A stretch of 64,000 nucleotides of DNA from the NCBI GenBank assembly GCA_002269645.1, contig NIVC01001900.1, positions 124,001 to 188,000 on the forward strand, in the 5' to 3' direction. The translations under genes and the position numbers were made by a program. The stretch is from Macrostomum lignano. Its lineage: Eukaryota. A model generated the notes under the pieces. The model did not search any database, had not been told where the DNA came from, and saw only the letters and a list, made by a program, of their open reading frames with translations. This document shows positions 1 to 64,000 of this stretch, one piece after another. How positions within the stretch are numbered: position 1 is the stretch's first letter; each line of letters begins with the position of its first letter.

Positions 1-46
1 CAACAGTTTTACCATAGACTGTACGTTCTCTTGATACTGTTCCCAG

Positions 47-177
47 TGACTACAGTGAGTCTTGATAGTGTTCACAGTGACTGTAGTGAGTCTTGATAGT
101 GTTTACAGTGACTATAGCGAGTCTTGATAGTGTTCACAGTGACTATAGTGAGTGACTATAGTGAGTCTTGATAGTGT
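47..177. repeat. 31-bp minisatellite (agtgactatagtgagtcttgatagtgttcac), about 4 degenerate copies
   Basis: Visible 31-bp periodicity; same array at 10650-10812 within a duplicated upstream block. Confidence 0.85.
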
Positions 178-737
178 AAGTCTCACATCTCTCAGCCCTC
201 ATCGCACCTTCTCTCTCCCCACTCATTTCTCAGCCAGCAGTCTCCATTGTTACTGCAGGCCGCCCTGCACACGCGAGCTTCATCGCACAGCTGCTGGCAA
301 AGTACACCAGACCGCAGGCTGCACACACAGAAACGGAATGAGAGGCGCAGAGACTGCACAGCACAGCTGAGTGCAGCAGGAGTTGCCAGCCAGACCAACT
401 CGGTCTCCAATGCACATTCCAACATCGAATAGCGAGAAATTCGAATTTCGCACCGCTGCACAGACAAACAAAGTTAAATTAATAATAATCTGCAATAGAA
501 AACTCACCCAAAACAGGTATCTGTGTGTGCTCAGTATTTTCTCAGACTGAGCATTCTTGCAGCTGCAGAGATGCAATTCTGTGACCTGCGATACTGGCAC
601 CGATTCAAAGTGTGTGGCCCACTGGATTTGCAGAGCTCAGCAGCCTTGCACTGGCAGCAGAGGATACTCAGCCAAGAATTCCTTGACCAGCACTGAACTC
701 CCTGACTCGAAATCTGACTGCATTTCGCATTTGACAG

Positions 738-929
738 GTGAGTCTGTTTGGAATGAGGCTGGAAATGCCTTGAAATCTGCGTTGCTGATCCCACTGTGCA
801 TTGAGCACTTCTGCCTTCTGCTCCCTCTGTTCTCCCTCTGTTCTCCCTCTCTTCCCTCTCTTCTCACTCTCTTCACCCTCTATTCTCTATCTGTCACTAC
901 GTTAGTTTTTAACTTAATCTACATTTCAG
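738..929 (+). other. Predicted 5'-UTR intron of G1
   Basis: CAG|GTGAGT donor at 738, long CT-rich tract, TTTCAG| acceptor ending at 929, 21 nt before the ATG; same arrangement at 11391-11611 for G2. Confidence 0.6.
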
Positions 930-950
930 CGCATCACAGACTATGCAACA

Positions 951-2621
951 ATGAGCCTTGGACACTCCAGCGACAGCTCGAGTTCGGACGCGACTCCCGC
1001 TTCCCCAACTCCTCTCTGCATCATCTGCGACCAAGCTGTAGTCGGTGTGGCTCCGTTCTCCCGCTGCCACATGTGCAGTCAACACCTCAGTGTCGATGTG
1101 GCCAATCTATTCAAGCTCAAGGAGGAGGTCGAAGAGCTGCTGCGTGCCTACTCACAAGAGTCACAAGAGTCACAAGAGTCACGAGACTCACAAGAGTCAC
1201 AAGGCGCAGCAGGTGCAGCTGGCCGTGCAGCGCTGATGCGACACCGACAAGACGCTGAGTCGCTGCGTCGTCTCGCTCTCGACATCCAACAGCAGCTGCA
1301 AGAGGTCAATCAAAAATTCGATTTGGTACAGCAACACATCGACTCGTTTCGTAGCAGGGTGACGGGCCAGCTCTCAGGTGTGCTTGAGGCAGTGCGTGTG
1401 TGCGAGCGGGACCTCGAGGACGTCTCCAGCTACAAGCAGGAGGTGGCCACGGCGGAGGCTGCAGGCGACATGGCGGAGCTGCTTCGCCTGGTCCAGTCCA
1501 TGCACGAATCGCTTGGAGACTTGGAGGCCGACTTTGAGAGGTCAGAGCGGCTGCTCAGAGACCAGAGCGACAATGAGGAGCTGCAGGTGCGGCTTCTGGG
1601 CCAGCTCGAGCGGCTGGTCGGCATTTGTGCGGGACGCAGTGAAGAGGGCGACTGGTTGAGAGACGCTGCGGTGACCGCGACATCCGAGGAGATAGACGCT
1701 GCTGAGAAAGAGAGACTGCTGTTCGATCCGATGGTCTTCAGTCACGAGGTGAAGCTGTATGTCCTTGTTCAATGGTTGGCTGTGTGCAGCGACACCAGCG
1801 GATTTGTTTGTGACCGCTCAGGCCGTGTGGTTCCCGCCGATTCAGCGGGAGACCGCAGAAAACCTCTGCCTCAGCCCTGCATCTTTGCATCATTCTATTC
1901 CAACAATAACCACCTACTGGTGCTGTCTGTGGACGGCTCACAGAAGCTGCGGTGCCACTGCGACATTGACTGGAAGAATTTAATCTGGGGCCTTCACTGC
2001 GACCGTCAGCTGCTGTTCATTGCTCAGTGTGACGCAGTGACAGTGACGGACCTGAGCGGTCGCGCAGTTCGTCGAGTCCGCCCACACATCGAGGGCTTCG
2101 GTGACATCTGTGGAATCGGCGGCAACGCAGCCTCCGTGTTTGTGTCCAGTGGAAACAAAATTGCTGCATTCAGCAAAGCGACTTGGCGGATGGAGACGGT
2201 CATCACGCTGTCTCAGCTTCCTCATGCTGATCTGTGCAGCCTGAAAATTCATGATAACTGCATTCTGGTGACAGACTGGGGGCACAATCAGGTGCACAGA
2301 GTGCGCATCGACACCCAGCAGCTGGTCGCCTCCTTCCCGACTCAGCGTTCCGGCCTCCAACAGTTTGCTGGTCCAAGGGATGTGGCCGTCGACAGCAGAG
2401 GCCGCCTGTTCGTGAGTGAATTTTTGGGTCACTCAGTGCGAGCGGTGGCTGCAGACGACGGGTCGCTGCTGTGGACTCTGGGGACTCCGGGCGAGAGCGG
2501 CAGCGGAGACGGTAGATTTAGGTATCCAAAGTGTCTTGCGGTGGTCACGGGAGGTCCGCGCGAGCAGCTGGTGGTGGCTGACAGTTTTAATAGCAGACTG
2601 CAGGTGTTCAGTGCATCCTAA
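951..2621 (+). CDS. G1: RING-less TRIM-NHL-like protein (B-box-like Cys/His motif, coiled coil, NHL propeller), 556 aa
   Basis: CIIC-x12-CHMC-x2-H motif; heptad-rich coiled coil; C-terminal NHL consensus repeats (FAGPRDVAVDSRGRLFVSE; FRYPKCLAV...VADSFNSRLQVF); AATAAA at 2638-2643. Confidence 0.9.
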   Translation: MSLGHSSDSSSSDATPASPTPLCIICDQAVVGVAPFSRCHMCSQHLSVDVANLFKLKEEVEELLRAYSQESQESQESRDSQESQGAAGAAGRAALMRHRQDAESLRRLALDIQQQLQEVNQKFDLVQQHIDSFRSRVTGQLSGVLEAVRVCERDLEDVSSYKQEVATAEAAGDMAELLRLVQSMHESLGDLEADFERSERLLRDQSDNEELQVRLLGQLERLVGICAGRSEEGDWLRDAAVTATSEEIDAAEKERLLFDPMVFSHEVKLYVLVQWLAVCSDTSGFVCDRSGRVVPADSAGDRRKPLPQPCIFASFYSNNNHLLVLSVDGSQKLRCHCDIDWKNLIWGLHCDRQLLFIAQCDAVTVTDLSGRAVRRVRPHIEGFGDICGIGGNAASVFVSSGNKIAAFSKATWRMETVITLSQLPHADLCSLKIHDNCILVTDWGHNQVHRVRIDTQQLVASFPTQRSGLQQFAGPRDVAVDSRGRLFVSEFLGHSVRAVAADDGSLLWTLGTPGESGSGDGRFRYPKCLAVVTGGPREQLVVADSFNSRLQVFSAS

Positions 2622-3407
2622 TTTTATTCACAGGCCGAATAAAAATCGAACTGCAGGGTTTCTGGAGTGACTGATTTGTTGGAGGCCGGGTTTTTGTTGA
2701 ATTTTTTATTACTATGGAATAATTACCATGTGATTAACTTCTTTGTCTGATAATTGTTTATCATGGCCAGTGTATTCAGAATTGATATTTAATTGAATAG
2801 AAACACACTAAACATTTTGCATGCATTCAGTAATTATATTAAAGTAACGTTTGCCCTCAACACTTCTCTCATTGTTTTTCTTTTTCTGGTAGTTTCAGCA
2901 CCAGAAATTGGGACTGCACTGTTGAATTGAATTTCAGCAAACACATTTGGTTCCTGTGCAACTTTTCCTGGAAATTTCTTATCATGCTGTGCCGAATTAA
3001 ACTCCAACTTTTGATTCTCAAGCCGTTCATTTCTCAGTTTGCATCTGATGCAATTTCTCTTTTAACCACTTCAACTGAATTCAAAATGATTTTTTCTCCT
3101 AAACTATATTCAGTCGTAAAATTTGTTTAGCAAATAATTATTTGGAGGTCAAGAATGAGTCGAGTCGAACCCGGGTCAGTTCGGAGAAATGGATCGCCAC
3201 AAGTCACGTGACAATTCAATTGATGGGAACTGCTTAAGGAGATCGGGGCCACAATTGCTGATTCAGAACAAAATAACGGAGGTTGGGGTGGGCGAAAAAG
3301 GAGTGGGTGGGTGCAAGTGGTGAGTCATCGCTAATTCATTGAAAATTAGTGAGTGGCTGCCAAAAGCCGCTGCTGCATCAGAAGCTGAGGGACTTTAACT
3401 GACGTCA

Positions 3408-3711
3408 TGCTGCATAGCGACTGCGGCATGATTGCCAATCAGACATGCTGCATAGCGACTGCGGCATGATTGCCAATCAGACATGCTGCTTAGCGACTGC
3501 GGCATGGTTGCCAATCAAACATGCTGCATAGCGACTGCGGCATGGTTGCCAATCAGACATGCTGCATAGCGACTGCGGCATGATTGCCAATCAGACATGC
3601 TGCATAGCGACTGCGGCATGATTGCCAATCAGACATGCTGCATAGCGACTGTGGCATGATTGCCAATCAGACATGCTGCATAGCAACTGCGGTATGATTG
3701 CCAATCAGACA
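3408..3711. repeat. 38-bp minisatellite (tgctgcatagcgactgcggcatgattgccaatcagaca) x8
   Basis: 304 bp = 8 x 38; near-identical units, no spacers. Confidence 0.95.
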
Positions 3712-3890
3712 TGACAGCAGCTGATTGATCGAATTGCTCACAGAATTCATGCCTGCTGCTCTCAGTGACCAGAGAGCTCACAGAATTCATTCCAAGCAAA
3801 AGCAAAAAGCAAAAGCAAGTAAGCAAAAGACAAAATCTTGTTCTTATTGAGTGATGCAGAATGGAGAACTGAAGCTGAACGAGAAGAATG

Positions 3891-4188
3891 TGTTGGGGTT
3901 GTGCTTTGGTTTTTCATGTTGTTTCACTTGTCTCTCTCTCTCTCTCTCTCTCTCTCTCCCGTGACTGATCATTCTTGCGCGCTATCGTTTTACCCCTACC
4001 TGTGTACATTTGTGCTTGCCAGTGTGCATGGTTTTAACCCACAGCCAATCGGATGGCGTTTGTCTACTAATGTACGTGGTTTCGTGTTATGTAGTCAAAT
4101 AAATACTTTCGTCACTTCGGTAGAGATCTTTCAATGGTATTCTCCTTCGCTTGCAAACATGACTTGACTCAGTTTTCCTAGACCAACA
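3891..4188 (+). repeat. 5' LTR of element 1 (298 bp)
   Basis: TG...CA termini; matches 8083-8376 apart from (CT)n length. Confidence 0.95.
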
Positions 4189-4191
4189 TTT

Positions 4192-4209
4192 TGGCGTCGC
4201 GAGCAGGAT
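4192..4209 (+). promoter_or_regulatory. Primer-binding site TGGCGTCGCGAGCAGGAT (probably tRNA-Ser type)
   Basis: Starts TGG 3 nt after the LTR; complement ends ...GCCA and resembles tRNA-Ser 3' ends. The tRNA assignment is inference. Confidence 0.75.
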
Positions 4210-4210
4210 C

Positions 4211-7200
4211 ATGAGCATCAAATTGAGAGAGACGCTGCCGTTGAGCAATATAGATGAGCTTCGCGCCTGGGTTGAAGTATTTGACGCCCAGGCCAGATCC
4301 AAAGGAGTCGAAGATACCGACGAGAGACGAGCGCTGACCGACGCTTTCATGGGCTGCCTCGGGGTCGCTGAGCTCATAAAAGTCAAGCAGCTGGTTGCTC
4401 CAAAAACCCCGTCTGCGATGAAATGGTCTGAAATCAAGCAATGCCTACTGGCGTTTGTGGAGCCCAAGAAGAAACTGCAGATCGCTGAGAGGACAGCCTT
4501 CATGTCTATGCGCCAGGCCGAAGGCGAAACCGTCACCAGCTATGCCGCTCGTCTCAGGGAGCAAGCCGTCGTATGCGAGTTCGAGAGCCTGATAAAGGAA
4601 GGAGCGGACCCCGCCGAAGCGCTCATCAAGATGCGGCTCATTGCCGGTCTGGCCAACTCGAACATCAGGAACAAGGTGCTCGAGCGTGAAGTTACTCAAG
4701 AACTGACGGTCGATCAGGTCACAGAATATGTTCAGCAGCTGCTGATGGTCAGCAACTTTTCAGCTGGGTCCCAGGCTGCTGCTCACTCGACTCTCGTGGA
4801 TTCGGTGGTGCACCAGGCTAGGTCGCTGTCGACCGCGGGTCTGACTACGGCTGATGAAGCTCACTGCCATCCGGATAGCTCCGGCTCTGTCAACGTTAAT
4901 TCGGTTATGAGGCAGAAGCAGAACTTCGGACACCAGCGCTGTCAGCGTTGCGGGTTGAGATCGCACCAGAAGCCCGCTGACTGCCGAGCCCTGAGAGCCA
5001 CCTGCAATCAATGTGGAAAGCCTGGCCACTTTGCCCGTGTGTGCCGCGGTGCCAGGACCCACTTCGCTGCCCCAGCTGAAGCAGTCGGCACTCAGCTGAG
5101 TCCAGAAGACTCCTATCGTGATGAGCCCGTTTTCTACTGTGGAGAAGGAAAGCCTGCCGAGTTCTGCACTGTGAAAATCAATCACAGAGAAGTACTGATG
5201 GAGAAGGACAGCGGTGCCTCCTGCTCGTTAATCTCACGAAGGATCTGGAATGAGCTCGGAAGGCCCCCGCTGAAGTCGGCGAAGTCGCGCATGCTGGCGT
5301 ATGACGGACACGTTATGAGACAGATGGGCGTTCTGGAATGCCTGGTGGAGACCACTGGCAACATCGGCCGCTTCAAGGCGGCAGAGCTGCCCGTCATCGA
5401 CTGCCAACAGGAGTTTGGGCTGCTCGGCCGGAATCTGCTGGTCCTCGCACCGGTGCACCATGCCAGTTCTGATGAGTCAGCCGCCAGCAACAGGTATGAG
5501 AGCTTGTTGGGAATATCTGGTGTTACGGGAGAAATCCGTCTTTGTGCTGGAGCTAGGCCAATTTTCCAGGCAGCCAGAGAACTGCCCTTAGCGCTGAAGC
5601 ACTTGGTTAAGAAGGAGCTGGACCTGATGGAAAGTGCTGGAATCGTTGAGAAGGTGATGTCGTCGGAATGGGGCAGTCCAATTGTGGTGACGGTGAAATC
5701 AGATCGGGCATCCGTGAGAATTTGTGGAGATTATTCGGCTGTTAATCGGTTGGTTCAAGACCAGACCTTCCTCACTCCCTCGATTGAGACAGCCTTTTCG
5801 AAAATGGCCAACAAGAAGCTGTTCTGTCGGTTGGACCTATCGGATGCGTACTATCAGGTTCCCCTGGATGAGGAATCGAAAGCGGTGACCACCATAAACA
5901 CTCCGTTTGGTTGCTACAGGTTTAACCGGTTGCCGTATGGCATTAAGGTGTCGCCATCTGTTTTTCAACGTGTGATGGAAAAGCTCCTGGGAGACCATCC
6001 ATGTGTCATAGTATATCAGGACGATGTGCTGATCGGTGCTGCGAGCCGGGCAGAGTTGCAGAAAATTAGGGAGCAGGTGCTCAACAAGTTAAAGGCCGCA
6101 AATGTCAAGATCAACGAGGCGAAGTGCGTGATGGAAGCCAACAGCCTGAAGTTTCTTGGTCACATTATTGATGATGAAGGAATAAAACCCGATCCGGGCA
6201 TGGTGAAACGTGTGATGGATGTCGAGGTGCCGAAGACCAAGAAAGATTTGGAGAGATTTCTAGGACTGGCTCAATTTTATGGACGGCTGGTTCCAAACTT
6301 TTCTGAGAAATGTCGGCCTCTTCAGGAGCTTCGCCGCGGTGACCGGGTCTTTGAATGGAACGCGGTGGCTGAGGCGGCATTTTCGGAGGTCAAAAGGAGT
6401 CTGGCCTCAAACCCGTGCATCAAGCCGTTTGATGTTTCCGCGCCTGTCTGTCTTCGAGTTGATGCGAGCGAGAAGTCCTTGGGCGCGGTGCTGGTCCAGT
6501 CTGGACATCCCGTCATGTTCATGTCCAGGGCGCTCACACAGCAGAAACCAACTACTCAAACATCGAGAGAGAAGCGCTGGCTATTGTTTGGGCGGTTGAA
6601 CGAGCTCGGAAAATGTTGCTAGGGAAGAAATTCATTCTGCAGACCGATCACGAGCCTTTGAAGTTTATTCTGAATCCTTGCAAGAATCTTCCAAAGACTG
6701 TTTCTGCCAGACTAACCCGGTGGGCTCTGCGGCTATCGGCTTATGATTACGAGATTGAATATGTGCCGGGAAAGAAGATGCAGGATGCTGACGCTCTATC
6801 AAGGCTGAGCTTTGAAAACCTCGATCCTGAGACGGAGTCTGTTCATCAGACTGAGTTGATCACTGACGGAGGCTTGGTTACCGTGGAGGAGCTGAGAGAA
6901 AGTACTTCCCGGTGTTCACTGCTTCAAAGACTCCAGCAGAGAATCAGGACAGGCCGGTGGGGTCAGGTCTCTCAGCTGGAGCGGCCGTACAAAGCGTGTC
7001 GGGAAGCGTTGTCTGTGGAGAACGGGCTGGTCATCCACGGTACCAGGGTGGTGCCTCCGACCATTCTCCGGCGGCGCATTTTGGAGACCGCGCATGATGA
7101 GGTGCACCCGAGCGCGGAAAATACGAAGGCCCATGTGTCTAAGGAGTTCTGGTGGCCTGGACGGGATCGCGATGTCCGTCAGTTTGTTGAGCGGTGTCAA

Positions 7201-8029
7201 CTGTGCGCTGAAAGACGGCCGGTGGTTCAGCGGAAAATTGACATCTGGCCATCCGAGAGCGAGCCGTGGTCCCGGGTCCACATGGACCACTGTGAGGTGC
7301 CAGGAGTGGGCTTGCTACTGTTGCTGTCTGATGCATACTCGGGATGGCCAGAAGCTAGTGTCGGATAATGCGCCTGAGTTCAGGTCGGAAAGAGTCTCGC
7401 AGTGGCTGAACAGTGTCGGCTGCCAGGAGATGCACACCCCACCGTACCATCCGGCATCGAACGGGCAGGCTGAGCGGTTGGTGAGGAGTCTCAAAGGCGG
7501 GCTGAAGACGTGGACGAAAGTTGTGCCATTTGACCAGTTCCTGCAGAAATTGCTCCTAACCATTCGCACCAGCAGGCCTAGCGGGAATCGTTCCAGCTCG
7601 CCGGACATTCTCATGTGGAGACGCCGGCTGCGCCATCCGCTGACGATGACCGAGCAGGTGGGTGACTCCATCTGGCTGAGGGCTCGGCCTGGCACGGCTC
7701 CGGTTCCGGCCAAGTTCATCGTGCAGCACGGCCGGAACACAGCTCTGGTGACCTCAGCTGACCTACCAGACGGTGGACTGCGGATGGCGCACGCAAACCA
7801 ATGGAGCTGCCGCCCGGAGGCGGAGGCCGATCGGCGGCTGACCGAGGCGGCTGGATCCGAGGATCAGGCTGGGCTATCGATTCCGGGTGCCAAGGCTGGC
7901 TCTGACTCGGAGCTGCGTGAACCTGAGGTGACTGACTGTGACTCCCCGCTGAGTTCTGGAGATGAGACTCTCCAGCCCCAAAGCTCGTATGATTTGCGGC
8001 CTCGTAAACCTGTTTGTTATAAGGTCTAA
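4211..8029 (+). pseudogene. gag-pol: gag-pol of element 1, interrupted (frameshift about 6540; deletion/frameshift about 7350)
   Basis: Tandem Zn knuckles (CQRC..H..C, CNQCGKPGHFARVC), protease DSGA, RT YQDD, RNase H VDASEK...TDHEPL, integrase H-H-C-C, D (HMDH), D (SDNA), E (QAERLV); split over ORFs 4211-6622, 6613-7368 and 7094-8029. Confidence 0.92.
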
Positions 8030-8082
8030 GGACAGGTCTTGGTTTCTTTTGTTTTTTGTTTTTCTGCTTTTGGGGGGAGCAG

Positions 8083-8376
8083 TGTTGGGGTTGTGCTTTG
8101 GTTTTTCATGTTGTTTCACTTGTCTCTCTCTCTCTCTCTCTCTCTCCCGTGACTGATCATTCTTGCGCGCTATCGTTTTACCCCTACCTGTGTACATTTG
8201 TGCTTGCCAGTGTGCATGGTTTTAACCCACAGCCAATCGGATGGCGTTTGTCTACTAATGTACGTGGTTTCGTGTTATGTAGTCAAATAAATACTTTCGT
8301 CACTTCGGTAGAGATCTTTCAATGGTATTCTCCTTCGCTTGCAAACATGACTTGACTCAGTTTTCCTAGACCAACA
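8083..8376 (+). repeat. 3' LTR of element 1 (294 bp)
   Basis: Direct repeat of 3891-4188, preceded by purine tract GGGGGGAGCAG. Confidence 0.95.
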
Positions 8377-8380
8377 GAAT

Positions 8381-8660
8381 GGCACCGAGGACTGGCAGGA
8401 GGGGGGCGGCACTGAGGACTGGCAGGAGGGGCGGCACTGAGGACTGGGAGGAGGGGAGGCACTGAGGACTGGGAGGAGGGGAGGCACTGAGGACTGGGAG
8501 GAGGGGCGGCACTGAGGACTGGGAGGAGGGGCGGCACTGAGGACTGGGAGGAGGGGCGGCACTGAGGACTGGGAGGAGGGGCGGCACTGAGGACTGGGAG
8601 GAGGGGGAGGCACTGAGGACTGGGAGGAGGGGCGGCACTGAGGACTGGGAGGAGGGGCGG
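8381..8660. repeat. 25-bp G-rich minisatellite (ggcactgaggactgggaggaggggc), about 11 copies
   Basis: Visible periodicity; paralogous array at 21538-21924. Confidence 0.9.
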
Positions 8661-10227
8661 CTCACCCCCAGCTCACAAGTGCTGCAAATTTGACTGTGTG
8701 AACATTCGATCCCGGCTGAGCAACTCAACAATACAAAATGCTCGCTTCTGCTCTGCTCAGTGCAGATTCGGTCAATGTTTACTGAAGTTTCTGCAAAAAT
8801 AAAAATTACTGCTGTCATAGTTTGAATTTGTCTGAACTCAGCCAATTTATTATTTGGTAAGTTTGCCAAAAGTTTTGAACTTCCGGCAAGACAGACAGGA
8901 TGCAAAGAACACAAATGAATGGTATGAAAGTGCAACTCATCTCTGAATCATCTGTCATATTCATTCCCAGCTGTGCACCCCATGCGTGGGTCATTGTGCA
9001 TTCTGACAGCCTGACATTCACTGCCACTGGGGCACTGAATTCCAATGAACAAATTCTCATCAGCTGTTGCTGTGAAGAATTCGCACCTGGTAGGTGATTT
9101 GATTCGCTTGGCTGTCTACTTTCTCTCTCTACTTCTCTGCCTACCATCTGACCCTGAGCACACGTTGGTGGTGAGTTCTCGCCACCGATTTCCAGCTCAC
9201 TAAACTGCGAGTCACTTTTGTGTGCGACTGCAGTCTCAGTGCTGAGTTGCCTCTGTGACTGACAGTTGGGGCCTGGATCCACTTGAGACAGCTGGTTTCT
9301 TAGAAATTATTTGAAGGCCTGCCTTGTGTAAAAATATGCATATGAAAAATGCATCCACATATAGCTTTGCATGCGACTGCAGAATCAAATGCTTGTGTTG
9401 AACGCAGTTTTTGTAGTGAAATTAAACCCAATTAAATATGTACACCATTAAATCATAAAGCTGCTTATAAATGACTGATAAACCCGAAAGTTTATCTGCT
9501 TCTATAAAAAGATTTTGATGACCCTCAAATCAATAGTTTTCCTCATTTCCGCTCTTCATTTTTCACTCATAGCCAGCCTTCAAATATTTTCTAGGAAACA
9601 CACGCAATGATTTCCCGTCCATATACTTTTAGTCGTCCTTGGTCCCACTGCAAGTCTGCGGGGTGACAAATTCCAGTCAGGTGACGAACTCAGGTGAGTC
9701 TGGCATGCAGCAAACACTGAATGCAGAGTTCAAGCAAGGACCACTAGAAATTAGCTATAGAAGGCCAGTGTAATGGGCATACAGGCCTAAGAAGAAAAGT
9801 ATAAGCTGTTTATGGCAAGTTGGGATGCAATGCAAAAATAAAAATATTGATTAGTGCATTTAAAATAATATATAATGCAGCTAGTAGCAGAAAGAAACGA
9901 GAAACTGCTTGTTTTTGCTTCATTTTTGCACGATCAAAATGCGCGTGCTATGCTGTAACAGGCCTTTTAAACTTCGACGAGTGTTACGTCCTTGTAGTCT
10001 AGAAGTCCTTGCATATTTCTTAGGCATCGCCAGTCCATTTAGCACTCTGGAAAAACGGTGTTTCAGTGCTTTAAATTGCTCGAAAAAAGACCATTGTGGT
10101 TATGAAGGTCTTCTTCTGCAGCCAACGCGCGGCAGACAAATTCAGTTTAAAAAACCAAACTTTTTGAGAACATGTACTGAGAATATTAATTAAAAAATTA
10201 TAAACATGTTTAACGTGGCCAATCCTT

Positions 10228-10544
10228 CTGTGTGACACCGAGTGACTGTGTGACACCCCGTGACTGTGTGACACTCCGTGACTGTGTGACACTCCGTGAC
10301 TGTGTGACACCGAGTGACTGTGTGACACTCCGTGACTGTGTGACACTGAGTGACTGTGTGACACTGAGTGACTGTGTGACACCGAGTGACTGTGTGACAC
10401 TGAGTGACTGTGGGACACCGAGTGACTGTGTGACACCGAGTGACTGTGTGACACTGAGTGACTGTGTGACACCGAGTGACTGTGTGACACTCCGTGACTG
10501 TGTGACACTGAGTGACTGTGTGACACTCCGTGACTGTGACACCG
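10228..10544. repeat. 18-bp minisatellite (gtgactgtgtgacaccga/ctcc), about 17 copies
   Basis: Visible periodicity; explains the overlapping SHSHSV/VTQCHT ORFs. Confidence 0.9.
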
Positions 10545-10649
10545 ATCGAGGTTCCCGATCGACGCCTTGTCGTTAACAGCGCCAAGTAGGATTGAAAGTC
10601 TGGCACAACAGTTTTACCATAGATTGTACGTTCTCTTGATACTGTTCCC

Positions 10650-10812
10650 AGTGACTATAGTGAGTCTTGATAGTGTTCACAGTGACTATAGTGAGTCTTG
10701 ATAGTGTTCACAGTGACTATAGTGAGTCTTCATAGTGTTCACAGTGACTATAGTGAGTCTTCATAGTGTTCACAGTGACTATAGTGAGTCTTCATAGTGT
10801 TCACAGTGACTA
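10650..10812. repeat. 31-bp minisatellite, about 5 copies
   Basis: Same unit as 47-177. Confidence 0.88.
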
Positions 10813-11390
10813 GTGGTTCTTGATAGTGTAAGTCTCACAGCTCTCTGCCCTCATCGCACCTTCTCTCTCCCCACTCATTTCTCAGCCAGCAGTCTCCATT
10901 GTTACTGCAGGCCGCTCTGCACACGCGAGCTTCATCGCACAGCTGCTGGCAAAGTACACCAGACCGCAGGCTGCACACACAGAAACGGAATGAGAGGCGC
11001 AGAGACTGCAGAGCTCAGCTGAGTGCAGCAGGAGTTGCCAGCCAGACCAACTCGGTCTCCGATGCACATTTCCAACATCGAATAGCGAGAAATTCGAATT
11101 TCGCACCGCTGCACAGACAAACAAAGTTAAATTAATAATAATCTGCAATAGAAAACTCACCCACAACAGGTACCTGTGTGTGCTCAGTAATTTCTCAGAC
11201 TGAGCATTCTTGCAGCTGCAGAGATGCAATTCTGTGACCTGCGATACTGGCACCGATTCAAAGTGTGTGGCCCACTGGATTTGCAGAGCTCAGCAGCCTT
11301 GCACTGGCAGCAGAGGATATTCAGCCAAGAATTCCTTGACCAGCACTGAACTCCCTGACTCGAAATCTGACTGCACTTCGCATTTGACAG

Positions 11391-11611
11391 GTGAGTCGGA
11401 TTGGAATGAGGCTGGAAATGCCTTGAAATCTGCTTTGCTGATCCCACTGTGCATTGAGCACTTCTGCCTTCTGCTCCCTCTCTTCTCCCTCTCTTCTTCT
11501 CTCTCTTCTCCCTCTCTTCTCCCTCTCTTCTTCTCTCTCCTCTCTTCTCACTCTCTTTACCCTTTCTTCTCTCTGTCACTACGTTAGTTTTTAACTTCAT
11601 CTACATTTCAG
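11391..11611 (+). other. Predicted 5'-UTR intron of G2
   Basis: CAG|GTGAGT donor, CT-rich tract, TTTCAG acceptor 21 nt before the ATG. Confidence 0.6.
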
Positions 11612-11632
11612 CTCATCACAGACACTGCAACA

Positions 11633-13294
11633 ATGAGTCTTGGAGACTCCAGCGACAGCTCGAGTTCGGACGCGCCTCCCGCTTCCCCAACTCCTCTCTG
11701 CATCATCTGCGACCAAGCTGCAGTCGGTGTGGCTCCGTTCTCCCGCTGCCACATGTGCAGTCAACACCTCAGTGTCGATGTGGCCAATCTATTCAAGCTC
11801 AAGGAGGATGTCGAAGAGCTGCTGCGCGCCTACTCACAAGAGTCACAAGAGTCACAAGAGTCACAAGACTCACAAGGGGCAGCAGGTGCAGCTGGCCGTG
11901 CAGCGCTGATGCGACCAAGACAAGACGCTGAGTCGCTGCGTCGTCTCGCTCTCGACATCCAACAGCAGCTGCAAGAGGTCAATCACAAATTCGATTTGGT
12001 ACAGCAACACATCGACTCGTTTCGTAGCAGGGTGACGGGCCAGCTCTCAGGTGTGCTTGAGGCAGTGCGTGTGTGCGAGCGGGACCTCGAGGACGTCTCC
12101 AGCTACAAGCAGGAGGTGGCCACGGCGGAGGCTGCAGGCGACATGGCGGAGCTGCTTCGCCTGGTCCAGTCCATGCACGAATCGCTTGGAGACTTGGAGG
12201 CCGACTTTGAGAGGTCAGAGCGCCTGCTCAGAGACCAGAGCGACAATGAGGAGCTGCAGCTGCGGCTTCTGGGCCAGCTCGAGCGGCTGGTCGGCACTTG
12301 TGCGGGACGCAGTGAAGAGGGTGACTGGTCGAGAGACGCTGCGGTGACCGCCACATCCGAGGAGAAAGACGCTGCTGAGAAAGAGAGACTGCTTTTGGAG
12401 CCGATGGTCTTCAGTCACGAGGTGAAGCTTTATGGCAAAGTTGAATACCTGGCTGTGTGCAGCGACACCAGCGGGTTCGTTTGTGACCGCTCAGGCCGTG
12501 TGGTTTCCGCCGATTCAGCGGGAGACGGCAGCGAGGCTCTGCCTCAGCCCTGCATCCTGGCATCATACTATCCGAACAGAGACCACCTACTGGTGCTGTC
12601 TTTGGACGGCTCAAAAAAGCTGGGGTCCTACTGTGACATCGACCGGAAGAATTTAATTTGTGGCCTTCACTGCGACCGTCAGCTGCTGTTCATTGCTCAG
12701 CGTGACGCAGTGACAGTGACGGACCTGAGCGGTCGCGCGGTGCGTCGAGTCCGCCCACACATCGAGGGCTTCGGTCCCATCATGGGAATCGGCGGCAACG
12801 CAGCCTCCGTGTTTGTGTCCAGTGGAAACAAAATTGCTGCATTCAGCAAAGCGACTTGGCAGATGGAGACGGTCATCACGCTGTCTCAGCTTCCTGATGC
12901 TCGACTGTTTAACCTGGCGACTCACGACAACTGCATTATGGTGACAGACAGGAGGCACAATCAGGTGCACAGAGTGCGTATCGACACCCAGCAGCTGGTC
13001 GCCTCCTTCCCGACTCAGCGTTCCGGCCTCCAACAGTTTGTTTGGCCAATTGATGTGGCCGTCGACAGCAGAGGCCGCCTGTTTGTGAATGAACACCTGG
13101 GTCACTCAGTGCGAGCAGTGGCTGCAGACGACGGGTCGCCGCTGTGGACTCTGGGGACTCCGGGCGAGAGCGGCAGCGGAGACGGCAGATTCAACAGGCC
13201 ATGGGGTCTCGCGTTGGTGACGGGAGGTCCGCGCGGGCAGCTGGTGGTGGCTGACGAATTCAACGGAAGACTGCAGGTGTTCAGTGCACCCTAA
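11633..13294 (+). CDS. G2: TRIM-NHL-like paralogue, 553 aa
   Basis: Uninterrupted ORF collinear with G1. Confidence 0.9.
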   Translation: MSLGDSSDSSSSDAPPASPTPLCIICDQAAVGVAPFSRCHMCSQHLSVDVANLFKLKEDVEELLRAYSQESQESQESQDSQGAAGAAGRAALMRPRQDAESLRRLALDIQQQLQEVNHKFDLVQQHIDSFRSRVTGQLSGVLEAVRVCERDLEDVSSYKQEVATAEAAGDMAELLRLVQSMHESLGDLEADFERSERLLRDQSDNEELQLRLLGQLERLVGTCAGRSEEGDWSRDAAVTATSEEKDAAEKERLLLEPMVFSHEVKLYGKVEYLAVCSDTSGFVCDRSGRVVSADSAGDGSEALPQPCILASYYPNRDHLLVLSLDGSKKLGSYCDIDRKNLICGLHCDRQLLFIAQRDAVTVTDLSGRAVRRVRPHIEGFGPIMGIGGNAASVFVSSGNKIAAFSKATWQMETVITLSQLPDARLFNLATHDNCIMVTDRRHNQVHRVRIDTQQLVASFPTQRSGLQQFVWPIDVAVDSRGRLFVNEHLGHSVRAVAADDGSPLWTLGTPGESGSGDGRFNRPWGLALVTGGPRGQLVVADEFNGRLQVFSAP

Positions 13295-14388
13295 TTTTAT
13301 TCACTGGGTGAATAATACTCGAACTGTGGAGTTTCTCTTAGTGACTGATTTTTGAAAACCGGGTTTTGGTCGATTTTTCTTATTATAGGATTTTTACATG
13401 CGATGACCTTCTTTGTCTGATAATTCTTTATTAGCTTCACTAACTTCAGAATTGGTATTTATTGAATGGAAGCACATCAAACATTATGCATGTATTAAGT
13501 GACAAAAATTAAGCTTACGTTGGCCCTCAAAACTTCTCTCGTATTTTTTATTGTTCTAGAAGTTTCAGCACCAGAAAATGGGACTTGACTGTTGAATTGA
13601 ATTTCAGCTTTGTTTTCTTCAAACCGCCCCCTTAGCTTGTACTCAGACTTAATAGATACAATTATGCAAAGCAATTTTGATGCTTTATCAATTTTTCTTT
13701 GATATTTATGCAGCCTCCGCGTCACCTTTTCTGTGTCAGAACTGATGTCAAATCTGATTTAATTTCTCTTTCAACTGCCTCACCTGAATTCATAATGCTA
13801 TCCAGCTGAGTGCATTGCCAGCCAATGAAACTGCTCAAAAAAGCAGAAGCTGAAGATGCGATCCCAGTCTCACCCAATGGGAAGTAGGAAGCAGCAAGGT
13901 GCGATGTAAATCTCAAATGCGAAAGACTGAAAAATGCTGTAAAACCGCTGGTTAGACCAAGCAAGAAGCGCCGCCCTCTCTCCCTCGCACCTGCACTAAA
14001 TATTCTCCGACCTGAGCAGACAGTCTCAGCCGAACTACTCGGAGTGAGCAGATTAACCCAGCTGATCCAAGCAAAGGACCTCAGAGCGAACAAAAATATT
14101 CGCAAACTTGTGACTTAGAGCGGCTGCCCTTGCACTGCAATCTTTGTTGTAAACCAGCATCACTGCGGTGACAACATCAAATACATCGGACTGCGAGTCA
14201 CCCTCGTGACTGCATCATCAGGAAAAGTCAGTTGAATTGCCGTCTCAGTTATTTTGGCTCTGACACTCGGAATGGAAATGACAGATAGCCACTGTAGTGA
14301 GAGTCCCTGATGCCAAGATATTGAAATATTTCACTCGCTGCAGACTCAGCGCTCGCTTCTGTGTTGCATTTTCCTCAGTGGGTCACTG

Positions 14389-14570
14389 CTTAAATTGCTG
14401 CTCAAACTGCTGCTCAAACTGCTGCTCCTCTCCTGAGCACATCTCTCCTGAGCACATCTCTCCTGAGCACATCTCTCCTGAGCACATCTCTCCTGAGCAC
14501 ATCTCTCCTGAGCACATCTCTCCTGAGCACATCTCTCCTGAGTACATTTCTCTTAGACACATCTCTCAGC
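14389..14570. repeat. 12-bp (ctgctgctcaaa) then 15-bp (ctcctgagcacatct) tandem repeats
   Basis: About 3 x 12-mer followed by about 9 x 15-mer; paralogous to 46838-47640. Confidence 0.85.
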
Positions 14571-14744
14571 CTTCTCATCCCTGCTCTTCTCCCTCTTTAC
14601 TCCTCTCTTCTTAAATTTTGAGTCATTTCAGTTTGCATAATAAAATAATTTCTTAATGCATTGCTTCTTACTTCATCTGCATTTCAGCTTCTCCAGACAA
14701 CAAGTATTTTATTCTATTTTAAGATACACTTGGCTATTTAATTT

Positions 14745-17600
14745 TCACGCCTTGCATGGGAATTGAGTACGTCGCCCACCTCCGGCCAGAGCATCGGTCT
14801 GGAGCCAACGGAGCCGCCATCAGTCCTGATAGCGCGGCGCAACCAAGCTGGCGACTCACAGGGGACGACGGAGTCAGGAGGCCTCTAAGCGCCGCCGGCA
14901 GCCCTTTAATGCGCGGCGCAAAGATCTCCGCGCCAATGCCCGTCGGATCTACCAGGACTCGCGGCCTGCCAAGCCGGAGCCTCGAGGGCCATCGCTTCCA
15001 CCCAACTCGCCCCCGCAATGCATGCACAAGCAGAGCCAAGAAGGAGACAAGTCGGCCGCATCTTTAAAACCAGATTCGGGTCGCCACCTTCAATGCCCGC
15101 ACTCTCAGTCAGACATGGAGACTGCAGGAGCTGACCAGGCTGGCGGCCGACCTCAACATCTCCATCCTGGCAGTTCAAGAACATCGGCGACAGAACCCTG
15201 ACGAGACTGTGGATCTGGGCCTAAGCTGGTAATTCAAGGCTGCCCCAGCCACTCCACAGGGAACTGGAGGTATCGGCTTCCTGCTGTCGCCCGCCGCATC
15301 CAGAGCGCTGCTGGACATCAGGTTCCCATCCGAGCGCCTGGGACACACCTCCTTTGCCGGAAAAGACAGGCGTCTTCACATCATCTGCGTCTGCGGCCCC
15401 TCGGACCAGCGAAGATCCATCTGAGACAGAAGCCCTTTACGACACCCTGGGCCAGCCTGCTCCAGCCGAGTCCTTCGAGTCTTTCCATCAGGCCGTCGAG
15501 GATGCTGCAGCGCTTCTCCCACGGAGACAGGCAAACCATCCAAAGTCCCTGTGGGACCGCGATCTCATCATCTCCCAGGCAAGGCGGCACGTGCAGAGCA
15601 CTGCTGCACCCCACGGCCATGACAGCGGCCAGGCCAGTGCTGCCAGGGACGAGCTGCAGGGCATTTATGCCCACCGGACTAAAGCCTTCATCGAAGAAGC
15701 TGTGAGCGAAATCCAACTCCCTACTGACAACTGCCGCCATAGTGCTGCCTGGAGGGCCATCAACCAGCTGACTGGCAGGAAGCCCAGGCCCAACACCACC
15801 GTCGGCGCTGATTCCACCGAGCACCGCAAGGCCCTGCTGGCCGCCCACTACCGCGAGGTGCTCAACGCGCCCGCTCCAACTGCGCCTCTTCTGCCAATCC
15901 CAGACTTCGCTCCAGCCCAGCCAGACGCCTTCAACACCGGCCCCATCACTGCAGGCGAGGTTGACCGAGCACTGAGGACCATGCGAGCTTATGCCGCCGC
16001 TGGGGTGGAAGCCATCCCTCCCAGGGTCCTGAAGCTGCCCGAGCTCACCCGCGGTCATCACCTGCCTGCTGAAGAAGCACTGCAGCCTTGGAGGCAACGA
16101 GACCGCCTCAGCTCCTCAGCAATGGCGCACCTCCAAGATTTTCTCCATCCCGAAGAAAGGTGCCTCCACCAGCCCGGAAAACCAGCGGGGCATCGCGCTG
16201 GAATGCACAACGCCGAAGCTGCTGAACGAGATTCTGCGCAACCGCCTCCTGCCCGGTCTCAACCCGCTGCTGCTGAGCCTCCAAAGCGGCTTCCGCCCGA
16301 GCAGGTCCACTACCGAGCAGGTTGCCACCATCCACTCTGTCATCAAGGCCTGCAAGACCCGCCAGCGCTCCGTGTCAATCATCTTCGTCGACTTTTGCAA
16401 GGCGTTTGACTCGGTGTCCAGGCCTGCGATCGCGTGGCTTCTATCGCAATTTGGCGTGCCTGCTGCGCTGGTGAGCGCGGTGATGGACCTCTACCGCGAC
16501 TCCAGGGCTTTGTCATGTCGAGCGACGGCCCCACAGAAGAGCTCGGCACCAGCTCAGGCGTCCTTCAGGGCGACACGCTGGCTCCTCTGCTCTTCCTCGT
16601 GGTTGTGGACTACGTGCTTCGTCGGTCCCTCCGCGAGGATGAAAGCTACTTGCTGGTCTCACGCTGGTCTCACGAAGCTCCAGACACCCTGCTGTTTCGC
16701 TTCCCGCTCTGGCGTATGCTGACAACATCGCGCTGCTCTGTCGCGACCCAGCTGCGGCCCAGCGCGCTCTCACAAGGCTTTGCGACGAGAGCGCCGTGTT
16801 GGGCTGCTGGTGAACGCTCGTAAGACGGAGGCGCTGCACGTGGGCACGAATACCAACGCTCTGATGGCCCGCGCTAGAACTCCGCCCTTGAGCGCTATCC
16901 TGCGCCTGCCGTCCCCTGCCCTTCTCCTCTACTGCGTAGAGCTCTCCTCAGGCTCAACCGCAGAGACCTCAGAGCAGTTAGCATGGCCCTCTTCGGGCAT
17001 GGCTGCTTCTCTCGCCTCCGTTTCCTTCAGGGCCAAGTACCCCAGGAGCGGTGCCCCTTCTGCCGCTCAGGCAGTGAAAATGCCGAGCATTTTATCTGCC
17101 ACTGCCCGGTTTTCACCAGGGCCAGGCTCACTCACCTCGGGCCAAACCCGGTTCTCTCCGACGTTTGCAGGCCCGAGAGCATCCCGCTGCTCGCCCGGTA
17201 CCTCAGACGCACGGGACGAGCTGAGTTCTTCCCCACCGCCGGTGAGGAGGACCGCGCTGCAGGCGAGACCGACGGGTCCCCCTGAGCGACATCACTTCAG
17301 CGGAAGTCAATGGTCGCCAGGGGCCAGCGGAATGGGCGGTCCCCTCCGCCTCCTCGCTGCATCCGCCGGACGCCCCCCGCAGCTAAGTCAAGTCAAGCTA
17401 TCCTGTGCCGGCACCGCCAGATGCTGCTGGGCCACAGCCTACGGACCCTGAGTCGCGGTGCGCCCGTCCCTCTGGCCCTGGCCATTCTGCACCGGCCGAC
17501 CGAGCAATTGCACCGCGGCCAGGCTCGCACTGCCACCCTAACGAACTGCTCATCGCTGCTTGCAGGCGCTTGAGCTGACCCTCTGCGTCCTAATATACAT
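14745..17600 (+). mobile_element. Decayed RTE-clade non-LTR retrotransposon, copy 1 (boundaries approximate)
   Basis: APE N-terminus RVATFNARTL...ILAVQEHR; RT motifs FVDFCKAFDSV and GVLQGDTLAPLLF; stops and frameshifts; lacks the second half of the endonuclease that is present in copy 2. Confidence 0.85.
16907..17396 (+). mobile_element. 5'-truncated LOA/R1-group LINE fragment nested in the RTE
   Basis: C-terminal GHG...CPFC...ENAEHFICHCP motif; tail TAAGTCAAGTCAA; flanked by GCTATCCTG(C/T)GCC (16894-16906, 17397-17409); RTE coding sequence resumes after it. Confidence 0.8.
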
Positions 17601-18120
17601 AATATATGCGTATGATACACGCGACCACCAAGAGAAACTTCATATGGCTTCGCCACACAGACACCACTTTGGTGGCAGCGGTAAAAGGAGAAAAGCTACA
17701 TTCGCAATCAGAAGATGTACTATTAAGAAAATTCTGTGCAGGATGGCCTCAGCACAGTTCTACAGCATTGGGCATTTCGATCCAGATGAAGATCCGCTCA
17801 ACAATGCAGAGAAGTGGAGCTGTTCATGGATGTGCAAGGAATAGCTGACGAAAAGAAACAAGCCAAATTATTGCTTCTAGCAGGGCCGAAAATCCTAAAT
17901 TTGTTGCAGACTGTAAACTATGAACAAGGCTACGAAGCAACGAAGGAAGCGCTCAGCTCTCAATATCATAGGGTGCAACCAATGGCGTCCATGAGACTTA
18001 CAGGCTGTCAGTAAGCCAGATAGAGGGAGAACCGTTTGATTCCTTCTACAGTCGTCTAAAAAGTGCGGCAAAGTACTGCAACTTGCCCGACGAGTACAAG
18101 CCTGAAGGAAAAGAAGCAAT
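17600..18120 (+). pseudogene. Gypsy/Mag-like LTR end + PBS + gag N-terminal fragment, copy 1
   Basis: TGGTGGCAGCGG PBS-like sequence at about 17670 followed by MASAQF..GHFDPDEDPLNNAEKW...KKQAKLLLLAG gag-like sequence with lesions. Confidence 0.65.
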
Positions 18121-18172
18121 CTATATAACCAAATCCCAATGTTACCTAATGCTAAACAGCATCTGAGTGAAT

Positions 18173-18242
18173 GTCACTGGGCCAATGTCAGTGGGCCAAT
18201 ATCACTGAGCCAATGTCACTGGACCAACGTGACTGGGCCAAT
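18173..18242 (+). promoter_or_regulatory. 5 x 14-bp tandem repeat (gtcactgggccaat) with four CCAAT boxes, upstream of G3
   Basis: Read directly from sequence; lies 315-385 bp upstream of the ATG; same array at 51507-51576. Promoter role is inferred. Confidence 0.45.
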
Positions 18243-18556
18243 GCCCATAACGCATAAGCAACTGATAGATCAGACCCTGCTGGCAAAAGTGATCTTCCGT
18301 CCCCCAGGCCTTCCAGGCCTCGCACAGAGCCAAGCGCACAGGTGCGTCAGATAACGCAGTTGCTTTGCGAACTCTGCAGCAGGCAGATGCGGTCTCTGGG
18401 CTGCGGACAGTCACCTGCCCTGTGCCAATGTAAACTGTGCGACCCCACCCATGCTGCAGCTGCCGCTCGCGTACATAAAAGTCAGACCTGTACGAAAATA
18501 ATTCAGTTTTCGTTTCTTAATTAAAGAAATAAGATTACGAAACCTGCGGTACTGCA

Positions 18557-20251
18557 ATGAGCCTTGAAGACTCCAGCGACAGATCGAGTTCAGACGCGCC
18601 TCCCGCTACCCCAACTCCTCTCTGCATCATCTGCGACCAAGCTGCAGTCGGTGTGGCTCCGTTCTCCCGCTGCCACATGTGCAGTCAACACCTCAGTGTC
18701 GATGTGGCCGATCTATTCAAGCTCAAGGAGGAGGTCGAAGAGCTGCTGCGTGCCTACTCACAAGAGTCACAAGAGTCACAACAGTCACAAGAGTCACAAG
18801 ACTCACAAGAGTCACCAGAGTCACAACACTCACAACAGTCTCAAGGCGCAGCAGTCTCAGCTGGCCGTGCAGCGCTGATGCGACCAAGACAAGACGCTGA
18901 GTCGCTGCGTCGTCTCGCTCTCGACATCCAACAGCAGCTGCAAGAGGTCAATCACAAATTCGATTTGGTACAGCACACATCGACTCGTTTCGTAGCAGGG
19001 TGACGGGCCAGCTCTCAGGTGTGCTTGAGGCAGTGCGTGTGTGCGAGCGGGACCTCGAGGACGTCTCCAGCTACAAGCAGGAGGTGGCCACGGCGGAGGC
19101 TGCAGGCGACATGGCGGAGCTGCTTCGCCTGGTGCAGTCCATGCACGAATCGCTTGGAGACTTGGAGGCCGATTTTGAGAGGTCAGAGCGCCTGCTCAGA
19201 GACCAGAGCGACAATAAGGAGCTGCAGCTGCGGCTTCTGGGCCAGCTCGAGCGGCTGGTCGGCATTTGTGCGGGACGCAGTGAAGAGGGCGACTGTTCGA
19301 GAGACGCTGCGGTGACCGCGACATCCGAGGAGATAGACGCTGCTGAGAAAGAGAGACTGCTGTTCGATGCGATGGTCTTCAATCACAAGGTGAAGCTGGA
19401 TGGCAATGCTCAATGGCTGGCTGTGTGCAGCGACACCAGCGGATTCGTTGGTGACCGCTCAGGCCGTGTGGTTCCCTCCGACTCAGCGAGAGACGGCAGC
19501 GAGGCTTTGCCTCAGCCCTGCATTATTGCAGCATTCTGTAAAAATAGAGACCATCTACTGGTGCTTTCTGTGGACGGCTCACAGAAGCTGCGGTGCCATT
19601 GCGACATCGACTGGAAGAAGGGCATCCATGGCCTTCACTGCGACCGTCAGCTGCTGTTCATTGCTCAGTCTAACGCAGTGACAGTGACAGAACTGAGCGG
19701 TCGCGCGGTTCGTCGAGTCCACATCGTGGGCTTCGGTGACATCTGTGGAATCGGCGGCAACGCAGCCTCCGTGTTTGTGTCCAGTGGAAACAAAATTGCT
19801 GCATTCAGCAAAGCGACTTGGCAGATGGAGACGGTCATCACGCTGTCTCAGCTTCCTGATGCTCGACTGTTTAACCTGGCGACTCACGACAACTGCATTC
19901 TGGTGATAGACTGGGAGCACAATCAGGTGCACAGAGTGCGTATCGACACCCAGCAGCTGGTCGCCTCCTTCCCGACTCAGAGTTCCGCCCTCCAACAGTT
20001 TGTTTGGCCAAAGGATGTGGCCGTCGACAGCAGAGGCCGCCTGTTCGTGAGTGAATTCGGTGGTGACTCAGTGCGTGCTGTGGCTGCAGACGACGGGTCG
20101 CTGCTGTCTGGGGACTCCGGGCGAGAGCGGCAGCGGAGACGACAGATTCAGGGGTCCATGGGGTCTGGCGGTGGTGACGGGAGGTCCGCGCGACCAGCTG
20201 GTGGTGGCTGACCATGGTAACAGGAGACTGCATGTGTTCAGTGCACCCTAA
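18557..20251 (+). pseudogene. G3: TRIM-NHL-like paralogue with two frameshifts
   Basis: 1-bp deletion at about 18975 (cagcacacat vs cagcaacacat) and 5-bp deletion at 20107/20108 (ctgctgt[ggact]ctgggg) relative to the paralogues. Confidence 0.8.
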
Positions 20252-21037
20252 TTTTATTCACAGGCCGAATAAAAATCGAACTGTGGGGTTTCCGGAGTGA
20301 TTGATTTATTGGAGGCTGGGTTTTTGTTTAATTTTTTATTACTATGGAATAATTACCATGTGATTAACTTCTTGGTCTGATAATTGTTTATCATGGCCAG
20401 TGTGTTCAGAATTGATATTTAATTGAATAGAAACACACTAAACATTTTGCATGCATTCAGTAATTATATTAAAGTAACGTTTGCCCTCAACACTTCTCTC
20501 ATTGTTTTTCTTTTTCTGCAAGTTTCAGCACCAGAAATTGGGACTGCACTGTTGAATTGAATTTCAGCAAACACATTTGTTTCCTGTGCAACTTTTCCTG
20601 GAAATTTTTTTTCACGCTGTGCCGAATTAAACTCCAACTTTTGATTCTCAAGCCGTTCATTTCTCAGTTTGCATCTGATGCAATTTCTCTTTTAACCACT
20701 TCAACTGAATTCAAAATGATTTTTTCTCCTAAACTATATTCAGTCCTAAAATTTGTTTAGCAAATAATTATTTGGAGGTCAAGAGTGAGTCGAGTCGAAC
20801 CCGAGTCAGTTGGGAGAAAAATATCGGAACAAGTCACGTGCCAATTCAATTGATGGGAACTGCTTAAGGAGATCGGGGCCACAATTGCTGATTCAGAACA
20901 AAATAACGGAGGTTGGGGTGGGCGAAAAAGGAGTGGGGTGGGTGTAAGTGGTGAGTCATCGCTATTCATTGCAAATTAGTTAGTGGCTGCCAAAAGCCGC
21001 TGCTGCATCAGAAGCTGAAGGACGTTAACTGACCTCA

Positions 21038-21379
21038 TGCTGCAAAGCGACTGCGGCATGATTGCCAATCAGACATGCTGCATAGCGACTGCGGCATGAT
21101 TGCCAATCAGACATGCTGCATAGCGACTGCGGCATGATTGCCAATCAGACATGCTGCATAGCGACTGCGGCATGATTGCCAATCAGACATGCTGCATAGC
21201 GACTGCGGCATGATTGCCAATCAGACATGCTGCATAGCGACTGCGGCATGATTGCCCATCAGACATGCTGCATAGCGACTGCGGCATGATTGCCAATCAG
21301 ACATGCTGCATAGCGACTGTGGCATGATTGCCAATCAGACATGCTGCATAGCGACTGCGGTATGATTGCCAATCAGACA
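21038..21379. repeat. 38-bp minisatellite x9
   Basis: 342 bp = 9 x 38. Confidence 0.95.
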
Positions 21380-21537
21380 TGACAGCAGCTGATTGATGGA
21401 ATTGCTCACAGAATTCATGCCTGCTGCTCTCAGTGACCAGAGAGCTCACAGAATTCATTCCGCCAAGTAAGCAAAAGACAAAATCTTGTTCTTATTGAGT
21501 GATGCAGAATGGAGAACTGAAGCTGAACGAGAAAAAT

Positions 21538-21924
21538 GGCACTGAGGACTGGCAGGATTGGGGCGGCACTGAGGACTGGCAGGAGGGGGGCGGCACTGAG
21601 GACTGGGAGGAGGGGCGGCACTGAGGACTGGGAGGAGGGGCGGCACTGAGGACTGGGAGGAGGGGCGGCACTGAGGACTGGGAGGAGGGGCGGCACTAAG
21701 GACTGGCAGGAGGGGAGGCACTGAGGACTGGGAGGAGGGGCGGCACTGAGGACTGGCAGGAGGGAGGGGTGGCACTGAGGACTGGGAGGAGGGGCGGCAC
21801 TGATTACTGGGAGGAGGGGCGGCACTGAGGACTGGGAGGAGGGGAGGCACTGAGGACTGGGAGGAGGAGGGCGGCACTGAGGACTGGGAGGAGGGGCGGC
21901 ACTGAGGACTGGGAGGAGGGGCGG
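21538..21924. repeat. 25-bp G-rich minisatellite, about 15 copies
   Basis: Same unit as 8381-8660. Confidence 0.9.
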
Positions 21925-24388
21925 CTCACCCCCAGCTCACAAGTGCTGCAAATTTGACTGTGTGAACATTCGATCCCGGCTGAGCAACTCAACAATTCAA
22001 AATGCTCGCTTGGGCTCTTCTCAGTGCAGATTCAGTCAATGTTTACTGAAATTTCTGCAAAAATAGAAATTACTGCTGTCATAGTTTGAATTTGCCTGAA
22101 TTCAGCCAATTTATTATTTGGTAAGTTCGCCAAAAGTTTTGAACTTCCGGCAAAGACAGACAGGATCCAAAGAACACAAATTAATGGTATGAGAGTGCAA
22201 CTCATCTCTGAATCATCTGTCATATTCATTCCCAGCTGTGCACCCCATGCGTGGGTCATTGTGCATTCTGACAGCCTGACATTCACTGCCACTGGGGCAC
22301 TGAATTCCAATGAACAAATTCTCATCAGCTGTTGCTGTGAAGAATTCGCACCTGGTAGGTGATTTGATTCGCTTGGCTGTCTACTTTCTCTCTCTACTTC
22401 TCTGCCTACCATCTGACCCTGAGCACACGTTGGTGGTGAGTTCTCGCCACCGATTTCCAGCTCACTAAACTGTGAGCCACTTTTGTGTGCGACTGCAGTC
22501 TCAGTGCTGAGTTGCCTCTGTGACTGACAGTTGGGGCCTGGATCCACTTGAGACAGCTGGTTTCTTAGAAATTATTTGAAGGCCTGCCTTGTGTAAAAAT
22601 ATGCATATGAAAAATGCAGCCACATATAGCTTTGCATGCGACTGCAGAATCAAATGCTTGTGTTGAACGTGGCTTGCTGTTTTTGTAGTGAAATTAAACC
22701 CAATTAAATATGTACACCATTAAATCATGAAGCTCTTTATAAATGACTGATAAACACGAAAGCCGTTTATCTGCTTCTATAAAAAGATTTTGCCATTTTG
22801 GTGACCATCAAATCAATAGTTCTCTTACGCTCTTCATTTTTCACTCATAGCCAGCCTTCAAATATTTTCTAGGAAACACACGCAATATACTGTACTTTAG
22901 TCGTCCTTGGTCCCACTGCAAGTCTGCGGGGTGACAAATTCCAGTCAGGTGGGGAACTCAGGTGAGTCTGGCATGCAGCAAACACAGCTTGCAGAATTCG
23001 AGAAATGCGATTTGCACACCAAGACTGCATCTTGATGAAGTTAAGGCAAGAGTGGGCTGTGCTGCCTGTGCTCGAATTGCTGCTCAAACTGCTGCTGCAG
23101 GTGGTAGCGAGATTCGATCGTTCAGGACCTCTGGCCCTGTGGATGGTAGTTGGGTTCGAGCTCAGGACCTCTGGCCCTGTTGTATGACTCTGTGCCTTTG
23201 AGGGCGGCTCTCATGGGTGCAATTTACAGTGCTCTAAAAACATTTAATTACAGGTAGGAATCGAACCCAGGTGCCAGTTTCATGCTTTCATGAGTGACCA
23301 GTATGATGTCTTCCAGCCACTCAAAAATCCTCGAGTGCTCAAGTGTGCTCAGAAAATGCTCTGAGCAAATGCGGGATGTCTGTGCAAGTGCGCTCACAGG
23401 GTTTAGAAATCCGACCTCAACCTTTCAGTCATGTGTCTAACGCTCCAACCACTAGGCTGCAACCCCAGTAGTCCTGCAAATATTCGAAGTTCCCTTATTG
23501 ATTTCGTGCTAAAGGCACGGCAGTATTCCGATCTCCATTGATCTCCTCGGAGGTACGGCTGAAATATTAGACCAGAGAGGCTCATAAAATGCTTAAGGTC
23601 TCAGACTCGAACCCTCGACCTTTACCTTCTCGAACTTTACCTCCACCACTTCTTCCACAGCTCAGTCAGCACCTGTGGAGCTCCGCGTTCATCTTTGACT
23701 CCAGCAAGGTGTAGCGGCCGTTCGATGCGCGATCTCGCTGCACCCCGGCCGCCGTAGTGCTCGCGTACACCTGGGCGGGCAGACTGCTGGTTTACGGGGA
23801 TCGCGGTGGTGTTCACGAGGATCTCCAGTTCTTCACGGAGATCTCGGGGTGTCACCGAATTGGGGGCACATGTAAGCATGTATGGCCACACCTGTGCTCA
23901 GCTGGGATCAGGGATTGCAGAAATTCCAGAGACGCAGGTGAGGCAGGCTGAGCAGTCAAATAATTAGAAGGTCCGGAGTTCGATCCAACTCAGCTCACAG
24001 AGCGTGATCAGGTTGCCCAGAGCCAGCAATTTGTGAGTTTGTGCTCAAATTTAAGATAAGCAGCTGCACAGAGCTTTGAGTCTGTGTGCGGTCGAATCAC
24101 CTTTATCTGTGTGCAGTGCGGCTTTGCTGGCTGTCTGACTGTCCCGCAGTTTGGTAACCATGGAAACTGCTGATAGCACCGCTGCTGGGCTCAGTATGAA
24201 TTGTATTAGCAACTGTGGCTCTGTTGAGACCCCAACTTAGAGATTGCAGCAGCCCAGCGCTTCACCCTGACTTTGCGCAGTTTTAGAAGGTGAGCTGGTT
24301 GTTAATATCTGAATTATGTTCTTCTTTATTCCACATCTCAGCATTTCTGAGCAGGACATTTTTGATTATTTGTTCCTTCATGGGCCTT

Positions 24389-26120
24389 GTCTCCGACCTG
24401 ACCTGAGTCTCCCACCTGATCTGAGTCTCCCACCTGACCTGAGTCTCCCACCTGACCTGAGTCTCCCACCTGACCTGAGTCTTCCACCTGACCTGAGTCT
24501 CCCACCTGACCTGAGTCTCCCACCAGACCGGAGTCTCCCACCTGACCTGAGTCTCCTATCTGACCTGAGTCTCCCACCTGACCTGAGTCTCCCACCTGAC
24601 CTGAGTCTCCCACCTGACCTGAGTCTCCCACCTGACCTGAGTCTCCCACCTGACCTGAGTCTCCCACCTGACCTGAGTCTCCCACCTGACCTGAGTCTCC
24701 CACCAGACCGGAGTCTCCCACCTGACCTGAGTCTCCTATCTGACCTGAGTCTCCCACCTGACCTGAGTCTCCCACCTGACCTGAGTCTCCCACCTGACCT
24801 GAGTCTCCCACCTGACCTGAGTCTCCCACCTGACCTGAGTCTCCCACCTGACCTGAGTCTCCCACCTGACCTGAGTCTCCCACCTGACCTGAGTCTCCCA
24901 CCTGACCTGAGTCTCCCACCTGACCTGAGTCTCCCACCTGACCTGAGTCTCCCACCTGACCTGAGTCTCCCACCTGACCGGAGTCTCCCACCTGACCTGA
25001 GTCTCCCACCTGACCTGAGTCTCCTATCTGACCTGAGTCTCCCACCTGACCTGAGTCTCCCACCTGACCTGAGTCTCCCACCTGACCTGAGTCTCCCACC
25101 TGACCTGAGTCTCCCACCTGACCTGAGTCTCCCACCTGACCTGAGTCTCCTATCTGACCTGAGTCTCCCACCTGACCTGAGTCTCCCACCTGACCTGAGT
25201 CTCCCACCTGACCTGAGTCTCCCACCTGACCTGAGTCTCCCACCTGACCTGAGTCTCCCACCTGACCTGAGTCTCCCATCTGACCTGAGTCTCCCACCTG
25301 ACCTGAGTCTCCCATCTGACCTGAGTCTCCCACCAGACCGGAGTCTCCCACCTGACCTGAGTCTCCCACCTGACCTGAGTCTCCCATCTGACCTGAGTCT
25401 CCCATCTGACCTGAGTCTCCCACCTGACCTGAGTCTCCCACCTGACCTGAGTCTCCCACCTGACCTGAGTCTCCCACCTGACCTGAGTCTCCCACCTGAC
25501 CTGAGTCTCCCACCTGACCTGAGTCTCCCACCTGACCTGAGTCTCCCATCTGACCTGAGTCTCCCATCTGACCTGAGTCTCCCACCTGACCTGAGTCTCC
25601 CATCTGACCTGAGTCTCCCACCTGACCTGAGTCTCCCACCTGACCTGAGTCTCCCACCTGACCTGAGTCTCCCACCAGACCGGAGTCTCCCATCTGACCT
25701 GAGTCTCCCACCTGACCTGAGTCTCCCACCTGACCTGAGTCTCCCATCTGACCTGAGTCTCCCATCTGACCTGAGTCTCCCACCTGACCTGAGTCTCCCA
25801 TCTGACCTGAGTCTCCCACCTGACCTGAGTCTCCCACCTGACCTGAGTCTCCCACCTGACCTGAGTCTCCCACCAGACCGGAGTCTCCCATCTGACCTGA
25901 GTCTCCCATCTGACCTGAGTCTCCCACCAGACCGGAGTCTCCCACCTGACCTGAGTCTCCCATCTGACCTGAGTCTCCCACCTGACCTGAGTCTCCCATC
26001 TGACCTGAGTCTCCCACCTGACCTGAGTCTCCCACCAGACCGGAGTCTCCCACCTGACCTGAGTCTCCCATCTGACCTGAGTCTCCCACCTGACCTGAGT
26101 CTCCCATCTGACCTGAGTCT
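24389..26120. repeat. 18-bp minisatellite (cctgacctgagtctccca), about 96 copies, in the predicted 5'-UTR intron of G4 (24290-26141)
   Basis: About 1.73 kb of 18-bp periodicity; AAG|GTGAGC donor at 24290 and an AG at 26140-26141 before the ATG. Confidence 0.95.
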
Positions 26121-26154
26121 ATACCAACTCTGTCAATTTAGATCGGCACACAAG

Positions 26155-27801
26155 ATGAGCCGCAGAAGCTCTAGCGACAGCTCGAGTTCGGACGCGCCTC
26201 CCGCTTCCCAAACTCCTCTCTGCATCATCTGCGACCAAGCTGCAGTCGGTGTGGCTCCGTTCTCCCGCTGCCACATGTGCAGTCAACACCTCAGTGTCGA
26301 TGTGGCCAATCTATTCAAGCTCAAGGAGCAGGTCGAAGAGCTGCTGCGTGCCTACTCACAAGACTCACAAGAATCACAAGAGTCACAAGGCGCAGCAGGT
26401 GCAGCTGGCCGTGCAGCGCTGCTGCGACACAGACAAGACGCTGAGTCGCTGCGTCGTCTCGCTCTCGACATCCAACAGCAGCTGCAAGAGGTCAATTACA
26501 AATTCGATTTGGTACAGCAACACATCGACTCGTTTCGTAGCAGGGTGACGGGCCAGCTCTCAGGTGTGCTTGAGGCAGTGCGTGTGTGCGAGCGGGACCT
26601 CGAGGACGTCTCCAGCTACAAGCAGGAGGTGGCCACGGCGGAGGCTGCAGGCGACATGGCGGAGCTGCTTCGCCTGGTCCAGTCCATGCACGAATCGCTT
26701 GGAGACTTGGAGGCCGACTTTGAGAGGTCAGAGCGCCTGCTCAGAGACCAGAGCGACAATGAGGAGCTGCAGCTGCGGCTTCTGGGCCAGCTCGAGCGGC
26801 TGGTCGGCATTTGTGCGGGACGCAGTGAAGAGGGCGACTGGTCGAGAGACGCTGCGGTGACCGCGACATCCGAGGAGATAGACGCTGCTCATAGACTGCT
26901 GTTCGATCCGATGGTCTTCAGTCACGAGGTGAAGCTGGATGGCCGTGTTGAATACCTGGCTGTGTGCAGCGACACCATTGGATTCGTTGGTGACTGCTCA
27001 GGCCGTGTGGTTCCCGCCGACTCAGCGAGAGACGGCAGCGAGGCTCTGCCTCAGCCCTGCATCCTGGCATCATACTATCTGAACAGAGACCACCTACTGG
27101 TGCTGTCTGTGGACGGTTCAAAGAAGCTGCGGTGCCACTGCGACATCGACTGGAAGAAGCACATCTTGGGCCTTCACTGCGACCGTCAGCTGCTGTTCAT
27201 TGCTCAGCCTGACGAAGTGACAGTGACGGACCTGAGCGGTCGCGCGGTGCATCGAGTCCGCCCACACATCGAGGGCTTCGGTGACATCAGGGGAATCGGC
27301 GGCAACGCAGCCTCCGTGTTTGTGTCCAGTGGAAACAAAATTGTTGCATTCAGCAAAGCGACTTGGCAGATGGAGACGGTCATCACGCTGTCTCAGCTTC
27401 CTGATGCTCGACTGTTTAACCTGGCGACTCACGACAACTGCATTCTGGTGATAGACTGGAAGCACAATCAGGTGCACAGAGTGCGTATCGACACCCAGCA
27501 GCTGGTCGCCTCCTTTCCGACTCAGAGTTCCGGCCTCCAACAGTTTGTTTGGCCAAAGGATGTGGCCGTCGACAGCAGAGGCCGCCTGTTCGTGAGTGAA
27601 TGGTGGGGTCACTCAGTGCGAGCGGTGGCTGCAGACGACGGGTCGCTGCTGTGGACTCTGGGGACTCCGGGCGAGAGCGGCAGCGGAGACGACAGATTCA
27701 GGGGTCCAAAGGGTCTGGCGGTGGTAACGGGAGGTCCACGCGAGCAGCTGGTGGTGGCTGACTGTGGGAACAGGAGACTGCAGGTGTTCAGTGCACCCTA
27801 A
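26155..27801 (+). CDS. G4: TRIM-NHL-like paralogue, 548 aa (start taken at ATG 26155)
   Basis: MSRRSSSDSSSSD start homologous to the other paralogues; intact to TAA; AATAAA at 27818-27823. Confidence 0.88.
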   Translation: MSRRSSSDSSSSDAPPASQTPLCIICDQAAVGVAPFSRCHMCSQHLSVDVANLFKLKEQVEELLRAYSQDSQESQESQGAAGAAGRAALLRHRQDAESLRRLALDIQQQLQEVNYKFDLVQQHIDSFRSRVTGQLSGVLEAVRVCERDLEDVSSYKQEVATAEAAGDMAELLRLVQSMHESLGDLEADFERSERLLRDQSDNEELQLRLLGQLERLVGICAGRSEEGDWSRDAAVTATSEEIDAAHRLLFDPMVFSHEVKLDGRVEYLAVCSDTIGFVGDCSGRVVPADSARDGSEALPQPCILASYYLNRDHLLVLSVDGSKKLRCHCDIDWKKHILGLHCDRQLLFIAQPDEVTVTDLSGRAVHRVRPHIEGFGDIRGIGGNAASVFVSSGNKIVAFSKATWQMETVITLSQLPDARLFNLATHDNCILVIDWKHNQVHRVRIDTQQLVASFPTQSSGLQQFVWPKDVAVDSRGRLFVSEWWGHSVRAVAADDGSLLWTLGTPGESGSGDDRFRGPKGLAVVTGGPREQLVVADCGNRRLQVFSAP

Positions 27802-27995
27802 TTTTATTCACAGGCCGAATAAAAATCGAACTGCAGGGTTTCTGGTGTGATTGATGCATTAGGTGCTGGGTTTTTGTTGATTTTTTTATTAAACCAGTGA
27901 GACGAAGTCAAGGCAGTTGGCACGAGAGGCGCAGGTTCGAGCCTGGCCCAACCCAAACCAGAAAGTTCGACATAGAGAGAGAGAGAGAGAGAGAG

Positions 27996-28997
27996 TTAGA
28001 GCGCGCCAACCCGACGAGCCAAGCCATGCACAGCCGCCCTGGCATCCGAGTCCCGAACAGATAGATAGCGAAACACTGAGTTGCCCTTCCAGTCGCCCAG
28101 CTTCTTGATCATCGGCAGTGGAACACCGAGCTGCATGGCTGCCGTAGCGCCGCCCCGCCGCAGCCCGTGGCCAGTGAACTCGCGTGGCGACAAACCCGCC
28201 GATGTGCAGAGCGAACGAAGCCGGCTATCAAACCTGCTAGCCGTCAGAGGCAACCATCCCGCGGACGACCACGTGGAGAACAGGTGAACCGGACGCGGCG
28301 CCTGGCCGATTCGGTTTGTCCGTAGCTGCCGCTCGAGCGCACGGAACGGACACAGGACACCCAAGCTTCCATCAGGCAGTTTCGGAAGAAACACTCGCTG
28401 AACTCGATCGCCAAACTGGTTGGTCTTCGAATGCCGCACAGTGAGCTCACAGTCGTACTCTGAAAAGACGATGCTCGATGCTGCCAGGTCGCACCACAGA
28501 TCGAGCTGCCCCGATTGCGTCGTCACATTCGCTTTTCGCAGCATACCCCACCAGGCTGCCAGAACTGCTGCCCAGAACGCGATGTCACTCTTCAGACGTT
28601 GGTCCAGGTGGGCGTGTAGCTTGAGGAGATCCGCGACTCTGAATGGCTCCCTTGAGCGCTGCTGCCGACTGAGACACCGGCGAAGACCACGAAGCACCAG
28701 CTTAACCATCGGCGACTCGCACGGGTCCGGCCGGCCGAGAGCTCTGAAGTACAGCGAGACCGCGTTAGCATACGCCTGGCAACTCCGAAAGGCTGACAGC
28801 CGGGTGGACAGCTCAGCCAGGTATTCAGCCACGTGCACAGGCTCTGCCCGCAGCGGCGTCAGGTGCCGGGAATTGCAAAATCGCAGCCAAGACGCAAGCT
28901 GCGACCGGTAACTCCGCTTCGTGCGGGGCGCGTAGGCATTGCCCAGGATAAATGCGCAACGCTTGCTGAGGCGGTCGGGAGTCTGGCGCGGAGGGCC
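27996..28997 (-). CDS. Tyrosine recombinase of the YR element (no ATG; overlaps the RT-RH ORF end)
   Basis: Catalytic set LRKAN (R), HSKTNQ (K), HGLRRGGAT (HxxR), LGDW...FRY (W, Y). The frame stays open upstream of the listed ORF (LGNAYAPRTKRSYRSQLASWLRFC). Confidence 0.88.
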   Translation of the reverse strand, partial: GPPRQTPDRLSKRCAFILGNAYAPRTKRSYRSQLASWLRFCNSRHLTPLRAEPVHVAEYLAELSTRLSAFRSCQAYANAVSLYFRALGRPDPCESPMVKLVLRGLRRCLSRQQRSREPFRVADLLKLHAHLDQRLKSDIAFWAAVLAAWWGMLRKANVTTQSGQLDLWCDLAASSIVFSEYDCELTVRHSKTNQFGDRVQRVFLPKLPDGSLGVLCPFRALERQLRTNRIGQAPRPVHLFSTWSSAGWLPLTASRFDSRLRSLCTSAGLSPREFTGHGLRRGGATAAMQLGVPLPMIKKLGDWKGNSVFRYLSVRDSDARAAVHGLARRVGAL

Positions 28998-30670
28998 TGT
29001 AAAATGAGAAAAACGGAGGCAGCAGGGCAGAAAGCATGGCTAGCGATCTCGTTAAAACAGCAGTCAACAGAGCCATACACCCGAAATAAAAAATCGCGCA
29101 TTTTGTCCACGGCGTGCAGCCTAGAGCACGGGTCCGCAAAGACATGGTACCAGCCAGGCACATGAAAAGCGCGCACCTCAACCCCACGCCTAACAGCAAT
29201 GAGCATGGCAGTCTGGAACAGCGGCTGCAACTCAGGCTGCCGACAGCAACCTCTGTTAATCATGCCAACAGCCGCACTAGAGTCGGAGTAGACCACGACC
29301 GAACTGTCATTTAAAAAGGCACCCCAGCGAACCATAGCCAGCAGCGGAACAATAGCTTCTTTGTACGTGATATGCTTGTCTTTAAACTTTCCTCCAGCAT
29401 CCAGATCCCAATTGACGTACAGCCAATCCACCATACCGCTACCATTGCGCAAAATGGCTCCGCCACCAGCACTGCTCGCATCGGTTTCGATGATCCAGCC
29501 GTTTGTGCAACTTCTCCAAAGCTGAAAATCAGGCAGCTTCAGAAGGGCACCTCGCCACCAGAGTAAAATACGCACAGTGTCAGCGGACACACGCACTTTG
29601 TGATGTGGCTCTTCCAGGGCATTAAGCAGGTCGAACAGGGGTCTTAGGAAGCAACTCCCAGCGTGCACCACCTGGAGGACCCAGCTGAGCTTGCCACAAA
29701 GCGACGAAAGCTGTCGTTTCGAGAGACGCCTGCGCTGCGAAAAGTTAAGCAGTGTGGTGCGCATTTCCTCACACTTTTCCGCCGGCACACTAAGAACTCC
29801 ACGGACAGTATCAATCTTCACACCGAGATACACCAAGCATTGCGTAGGTTCAACCACTTTATTCCAATTGACACCAAAACCTAACTGGCGAACCAGCTTA
29901 ATCAGCTCTTTCAGAGCATCCATACACTCTTTCTCGCTCTCGGCTGCAACCAGAAAATCATCCAGGTAAACCGAAATATTGGCCACGCCGCGTCGCACCA
30001 TCATCCTCTTGACCGCTTGAGTAAGCCGGTAGAAAATCTCGACCGAGGCGCAGCTACCAAAGGGTAGCCGGGTGTCGACAAGCCATGTCAGATCACAGTT
30101 GCCTTTAAAACGCCAACCAATGCCGGTCGCCTGGTAATCATCCGGATGGATCGCCACGCTTCTGTAAGCTTGCGACAAGTCAAGCTTTGCCATGAACCAG
30201 CCCTTGCCGATAGAGGCTGCAACCTTCTTGACGGACTCAAACCTGGGGCTCAGCTTCTTCGTATAGTTGTCATTTACCGAGTAGCCCGGAGGCGTGCTGC
30301 AGTCATGAATAAGTCGAGCCTTCCCGTTATCCTTGGGAATTGCTCCCAGAGGGCTGACCATCGTAGGCTTCTTAGGCACAATCAAATACCTGCCATTCTC
30401 AATCTCTTCCTTAATTTGCAGCTCAACAGCGCGATGAAAAGTAGAAGTAGACATGTAATTGGCATTAAAAGTCTCACAAAGCCCTTTGCCATCAGTAATG
30501 CGAAAACCATTTGCGATGCCGTCTAGGATAAAATTCCGATCAGGGTCATTCTCAAGCTCAGAATCCCACGAACAAAAACGCAGGCGACCCCCTGCACTGC
30601 CAACGACAGGATTGTTAAAATTTAAAGCAGGCTGAGCATTAGGCAAAATTTTAGGATTAAAACAGAGCAT
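28859..30670 (-). CDS. pol: RT-RNase H of the YR element, 603 aa
   Basis: KARLIHD, KLDLSQAYR, LPFG, YLDD; RNase H TDASS...YKE...YSDSS...HVPG...ADPCSR. Confidence 0.93.
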   Translation of the reverse strand: MLCFNPKILPNAQPALNFNNPVVGSAGGRLRFCSWDSELENDPDRNFILDGIANGFRITDGKGLCETFNANYMSTSTFHRAVELQIKEEIENGRYLIVPKKPTMVSPLGAIPKDNGKARLIHDCSTPPGYSVNDNYTKKLSPRFESVKKVAASIGKGWFMAKLDLSQAYRSVAIHPDDYQATGIGWRFKGNCDLTWLVDTRLPFGSCASVEIFYRLTQAVKRMMVRRGVANISVYLDDFLVAAESEKECMDALKELIKLVRQLGFGVNWNKVVEPTQCLVYLGVKIDTVRGVLSVPAEKCEEMRTTLLNFSQRRRLSKRQLSSLCGKLSWVLQVVHAGSCFLRPLFDLLNALEEPHHKVRVSADTVRILLWWRGALLKLPDFQLWRSCTNGWIIETDASSAGGGAILRNGSGMVDWLYVNWDLDAGGKFKDKHITYKEAIVPLLAMVRWGAFLNDSSVVVYSDSSAAVGMINRGCCRQPELQPLFQTAMLIAVRRGVEVRAFHVPGWYHVFADPCSRLHAVDKMRDFLFRVYGSVDCCFNEIASHAFCPAASVFLILQALRARLPTASASVAHLSWAMPTRPARSGVTGRSLRLGCDFAIPGT

Positions 30671-30678
30671 CGCAGACT

Positions 30679-31797
30679 TCAGTTTTTTGTCGAATGGTTG
30701 GCCTCAGGGTGGGCCTCGAAACAGATGCGGCAGACGTGCCGGAATTTGCAGCTCGACCGGAAGCACCCCCGGCGATTAAAGTGCAAGCAGATCTCTTCCC
30801 CGTCTGGCGTTCTGAGGCTCTTGGGGTCTATTGGTTTTTGAAAACGCTGCTGCCGTGGCTGGGGCAATGACTTGCTGACTCCATGGTTTGCTGGAGTTCC
30901 AGTTCTGATTAAGTGCTTAGCAACGAGTTGGAAAGACTCCTTGCCCCATCGCATGCCAGTTTCAGCTTGCCTAGTGCGGTAGTCCTCGTCAAAACGATTC
31001 ACCTGCGCCAGGCCGAAGCCCCTGTCAAACAGCTCGCCAATCTGTATTGAGTAGCGTAAGTAATTCATCAAATCAGTCGTGTCGGCAGTTCCATTTCTAC
31101 TAGTCACCAGGGCACCATCCTTGATCATCTGCATCATCAGCCTGCAATTGCCTACCAAATACTGCGCTGCCGTGATGCTATCTGGATTAGGTTTTCTGCT
31201 CTTGTAAGTGATTCGGCCACCAGAACCATTAGCCAGCACCTCTTCCTGCTCAAAGCCGTCGAGGAAATCACGAACCAGGAGAGCCTTACGTCTACCAGAA
31301 GACTCCATCCGTTCATTGGCCCTGTTCTGTGACAACAATCTGTCAAGCAGCTCATTGCCATTATCTTCTTGGTCTAATCCAGCATCATCACACCCATCAG
31401 GAAAGTAACTGGGGCCAGCAGGCTTGGCACACTCACCGCGATTCATAGGACGCGTGGATGGACACTCGCGCTGCAGATCTCCGATCTCCCTCTTGAGTTG
31501 AGCGGCTTCCTTGCGTAGCTGCAACAGTCTGATCTCCTTCTCCGCCTTCGCGATGTCCTCGTCCAGGCCCGCCGCCGACTCCCGAGCCGCCTCCGTACTG
31601 ATGTTGTCGTCTGCTTCGGCTTCTTGCTCAGATTGCTCCATGTTCTGCAACAGCGAATCTGTCCACGACTGGTCTGGGGCTGCGAGCAGGGCGCTGACAA
31701 GGTCGGCCTTGTTGCCCCGACTGCTTATGTTAGCGTGGGCACACAAGGCTTGCAGAGCCACCTTGCTCAGGTGCATAAGTTTGTCGCGGTCAGCCAT
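30679..31797 (-). CDS. gag: Gag-like ORF1 of the YR element (372 aa from MADRDK), SAP-like N-terminus and C-terminal CCCH-type Zn finger
   Basis: LSKVALQALCAHANISSRGNKADLVSALL resembles the SAP motif; ICLHFNRRGCFRSSCKFRHVCRICFEAH. Confidence 0.82.
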   Translation of the reverse strand: MADRDKLMHLSKVALQALCAHANISSRGNKADLVSALLAAPDQSWTDSLLQNMEQSEQEAEADDNISTEAARESAAGLDEDIAKAEKEIRLLQLRKEAAQLKREIGDLQRECPSTRPMNRGECAKPAGPSYFPDGCDDAGLDQEDNGNELLDRLLSQNRANERMESSGRRKALLVRDFLDGFEQEEVLANGSGGRITYKSRKPNPDSITAAQYLVGNCRLMMQMIKDGALVTSRNGTADTTDLMNYLRYSIQIGELFDRGFGLAQVNRFDEDYRTRQAETGMRWGKESFQLVAKHLIRTGTPANHGVSKSLPQPRQQRFQKPIDPKSLRTPDGEEICLHFNRRGCFRSSCKFRHVCRICFEAHPEANHSTKN

Positions 31798-32676
31798 TGC
31801 AAAAATTGAAAAATCAATACGCGCTTGGCGGGTCAGCGACAGCCCGCACCGCATTAAAAAACCGCCACCCAGGCCGCGGGCACGTGACCAAGGCCCGGCC
31901 CACCACCCCCCGCACCAACGCACAAGAGCCACGCCCCACTGGTTTAACACCCAACCAAGCTACGCCCGGTCGGACCATTACGATGGAATAATTACCATGT
32001 GATTACCTTCTTTGTCTGATAATAGTTTATCATGGCCAGTATGTTCAGAATTGATATTTAATTGAATAGAAACACACTAAACATTTTGCATGCATTCAGT
32101 AATTATGTTTAAGTAAAGTTTGCCCTCAACACTTCTCTCATTGTTTTTCTTTTTCTGGAAGTTTCAGCACCAGAAATTGGTACTGCACTGTTGAATTGAA
32201 TTTCAGCAAACACATTTGGTTCCTGTGCAACTTTTCCTGGAAATTTCTTATCACGCTGTGCCGAATTAAACTCCAACTTTTGATTCTCAAGCCGTTCATT
32301 TCTCAGTTTGCATCCGATGTAATTTCGCTTTTAACCACTTCAACTGAATTCAAAATGATTTTTTCTCCTAAACTATATTCAGTCCTAAAATTTGTTTAGC
32401 AAATAATTATTTGGAGGTCAAGAGTGAGTCGAGTCGAACCCGGGTCAGTTGGGAGAAAAATATCGGAACAAGTCACGTGCCAATTCAATTGATGGGAACT
32501 GCTTAAGGAGATCGGGGCCACAATTGCTGATTCAGAACAAAATAACGGAGGTTGGGGTGGGCGAAAAAGGAGTGGGGTGGGTGTAAGTGGTGAGTCATCG
32601 CTATTCATTGAAAATTAGTTAGTGGCTGCCAAAAGCCGCTGCTGCATCAGAAGCTGAGGGACTTTAACTGGCTTCA

Positions 32677-33135
32677 TGCTGCATAACGACTGCGGCATGG
32701 TTGCCAATCAGACATGCTGCATAGCGACTGTGGCATGATTGCCAATCAGACATGCTGCATAGCGACTGCGGCATGATTGCCAATCAGACATGCTGCATAG
32801 CGACTGCGGCATGATTGCCAATCAGACATGCTGCATAGCGACTGTGGCATGATTGCCAATCAGACATGCTGCATAGCGACTGCGGCATGATTGCCAATCA
32901 GACATGCTGCATAGCGACTGCGGCATGATTGCCAATCAGACATGCTGCATAGCGACTGTGGCATGATTGCCAATCAGACATGCTGCATAGCAACTGTGGC
33001 ATGATTGCCAATCAGACATGCTGCATAGCGACTGTGGCATGATTGCCAATCAGACATGCTGCATAGCGACTGTGGCATGATTGCCAATCAGACATGCTGC
33101 ATAGCGACTGCGGCATGATTGCCTGCAATCAGACA
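32677..33135. repeat. 38-bp minisatellite x12
   Basis: 459 bp = 12 x 38 plus a 3-bp insertion in the last unit. Confidence 0.95.
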
Positions 33136-33400
33136 TGACAGCAGCTGATTGGTGGAATCCAGGGAGCAGAGGCGAAGTCAGATTTTTTCATTGGTTGAAA
33201 CGCCAAATTTTATTTGTAGGGAGCTGGATTAGGTACAAATTAATACAATAACCAAAAAATATGAAAATCAGTTTTAAATATGAGCAAATAGAGAGACAAT
33301 CTGCTTTCAAAATATTTAATGATATCATTTTTCTATTGTAACGATCGTGGGGTCAGGGGATCGCGGGGTGGGGGTAAGGAACGCTTGCTTGTCGTATGGA

Positions 33401-33562
33401 TGGCATAAATATTCCAGAGTGACATAAATATGCCAGAGTGACATAAGTATGCCAGAATGACATAAATATGCCAGAGTGACATAAATATGCCAGAATGACA
33501 TAAATATGCCAGAATGACATAAATATGCCAGAGTGACATAAATATGCCAGAATGACATAAAT
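33401..33562. repeat. 19-bp minisatellite (tgacataaatatgccagag/a), about 8 copies
   Basis: Visible periodicity. Confidence 0.88.
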
Positions 33563-34689
33563 GCTGGATTATCAGGAACACGACTTTGCCATGGCATTTG
33601 CACATTCTAGAGATGAGGCAGCTCTGGTGGAGGCTGGGAGGAGGGGGTGGCGGTTTTCATGGGTGCCAACTGTAATGCACTTATTAAATATATTTGCTTG
33701 TAGGAATCGAACCCAGGACCCAAAGCTCCATGCTTTTTCTGAGTTGACAAGTTTGATGTCAAAGTTTGGTGAGCAGCGGCTCACCGCCAGCTCACAAGTG
33801 ATCGAAACGGATTTGACCACGTGAAGGCTCGATTCCTGCTAAACACTCAACAATAAAACATTTTTGCTTCTGCCCTGTTCAGGCAGATTCGGTCAATGTT
33901 CATCAAAATTTCTGAAAAAAAATTAATAATTACAGCTCTCGTAACTCTAATTTGTCTGAATTCAGAAAATTTATTATTAGGAAATCTCGCCAATAATTTC
34001 AAATTTTAGCAAGGCAATCAAAATCCCAAAACACAAATTAATGGTATGAGGATGCAAATCATCTCTGAGTCGTCTGTCATACTCATTCCCAGCTGTGCAA
34101 CCCGCACAGGGGCTTCATTGTGCATTCTGACAGCCTGACATTCACTGTCGTTACTGGGGCACTGAAATCCAATTAACAAATTCTCATAAACAGTTGCTGG
34201 GCAGAATTCGCACCTGGTTAGGCGGTGACTCCTGGCCTGTCTCTGTCTCCCTCACTCTACTTCTCTGCCTACCTGTGATGAACATGGCTTACTTTATTTC
34301 AAATGAAATTAAATGCAATTAAATTTGTATGCCATGCAAACAATTTATGGTGATGAAGCTGCTTAAGAACTGATTAAAATAAAAGCAATTTATCTGCTTC
34401 TGTAAAAAAATTTGTCATTTTAGCGACTATCGAATCAAAATTCTACAGTCATTCTTCAATCATAGCCAGCCTTCAAATATTTTCTAGGAAACACACGTAT
34501 AATGATGTCCCGTCCATGTACTTTAGTCGACCCTGGTCCCACTTCAAGTCTGCGGTAACCAATTCCATGCAGTTGCGAACTCAGGTGAGTCTGGGCTTGC
34601 AGCAAACATAGGATGCAGAATTGCAATTTGCACACCAAGACTGCATCTTGATGAAGTTAATGCAGCTGTGGTCTGTGCTGCTTGAGCTC

Positions 34690-34845
34690 AAACTGCTGCT
34701 CAAACTACTGCTCAAACTGCTGCTCAAACTGCTGCTCAAACTGCTGCTTAAACTGCTGCTCAAACCGCTGCTTAAACTGCTGCTTAAACTGCTGCTCAAA
34801 CTGCTGCTCAAACTGCTGCTCAAACTACTGCTCAAACTGCTGCTG
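34690..34845. repeat. 12-bp repeat (ctgctgctcaaa), about 12 copies
   Basis: Explains the LLKLLLKL and SSSLSSSL ORFs. Confidence 0.88.
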
Positions 34846-35607
34846 CAGGTGGTAGCGAGATTCGAGTTTGGGACCTCTGGCTCTGTGGATTGTAGCGGGG
34901 TTCTAGCACTGCCGAATGGCTCTGTGGCTTTAAGGGCGGCTCTTATAGGTGGAAATTGCAGTGCTCTAAAAACATGTAATTACAGGTAAAAATCGAACCC
35001 AGGACCCTTTGTGTCAGTTCTATGCTTTCATGAGAGAAAATTCTGATGTCTTTCAGCCACTCAATTTTCGATGTGCTCATGCTCAGCACATGTGTTAGCA
35101 CATGCAGGCTGTCTGTGCAAGTGCGCTCACAGGGTTTAGACATCCGCAAGAGCAGGCCACAGAAAAAAGAATTCAAGGTAAAATGAACGCCAAAGCGAGG
35201 TGAGGTCAGGCTAGAAGTGCAAAAAGTAGAGAATAGTAGGGAAATGAGAATTTAACAGCCACCCCCATTCCAGACACCAGGCCCAGCGAGATGACGTCAT
35301 CAACGGCAGCCGAGGCACCAGGCAGAGGCAGCCGGTGCCGTGTCAGGACGAACAAATCAAGACGGTGAGATGGCATGCAAAACAGACGATGACCAACCTG
35401 GCAACCGAAGGGCTGGACAGGCGCTGAAGGGTCAGAAAAACTGACTCCAGACTGACGTCACCTAACCCAGCTAAAATCATATAGCTGACATCAAATCTTC
35501 CATCTCGCCCCGCAGCAACCCGCTACTCTAAAACAGACTCAGCCTGGGCTCCCAAGTAGAAGTAGAAACCAGTTGCTTTTGCTGGAACTTTACCCATGCA
35601 GTTGTCC

Positions 35608-35933
35608 TAATAATAATAATAGTAATAATCGTAATATTATTAATTGATTACACCTGCCCAATTGGGCCAGATGTGCAACCAACAGCTCAGCCGCAGCTAT
35701 TGCGCGGCGCATCTGAGGGCTGCGTACGGCTGTTCAGTCCCAAGGACTGGGGGGTCGCCACACACCCTCAATTACTCCAGCTATCGCTGGCACCCATTTT
35801 ACAGCTGGGTGAACTGAAGCAATGAAGAGTTAAATTTCTTGCTCAAAGACACTAATGTTTCCGAGTAGGTTGAGAATCGAACCCCCACTTTTCAGTTGTA
35901 AGTCCGACGCTCTAACCACTAGGCTACAACCCC
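35608..35933 (-). mobile_element. tRNA-derived SINE with CORE-like central domain
   Basis: Minus strand: A box TAGCCTAGTGG, B box GGTTCGATTC, then TCTTTGAGCAAGAAATTTAACTCTT...CTTCAGTT...CTGTAAAATGGG resembling the MIR CORE domain; (ATT)-rich tail. Confidence 0.6.
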
Positions 35934-36928
35934 AGTAGTCCTGCAAATACTCGAAGTTCCCTTATTGATTTTGTGCTAAAGACACGGCAGTATTCCGATA
36001 TTCATCGATCTCCTCGGAGGTACGGCTGGAATATTAGACCAGAGAGGCTCTTAAAATGCTCAAGGTCTCAGACTCGAAGCCTCGACCTTTACCTTCTCAG
36101 TCCACCACTTCTTGTACAGCTCAGCCAACACCTGTGAAAATCCGCGTTCATCTTCGACTCCAGCAAGAAGGCGTAGCGGCCGTTTGATTCGCGAACTCGC
36201 TGTGGTGCTCGCTTTCACCTGGGCAGCTTTGTGGGGCTGCGGGTTCACGAGTATCTCGACGGTGTTCACGGGAATCTCATGGGTGTTCACTGAGATCTCA
36301 AGGCTCAGGGTGTTCACGGGGAACTTGTGTTGGTCACAGTGATCTCTGCGTGTTCACGAAGATCTCTAGTTCTTTGCGAAGATCTCGGGTTGTCACCGAA
36401 TAGGGCGGCACATGTGAGCACGTAGGGCCACACTTGTGCTCAGCTGGGATCAGGGATTGCAAAACTTCCAGAGACGCAGGTCAGGCAGGCTGAGCAATCA
36501 ATTGATAAGAAGGTCCTGAGTTCGATCCAACTCAGCTCACAGAGCGTGATCAGGTTGCGTAGAGCCAACACTTTGAGTTTGTGCTCAAATTTAAGATAAG
36601 CAGCTGCACAAAGCTTTGAGTCTGTGTGCGGTCGAATCACCTTTATCTGTGTGCAGTGCGGCTTTGCTGGCTGTCTGACTGTCCCGCAGTTTGGTAACCA
36701 TGGCAACTGCTGATAGCGCCGCTGCTGGGCTCAGTATGAATTGTATTAGCAACTGTGGCTCTGTTGAGACCCCAACTTAGAGATTGCAGCAGCCCAGCGC
36801 TTCACTCTGACTTTGCGCAGTTTTAGAAGGTGAGCTGGTTTTTAATATCTGAATTATGTTCTTCTTTATTCCAAATCTCAGCATTTCTGAGCAGGAAATT
36901 TTTGATTATTTGTTCCCTCATGGGCCTT

Positions 36929-37153
36929 GTCTCCCACCTGACCTGAGTCTCCCACCTGACCTGAGTCTCCCACCTGATCTGAGTCTCCCACCTGATCTGA
37001 GTCTCCCACCTGATCTGAGTCTCCCACCTGACCTGAGTCTCCCACCTGACCTGAGTCTCCCACCTGACCTGAGTCTCCCACCTGACCTGAGTCTCCCACC
37101 TGACCTGAGTCTCCCACCTGACCTGAGTCTCCCAACTGACCTGAGTCTCCCAC
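36929..37153. repeat. 18-bp minisatellite (cctgacctgagtctccca), about 12 copies, in the predicted 5'-UTR intron of G5 (36830-37161)
   Basis: Same unit and context as 24389-26120. Confidence 0.92.
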
Positions 37154-38519
37154 CCTGTCAGTTATTCAATCACCACTCAAGATGAGCCGCAAAAGCTCCA
37201 GCGACAGCTTGAGTTCGGACGCGCCTCCCGCTTCCCCAACTCCTCTCTGCATCATCTGCGACCAAGCTGCAGTCGGTGTGGCTCCGTTCTCCCGCTGCCA
37301 CATGTGCAGTCAACACCTCAGTGTCGATGTGGCCAATCTATTCAAGCTCAAGGAGCAGGTCGAAGAGCTGCTGCGTGCCTACTCAAAAGACTCACAAGAA
37401 TCACAAGAGTCACAAGGCGCAGCAGGTGCAGCTGGCCGTGCAGCGCTGCTGCGACACAGACAAGACGCTGAGTCGCTGCGTCGTCTCGCTCTCGACATCC
37501 AACAGCAGCTGCAAGAGGTCAATCACAAATTCGATTTGGTACAGCAACACATCGACTCGTTTCGTAGCAGGGTGACGGGCCAGCTCTCAGGTGTACTTGA
37601 GGCAGTGCGTGTGTGCGAGCGGGACCTCGAGGACGTCTCCAGCTACAAGCAGGAGGTGGCCACGGCGGAGGCTGCAGGCGACATGGCGGAGCTGCTTCGC
37701 CTTGTCCAGTCCATGCACGAATCGCTTGGAGACTTGGAGGCCGACTTTGAGAGGTCAGAGCACCTGCTCAGAGACAAGAGCGACAATGAGGAGGTGCAGC
37801 TGCGGCTTCTGGGCCAGCTCGAGCGGCTGGTCGGCATTTGTGCGGGACGCAGTGAAGAGGGCGACTGGTCGAGAGACGCTGCGGTGACCGCGACATCCGA
37901 CGAGATAGAAGCCGCTGAGAGAGAGAGACTGCTGTTCGATCCGATGGTCTTCAGTCACGAGGTGAAGCTGGATTATGATGTTACATGGCTGATGGCTGAC
38001 TGTGTGCAGCGACACCAGGGGATTCGTTGGTGACCGCTCAGGCCGTGTGGTTCGCATCGACTCAGCGAGAGACGGCAGCGAGGCTCTGCCTCAGCCCTGC
38101 ATCCTGACATCATACTTTTCCGACAGAGACCATCTACTGGTGCTGTCTGTGGATGGCTCACAGAAGCTGCGGTGCCACTGCGACATCGACTGGAAGAATG
38201 ACATCCGTGGCCTTCACTGCGACCATCAGCTGCTGTTCATTGCTCAGCGTGACACAGTGACAGTGACGGACCTGAGCGGTCGCCCAGTGCGTCGAATTCG
38301 CGCACACATCGAGGGCTTCGGTGACATCAGTGGAATCGGCGGCAACGCAGCCTCCGTGTTTGTGTCCAGTGGAAACAAAATTGCTGCATTCAGCAAAGCG
38401 ACTTGGCAGATGGAGACGGTCATCACGCTGTCTCAGTTTCCTCATGCTGCACTGGGTAACCTGACGAGTCATAACAACTGCATTCTGGTGACAGACTGGA
38501 GGCACAATCAGGTGCACAG

Positions 38520-39414
38520 TCCGGCTCGGGGGCCGGCAACTCCCGCGGCCGGGGGTCCGAAAATCCCCCAACCCTCCAGCTCGGAGGTATTTCTCTCCGC
38601 GAACCCCGCGGTTACTACCCTAAGTGGGGCTAATTCGACTCCCACTGGTGGAGATTCTGGTGGTGACACAACCACGTACCGCGACAGCGAGGCTAACGCG
38701 GCTCCCAGCACTGTCCGCAAGAGGCAGCAGCCTGAGGACCGCACGCTTACCCCCCAGGACCCGAAGCGCTCTAAGGGCAGGGGGACAGCCGGCTCCTATG
38801 CCAAGGTGGCTGCTGAGCCCCTCCATAAAATCTGCGTCCGTGCGGCCAGCGGGACGCTGAGTGACGCCCAGATGGAAGGTGCTGTTGCCCTCGTTGACGA
38901 CTTCCTCTGGGATAACGACCATCTCGGTGTTGAGGTCGAGTCGGTCAGATTCGCCAACGGCAATCTCATCCTCGCTTTCAAAAGTGAGGTCCATCTGAGC
39001 ACTGCCTTAGCCAACCTGCCCAGCATCGACTGGAGTACCTCCACGGCACAGCTCCCGGAGCTGGTCGTTGAGAAGGCCCGTCCTCCGCCTCCATGTAAGA
39101 GGTATAGGGCCTTCTATTCCGGGCACAGGACGATCGAGGAGATCCGTGGTCGTCTTGTCGCCAAGCACCCCGAGTTGCCTGCGGACGGCCTCCGGGCCTA
39201 CAAGGAGGTGCCGGCCAAGGACGGCAACGGGAAGACCCTCTACATGGGCCTCTCCGCTGACTGGGAGCGCCACATGCAAGGCAAAGACCACGCCGCCTAC
39301 GTTGGGGCATGGAAGTTAGTCTTCCACCTCATCCCTAGGAGGAAACGCAACGCCGGCGGTGATCAGCGCCGAGACGATCCCGAGAGCCCGGATAGCTCTG
39401 AGGGCGAGACTTAA
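38520..39414 (+). CDS. LINE ORF1 (5' end missing)
   Basis: KRQQP...PKRSK...SYAKVA motif typical of LOA/R1-group ORF1; open from the first base of the element. Confidence 0.7.
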
Positions 39415-39431
39415 GCTGTTCTCGACCCGCC

Positions 39432-42400
39432 ATGCCCAGATCTTCAATGATGAGGCGTGACCGTCTGAGGACCAACCCGGCGGGTGGGTCCAATGATGAT
39501 TTAACCACACTCACGCAAAACAGTGATCCTAACCTGCACATCGTGCAGATTAATCTGCACCACGCGGTCGCAGCCTCCAGCAGCCTCACCGACACCCTCG
39601 ATGGCACCGGTGTTGACATCTACCTCATCCAGGAGCCCTACACCGTGAGAGGTAAGCCCACCCTGCTGCCGAAAGGCTACCAGATCCTCTTCCTCTCTGG
39701 AGGGGAAACCCCTAGGGCCATTGCTCTGGTCAAGTACGAGCTCGCAGCCATGCTCATGCCGATGTTTTGCAATAAAGACATCTGTACCTTCACCGTGAAC
39801 GGGATGATTTTCTCATCCGTGTACATGGACATTCAGGATGAACTTCCGTCACCCCTCCTGCAGGATCTCGCAAACCATTGTATCATCGAGAACCGGAACC
39901 TCATTAATGGTTGCGACGCTAATGCTCACAACACTGCGTGGGCTAGCAGTAACACTAACCTCAGAGGTAGTATGCTTATTGATTTCATTAACACCTCGAA
40001 TTTGCATATTTGCAACTTGGGGCGTAAACCCACCTTTGCGAATGCTAGCAGGAAAGAGGTCATTGATCTCACCCTTGCGTCCAGTAGCATCCTTAATCGG
40101 ATTCAAAATTGGAGGGTCAGGGACGACATCCCCTCGCTCTCGGACCATTTCTACATCCATTTCAGCGTCACAGCTGGCGGCGCTCGCGTCACCAAGGCGA
40201 ACCGTCCCAATTTAAAAAGGGCGGACTGGACTGGCTTCAGAAGGGACCTTGAGTCTCTGATCAGCAGCGAACCGGCCGATGACCTGGAAGGCTGCGATGA
40301 TATTCCGAGCATTGAAGCACGCTGCAACAAACTTGTCGAGCTGCTTAATGCGGCCACGATCAAGAACGCTCCTCCGATTGTCAGTAGAAAGAAGTACTCA
40401 CCTTGGTGGAACAAGGAGCTCACCCGCTTAAAAAAGGCCTCCCGTCGGTTGCATCGGATTGCCAACCGGAACAACACCCCAGAAGACTGGGAGAACTACC
40501 ACTCTGCTTTGAGAATCTACAAGAGTTGCATCCGGAAGGCCAAAAAGGACACCTGGAAGGCCTTCTGCGCCGGTTTAGAGGGCCAGCATCCTACTGCCCG
40601 GCTGGTCATGTGCCTCAGGCATGACAACCTCGCCCAGTGTAACTCCCTCCTCCATTTCGATGGCAACTATTCCAGAACCGCCGAGGAATCCCTCAATCTG
40701 CTTTTCTCAGCTTGTTTCCCCACATGCGAGCATCCTGAGCAAATCGTTGCTGATCACAACCCAAGAGATCGACAGCTTTTCGAGCAGTGCGCCACCAAGA
40801 ACTTAATTCAGCTGGCCGCCAACACTTTTAAGCCGTTCAAAGCCCCCGGCATAGACAATATCGCCCCCTGTGTTCTCCAGGAAGCGGTTAAGCTGCAGAG
40901 CTTCTCTGCCTTTTTCTCTAAGCTCATCACCGACTGTTTCACCACTGGGTACATTCCCACTATCTGGAGGACCGCTCGGGTGGTCTTCATCCCCAAGCCT
41001 GCCAAAGCCGACTATACTAATGTGAAATCTTTCCGCCCCATCAGCCTTACATCCTTCTGCATTAAGCTGATGGAGAGACTCATCTTGTGGAGGCTGCGCG
41101 ACTGCGAGTTAAGGACGGCACCCATAAGTAAGCACCAATTCGCCTTCCAGCCAGGTAAAACCACCGAGCACGCTTTGCATGTTATTACCTCAGCCATTGA
41201 GAAAGCTATCCTGAGTAAGCAGATTGTCTGTGGGCTTTTCTGCGATATCGATGGGGCCTTCAATAACGTTTTGTTTGGCTCCTTCAGTGACTCCCTTTTG
41301 CAGAAAAAGGTCCGACCCAGCATTGTGCGTTGGATCGACTTTATGATCCGGAACAGGAAGGTGACTTCCTCCCTCATGGATGCCACCTGCACTCACACGG
41401 TTACTAAGAGCGGAGCCCAAGGTGGAGTGCTCACCCCGCTGCTCTGGAATCTCGTGATGGACGAGCTCCTGACGGCTGACGTCCCCAGCAGCATAGTCAA
41501 GGCTGGCTACGCTGATGATGTCGCTGCTATTGTCAGTGGCCCTGACACCAGTACCCTCCGAAGCTTAATGCAGCAGTTCGCCGATAAGGCGCAAGCCTGG
41601 GCTACCCGGCACGGCCTAACCATTAGCACCGCTAAGACGGTGTCCATTATCTTCACCAGGAAGCGGAAGTGGAGCATGCGGAACCTCACCATCTACGGTA
41701 AGGACATACCCTTAGTCAAGGAAACTAAGTATCTAGGTGTGACGCTCACCCACGATCTGCGTTGGACCAAGCACGCTGACAATGTCATCGGGCGCGCCAG
41801 GCGCTGCTTTGCGCAGGTGAGGAGAGCCATCGGGCCTACTTGGGGTCTTTCTCCCAAGACGGTCAGATGGATTTACACCGGCATCGTTCGGCCCAGTATC
41901 ACCTACGCGTGTGTTATCTGGTCCAGTGCGTTGGAGTTGAAGACTGTACGGGACCGGTTGTACCAGCTGCAGGGTAACATCTGCCGAGCCATCACCGGTG
42001 GGTATCCATCCACCCCTTACGAGGGGCTCAACACCATCCTCAGCATGCCTCCGCTGCATTTGTTCATTAGAGCTGAGGCGATGAAGGGCGCCGCGCGTCT
42101 CATCTGTGATAAATTTATTGCTAACACGCCCTCGGGCTTCATGCCTGAGAAGACTCTTTTCCCACATCTGGACTATATCCGTCGCGATCTTCAACGCATC
42201 CACCTCAATTTAGACGAGGTGGACTGCAGATCCCCACTCTCATCCTCAGGAGGGGCTTCAAGTGTACTCTTCCACCGAGAGGGAGTCACCCGCTGGACGT
42301 GGGCATCAACCGGAGAAGCCAGGGTATTCACTGCTTCACTGACGGATCCCTGCGTGACGGTCTCGCTGGTGCGGGCATTGCCATTTTCCACAAGGGTGAA

Positions 42401-43225
42401 GCGATCTTACAAGAGAGTCTTCATCTTGGTGAGAATGTCTCGGTTTTTCAATCCGAAGTTGTAGCTATCAACCAGTGCGCTGAGCATTTGCACAAAGCTG
42501 GCATCAGCAGCTTTGACATTTATTTTTACTCTGACAGGCAGGCCGCTATTAAGGCCTTGTCTTCTATCAAGCTCTCAACCAAGTCAGTCTCAGACTGCCT
42601 CAAAAGCTTGCAGACCCTAGCGATTCTCAACAGGATCAATGTTATCTGGACACCAGGCCATAGCAACATCCTCGGCAACGAGCTTGTGGATCAGCTTGCC
42701 AAGCGGGGTTGCACCCCTGATGGAGCGCAACGCTCAGTCAAGTTACCTTCTCCGAAGTCATCAATCAACCGCGCCATTCAAGATTGGCTGAACCGCCAGC
42801 ATCAGACTCACTGGGACAGCTGCTCCGAATACCGGCAAGCACGAAAGGCTATGCCTGCCATTAACCGGAAAGTATCCGAATATCTAATCTCCTTAAGTAA
42901 AACTGACCTGAGGGAGATGTGCATGGGCATTACTGGCCATGGCTTCTTCCAGAGACATATTTTACTGCTAATTGGCTGCTCCCCTATCTGCCCATTATGT
43001 GATTTAGAGGAGGAAACCTCGACGCACCACGTCACTTTCTGCCCGCACTTCAACGAGGCGCGGAGGCGTCACCTCGGTCACCCGCTAAGGCTTGACAAGC
43101 TCACCACTCCGGACCGTATCCGTGATCTACGTGCATTCGTTCGGGATTCTGGGCGGATGAAAATCGCAGACGCCACTCTCGCGAGCTCTTCTGCCGGCGA
43201 GGGGTGGGCGCAGCCCCAAGGCTAA
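39432..43225 (+). pseudogene. pol: LINE ORF2: APE endonuclease-RT-RNase H-Zn finger, one frameshift near 42200-42300
   Basis: QINLHH, LIQEPY, GCDANAH, SDH (APE); KAPGID, FRPISL, DIDGAFNNV, QGGVLTP, YADD (RT); TDGS, SEVVAI, YSD, PGH..GNELVD (RNase H); CPLC...HH...CPH. Confidence 0.92.
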
Positions 43226-44998
43226 CGCCTTTCTGTTTCTGTTTAGCTTGGGGTTGCGATAGGGGCCTCGCGGCCTGTTCGCGGCGCTCTGCCCCCCGTC
43301 GGTAGTAAGTAAGTAAGTATCAGGTGCACAGAGTGCGCATCGACACCCAGCAGCTGGTCGCCTCCTTCCAGACTCAGCGTTCCGGCCTCCAACAGTTTGC
43401 TGGTCCAGTAGATGTGGCCGTCGACAGCAGAGGCCGCCTGTTCGTGAGTGAATATTTGGGTCACTCAGTGCGAGCGGTGGCTGCAGACGACGAGTCGCTG
43501 CTGTGGACTCTGGGGACTCCGGGCGAGAGCGGCAGCGGAGACGGCAGATTCGAGTATCTATCGAGTCTGGCGGTGGTGACAGGAGGTCCGCGCGAGCAGC
43601 TGGTGGTGGCTGACCTTTTCAACAGCAGACTGCAGGTGTTCAGTGCACCCTAATTTTATTCACAGGCCCAATAATAATAGAACTGTGGGGTGTCTGGAGT
43701 TGATTGATTTATTGGAGGCTGGGTTTTTGTTAGATTTTTTCCCATTGTATTATGCAATTTCTTACATTTGATGACGTTCTTTGTCTGATAATTGTTTATC
43801 AAGTCGAGTACATTCAAAATTGATATTTATTGAATAGAAGCACATTAAACATTATGCATGCATTGAGTATAATTAAACTAAACTTACGCGTTGGCCCTAA
43901 AAAATTCTATCATTGTTTTTTTCTAGAAGTTTCAGCACCATAAATTGGGTTTTGACTGTTGAATTGAATGTCAGCAAATCCTGTGCAATGTCTCCTGGAA
44001 ATTTTCCATCACTCTGTGCTCAATCAAACTCCAGTTTTTGGCTCTCGAACAGTTCATTCATTTCTATCAGTCGCTCGCTTCTGCGGTTTTCTCCAAACTG
44101 CCCCTCAGTTTGCACTCAGACTTACTTGTTTTCAAATGCTTTATCCATTTTTCTTTGATATTTATGCAGCCTCCGCGTCACCTTTTCTGTGTCAGAACTG
44201 ACGTAAAATCTGATTTAATTTCTCTTTTAACTGCCTCACCTGAATTCATAATGCTATCCAGCTATGAGTTCATTGCCAGCCAATGAAAATGCTCAAACAA
44301 GCAGAAGCTGAAGATGAGACCCCTGCATGTTCACCCAATAGGAATCAGCAAGGTGCAATGGAAATCTCCCAATGCGAGAGGCTGAAAGATGCTGTAAAAC
44401 CGCTGGTTAGACCAAGCAGGAAGCGCAGCCCTCTCTCCCTCGCACCTGCACTAAATATTCTCCGACCTGAGCAGACAGTCTCAGCCGAACTACTCAGAGT
44501 GAGCAGATTAACCCAGCTGATCCTAGCAAAGCACTCCCTCTCCTCCACACATCAGATCGAACTGCTGGTTCGCCCTGACAGCGGAACCTCAGAGCGAGCA
44601 CAAAATATTCGGAAACTCCTGACTTGGTGTGGCTGATCTTGCACTGCACTCTCTGATGTAAGCCAGCATCACTGCGGTGACAGCATCAAATACAGCAGAC
44701 TGCGAGTCTCCCTTGTGACTGCATTATCAAGAAAAGTCGGTTGAATTTCCGACTCAGTGATTTGGCTCTGACACTCGGAATGGAAATGACAGACAGCCAC
44801 TGTAGTGAGGTGAGAGTCCCTGATGCCAAGGTATTGAAATATTTCACTCGCGGCAGACTCCGCGTCGCTTCTGTGTTGCATTTTCCTCAATGGGTCACTG
44901 CTGTGTTTTAATGTGCATGAGCACAGGTACTTTTAGCTGGGAAATTATAGTTAAAATATGAGTGCTTTGGAAAGTTGAAATTAATGGCACAACTGAGG

Positions 44999-45211
44999 TT
45001 TCAGTGACTGGGTTTCAGTGACTGGGTTTCAGTGACTGGGTGTCAGTGACTGGGTTTCGGTGACTGGGTTTCAGTGACTGGATTTCAGTGACTGGGTTTC
45101 AGTGACTGGGTTTCAGTGACTGGGTTTCAGTGACTGGATTTCAGTGACTGGGTTTCAGTGACTGGATTTCAGTGACTGGGTTTCAGTGACTGGGTTTCAT
45201 TGACTGGGTTT
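44999..45211. repeat. 14-bp minisatellite (ttcagtgactgggt), about 15 copies
   Basis: Visible periodicity. Confidence 0.9.
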
Positions 45212-46837
45212 TATAACCCAGGTTACTCAAAGAAGAGAGGGGAGATCACGGGGATCTGAGTCTTCCAGATGATGATGAAATGGTTGATTCTTAAGCGAGC
45301 TCAATTCTCAAGAAAGATATCGGATGTGGCTCTGGCATGGAGGTCAGGGGTGAGTCCAACCCAGGCCAGTTTGAAAGAAATGGATGAAATTCTGCTACGG
45401 CGTGACGCGCGAACAACGTGCGGCCTTGACCCGTCCTTCACCAGAGTCGCCAGGCCAGCAAATGACGTCACCTGTCTAGCAGCGCTGTGATTGACTTGGA
45501 AAATGGGGAGGGGTTACGCAACAAGTCACGTGACAAATTCAATTGATGAGAACAGATTACGGAGATCGGGGCAATAAATGCTGATTCAGAACAAAATAAC
45601 GGAGGTTGGGGTGGGCGAAAGCGGAGGGGTGGGTGTAAGCGGTGACTCACTGGGGATTCCAGAGCCGGGATCATGCAAGACCACGTGTACAATTGGGGAC
45701 TCTTTAACATTGCAAATTAGTGAGTGGCTGCCGAAAGCCGCTGCTGCATCACCAGCTAAGAAACTTCAACTGACTCCATGCTGCATAGCGACTGCGGTCA
45801 GACATGCTAACCAAACATGAAAACAGACACGTTGATTGAATTGTGAGAGCGGTGGCGTACACAGCATTTTTCATTGGTTGGGACGCCGAATGTATTTTGT
45901 AGGAAGCTGGATTTTTTTAAGAAATGCATCGCAGTGCATTCAGTTCTCAGCTCTCGAGTATTTTCTCCATTGACTTTGTCTATGGCGAAACCCCATTCAT
46001 TGGACAGAAAAAAACCGCAGCAGGTGACGGAAAAGTGCTCAAAGACAGCTCAGAGCAACTCACTGCAGGATTTTATTTTTCAAACGAGTAAAGAGCAGGC
46101 GCTCCTTCGGTGCCGTGTCTGCTGCCTGCTGCTCTCCGCAATTTTTTTTCCTTATTGAGTGATGCAGAATGGAGACCTGAAACTGCATGATTGAAATAAG
46201 TGAAATATGCCTGAGTGACAGATGAGCATTGGAGTATCAGGCACACGAAAATTCTTGCAGCTGCCTTTGTTGGTATTTAATAATATAAAATTCATTGTTT
46301 AGCTTTAATGCCACGCATTGTTTATGGCCTATGTGAGATTGTTAAATGATATGGCAGAGACTTATTGCATTTGATTTGCCCAATTGTTTTCAATGAGGAT
46401 GAATGGCTTTGTTGATATATTATTATAATTAAAATACGATTTGAATCAGCAATAGACAAAAGCATCCATGATTCATACATATTTTGCACTAATTGAAAGT
46501 AATGGGACAAAAATATGCATGAATAATCCATGCTTGTGTGTGTGTACAAGCACATTGATGAATCATGCATGACCATGCAGACTACATGTATAAAGCATAC
46601 ATGATTTTTAAAACACACGGATAGCACATGCATACCCATGCATGTAACATGCATGAATCATGTGTGTAACATGCATGAATCATGTATGATCATCGATGAA
46701 ACATGCATGTTTTTTGCCTAGGGATCATGCATGATTTATCCATGATCGAAGGCTTAGGGTGGGCACAAGGCACTGCACTGCTGCATGCACCTGTAAGCGC
46801 GATACAGTTATAAACTGTTCCGCAGCTGCAAGTCTCA

Positions 46838-47640
46838 GCTGCTCAAATTGCTGCTCAAACTAATGCTCAAACTGCTGCTAAATTGCTGCTCAAACTGCTG
46901 CTCAAATTGCTGCTCAAACTGCTGCTAAATTGCTGCTCAAACTGCTGCTCAAACTGCTGCTCAAACTACTGCTCAAACTAATGCTCAAACTGCTGCTAAA
47001 TTGCTGCTCAAACTGCTGCTCAAACTGCTGCTCAAACTAATGCTCAAACTGCTGCTAAATTGCTGCTCAAACTGCTGCTCAAATTGCTGCTCAAACTGCT
47101 GCTAAATTGCTGCTCAAACTGCTGCTCAAACTGCTGCTCAAACTACTGCTCAAACTAATGCTCAAACTGCTGCTCAAACTGCTGCTAAATTGCTGCTCAA
47201 ACTGCTGCTCAAACTGCTGCTCAAACTGCTGCTCAAACTGCTGCTCAAACTAATGCTCAAACTGCTGCTAAATTGCTGCTCAAACTGCTGCTAAATTGCT
47301 GCTCAAACTGCTGCTCAAACTGCTGCTCAAACTGCTGCTCAAACTAATGCTCAAACTGCTGCTAAATTGCTGCTCAAACTGCTGCTAAATTGCTGCTCAA
47401 ACTGCTGCTCAAACTGCTGCTCAAACTGCTGCTCAAACTAATGCTCAAACTGCTGCTAAATTGCTGCTCAAATTGCTGCTCAAACGACTGCTCAAACTGC
47501 TGCTAAAACTGCTGCTCAAACTGCTGCTAAAACTGCTGCTCAAACTGCTGCTCAAACTGCTGCTCCTCTCCTGAGCACATCTCTCCTGAGCACATCTCTC
47601 CTGAACACATCTCTTCTGAGCACATTTCTCTTAGACACAT
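46838..47640. repeat. 12-bp repeat (ctgctgctcaaa and variants, about 60 units) followed by about 5 x 15-bp (ctcctgagcacatct)
   Basis: Expanded counterpart of 14389-14570. Confidence 0.9.
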
Positions 47641-47819
47641 CTCTCAGCCTTCTCATCCCTGCTCTTCTCCCTCTCTACTCCTCTCTTCTCAACTTTTGAG
47701 TCATTTCAGTTTGCATAATAAAATAATTTCTTAATGCATTGCTTCTTACTTCATCTGCATTTCAGCCTCTCCAGACAACAAGTATTTTATTCTATTTTAA
47801 GATACACTTGGCTATTAAA

Positions 47820-50800
47820 TTTTCACGCCTTGCATGGGAATTGAGTACGTCGCCCACCTCCGGCCAGAGCATCGGCCTGGAGCCAACGGAGCCGCCATCA
47901 GTCCTGATAGCGCGGCGCAACCAAGCTGGCGACTCACAGGGGACGACGGAGTCAGGAGGCCTCTAAGCGCCGCCGGCAGCCCTTTAATGCGCGGCGCAAA
48001 GATCTCCGCGCCAATGCCCGTCGGATCTACCAGGACTCGCGGCCTGCCAAGCCGGAGCCTCGAGGGCCATCGCTTTCCACCCAACTCGCCCCGCAATGCA
48101 TGCACAAGCAGAGCCAAGAAGGAGACAAGTCGGCCGCATCTTTAAAACCAGATTCGGGTTGCCACCTTCAATGCCCGCACTCTCAGTCAGACATGGAGAC
48201 TGCAGGAGCTGACCAGGCTGGCGGCCGACCTCAACATCTCCATCCTGGCAGTTCAAGAACATCGGTGACAGAACCCTGACGAGACTGTGGATCTGGGCCT
48301 AAGCTGGTAATTCAAGGCTGCCCCAGCCACTCCACAGGGAACTGGAGGTATCGGCTTCCTGCTGTCGCCCGCCGCATCCAGAGCGCTGCTGGACATCAGG
48401 TTCCCATCCGAGCGCCTGGGACACACCTCCTTTGCCGGAAAAGACAGGCGTCTTCACATCATCTGCGTCTGCGGCCTCTCGGGCCAGCGAAGATCCATCT
48501 GAGACAGAAGCACTTTACGACACTCTGGGCTGCATGCTTGATTCCATCACTGCTCGCGATTCTGTCATTGTCGCTGGTGACTTCAACTCGCCATTGCCAG
48601 CGGACGGCGCCTGGTAAAGAACAGCTGCGGCATCCCCAATGCCAACTCACCTTTTCTATCCAGTTTTATCCAGGCCAGAGATCTGATGGCTGTCAATGGC
48701 ACCACGCGACAGCGCTTCAGCAAGCTTCCAACTTTCTCTGGCCCCAACGGGCGAACCACTCGGCTGGACTGGATTCTCTGCCCAACTGCTCTGAGGTCCA
48801 GGGTGCGCAGAGTCCTCAACATCCGCCCCGACTGCGTTCAATCTGATCACCGCCTGGTGGCATGCGGCTTCGATTTGCACTGGCAAAAGCTCCGGCCTGC
48901 GCCACCTCACCCGCTCTGGGCCGACCTGAGAAGCCCAGACACGCGGCAGGTCTTCCTACTCAAGCTGCTTGCCGCCACTCCTGCTCCAGCCGAGTCCTTC
49001 GAGTCTCTCCATCACGCCGTCGAGGATGCTGCAGCGCTTCAACCATCCAAAGGCCCTGTGGGACCGCGATCTCATCATCTCCCAGGCAAGGCGGCACGTG
49101 CAGAGCACTGCTGCACCCCACGGCCATGACAGCGGCCAGGCCAGTGCTGCCAGGGACGAGCTGCAGGGTATTTATGCCCAGCGGACTGAAGCCTTCATCG
49201 AAGAAGCTGTGAGCGAAATCCAACTCCCTACTGACAACTGCCGCCATAGTGCTGCCTGGAGGGCCATCAACCAGCTGACTGGCAGGAAGCCCAGGCCCAA
49301 CACCACCGTCGGCGCTGATTCCACCGAGCACCGCAAGGCCCTGCTGGCCGCCCACTACCGCGAGGTGCTCAACGCGCCCGATCCAACTACGCCTCTTCTG
49401 CCAATCCCAGACTTCGCTCCAGCCCAGCCAGACGCCTTCAACACCGGCCCCATCACTGCAGGCGAGGTTGACAGAGCACTGAGGACCATGCGAGCTGATG
49501 CCGCCGCTGGGGTGGAAGCCATCCCTCCCAGGGTCCTAAAGCTGGCCGAGCTCACCCGCGGTCATCACCTGCCTGCTGAAGAAGCACTGCAGCCTTGGAG
49601 GCAACGAGACCGCCTCAGCTCCTCAGCAATGGCGCACCTCCAAGATTTTCTCCATCCCGAAGAAAGGTGCCTCCACCAGCCCGGAAAACCAGCGGGGCAT
49701 CGCGCTGGAATGCACAACGCCGAAGCTGCTGAACGAGAATCTGCGCAACCGCCTCCTGCCCGGCCTTAACACGCTGCTGCTGAGCCTCCAAAGCGGCTTC
49801 CGCCCGAGCAGGTCCACTACCGAGCAGGTTGCCACCATCCACTCTGTCATCAAGGCCTGCAAGACACGCCAGCGCTCCGTGTCAATCATCTTCGTCGACT
49901 TTTGCAAGGAACGTTTTTAATTTAGCTGCCAGAGACGACCTGAAGGTGCGCCTGTTCAGCGCAGACGTCGAGCCGATTCTGATGTACGGCATGGAGGCTG
50001 TGCCGCTGACCGAGACGCGAGAGCGAGCCCTGGACGCGCTTTACCGATCGCTGCTGCGCTACGCGCTGGGCGTGCACTATCGGGATCGCCTGCCGACCAA
50101 CGCTCTGATGGCCCGCGCTGGAACTCCGCCCTTGAGCGCTATCCTGCGCCTGCCGTCCCCTGCCCTTCTCCTCTACTGCGTAGAGCCCTCCTCAGGCTCA
50201 ACCGCAGAGACCTCAGAGCAGTTAGCATGGCCCTCTTCGGGCATGGCTGCTTCTCTCGCAACCGTTTCCTTCAGGGCCAAGTTCCCGAGGAGCGGTGCCC
50301 CTTCTGCCGCTCAGGCAGTGAAAACGCCGAGCATTTTATCTGCCACTGCCCGGTTTTCACCAGGGCCAGGCTCACTCACCTCGGGCCAAACCCGGTTCTC
50401 TCCGACGTTTGCAGGCCCGAGAGCATCCCGCTGCTCGCCCGGTACCTCAGGGACACGGGACGAGCTGAGTTCTTCTCCACCATTGGTGAGAAGAACCGTG
50501 CTGCAGGCGAGACCGACGTGTCCCCCTGAGCGACATCGCTTCAGCGGAAGTCAATGGTCGCCAGGGGCCAGCGGAATGGGCGGTCCCCTCCGCCTCCTCG
50601 CTGCATCCGCCGGACGCCCCCTGCAGCTAAGTCAAGTCAAGCTATCCTGTGCCGGCACCGCCAGATGCTGCTGGGCCACAGCCTACGGACCCTGAGTCGC
50701 GGTGTGCCCGTCCCTCTGGCCCTGGCCATTCTGCACCGGCCGACCGAGCAATTGCACCGCGGCCAGGCTCGAACTGCCACCCTAACGAACTGCTCATCGC

Positions 50801-50912
50801 TGCTTGCAGGCGCTTGAGCTGACCCCTCAGGCTGCTGCTGCCTGCCCCTCCCGCCTGTTCTGCGAACGCGTGCGCGCGAGGGGCCTCCCCTCTGCGTCCT
50901 AATATATATAAT
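47820..50912 (+). mobile_element. Decayed RTE-clade non-LTR retrotransposon, copy 2 (boundaries approximate)
   Basis: Near-identical to copy 1; retains VAGDFNS and SDHRLV of the APE but has lost the RT core (junction gacttttgcaagg|aacgttttt at about 49910). Confidence 0.85.
50151..50640 (+). mobile_element. Nested LOA/R1-group 3' fragment (duplicate of 16907-17396)
   Basis: Same insert with TSD at 50138-50150 and 50641-50653. Confidence 0.8.
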
Positions 50913-51455
50913 ATATGCGTATGATACACGCGACCACCAAGAGAAACTTCATATGGCTTCGCCACACAGACACCACTTTGGTGGCAGCAGTAAAAGGAGA
51001 AAAGCTACATTCGCAATCAGAAGATGTACTATTAAGAAAATGCTGTGCAGGATGGCCTCAGCACAGTTCTAAAGCATTGGGCATTTCGATCCAGATGAAG
51101 ATCCGCTCAACAATGCAGAGAAGTGGAGCCGCTATGTGCAGGAAGTCGAGCTGTTCATGGATGTGCAAGGAATAGCTGACGAAAAGAAGCAAGCCAAATT
51201 ATTGCTTCTAGCAGGGCCGAAAATCCTAAATTTGTTGCAGACTGTAAACTATGAACAAGGCTACGAAGCAACGAAGGAAGCGCTCAGCTCTCAATTCCAT
51301 AAGGTGCAACCAATGGCGTCCATGAGACTTACAAGCTGCTGTCAGTAAGCCAGATAGAGGGAGAACCATTTGATTCGTTCTACAGTCGTCTAATAAGTGC
51401 GGCAAAGTACTGCAACTTGCCCGACGAGTACAAGCCTGAAGGAAAAGAAGCAATC
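50912..51455 (+). pseudogene. LTR end + PBS + gag fragment, copy 2
   Basis: Duplicate of 17600-18120. Confidence 0.65.
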
Positions 51456-51506
51456 TATATAACTAAATCCTAATGTTACCTAATGCTAAACAGCATCTGA
51501 GTGAAT

Positions 51507-51576
51507 GTCACTGGGCCAATGTCAGTGGGCCAATATCACTGAGCCAATGTCACTGGACCAACGTGACTGGGCCAAT
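51507..51576 (+). promoter_or_regulatory. 5 x 14-bp CCAAT-containing repeat upstream of G6
   Basis: Same as 18173-18242. Function is inferred. Confidence 0.45.
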
Positions 51577-51890
51577 GCCCATAACGCATAAGCAACTGAT
51601 AGATCAGACCCTGCTGGCAAAAGTGATCTTCCGTCCCCCTGGCCTTCCAGGCCTCGCACAGAGCCAAGCGCACAGGTGCGTCAGATAACGCAGTTGCTTT
51701 GCGAACTCTGCAGCAGGCAGATGCGGTCTCTGGGCTGCGGACGGTCACCTGCCCTGTGCCAATGTAAACTGTGCGACCCCACCCATGCTGCAGCTGCCGC
51801 TCGCGTACATAAAAGTCAGACCTGTACGAAAATAATTCAGTTTTCGTTTCTTAATTAAAGAAATAAGATTTCAAAACCTGCGGTACTGCA

Positions 51891-53519
51891 ATGAGCCTTG
51901 AAGACTACAGCGACAGCTCGAGTTCGGACGCGCCTCCCGCTACCCCAACTCCTCTCTGCATCATCTGTGACCAAGCTGCAGTCGGTGTGGCTCCGTTCTC
52001 CCGCTGCCTCATGTGCAGTCAACACCTCAGTGTCGATGTGGCCAATCTATTCAAGCTCAAGGAGGAGGTCGAAGAGCTGCTGCGTGCCTACTCACAAGAG
52101 TCACGAGACGCAGCAAGTGCAGCTGGCCGTGCAGCGCTGCTGCGACCAAGACAAGACGCTGAGTCGCTGCGTCGTCTCGCTCTCGACATCCAACAGCAGC
52201 TGCAAGAGGTCAATCACAAATTCGATTTGGTACAGCAACACATCGACTCGTTTCGTAGCAGGGTGACGGGCCAGCTCTCAGGTGTGCTTGAGGCAGTGCG
52301 TGTGTGCGAGCGGGACCTCGAGGACGTCTCCAGCTACAAGCAGGAGGTGGCCACGGCGGAGGCTGCAGGCGACATGGCGGAGCTGCTTCGCCTGGTCCAG
52401 TCCATGCACGAATCGCTTGGAGACTTGGAGGCCGACTTTGAGAGGTCAGAGCGCCTGCTCAGAGACCAGAGTGACAATGAGGAGCTGCAGCTGCGGCTTC
52501 TGGGCCAGCTCGAGCGGCTGGTCGGCATTTGTGCGGGACGCAGTGAAGAGGGCGACTGGTCGAGAGACGCTGCGGTGACCGCGACATCCGAGGAGATAGA
52601 CGCTGCTGAGAGTGAGAGACTGCTGTTCGATCCGATGGTCTTCAATCACAAGGTGAAGCTGGATGGCAATTCTCAATGGCTGGCTGTGTGCAGCGACACC
52701 AGCGGATTCGTTGGTGACCGCTCAGGCCGTGTGGTTCCCGCCGACTCAGCGAGAGACGGCAGCGAGGCTTTGCCTCAGCCCTGCATTATTGCAGCATTCT
52801 GTAAAAATAGAGACCATCTACTGGTGCTTTCTGTGGACGGCTCACAGAAGCTGCGGTGCCACTGCGACATCGACTGGAAGAAGAGCATTCATGGCCTTCA
52901 CTGCGACCGTCAGCTGCTGTTCATTGCTCAGTCTAACGCAGTGACAGTGACAGAACTGAGCGGTCGCGCGGTTCGTCGAGTCCACATCGTGGGCTTCGGT
53001 GACATCTGTGGAATCGGCGGCAACGCAGCCTCCGTGTTTGTGTCCAGTGGAAACAAAATTGCTGCATTCAGCAAAGTGACTTGGCAGATGGAGACGGTCA
53101 TCACGCTGTCTCAGCTTCCTCATGCTGCACTGGGTAACCTGACAACTCACGACAACTGCATTCTGGTGACGGACTGGATGCACAATCAGGTGCACAGAGT
53201 GCGCATCGACACCCAGCAGCTGGTCGCCTCCTTCCCGACTCAGCGATCCGGCCTCCAAGAGTTTGCTTATCCAAAGGATGTGGCCGTCGACAGCAGAGGC
53301 CGCCTGTTCGTGAGTGAATTTTTGGGTTACTCAGTGCGAGCAGTGGCTGCAGACGACGGGTCGCTGCTGTGGACTCTGGGGACTCCGGGCGAGAGCGGCA
53401 GCGGAGACGACAGATTCAGGGGTCCATGGGGTCTGGCGGTGGTGACGGGAGGTCCGCGCGACCAGCTGGTGGTGGCTGACTGTGGTAACAGGAGACTGCA
53501 GGTGTTCAGTGCATCCTAA
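51891..53519 (+). CDS. G6: TRIM-NHL-like paralogue, 542 aa
   Basis: Intact ORF; AATAAA at 53536-53541. Confidence 0.9.
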   Translation: MSLEDYSDSSSSDAPPATPTPLCIICDQAAVGVAPFSRCLMCSQHLSVDVANLFKLKEEVEELLRAYSQESRDAASAAGRAALLRPRQDAESLRRLALDIQQQLQEVNHKFDLVQQHIDSFRSRVTGQLSGVLEAVRVCERDLEDVSSYKQEVATAEAAGDMAELLRLVQSMHESLGDLEADFERSERLLRDQSDNEELQLRLLGQLERLVGICAGRSEEGDWSRDAAVTATSEEIDAAESERLLFDPMVFNHKVKLDGNSQWLAVCSDTSGFVGDRSGRVVPADSARDGSEALPQPCIIAAFCKNRDHLLVLSVDGSQKLRCHCDIDWKKSIHGLHCDRQLLFIAQSNAVTVTELSGRAVRRVHIVGFGDICGIGGNAASVFVSSGNKIAAFSKVTWQMETVITLSQLPHAALGNLTTHDNCILVTDWMHNQVHRVRIDTQQLVASFPTQRSGLQEFAYPKDVAVDSRGRLFVSEFLGYSVRAVAADDGSLLWTLGTPGESGSGDDRFRGPWGLAVVTGGPRDQLVVADCGNRRLQVFSAS

Positions 53520-54363
53520 TTTTATTCACAGGTCGAATAAAAATCGAACTGCGGGGTTTCTGGAGTGACTGATTTGTTGGAGGCCGGGTTTTTGTTGATT
53601 TTTTTATTACGATGGAATAATTACCATGTGATTAACTTCTTTGTTTGATAATTGTTTATCATGGCCAGTATGTTCAGAATTGATATTTAATTGAATAGAA
53701 ACACACTAAACATTATGCATGCATTCAGTATTTATATTAAAGTAACGTTTGCCCTCAACACTTCTCTCATTGTTTTTCTTTTTCTGCAAGTTTCAGCACC
53801 AGAAATTGGGACTGCACTGTTGAATTGAATTTCAGCAAACACAATTGGTTCCTGTGCAACTTTTCCTGGAAATTTCTTATCACGCTGTGCCGAATTAAAC
53901 TCCAACTTTTGATTCTCAAGCCGTTAATTTCTCAGTTTGCATCTGATGCAATTTCTCTTTTAACCACTTCAACTGAATTCAAAATGATTTTTTCTCCTAA
54001 ACTATATTCAGTCGTAAAATTTGCCATCCAGCTGTGAGTGCTTTTAGGAGTATTACAATAATTGCTTAACTCCCGAGAGAGACGTCGGTTGTGGCCCTGG
54101 CATGGAGGTTAAGGGTGAGTCAAACCCGGGTCAGCTGGGAGAAATGGATCGCCACAAGTCACGTGACAATTCAATTGATGGGAACAGCCTACTGAGACCG
54201 GGGTCATAAATGCTGATTCACAACAAAATAACGGAGGTTGGGGTGGGCGAAAAAAAAGTGGGGTGGGTGTAAGTGGTGAGTCATCGCTGATTCATTGAAA
54301 ATTAGTGAGTGGCTGCCAAAAGCCGGTGCTGCATCAGAAGCTGAGGGACTTTAACTGACTTCA

Positions 54364-54629
54364 TGCTGCATAGCGACTGTGGCATGATTGCCAATCAGAC
54401 ATGCTGCATAGCGACTGAGGCATGATTGCCAATCAGACATGCTGCGTAGCGACTGTGGCATGATTGCCAATCAGACATGCTGCATAGCGACTGCGGCATG
54501 ATTGCCAATCAGACATGCTGCATAGCGACTGCGGCATGATTGCCAATCAGACATGCTGCATAGCGACTGCGGCATGATTGCCAATCAGACATGCTGCATA
54601 GCGACTGTGGCTTGATTGCCAATCAGACA
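54364..54629. repeat. 38-bp minisatellite x7
   Basis: 266 bp = 7 x 38. Confidence 0.95.
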
Positions 54630-54779
54630 TGACAGCAGCTGATTGATCGAATCGCGGGAACTGCACGATATTTTAAAATCAGCAAATGAAGACACGACCT
54701 GCTTTAGAAATAATTATTTCGATTTTTCTATTGGAAAATATTCTACGGAACATGCAGTTAGCAATCCGGAGCAGATGCA

Positions 54780-55110
54780 GCGTGGAAGAGGAAGAGAAGC
54801 CGGACGCAAGGCAGCAGCCGGGGAAGATGCTTCAGCTGCGCTCAGACCGGCCATTTCGCTGCTCAGTGCCCCGGCAGGAAGGCCAACCATGCCGTCTGTG
54901 TGCAGCCGCTGCCCAGGCAAAAGATACCGGGTCTCCGCCGGCGGCAGCTGGGGTCCTACCGCTGGCTCGAGAAGCTCAACCCCGCCACCTACCGAATCTC
55001 CAAACCCGCCGGCAGGAGGCGGAGCTCAGTTGTGGAACCACCGACTGGCTGAAGGTGTTCGTGCGCAGGCGGCCGAGGCCTACGATGGCGCTGCCTGCCG
55101 CTGGCTGACG
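54780..55110 (+). pseudogene. Collapsed Gypsy remnant: gag Zn knuckle joined to an integrase GPY/F-like tail
   Basis: Manual translation: RCFSCAQTGHFAAQCP (54825-54872), then LGSYRWLEKLNPATYRI...VV and, after a frameshift, DWLKVF. Confidence 0.6.
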
Positions 55111-55444
55111 CAGCAGAGGATGGTAGGCAGGATTTGTTTACGAGTTTACTTAGTTTGCATAAGAAAATGACGCACTGTAGGGTTGTGTCAACGGTGAACT
55201 TCTTTTTCGATACATATCGTTTCCGAACGCAAAACTCTGGTTGCAGCTCTGAATTTCCCGAAAGTTGCGAATGCTCGCGAAACGAATAAAGGATTCGAAC
55301 TCAAGACCTACAGTTTTAATGCGAGGAGAGAATTAAGGCTGAGTTTAGGCTAACTGGTCAGCCAAGTCGGCAATTTCGACTCCTATGATTATAGTGCCTG
55401 ATGTACTTTTATTGGCTCACCAGAGTACGCAAATTGAACACAAT

Positions 55445-56076
55445 CATTAGTCACAGTTCATTAGTCACTAGTCACAGTCCATTAGTCACTACTCACAGTT
55501 CATTAGTCATTTAGTCACAGTTTATTAGTCATTTAGTCACAGTTCATTAGTCATTTAGTCACAGTTCATTAGTCATTTAGTCACAGTTCATTAGTCATTT
55601 AGTCACAGTTCATTAGTCATCTAGTCACAGTTCATTAGTCACTACTCACAGTTCATTAGTCATTTAATCACTGTTCATTAGTCATCTAGTCACAGTTCAT
55701 TAGTCACTAGTCACAGTCCATTAGTCACTACTCACAGTTCATTAGTCATTTAGTCACAGTTTATTAGTCATTTAGTCACAGTTCATTAGTCATTTAGTCA
55801 CAGTTCATTAGTCATTTAGTCACAGTTCATTAGTCATTTAGTCACAGTTCATTAGTCATCTAGTCACAGTTCATTAGTCAACAGTCACAGTTCATTAGTC
55901 ATTTAGTCACAGTTCATTAGTCATCTAGTCACAGTTCATTAGTCACTACTCACAGTTCATTAGTCATTTAGTCACAGTTCATTAGTCATTTAGTCACAGT
56001 TCATTAGTCATTTAGTCACTGTTCATTAGTCATTTAGTCACAGTTCATTAGTCAACAGTCACAGTTCATTAGTCAT
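55445..56076. repeat. 21-22-bp minisatellite (agtcacagttcattagtcattt), about 29 copies
   Basis: Visible periodicity; a variant pattern recurs at about 239 bp. Confidence 0.9.
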
Positions 56077-56699
56077 CACAGCAGGTGAAGCTGCACATTT
56101 GTTCTCAGAATTTTGTGTCCATGTTGAGCCTATAAGATACTGATGCATTTGACAAAGGCAGACAGCTTTCGGCTCTGTAGAGGCGGAGCCAAACAGCTAC
56201 GGAAATCTCCGAGACTCGACTTTGCTGTCTCAGCCACCCTGAGACTCCATCAGTGCGGTCAGCACCGGAAGCATCGCACAGACACCTATGCCACACGGAG
56301 CATGGTGAGCATTGTTGCAGCCGTGAAAATCCTTGGGAATTGAGTGAGAAAGTCCTTGAGATACGAATTGGGCTGGCTTTAGTTGATTCGGGTAATTCAC
56401 CAATCTTCAGACAGAGACACAGAGGTGAACAAAGACCATCCTGCATGCTGGCCGACCACAACAATAAATAAACTGCATGATTTCAGCTCCTCCGCGCTCT
56501 TGTTTGTTTTGCTGCGAGATTTCCCTTGATTTTCGGTTCGACATCAGTTTTCGGGCTGCATAAGCCAGTAGCCTCCACTGCCTGGGGCAGATGCTTCATC
56601 TATTGGCTGGATGCTTTTATCTATAAATGACTCACAGAGGATATCAACCCCCTTTTACTAACCTATTTTCAGGTAAACCAAAAACTCCTAAAATCAAGC

Positions 56700-57073
56700 A
56701 GTCAGTGTCACTCAGTCACGGAGTGTCACACAGTCACGGAGTGTCACTCAGTCACGGAGTGTCACACAGTCACGGAGTGTCACTCAGTCACAGAGTGTCC
56801 CACAGTCACGGAGTGTCACTCAGTCACAGAGTGTCACACAGTCACGGAGTGTCACTCAGTCACGGAGTGTCACACAGTCACGGAGTGTCACACAGTCACG
56901 GAGTGTCACACAGTCACGGAGTGTCACTCAGTCACGGAGTGTCACTCAGTCACAGAGTGTCACACAGTCACGGAGTGTCACACAGTCACGGAGTGTCACT
57001 CAGTCACGGAGTGTCACTCAGTCACAGAGTGTCACACAGTCACAGAGTGTCATACAGTCACGGAGTGTCCCAC
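56700..57073. repeat. 18-bp minisatellite (cagtcacggagtgtcaca), about 20 copies; reverse complement of the 10228-10544 unit
   Basis: Visible periodicity; flanking homology is also inverted. Confidence 0.9.
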
Positions 57074-57385
57074 AGCAGAGAGGCTTGATGCGTACAACAA
57101 AAGAATGTGTTTAAAATACTTAATATATAATATATGTACAAATACATGTATACCGCCTCAGCATTCAGTGTGTTCTCAAGAAATAGGATTTGCTCGACTG
57201 AATTTGTCTGCCGCGTTGGTTGCAGAAGCTGTGTGACACCTGTGTAATCCTGATCTTTCTTCGGTCTTGCCAAAGGCGTCAGGCTTCGCGGTGTCTGCCG
57301 AAACCAGAATCCGAACTTAGCGGCATCCTGACCGGCCTACAGCGGGCTGAATCGGCTTGGCTGTCGCTCATGCTGCATCAGAGTG

Positions 57386-57521
57386 TGTAGTGTACGCTCT
57401 GCGCGGTAATAATGTACAGCTGGCTTGGTCGATGAATTCCTAGAAATATTGATACATGTATTACGCAATACTCTCGTGCCTATAAATATAGTGAATTGAG
57501 CAGTCGGCTCAGTTAAGTGCA
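57386..57521 (+). repeat. Left terminal arm (136 bp), inverted copy of 61754-61883
   Basis: Base-by-base alignment: 4 substitutions plus a 6-bp insertion (catgta). Confidence 0.95.
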
Positions 57522-57572
57522 ATCATAGCGCACCCGAAGATATTACGTCAGTCTGCAAAGAGCGAGTTATAG

Positions 57573-60500
57573 TTAAACCCTATAGTTCACTCTCACCTTG
57601 GCCTCTCGGGGGTGTGGTCGCAGCGCAATTGGAGAGGTCGCGGGTTCGCTCCCTGCAGCTTGTAGGATCGGAGGTGCGGGCTCCCCGACAGGAAAATCAG
57701 GCTCAGTATCCGGCGCTACTCGCTTCAGGTCGGTGCAGTGTCGCCTGCAAACTCTGGCGCCCTGCCGAATGGTCATCGAGTCGCCCTTGACCTTCTCGAC
57801 CAGCCAGGGTGCCCACTCGAACGGAGTCTCGCCCTTGAGCGGATTTAGTCGGCGCCGCAGCACTGTGTCACCGACTTTGAGACCGTGCGGTCTCGCCTGC
57901 CGTTGCTTGTCGGTGTAGCGCTTGCCCTTTGCCTTGCTGCTGGCGTCCTGCTGTCGGAGCCTCCTGTCCACGATGGCCACTGTTCTCGACGGCTTGACTG
58001 ACGGGATGGCGTCGTTTGGGACGCGCCCCATGAAAAGCTCGGCTGGTGCCCGGTTGGTGGTTCGCTGCGGCGTGCAACGGTAGGCCAGCAGCCACTCATC
58101 AAGGGCTGCCCTCCAGTCGCTCTTCTGGGCAATGGCAGCTCGTACAACCTTATTGATGGAGCGGTTCAGGCCCTCGGTGATGCCGTTGGCCTGCGGATGC
58201 AGCGGTGTGATGAGACGCTGCCGGATTCCGTAGCTGTCCAGAAAGACTTTGAACTTGGCCGAGGAGAACGGCGGGCCGTTATCTGTGACCAGTACCTGCG
58301 GGATGCCGAATCTGGCGAACGAATTCCTCAGCTTGGGAATCAGCGCTTCGGTCGTTGTGGTCTGGACGATCTCGACCTCAGGGAAGCGCGAGTAATGGTC
58401 GACGCAGACGAGCAGCATGTTGCCTTGAATGGGGCCCAGCAGGTCTGCCCCTAGCGTTAGCCATGCAGCTTTCGGGATTGGCGTCGGCTTCAGCGGCGCC
58501 GCGGTCGCGTCGGCTTCAGCGGCGCCGCGGTCGCGTCGGCTTCAGCGGCGCCGCGGTCACGTCGGCCGCGTGCGACGTTGCTGCACAGGCTCGGCACGCA
58601 CGCACAAAGAGCTCCGCTTCTGTCTGCATCCTCGGCCACCAGACTTTGGTGTTCAAACGGTCAACCGTCTTGCGCATGCACTGATGACCACGGTGTGCCA
58701 GGTCCAACACCAGGCGCCGAAGCGCCGTTGGAACTACGATCCGCTGGTCCCGCAGGAGCACGCCGTCCGCTGCCGATAGCTCGTCCCGTAGGGCGTGAAG
58801 CGATCGCATCTCCGCCGACTCGAGGCTCCATCGTCCTGTCTCCAGCGATCGAATAGCGGCTTGAATTGTTGCATCTTGCAGCGAACTCTCTTGCACTAAG
58901 GACAGCGACAGAGCGTTCGGTATGGCCGCCTGGACAGTTGCTGCGATGCAGAGGGTGTCGAGCTCCTCGCCGACATTTCTTCCTCGTGTTGGCAGCGGCT
59001 GCTGGCTCAGCACATCCGCTGGGTTTAGTGGGCTGGTATTCGACTGTGAATTTCATGTTCTGAATGCGCAGCGCCATTCTTTCGATCCTCGGGGGAGGCC
59101 TTGAGCGACTGCTGAACAATGCGATGAGCGGCTTGTGGTCCGTCACCACCGTAAATGTCGGGGCGCCGTGGAGGTAGTACTGAAATTTCAAACAGCCGTA
59201 TTTGACTGCCAGCGCCTCCTTCTCAGTCTGGGAGTAGCGCTGCTCGACACCGGACAGCGTCCGGCTGGCGTACGCAACGGGCCGGTTGGTGCCGTCCGCT
59301 TGTGTCTGCGTTAGAATCGCGCCCAGGCCCGCTGGGCCGGCGTCGACGATGAGTTGCGTCGCTAGGCGGTGGTTAAAGGAGGCGAGGGTGCCGCTGGTCG
59401 CAATCAGGGTCTTGACGTCATCAAAAGCTCGTTTCTTGAGGTCGGTCCATGCCCAGGGCTCGCCTTTTCTAGTCAGATTGCGCAGCGGCTTCGCTACGTC
59501 CGCCAGCCCGGGGGTGAATGAGGCCAGATAGTTGACCAGGCCTAGAAACGAGCGCACCTCTGTGACGGTCTTTGGCTCGGCGAATGCGTGGATGGCCTCC
59601 AGCTTGGACTGGGTTAGTCTGACCCCTTCACGAGACAGTCGCATCCCCATGAACGTGACCTCGGTACGGGCGAGCTTGCATTTTAACGGATTTAGCGTCA
59701 GCCCGTGCTGCGCCAGTCGTCGAAGACATGCCTGCAGGTTGCTGTGGTGCTCCGCCACGCTGTGCCCATACACGATGATGTCGTCGTGAATCCATTTTAC
59801 TTTCGGAAGTCCAGCTAGCACGGATGACATGACCGCCTGGAGAATTTCCTGGGCCGTAGACAGTCCCATACAGAGCCGTGTCAGCCGCCGCAGGCCTCGT
59901 GGCGTCGAGAAAGTCAGAAGATGGCGGCATTCGTCGGCGACTGGGATTTGATAAAATGCCTTCGTGATGTCGAGCTCTGAGAATAGCTGCGCCCCTGCCA
60001 TGTCTCCCGTCACCTCCTCGAATGTCGGGATGGGATGCCGCTCTCTAATGACCGACTTGTTCAGGTCTCTCAAGTCTTGCGTAATCCTGATCTCGCCCGG
60101 AGTCTGCTTGGGCACGACGACGATGCGAGCTACCCACTGACAGGGGCCTTCAACCGGCTTTGGTCCTCGAGGCACTGCAGCTCGGCGTCGACTGCCTGTG
60201 CGAGATGTATTGGCACCCTTGATGGGGGATGACAGACCGGCCTGGCTCCCTCTTCCAGGAAGATGCGGGCGAAATAGTTTTTGAGCCTGCCGATTCCGCT
60301 GAAGACTTGTGCGTTCTCCGTCAGGAGTTCGTCCAGGGCCGGTGCCCCTGGCGCATGTAGGACTTCCTTTGGGATCCATGCTAGCATGCTGTCTAGCGAG
60401 ACCTCAGGAGACGGACGCAGCTGGCATGCCACCTTGTTCTCTGGACCGACTCGCAGAATCTGAAGTCTTTCAGCGCTTCTCCGGCCAATGATGCAAGCGC

Positions 60501-61640
60501 CCTCACCGTCGAGCACCAAGAACGGTAGTGTCTCGTGGATCTCGAACACGCTGACTTGCAGGTCTGCCTTGCCCAGCAGTCTCAGTGGCTCTTGGCTTCC
60601 GTACGGGTAGACCTTGTCGCTGGCAGGCTGCAGCGCGGCTTTTTGCGGCATCCTGTCGTAGGCTGCCCTGTCGGTGATGTTGCAGGCCGCGCCGCTGTCG
60701 ATGAGCACATTTGTCTTGAGCCCGTTAATGGCCGCAGGCGTCCAAGCTGAGCCGCAGTTCCGCAGGGGGAATAGCTCGTGCTCTAGGGGGTCGTCCTGCA
60801 GATATTCGACTCGACCCGGCGGAGCGCCCTCCTGCGGTTCGTCAACGGTCCTCAGAGGGACTTTAGCTGCTCCTCGACACGCCCGAGCGAAATGACCCAT
60901 CTTTCCGCAGCGTCGACACGCTTTGTTACGGGCTGCCTCGCACGTCCGATGTCCTGGCCGCCCGCAGCGATCGCAGTTAATGCCGCTGTCTCTTGCCGCG
61001 GCAGCCGGCCTGGGTGAATGCGACGGTCGGTTACGAGGTGGGCGCAGCGCCGCCACATTTGAAGCGGCAGGATGGCCCGTGTCGGCTGCGGTGCCGATCT
61101 CAATGGCCTGGGCCTGCTGCTCCGCTGCCTCCCTCGCTCGGATTCGCTTCATAACGTCGTCCAAGGAGACATCGTTGAGCTGCAGGAGTTCCCTCCTGAT
61201 CCTCTCGGACCGGTAATGAGCCACGATCTTGTCCCTGATGAGCGAGTCTCGGAGTTCGCCGGATGTGCATTGGTCCGCAGCCTTGCGTAGCCGACGGTAC
61301 CAGGCCTCAATTGACTCTCCTTCTTCCTGCCGGCAGATTTCAAATTGGTACCTGAGGAAGACAACGCTGTTCTTTTGGTCGAAGATTCCCTGCAACTCTT
61401 TGATGAGCTCCTCCGCGGACTCTCCTTTCTCCACGCCGTTATCGTCCATAAGTCTTCAACCTTCTCGCCCGCTGTGTAAACTAAGAGTTCGAGCTGCTGT
61501 GTTGCATCTGAGATGCCGGCTGCGCGTATGTAGCTGTTGAACCTTCGCGTCCAGGTTTTCCATCGCTGAGCTCTTGTCAGAGGATCGCCTTCGAGGTCAA
61601 AGACGTCTGGTGCCGCGAGTTGCAGGGCCTGTGCCATATT
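57573..61640 (-). pseudogene. gag-pol: gag-pol of element 2, multiply frameshifted
   Basis: gag (RWKTW..F; CDRC..H..C; CRRCGKMGHFARAC), PR IDSGA, RT WIHDD, RH VDAG...TDHKPL, IN H-H-C-C, D (GADL), D (TDNG), E (ITEGLN); breaks near 61450, 60165, 59030 and 58481-58558. Confidence 0.92.
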
Positions 61641-61690
61641 TGCTGAATCACCGGTCGATATCAGTGTGCGGGGGGTGGGCCTCACTGAGA

Positions 61691-61707
61691 GTTTGCTTGC
61701 GACGCCA
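61691..61707 (-). promoter_or_regulatory. PBS TGGCGTCGCAAGCAAAC of element 2
   Basis: Directly follows the LTR end ...CATTACA; shares TGGCGTCGC.AGCA with the element 1 PBS. Confidence 0.8.
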
Positions 61708-61883
61708 TGTAATGACTCAGACTAGCTATTTAGTTTTGGCGAGAGAAAAACGATGCACTTAACTGAGCCGACTGCTCAATTCAATATATTTATAGGCACG
61801 AGAGTATTGCGTAATATCAATATTACTACGAATTCATCGACCAAGCCAGCTGTACATTATTACCGCGCAGAGCGTACATTACA
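61708..61883 (-). repeat. 5' LTR of element 2 (176 bp)
   Basis: TGTAATG...CATTACA termini; TATAAATA (61794-61787) with an Inr-like TCAGTT (61766-61761) 28 nt downstream. Confidence 0.92.
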
Positions 61884-62423
61884 GAGTGCAGCTTCTTTCT
61901 CCATCGTAGTGCAGACTGGAAGCGGATCATCAAAAGTGCAGCCAGTAGCAGAGCCAGTGCACAGCTTGTGAAGCACTATGAATGTAAAATTGCTGAAAAG
62001 GGCGGCTCTCTGCCCGCTGAGCACCCCAGCTGCTTAAACTGGGGATTGAGAATCAGTAGTGTTCAACGCCTGCACAGGACAGACAGACGGGGAGACAGAA
62101 GCTCCATTGTCCCTTGCGACAGGCTGCTCAGCACCCACTGTGAGCACCTGAGTAGCTTTGAGCTGATTTGAATTTTTTACTTTTTAAGCATTATAACAAA
62201 AACATTTTCCCTAACATCATACAATGAAAAAAAATTTACATGTAGCCTCGTTTGATTGTTTTTACTTTACGTATTATAAAGCATCTATCTGCCATGAAGT
62301 ACAACTTCACAGCCGTTTCCTTGGAAGACAGCACCAATTTAAGCAGATCTAAATGTAATGCTTGATTTTGCCGAAGCACTACCTATTTAATATTTTCAAT
62401 AACAGGAAACTTCCTCACAAGCA

Positions 62424-64000
62424 ATGAGCCGCAGAAGCTCCAGCGACAGCTCGAGTTCGGACACGCCTCCCGCTACCCCAACTCCTCTCTGCATCATCTG
62501 CGACCAAGCTGCAGTCGGTGTGGCTCCGTTCTCCCGCTGCCACATGTGCAGTCAACACCTCAGTGTCGATGTGGCCAATCTATTCAAGCTCAAGGAGGAG
62601 GTCGAAGAGCTGCTGCGTGCCTACTCAAAAGACTCACAAGACTCACAAGAATCACAAGAGTCACAAGGCGAAGCAGGTGCAGCTGGCCGTGCAGCGCTGA
62701 TGCGACACCGACAAGACGCTGAGTCGCTGCGTCGTCTCGCTCTCGACATCCAACAGCAGCTGCAAGAGGTCAATCACAAATTCGATTTGGTACAGCAACA
62801 CATCGACTCGTTTCGTAGCAGGGTGACGGGCCAGCTCTCAGGTGTGCTTGAGGCAGTGCGTGTGTGCGAGCGGGACCTCGAGGACGTCTCCAGCTACAAG
62901 CAGGAGGTGGCCACGGCGGAGGCTGCAGGCGACATGGCGGAGCTGCTTCGCCTGGTCCAGTCCATGCACGAATCGCTTGGAGACTTGGAGGCCGACTTTG
63001 AGAGGTCAGAGCGCCTGCTCAGAGACCAGAGCGACAATGAGGAGCTGCAGGTGCGGCTTCTGGGCCAGCTCGAGCGGCTGGTCGGCATTTGTGCGGGACG
63101 CAGTGAAGAGGGCGACTGGTCGAGAGACGCTGCGGTGACCGCGACGTCCGAGGAGATTGACGCTGCTGAGAGACTTCTGTTCGATCCGATGGTCTTCAGT
63201 CACGAGGTGAAGCTGGATGGCGATGTTAAATGGCTGGCTGTGTGCAGCGACACCAGCGGATTCGTAGGTGACCGCTCAGGCCGTGTGGTTCCCGCCGACT
63301 CAGCGGGAGACGGCAGCGAGGCTCTGCCTCAACCCTGCATCCTGGTATCATACTTTTCCGATAGAGACCATCTACTGGTGCTGTCTGTGGACGGCTCACA
63401 AAAGCTGCGGTGCCACTGCGACATCGACTGGAATAAGGACATTTTTGGCCTTCACTGCGACGGTCAGCTACTGTTCATTGCTCAGCATGACGCAGTGACA
63501 GTGACGGACCTGAGCGGTCGCGCGGTTCGTCGACTCAGCCCACAAATTCGGGGTTTCTGTGGTATCTTGGGAATCGGCGGCAACGCAGCCTTCGTGTTTG
63601 TGTCCAGCGGAAACAAAATTGTTGCATTCAGCAAAGCGACTTGGCAGATGGAGACGGTCATCACGCTGTCTCAGCGTCCTGATGCACGACTGCGCAACCT
63701 GGCGACTCACGACAACTGCATTCTGGTGACGGACTGGAAGCACAATCAGGTGCACAGAGTGCGTATCGACACCCAGCAGCTGGTCGCCTCCTTCCCGACT
63801 CAGCGTTCCAGCCTCCAACAGTCTGCTCATCCAATTGATGTTGCCGTCGACAGCAGAGGCCGCCTGTTCGTGAGTGAATTTTCGGGTCACTCAGTGAGAT
63901 CGGTGGCTGCAGACGACGGGTCGCTGCTATGGACTCTGGGGACTCCGGGCGAGAGCGGCAGCGGAGACGGCAGATTTTGGCATCCATGGGGTCTGGCGGT
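62424..64000 (+). CDS. G7: TRIM-NHL-like paralogue, 3' end beyond the window
   Basis: ATG AGC CGC AGA start after an AACAG acceptor; collinear with G1-G6 and reaches ...FWHPWGLA at the window end. It is absent from the ORF track because no stop is reached. Confidence 0.88.
   Translation, partial: MSRRSSSDSSSSDTPPATPTPLCIICDQAAVGVAPFSRCHMCSQHLSVDVANLFKLKEEVEELLRAYSKDSQDSQESQESQGEAGAAGRAALMRHRQDAESLRRLALDIQQQLQEVNHKFDLVQQHIDSFRSRVTGQLSGVLEAVRVCERDLEDVSSYKQEVATAEAAGDMAELLRLVQSMHESLGDLEADFERSERLLRDQSDNEELQVRLLGQLERLVGICAGRSEEGDWSRDAAVTATSEEIDAAERLLFDPMVFSHEVKLDGDVKWLAVCSDTSGFVGDRSGRVVPADSAGDGSEALPQPCILVSYFSDRDHLLVLSVDGSQKLRCHCDIDWNKDIFGLHCDGQLLFIAQHDAVTVTDLSGRAVRRLSPQIRGFCGILGIGGNAAFVFVSSGNKIVAFSKATWQMETVITLSQRPDARLRNLATHDNCILVTDWKHNQVHRVRIDTQQLVASFPTQRSSLQQSAHPIDVAVDSRGRLFVSEFSGHSVRSVAADDGSLLWTLGTPGESGSGDGRFWHPWGLA

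Follow-up and report, generated by a model that had tools for sequence, protein, structure and literature searches.

The window, the 64,000 nucleotides of Macrostomum lignano contig NIVC01001900.1 that we analysed, contains seven intronless gene copies of approximately 550 codons each, all on the + strand, in agreement with the seven-copy NHL array described in the first-pass annotation. Of these, four are intact and two are pseudogenes; the seventh is truncated by the end of the window:

951-2621, + strand: copy c1, intact open reading frame, 556 aa
3406-3713, no strand: 38-bp minisatellite, about 0.8 kb downstream of the c1 gene
11633-13294, + strand: copy c2, intact, 553 aa, without an entry in the public protein collection
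18557-20251, + strand: copy c3, pseudogene with two frameshifts
26155-27801, + strand: copy c4, intact, 548 aa
37182-38519, + strand: copy c5, 5' part, pseudogene
38520-43318, + strand: LINE retrotransposon inside c5, with endonuclease, RT and RNase H, and a (GTAA)n tail
43319-43653, + strand: copy c5, 3' part
51891-53519, + strand: copy c6, intact, 542 aa
62424-64000, + strand: copy c7, open through codon ~525, where the window ends

Only c1, among the four intact copies of the window, has an annotated protein in the public collection, being an exact match to P0001 on a 223.7-kb M. lignano contig. The lesions of c3, seen as alignment gaps, are losses of 1 bp after 18974 and of 5 bp after 20106; c5 bears a 7-bp insertion at 37984-37990 and is split by the 4.8-kb LINE insertion, which is bordered by a 13-bp target-site duplication (ATCAGGTGCACAG). 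With two of the seven copies dead, turnover is high, and such relics could be the source of part of the diversity described below. A 1161-aa open reading frame starting at 24316 and running over c4 was discarded as an artefact: the satellite upstream of the gene happens to be open.

Duplication reaches beyond the genes. Copy c6 sits within a 6.3-kb stretch that duplicates the c3 unit segmentally, and the 38-bp minisatellite belongs to the duplicated unit, recurring at 21036-21381, 32675-33137 and 54362-54631. The locus is also crowded with transposons. We counted at least 20 family copies in the ~190 kb of DNA examined, plus at least 10 further subfamilies, each below 50% identity, all of them from M. 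lignano except for one metagenome cluster. The array belongs to a superfamily that is larger and specific to Macrostomum; this superfamily, the two pseudogenes and the gene conversion between copies were all missing from the earlier reading.

Domain organisation of the encoded proteins

Three regions can be delimited in c1:

1017-1085 (codons 23-45), + strand: Cys/His motif, C-x2-C-x12-C-H-x-C-x2-H, from an alignment of 11 subfamilies
1077-1634 (codons 43-228), + strand: predicted helical, coiled-coil-like stalk (AF2)
1728-2618 (codons 260-556), + strand: NHL beta-propeller (AF2, Pfam, PDB profile)

Pfam recognises NHL in c1 with 29 bits, the cut-off being 20, and a profile search of the PDB leads to Thin and TRIM71 (E ~1e-20). 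The AF2 model of the propeller (pLDDT 91, pTM 0.90) superimposes on the NHL domains of Thin, TRIM71 and LIN-41 with a TM score of 0.75-0.78 and an RMSD of 3.3-3.5 Å, compared to 0.62-0.65 and more than 7 Å for seven-bladed WD40 proteins; the modelled fold matches the six-bladed TRIM-NHL propellers. The first blade is divergent, with seven short strands in region 262-344 and hence a putative extra hairpin in blade 1, and the internal blades are unlike one another (self-alignment probability 4.8%).

The constant coiled-coil stalk claimed in the first-pass annotation corresponds to a constant N-terminal half predicted to be helical: AF2 gives three long helices (H43-79, H87-171 and H174-228; pLDDT 50-70), almost identical across copies (pS 0.034, pN 0.019). 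The B-box placed on this stalk could not be demonstrated, given that Pfam (zf-B_box) yields no match in c1 at E <= 1 and the superfamily profile yields none against the PDB at E <= 10. What remains is the Cys/His motif, in a region with AF2 pLDDT below 50. Its superfamily-wide core, C-x2(4)-C-x14-C-x2-H, keeps four zinc-ligand positions: across the 11 aligned subfamilies, C23, C26 and C42 never vary and H45 reaches at least 90% conservation; judging from this pattern, it may be a degenerate half B-box. The Pfam search of c1 returned no RING either, as had been anticipated. The proteins have no signal peptide, and hence are intracellular.

Site-specific selection on the propeller

All variable residues quoted by the earlier reading are present. 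From c1 to c7, these are W/C/H/L/R/H/F in blade-2 Ix; G/R/E/K/R/M/K in blade-4 DWx, with the correction that the motif of c2 is DRR and not DWR; AGPR/VWPI/VWPK/VWPK/AGPV/AYPK/AHPI in blade-5 FxxPx; FL/HL/FG/WW/YL/FL/FS in blade-5 SExx; and RYPKC/NRPWG/RGPWG/RGPKG/EYLSS/RGPWG/WHPWG in blade 6. The multi-base codon swaps are real too: 52% of pairwise comparisons at selected codons differ at two or three bases, against 3.4% at other propeller codons.

Site models on the whole propeller of 13 copies gave a 2dlnL of 395 for M1a/M2a, 424 for M7/M8 and 390 for M8a/M8, with 8.4% of codons at omega 10.7, bearing out the suspicion of dN/dS above 1 (omega ~11 at ~8% of propeller codons). The seven copies of the window alone (M1a/M2a 2dlnL = 161) recovered the same sites, and both values put the pattern far outside what chance would give. 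Called at an M2a/M8 posterior above 0.95 (above 0.8 for 441 and 444), the selected sites of c1 are:

1764-2594, + strand: span holding selected codons 272, 274, 300, 316, 317, 344, 346, 360, 387, 425, 427, 429, (441), 444, 474, 476, 491, 492, 524, 525, 545, 546 and 548 (codon n starts at 951+3(n-1))

At these sites amino acids differ pairwise by 0.81, compared to 0.13 in the remaining propeller. Tyr (10x), Trp (3x), Cys, Arg, His and Lys are over-represented there, a usage that resembles, by analogy, that of binding hot spots.

Such a signal could in principle arise with no adaptive diversification at all, from exposed loops under relaxed constraint in a decaying, redundant family whose omega is inflated by gene conversion, multi-nucleotide mutations or alignment error. 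Two of seven copies are indeed pseudogenes, and selected sites 300, 316 and 317 adjoin indels. Moreover, site models assume a single tree and no recombination; recombination is demonstrable here and known to inflate their likelihood ratio tests, which are therefore liberal. Giving each of seven blade segments (30-52 codons) its own tree mitigates this problem without removing it, and under these conditions all segments were significant (2dlnL 20-100) and returned the same sites. Neutral decay would also predict an omega of ~1 and not ~11, and 53% of propeller codons have an omega of 0.13. Pairwise nucleotide difference is ~0.5 per site at selected codons compared to ~0.07 at nearby 4-fold sites, and the loops of the opposite face hardly vary despite equal exposure (mean entropy 0.23 vs 0.73). 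We consequently disfavour this explanation as quite improbable; site-specific diversifying selection on the propeller is supported by the pattern of codon change.

The selected sites are found in alternate inter-strand loops, together with residue 2 of the strand after each: 22 of the 23 lie in odd-numbered loops, +/-2 residues (Fisher p = 2.4e-7), and even loops from 352 onward have none. They are therefore on one face, an assignment based on the secondary structure prediction, on loop parity and on a single aligned residue of TRIM71. The aligned residue is c1 G474, which the profile alignment pairs with TRIM71 R796, located within the RNA-binding groove and contacting the hairpin (PMC6719626). 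More generally, variable positions flank the conserved Pro preceding the inner strand of the blade, which are the positions of R608/R796 in the TRIM71 RNA groove. The selected face is homologous to the top, RNA/ligand-binding side of the TRIM71 propeller, in line with the canonical NHL ligand face named earlier. The claim that variation is confined to this face holds for the 22 sites yet not for some variable tracts elsewhere, namely codons 3-6, a SQESQE-coding microsatellite (codons 68-84), the linker 250-257 and an indel-rich loop at 296-309.

Exchange between copies and the origin of diversity

Recombination among copies was detected with PHI (p < 0.0005). As an example, the nearest neighbour of c3 changes along the gene from c6 to c4 and back to c6; the VWP loop motif recurs in c2, c3 and c4, and RGPWG in c3 and c6 as well as in two copies from the other contig. 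The copies are mosaics through gene conversion, and the N-terminal half is nearly identical because conversion homogenises it. The near-invariance of silent sites reported earlier applies to this half (4-fold diversity 0.019-0.035) but not to the blades (0.067-0.074), the silent diversity of the propeller being 2-3.5 times the coil value.

This exchange brings to mind a dedicated mutational mechanism as the main source of diversity, in place of selection acting on ordinary mutations. Candidates would be templated micro-conversion drawing on a stock of (pseudo)gene cassettes, known from chicken Ig and trypanosome VSG, targeted hypermutation, or something akin to DGRs. Blade-sized segments have been swapped between copies, a pseudogene included (c3, with its c4-like tract), identical loop motifs reappear in different combinations, and reverse transcriptases lie nearby. 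However, conversion shuffles variants and leaves their origin unexplained, the reverse transcriptases near the array are assigned to ordinary LTR, DIRS and LINE elements, and a template repeat was not seen. There is no mutational halo around the variable codons: 4-fold diversity beside them is 0.035-0.04, not above the propeller mean of 0.07, and interleaved codons, such as P475, are invariant. Finally, in 16% of pairs the variable codons are different at all three positions, and their changes show no preference for particular bases, unlike the adenine-directed mutagenesis of DGRs. We hold a mechanism of this kind to be improbable.

A candidate recognition repertoire

The array proteins share with TRIM-NHL proteins (TRIM71/LIN-41, TRIM2, TRIM3, TRIM32/Thin and Brat) the C-terminal fold, the sequence family and the order of zinc motif, helical stalk and NHL propeller. 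They differ in having no RING, no demonstrable B-box and a divergent first blade region with extra strands; Brat too is devoid of a RING. While TRIM-NHL genes are conserved, low-copy 'group 1' TRIMs (PMC2533329), the array is species-restricted, multi-copy and at omega ~11 on its predicted binding face. In this it resembles class IV TRIMs with hypervariable B30.2/SPRY domains (TRIM5alpha, fish finTRIM, btr and trim35/hltr), proposed to sense or restrict viruses. They too come as multigene arrays in which the N-terminal module is constant, positive selection is concentrated on loops of the C-terminal ligand-binding domain and copies recombine (PMC3137616). Those are vertebrate-specific, retain RING and B-box (PMC2533329), and recognise through a B30.2 beta-sandwich instead of an NHL propeller. 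Podospora anserina HNWD (het-d/e/r; WD40, NLR-like) also uses a beta-propeller for recognition, a role that is putative here, and its paralogues likewise combine concerted evolution with diversifying recognition specificity (PMC2873952). The HNWD propeller is a WD40 on a STAND NTPase, diversified largely by shuffling near-identical internal repeats, whereas exchange here is between paralogues at equivalent positions. The array would be analogous to the B30.2 domains of TRIM5/finTRIM and to these fungal propellers.

Nematode F-box and MATH-BTB adapters are likewise large lineage-specific intracellular families under strong positive selection. There, selection acts on the substrate-binding domain, the effector-binding domain is conserved, and pathogen proteins are the proposed targets. 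Their folds are unrelated and they couple to cullin ligases, a link that is not evident for the array. For F-box genes, strong positive selection is reported in C. elegans wild isolates (PMC8120010).

An allorecognition system, one option of the first-pass annotation, would fit HNWD: mechanistically the nearest analogue to have a hypervariable propeller face, it is itself an allorecognition family (PMC2873952). Yet the proteins are cytosolic, and the diversity observed is between paralogues in one inbred-line assembly, not allelic polymorphism. M. lignano is moreover a solitary, non-fusing animal, and we deem self/non-self recognition very improbable.

The same repertoire might instead be driven by reproductive conflict, with the proteins evolving under sexual conflict or sperm competition as regulators of RNA or protein at the germline or gamete stage. 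M. lignano is a standard model of this kind of conflict, TRIM-NHL proteins such as TRIM71 typically regulate germline or stem-cell mRNA, and the selection signature is blind to the kind of antagonistic partner. NHL-2 is reported to act in the C. elegans germline (PMC6351104). Nevertheless, nothing ties the genes to gonads or gametes, intracellular proteins speak against direct gamete-surface recognition, and many-copy combinatorial arrays are more typical of defence families (PMC3137616). This leaves reproductive conflict unlikely, if worth keeping in view.

We regard with moderate confidence a conflict-driven recognition repertoire of RING-less TRIM-NHL relatives as the best reading. The array would encode paralogues of a Macrostomum-specific protein made of Cys/His motif, helical stalk and six-bladed propeller. 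The copies arose by segmental duplication; conversion or unequal exchange keeps stalk and propeller framework near-identical and reshuffles blade segments; and about 20 codons on one face change amino acid approximately ten times faster than silent sites. Each paralogue would then offer a binding surface of its own on a shared scaffold, probably dimerised by the stalk as in TRIM proteins, and together they would constitute a germline-encoded repertoire of intracellular binders tracking fast-evolving ligands. The most likely ligands would be RNAs or proteins that stem from genetic parasites, be they viruses or the transposons crowding the locus, with other antagonistic partners also possible; RNA binding is extrapolated from TRIM-NHL proteins. 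Since they have no RING, the proteins would act by binding, sequestration or, as in Brat, translational repression, and not by intrinsic ubiquitin ligation.

We found no prior description of such a hypervariable NHL array in the searchable literature, and NHL is a domain without a known role as an arms-race recognition repertoire. Tandem, near-identical intracellular genes whose differences fall almost exclusively on about 20 residues of one propeller face are the pattern expected of such a repertoire.

Seven gene copies and the distribution of their variation

Searches with the c1 gene (tblastn and blastn) located seven copies in the 64-kb window, all on the + strand and with intronless coding regions. 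The state of each was read off the nucleotide alignment and the translation of that alignment.

Copies of the gene (c1 to c7) in the window
951-2621, + strand: c1, intact
11633-13294, + strand: c2, intact
18557-20251, + strand: c3, pseudogene with 1-bp and 5-bp deletions
26155-27801, + strand: c4, intact
37182-38519 and 43319-43653, + strand: c5, pseudogene interrupted by a 4.8-kb LINE and carrying a 7-bp insertion
51891-53519, + strand: c6, intact
62424-64000, + strand: c7, reading frame open until the window ends

Turnover is thus visible within 64 kb, two of the seven copies being pseudogenes. The protein of ORF 951-2621 is a 100% match to an annotated M. lignano hypothetical protein (GCA_002269645.1, NIVC01001900.1, 223.7 kb), and c1 is the only one of the four intact window copies with an annotated protein in the public collection. 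The intact ORFs of c2, c4 and c6 (542-553 aa) are missing from that collection and apparently unannotated in the deposited genome. We rejected an assembly artefact because different transposons and satellites separate the copies on a single contig.

For the analysis of variation, a 13-sequence codon alignment was used, to which five other loci in this genome contribute eight intact copies. The first-pass annotation had described an NHL array varying only on the ligand-binding face of the propeller (the C-terminal NHL domain, c1 codons 260-556), and all the residue strings that it quoted were found in the translated alignment. Nei-Gojobori estimates were pS 0.034 and pN 0.019 for codons 87-255, and pS 0.11 and pN 0.093 for codons 256-556. 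Five or more different residues occur at 28 positions of the 13 sequences, 22 of them in the propeller. Pairwise amino-acid difference was 0.81 at the selected codons (propeller codons with omega >1 in site models), compared with 0.13 for all remaining propeller codons and 0.06 for the helical N-terminal half, or stalk. Multi-base codon swaps, also reported earlier, were borne out: two or three bases differ in 52% of codon pairs at selected codons vs 3.4% elsewhere in the propeller. Confinement to the face was not strict, since codons 3-6, a SQESQE-coding microsatellite, the linker 250-257 and an indel-rich loop (296-309) vary too. The blades had also been taken as almost invariant at silent sites, which did not hold: diversity at 4-fold third positions was 0.067-0.074 in the propeller, and only in the stalk was it lower (0.019-0.035).

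Diversifying selection on one face of a predicted propeller

Site models (M0, M1a, M2a, M7, M8 and M8a) were fitted with our own Goldman-Yang implementation, using F3x4 frequencies, an NJ topology and branch lengths from M0. As the first-pass annotation had predicted, omega exceeds 1 at propeller codons (13 copies; 2dlnL = 395 for M1a/M2a, 424 for M7/M8 and 390 for M8a/M8), with omega ~10.7 at ~8.4% of propeller codons and 0.13 at 53%. Posterior probabilities were >0.95 at codons 272, 274, 300, 316, 317, 344, 346, 360, 387, 425, 427, 429, 474, 476, 491, 492, 524, 525, 545, 546 and 548; sites 300, 316 and 317 adjoin indels and are less secure. The seven copies of the window by themselves gave 2dlnL = 161 and nearly the same sites. 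Because the copies recombine, which can inflate such tests, M1a/M2a was rerun separately on seven stretches of 30-52 codons, with a tree built for each: every one was significant (2dlnL 20-100) and returned the same sites. Neutral decay is disfavoured by the data.

A tree-free comparison gave a nucleotide difference of ~0.5 per site at selected codons vs 0.035-0.04 at 4-fold sites one codon off, and interleaved codons such as Pro475 are invariant. The lack of a silent halo, together with these invariant codons, speaks for selection acting residue by residue and against a mutator working on the whole region; a dedicated mutator is likewise disfavoured. A diversity-generating retroelement (DGR) would need a template repeat, a dedicated RT and adenine-templated variation. 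DGR-like mutagenesis was rejected: variable codons differ at one, two or three positions with no base-specific pattern, the window's RTs are those of LTR, DIRS and LINE elements, and no template copy was seen. Strong diversifying selection on the ligand face is well supported.

The assignment of these codons to a face depends on the fold. Individual Pfam NHL matches (PF01436; c1 29.0, c2 25.7 and c6 32.6 bits, cut-off 20) cover the final one or two blades only, and the Pfam search of the proteins found no domain besides NHL repeats. Against the PDB, the C-terminal profile matched the TRIM-NHL proteins Thin/TRIM32 (E = 1.1e-20), TRIM71 (1.3e-20), TRIM2/3 (~1e-12) and Brat (4e-6). The propeller was modelled by AlphaFold2 with pLDDT 91 and pTM 0.90 (pLDDT ~90 within the full-length model), and the best Foldseek matches of this predicted structure by TM and RMSD were six-bladed NHL domains, those of Thin, TRIM71, TRIM2 and LIN-41, the last also in its RNA complex 6fq3 (TMq/TMt 0.70-0.78, RMSD 3.3-4.7 A overall and 3.3-3.5 A for Thin, TRIM71 and LIN-41). 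Seven-bladed WD40 proteins reached TM 0.62-0.65 with RMSD above 7 A. The model therefore superposes on six-bladed NHL domains, the blade number being taken from TM scores. It contains 26 strands: 24 and one additional hairpin around 262-344, a region with two strands more than a single blade needs, suggesting an atypical first blade. Self-alignment with hhalign gave weak shifts of 41-48 residues (best off-diagonal probability 4.8%), which are not decisive for blade count.

We gave the model's 25 inter-strand loops consecutive numbers and counted a site if it lay in a loop or at most two residues away. The claim that variable sites cluster on one face agrees with the model: 22 of the 23 sites with posterior >0.8 fall at odd-numbered loops, which would lie on one common face because strand direction alternates; site 300 is in an even loop, and even loops from residue 352 on hold zero selected sites (Fisher: p = 2.4e-7 vs all other residues, 2.6e-5 odd vs even loops). 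Mean entropy was 0.73 in odd and 0.23 in even loops. In the HMM alignment, F472-A473-G474-P475-R476 corresponds to F794-L795-R796-P797-Q798 of human TRIM71, whose chain numbering was verified at three arginines. The hypervariable positions flank a conserved Pro of blades 4 to 6 at -1 and +1 (425; 474 and 476; 525 and 527), and the same repeat places hold R608 and R796 (-1) and R751 (+1) in TRIM71. Loop parity and the alignment of G474 with TRIM71 R796 thus suggest that the selected surface is the known NHL binding surface. Selected positions are richer in Tyr, Trp, Cys, Arg, His and Lys and poorer in Val, Ala and Gln, with a net charge of -1 to +6 depending on the paralogue. This residue usage fits a binding surface and is compatible with RNA or protein.

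Duplication, exchange and transposon insertion

Minisatellites at a fixed distance downstream of c1, c3, c4 and c6 define the duplicated unit as the gene plus ~1.3 kb of 3' flank, including 38-bp and 25-bp minisatellites. A gene carried by a transposon was rejected for this reason and for the absence of terminal repeats.

Introns, repeats and transposable elements around the copies
~640-950 and 11320-11632: 5'UTR introns of c1 and c2
3406-3713, 21036-21381, 32675-33137 and 54362-54631: 38-bp minisatellite, 7-12 units
8381-8661 and 21538-21925: 25-bp minisatellite, 11-15 units
3890-8376: Gypsy/Ty3-type LTR retrotransposon inside the 3' flank of c1, with protease, RT and RNase H
24389-26120 (x96, directly upstream of the c4 ATG) and 36929-37154 (x12.6, upstream of c5): 18-bp satellite, GTCTCCCACCTGACCTGA
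27891-31977, minus strand: DIRS-like retroelement with tyrosine recombinase, RT and a gag-like ORF
38520-43318: LINE in c5, with a (GTAA)n tail, RNase H in an ORF of its own and a long ORF2 of 1010 aa for endonuclease and RT
57573-61685, minus strand: another element of LTR type, between c6 and c7, with a gag-like ORF, RT/RNase H and integrase

Copies c1 and c2 have a common 5'UTR intron (GTGAGT, polypyrimidine tract, TTTCAG) ending ~20 nt upstream of the ATG. The remaining copies have unrelated upstream sequence, inter-copy homology beginning 5-20 nt before the ATG, so that promoters differ or some copies may lack one. Global alignments of the 5' and 3' flanks of all copies were misleading, most flanks being non-homologous or broken by transposons, and BLAST segments were used instead. 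They include a 6.3-kb segmental duplication (14488-20755 and 47566-54023, 96-98% identical) that holds c3 and c6. Retroelements of LTR, DIRS-like and LINE type occupy the spacers. The Gypsy/Ty3-type element has a frameshifted integrase region and 299-bp LTRs that are 98.7% identical; the DIRS-like element sits 90 bp past the stop codon of c4 and splits its 3' flank; and the LINE in c5, flanked by a 13-bp target-site duplication, looks recently active. The 18-bp satellite is open on both strands, creating spurious ORFs at 24316-27801 (+ strand, 1161 aa, fused to c4) and 24338-26107 (minus strand, 589 aa).

The NJ tree of the copies is star-like, and nearest neighbours in sliding windows reveal mosaics. 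In c3, alignment columns 721-1260 are c6-like, 1261-1440 c4-like and those from 1561 c6-like again, the c4-like tract (~ codons 420-480) having been acquired, as were the two frameshifts, within the segmental duplication shared with c6. The PHI test was significant (p < 0.0005, 90 informative sites), and the loop motifs VWP and RGPWG reappear in varying combinations across copies. Together, these observations point to exchange between copies, pseudogenes included, that homogenises the scaffold and reshuffles blade segments; duplication with conversion-mediated homogenisation and shuffling is a well-supported mechanism for the evolution of the array.

Within one and the same 1.6-kb ORF, the propeller exceeds the stalk 2-3.5-fold in silent (4-fold) diversity. 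Conversion tracts may be biased towards the 5' half, or conversion may be selected against where it would erase loop diversity; the stalk's lower value would fit conversion that is commoner, or less opposed, there.

N-terminal module, family extent and possible role

A B-box is a zinc finger with seven to eight Cys/His ligands and two zinc ions. The first-pass annotation had proposed a B-box/coiled-coil stalk with no RING, of which the missing RING and a predicted helical stalk hold up; for the B-box, the profile searches gave no support. RING has no Pfam match, the first Cys pair comes after just 22 residues, and the first 60 residues contain five Cys/His; the annotated protein begins at this ATG, and an upstream coding exon is at most a slim possibility in c1 and c2. 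Pfam zf-B_box had no match at E <= 1, nor did the superfamily's N-terminal profile match B-box chains in the PDB at E <= 10. A C-x2(4)-C-x14-C-x2-H pattern is conserved across eleven subfamilies (AF2 pLDDT <50 there), and several members are named 'B box-type domain-containing protein' in UniRef. The spacing of this pattern fits the first and third ligand pairs of the B-box2 consensus, as would suit a half B-box keeping one zinc site. In the AF2 model the first 44 residues are unstructured and helices are predicted at 43-79, 87-171 and 174-228 with moderate confidence (pLDDT 50-70), which suggests a coiled coil linking the zinc module to the C-terminal domain. In every copy, a hexanucleotide-based microsatellite at codons 68-84 (c1: window 1152-1203) encodes (SQE/SQD)n, an acidic linker prone to slippage that joins zinc motif and stalk, and its length differs in almost all copies (0 to 12 extra codons).

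The subfamily has at least 20 copies in the ~190 kb examined; those besides the seven of the window lie farther along NIVC01001900.1 and on NIVC01000200.1, with at least 13 in five other loci. Word-indexed homologue searches returned M. lignano proteins only, plus one weak metagenome match. An exhaustive profile search added ~13 full-length clusters of the same architecture at <50% identity; nine of ten checked came from M. lignano and one from short JGI metagenome contigs. The remaining profile matches were long multi-repeat NHL proteins aligned over their last blades only. One paralogue, ~50% identical, adjoins array members at L004:12787-14211 (contig NIVC01000200.1), which suggests that the young array is interspersed with older subfamilies. 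In the literature searched, we found nothing linking Macrostomum to NHL/TRIM genes or describing these genes, and no report of diversifying selection on an NHL domain.

TRIM-NHL proteins are regarded as low-copy developmental regulators. Their genes are usually conserved (PMC2533329), in contrast to this array, and the known fast-evolving TRIM repertoires, which use the B30.2 domain, are vertebrate-specific (PMC2533329, PMC3137616). The analogues of the array are B30.2 TRIM arrays (PMC3137616) and fungal HNWD propellers (PMC2873952). It resembles the TRIM5/finTRIM type in being clustered and multi-copy, with turnover and omega >1 sites in the ligand-binding domain. Like HNWD it shows exchange between paralogues; however, HNWD genes shuffle near-identical internal repeats within and between genes, whereas the internal blades of the array are divergent (probability 4.8%).

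The observation behind the first-pass annotation stands, and its interpretation as a diversifying receptor repertoire is supported in part. By analogy with the systems above, the family may be a set of intracellular binding proteins that keep pace with fast-evolving ligands, genetic parasites being the most plausible. A role in reproductive conflict is a serious rival. Allorecognition, also suggested initially, is unlikely, being at odds with the known biology of the animal. We regard it as possible rather than probable that NHL propellers were recruited to supply the variable part of an immune-type repertoire, intracellular and germline-encoded, against viral or transposon RNAs or proteins, in which dozens of RING-less TRIM-NHL-like binders would have positively selected top faces and blades recombined by gene conversion between paralogues, with pseudogenes as additional donors.

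Such an immune-type repertoire would be an invertebrate counterpart of TRIM5/finTRIM on an RNA-binding fold. With ~20 hypervariable residues on its top face, in a many-copy array that gene conversion homogenises elsewhere, NHL, a domain able to bind RNA hairpins sequence-specifically, would be the second TRIM-type recognition domain independently turned into an arms-race module. The natural variants would also serve as an existing mutational scan of the ligand specificity of NHL. M. lignano is amenable to RNAi and transgenesis, so the idea is directly testable. Little is understood of immunity and transposon control in flatworms, for whose biology the family would be a candidate system of innate recognition.
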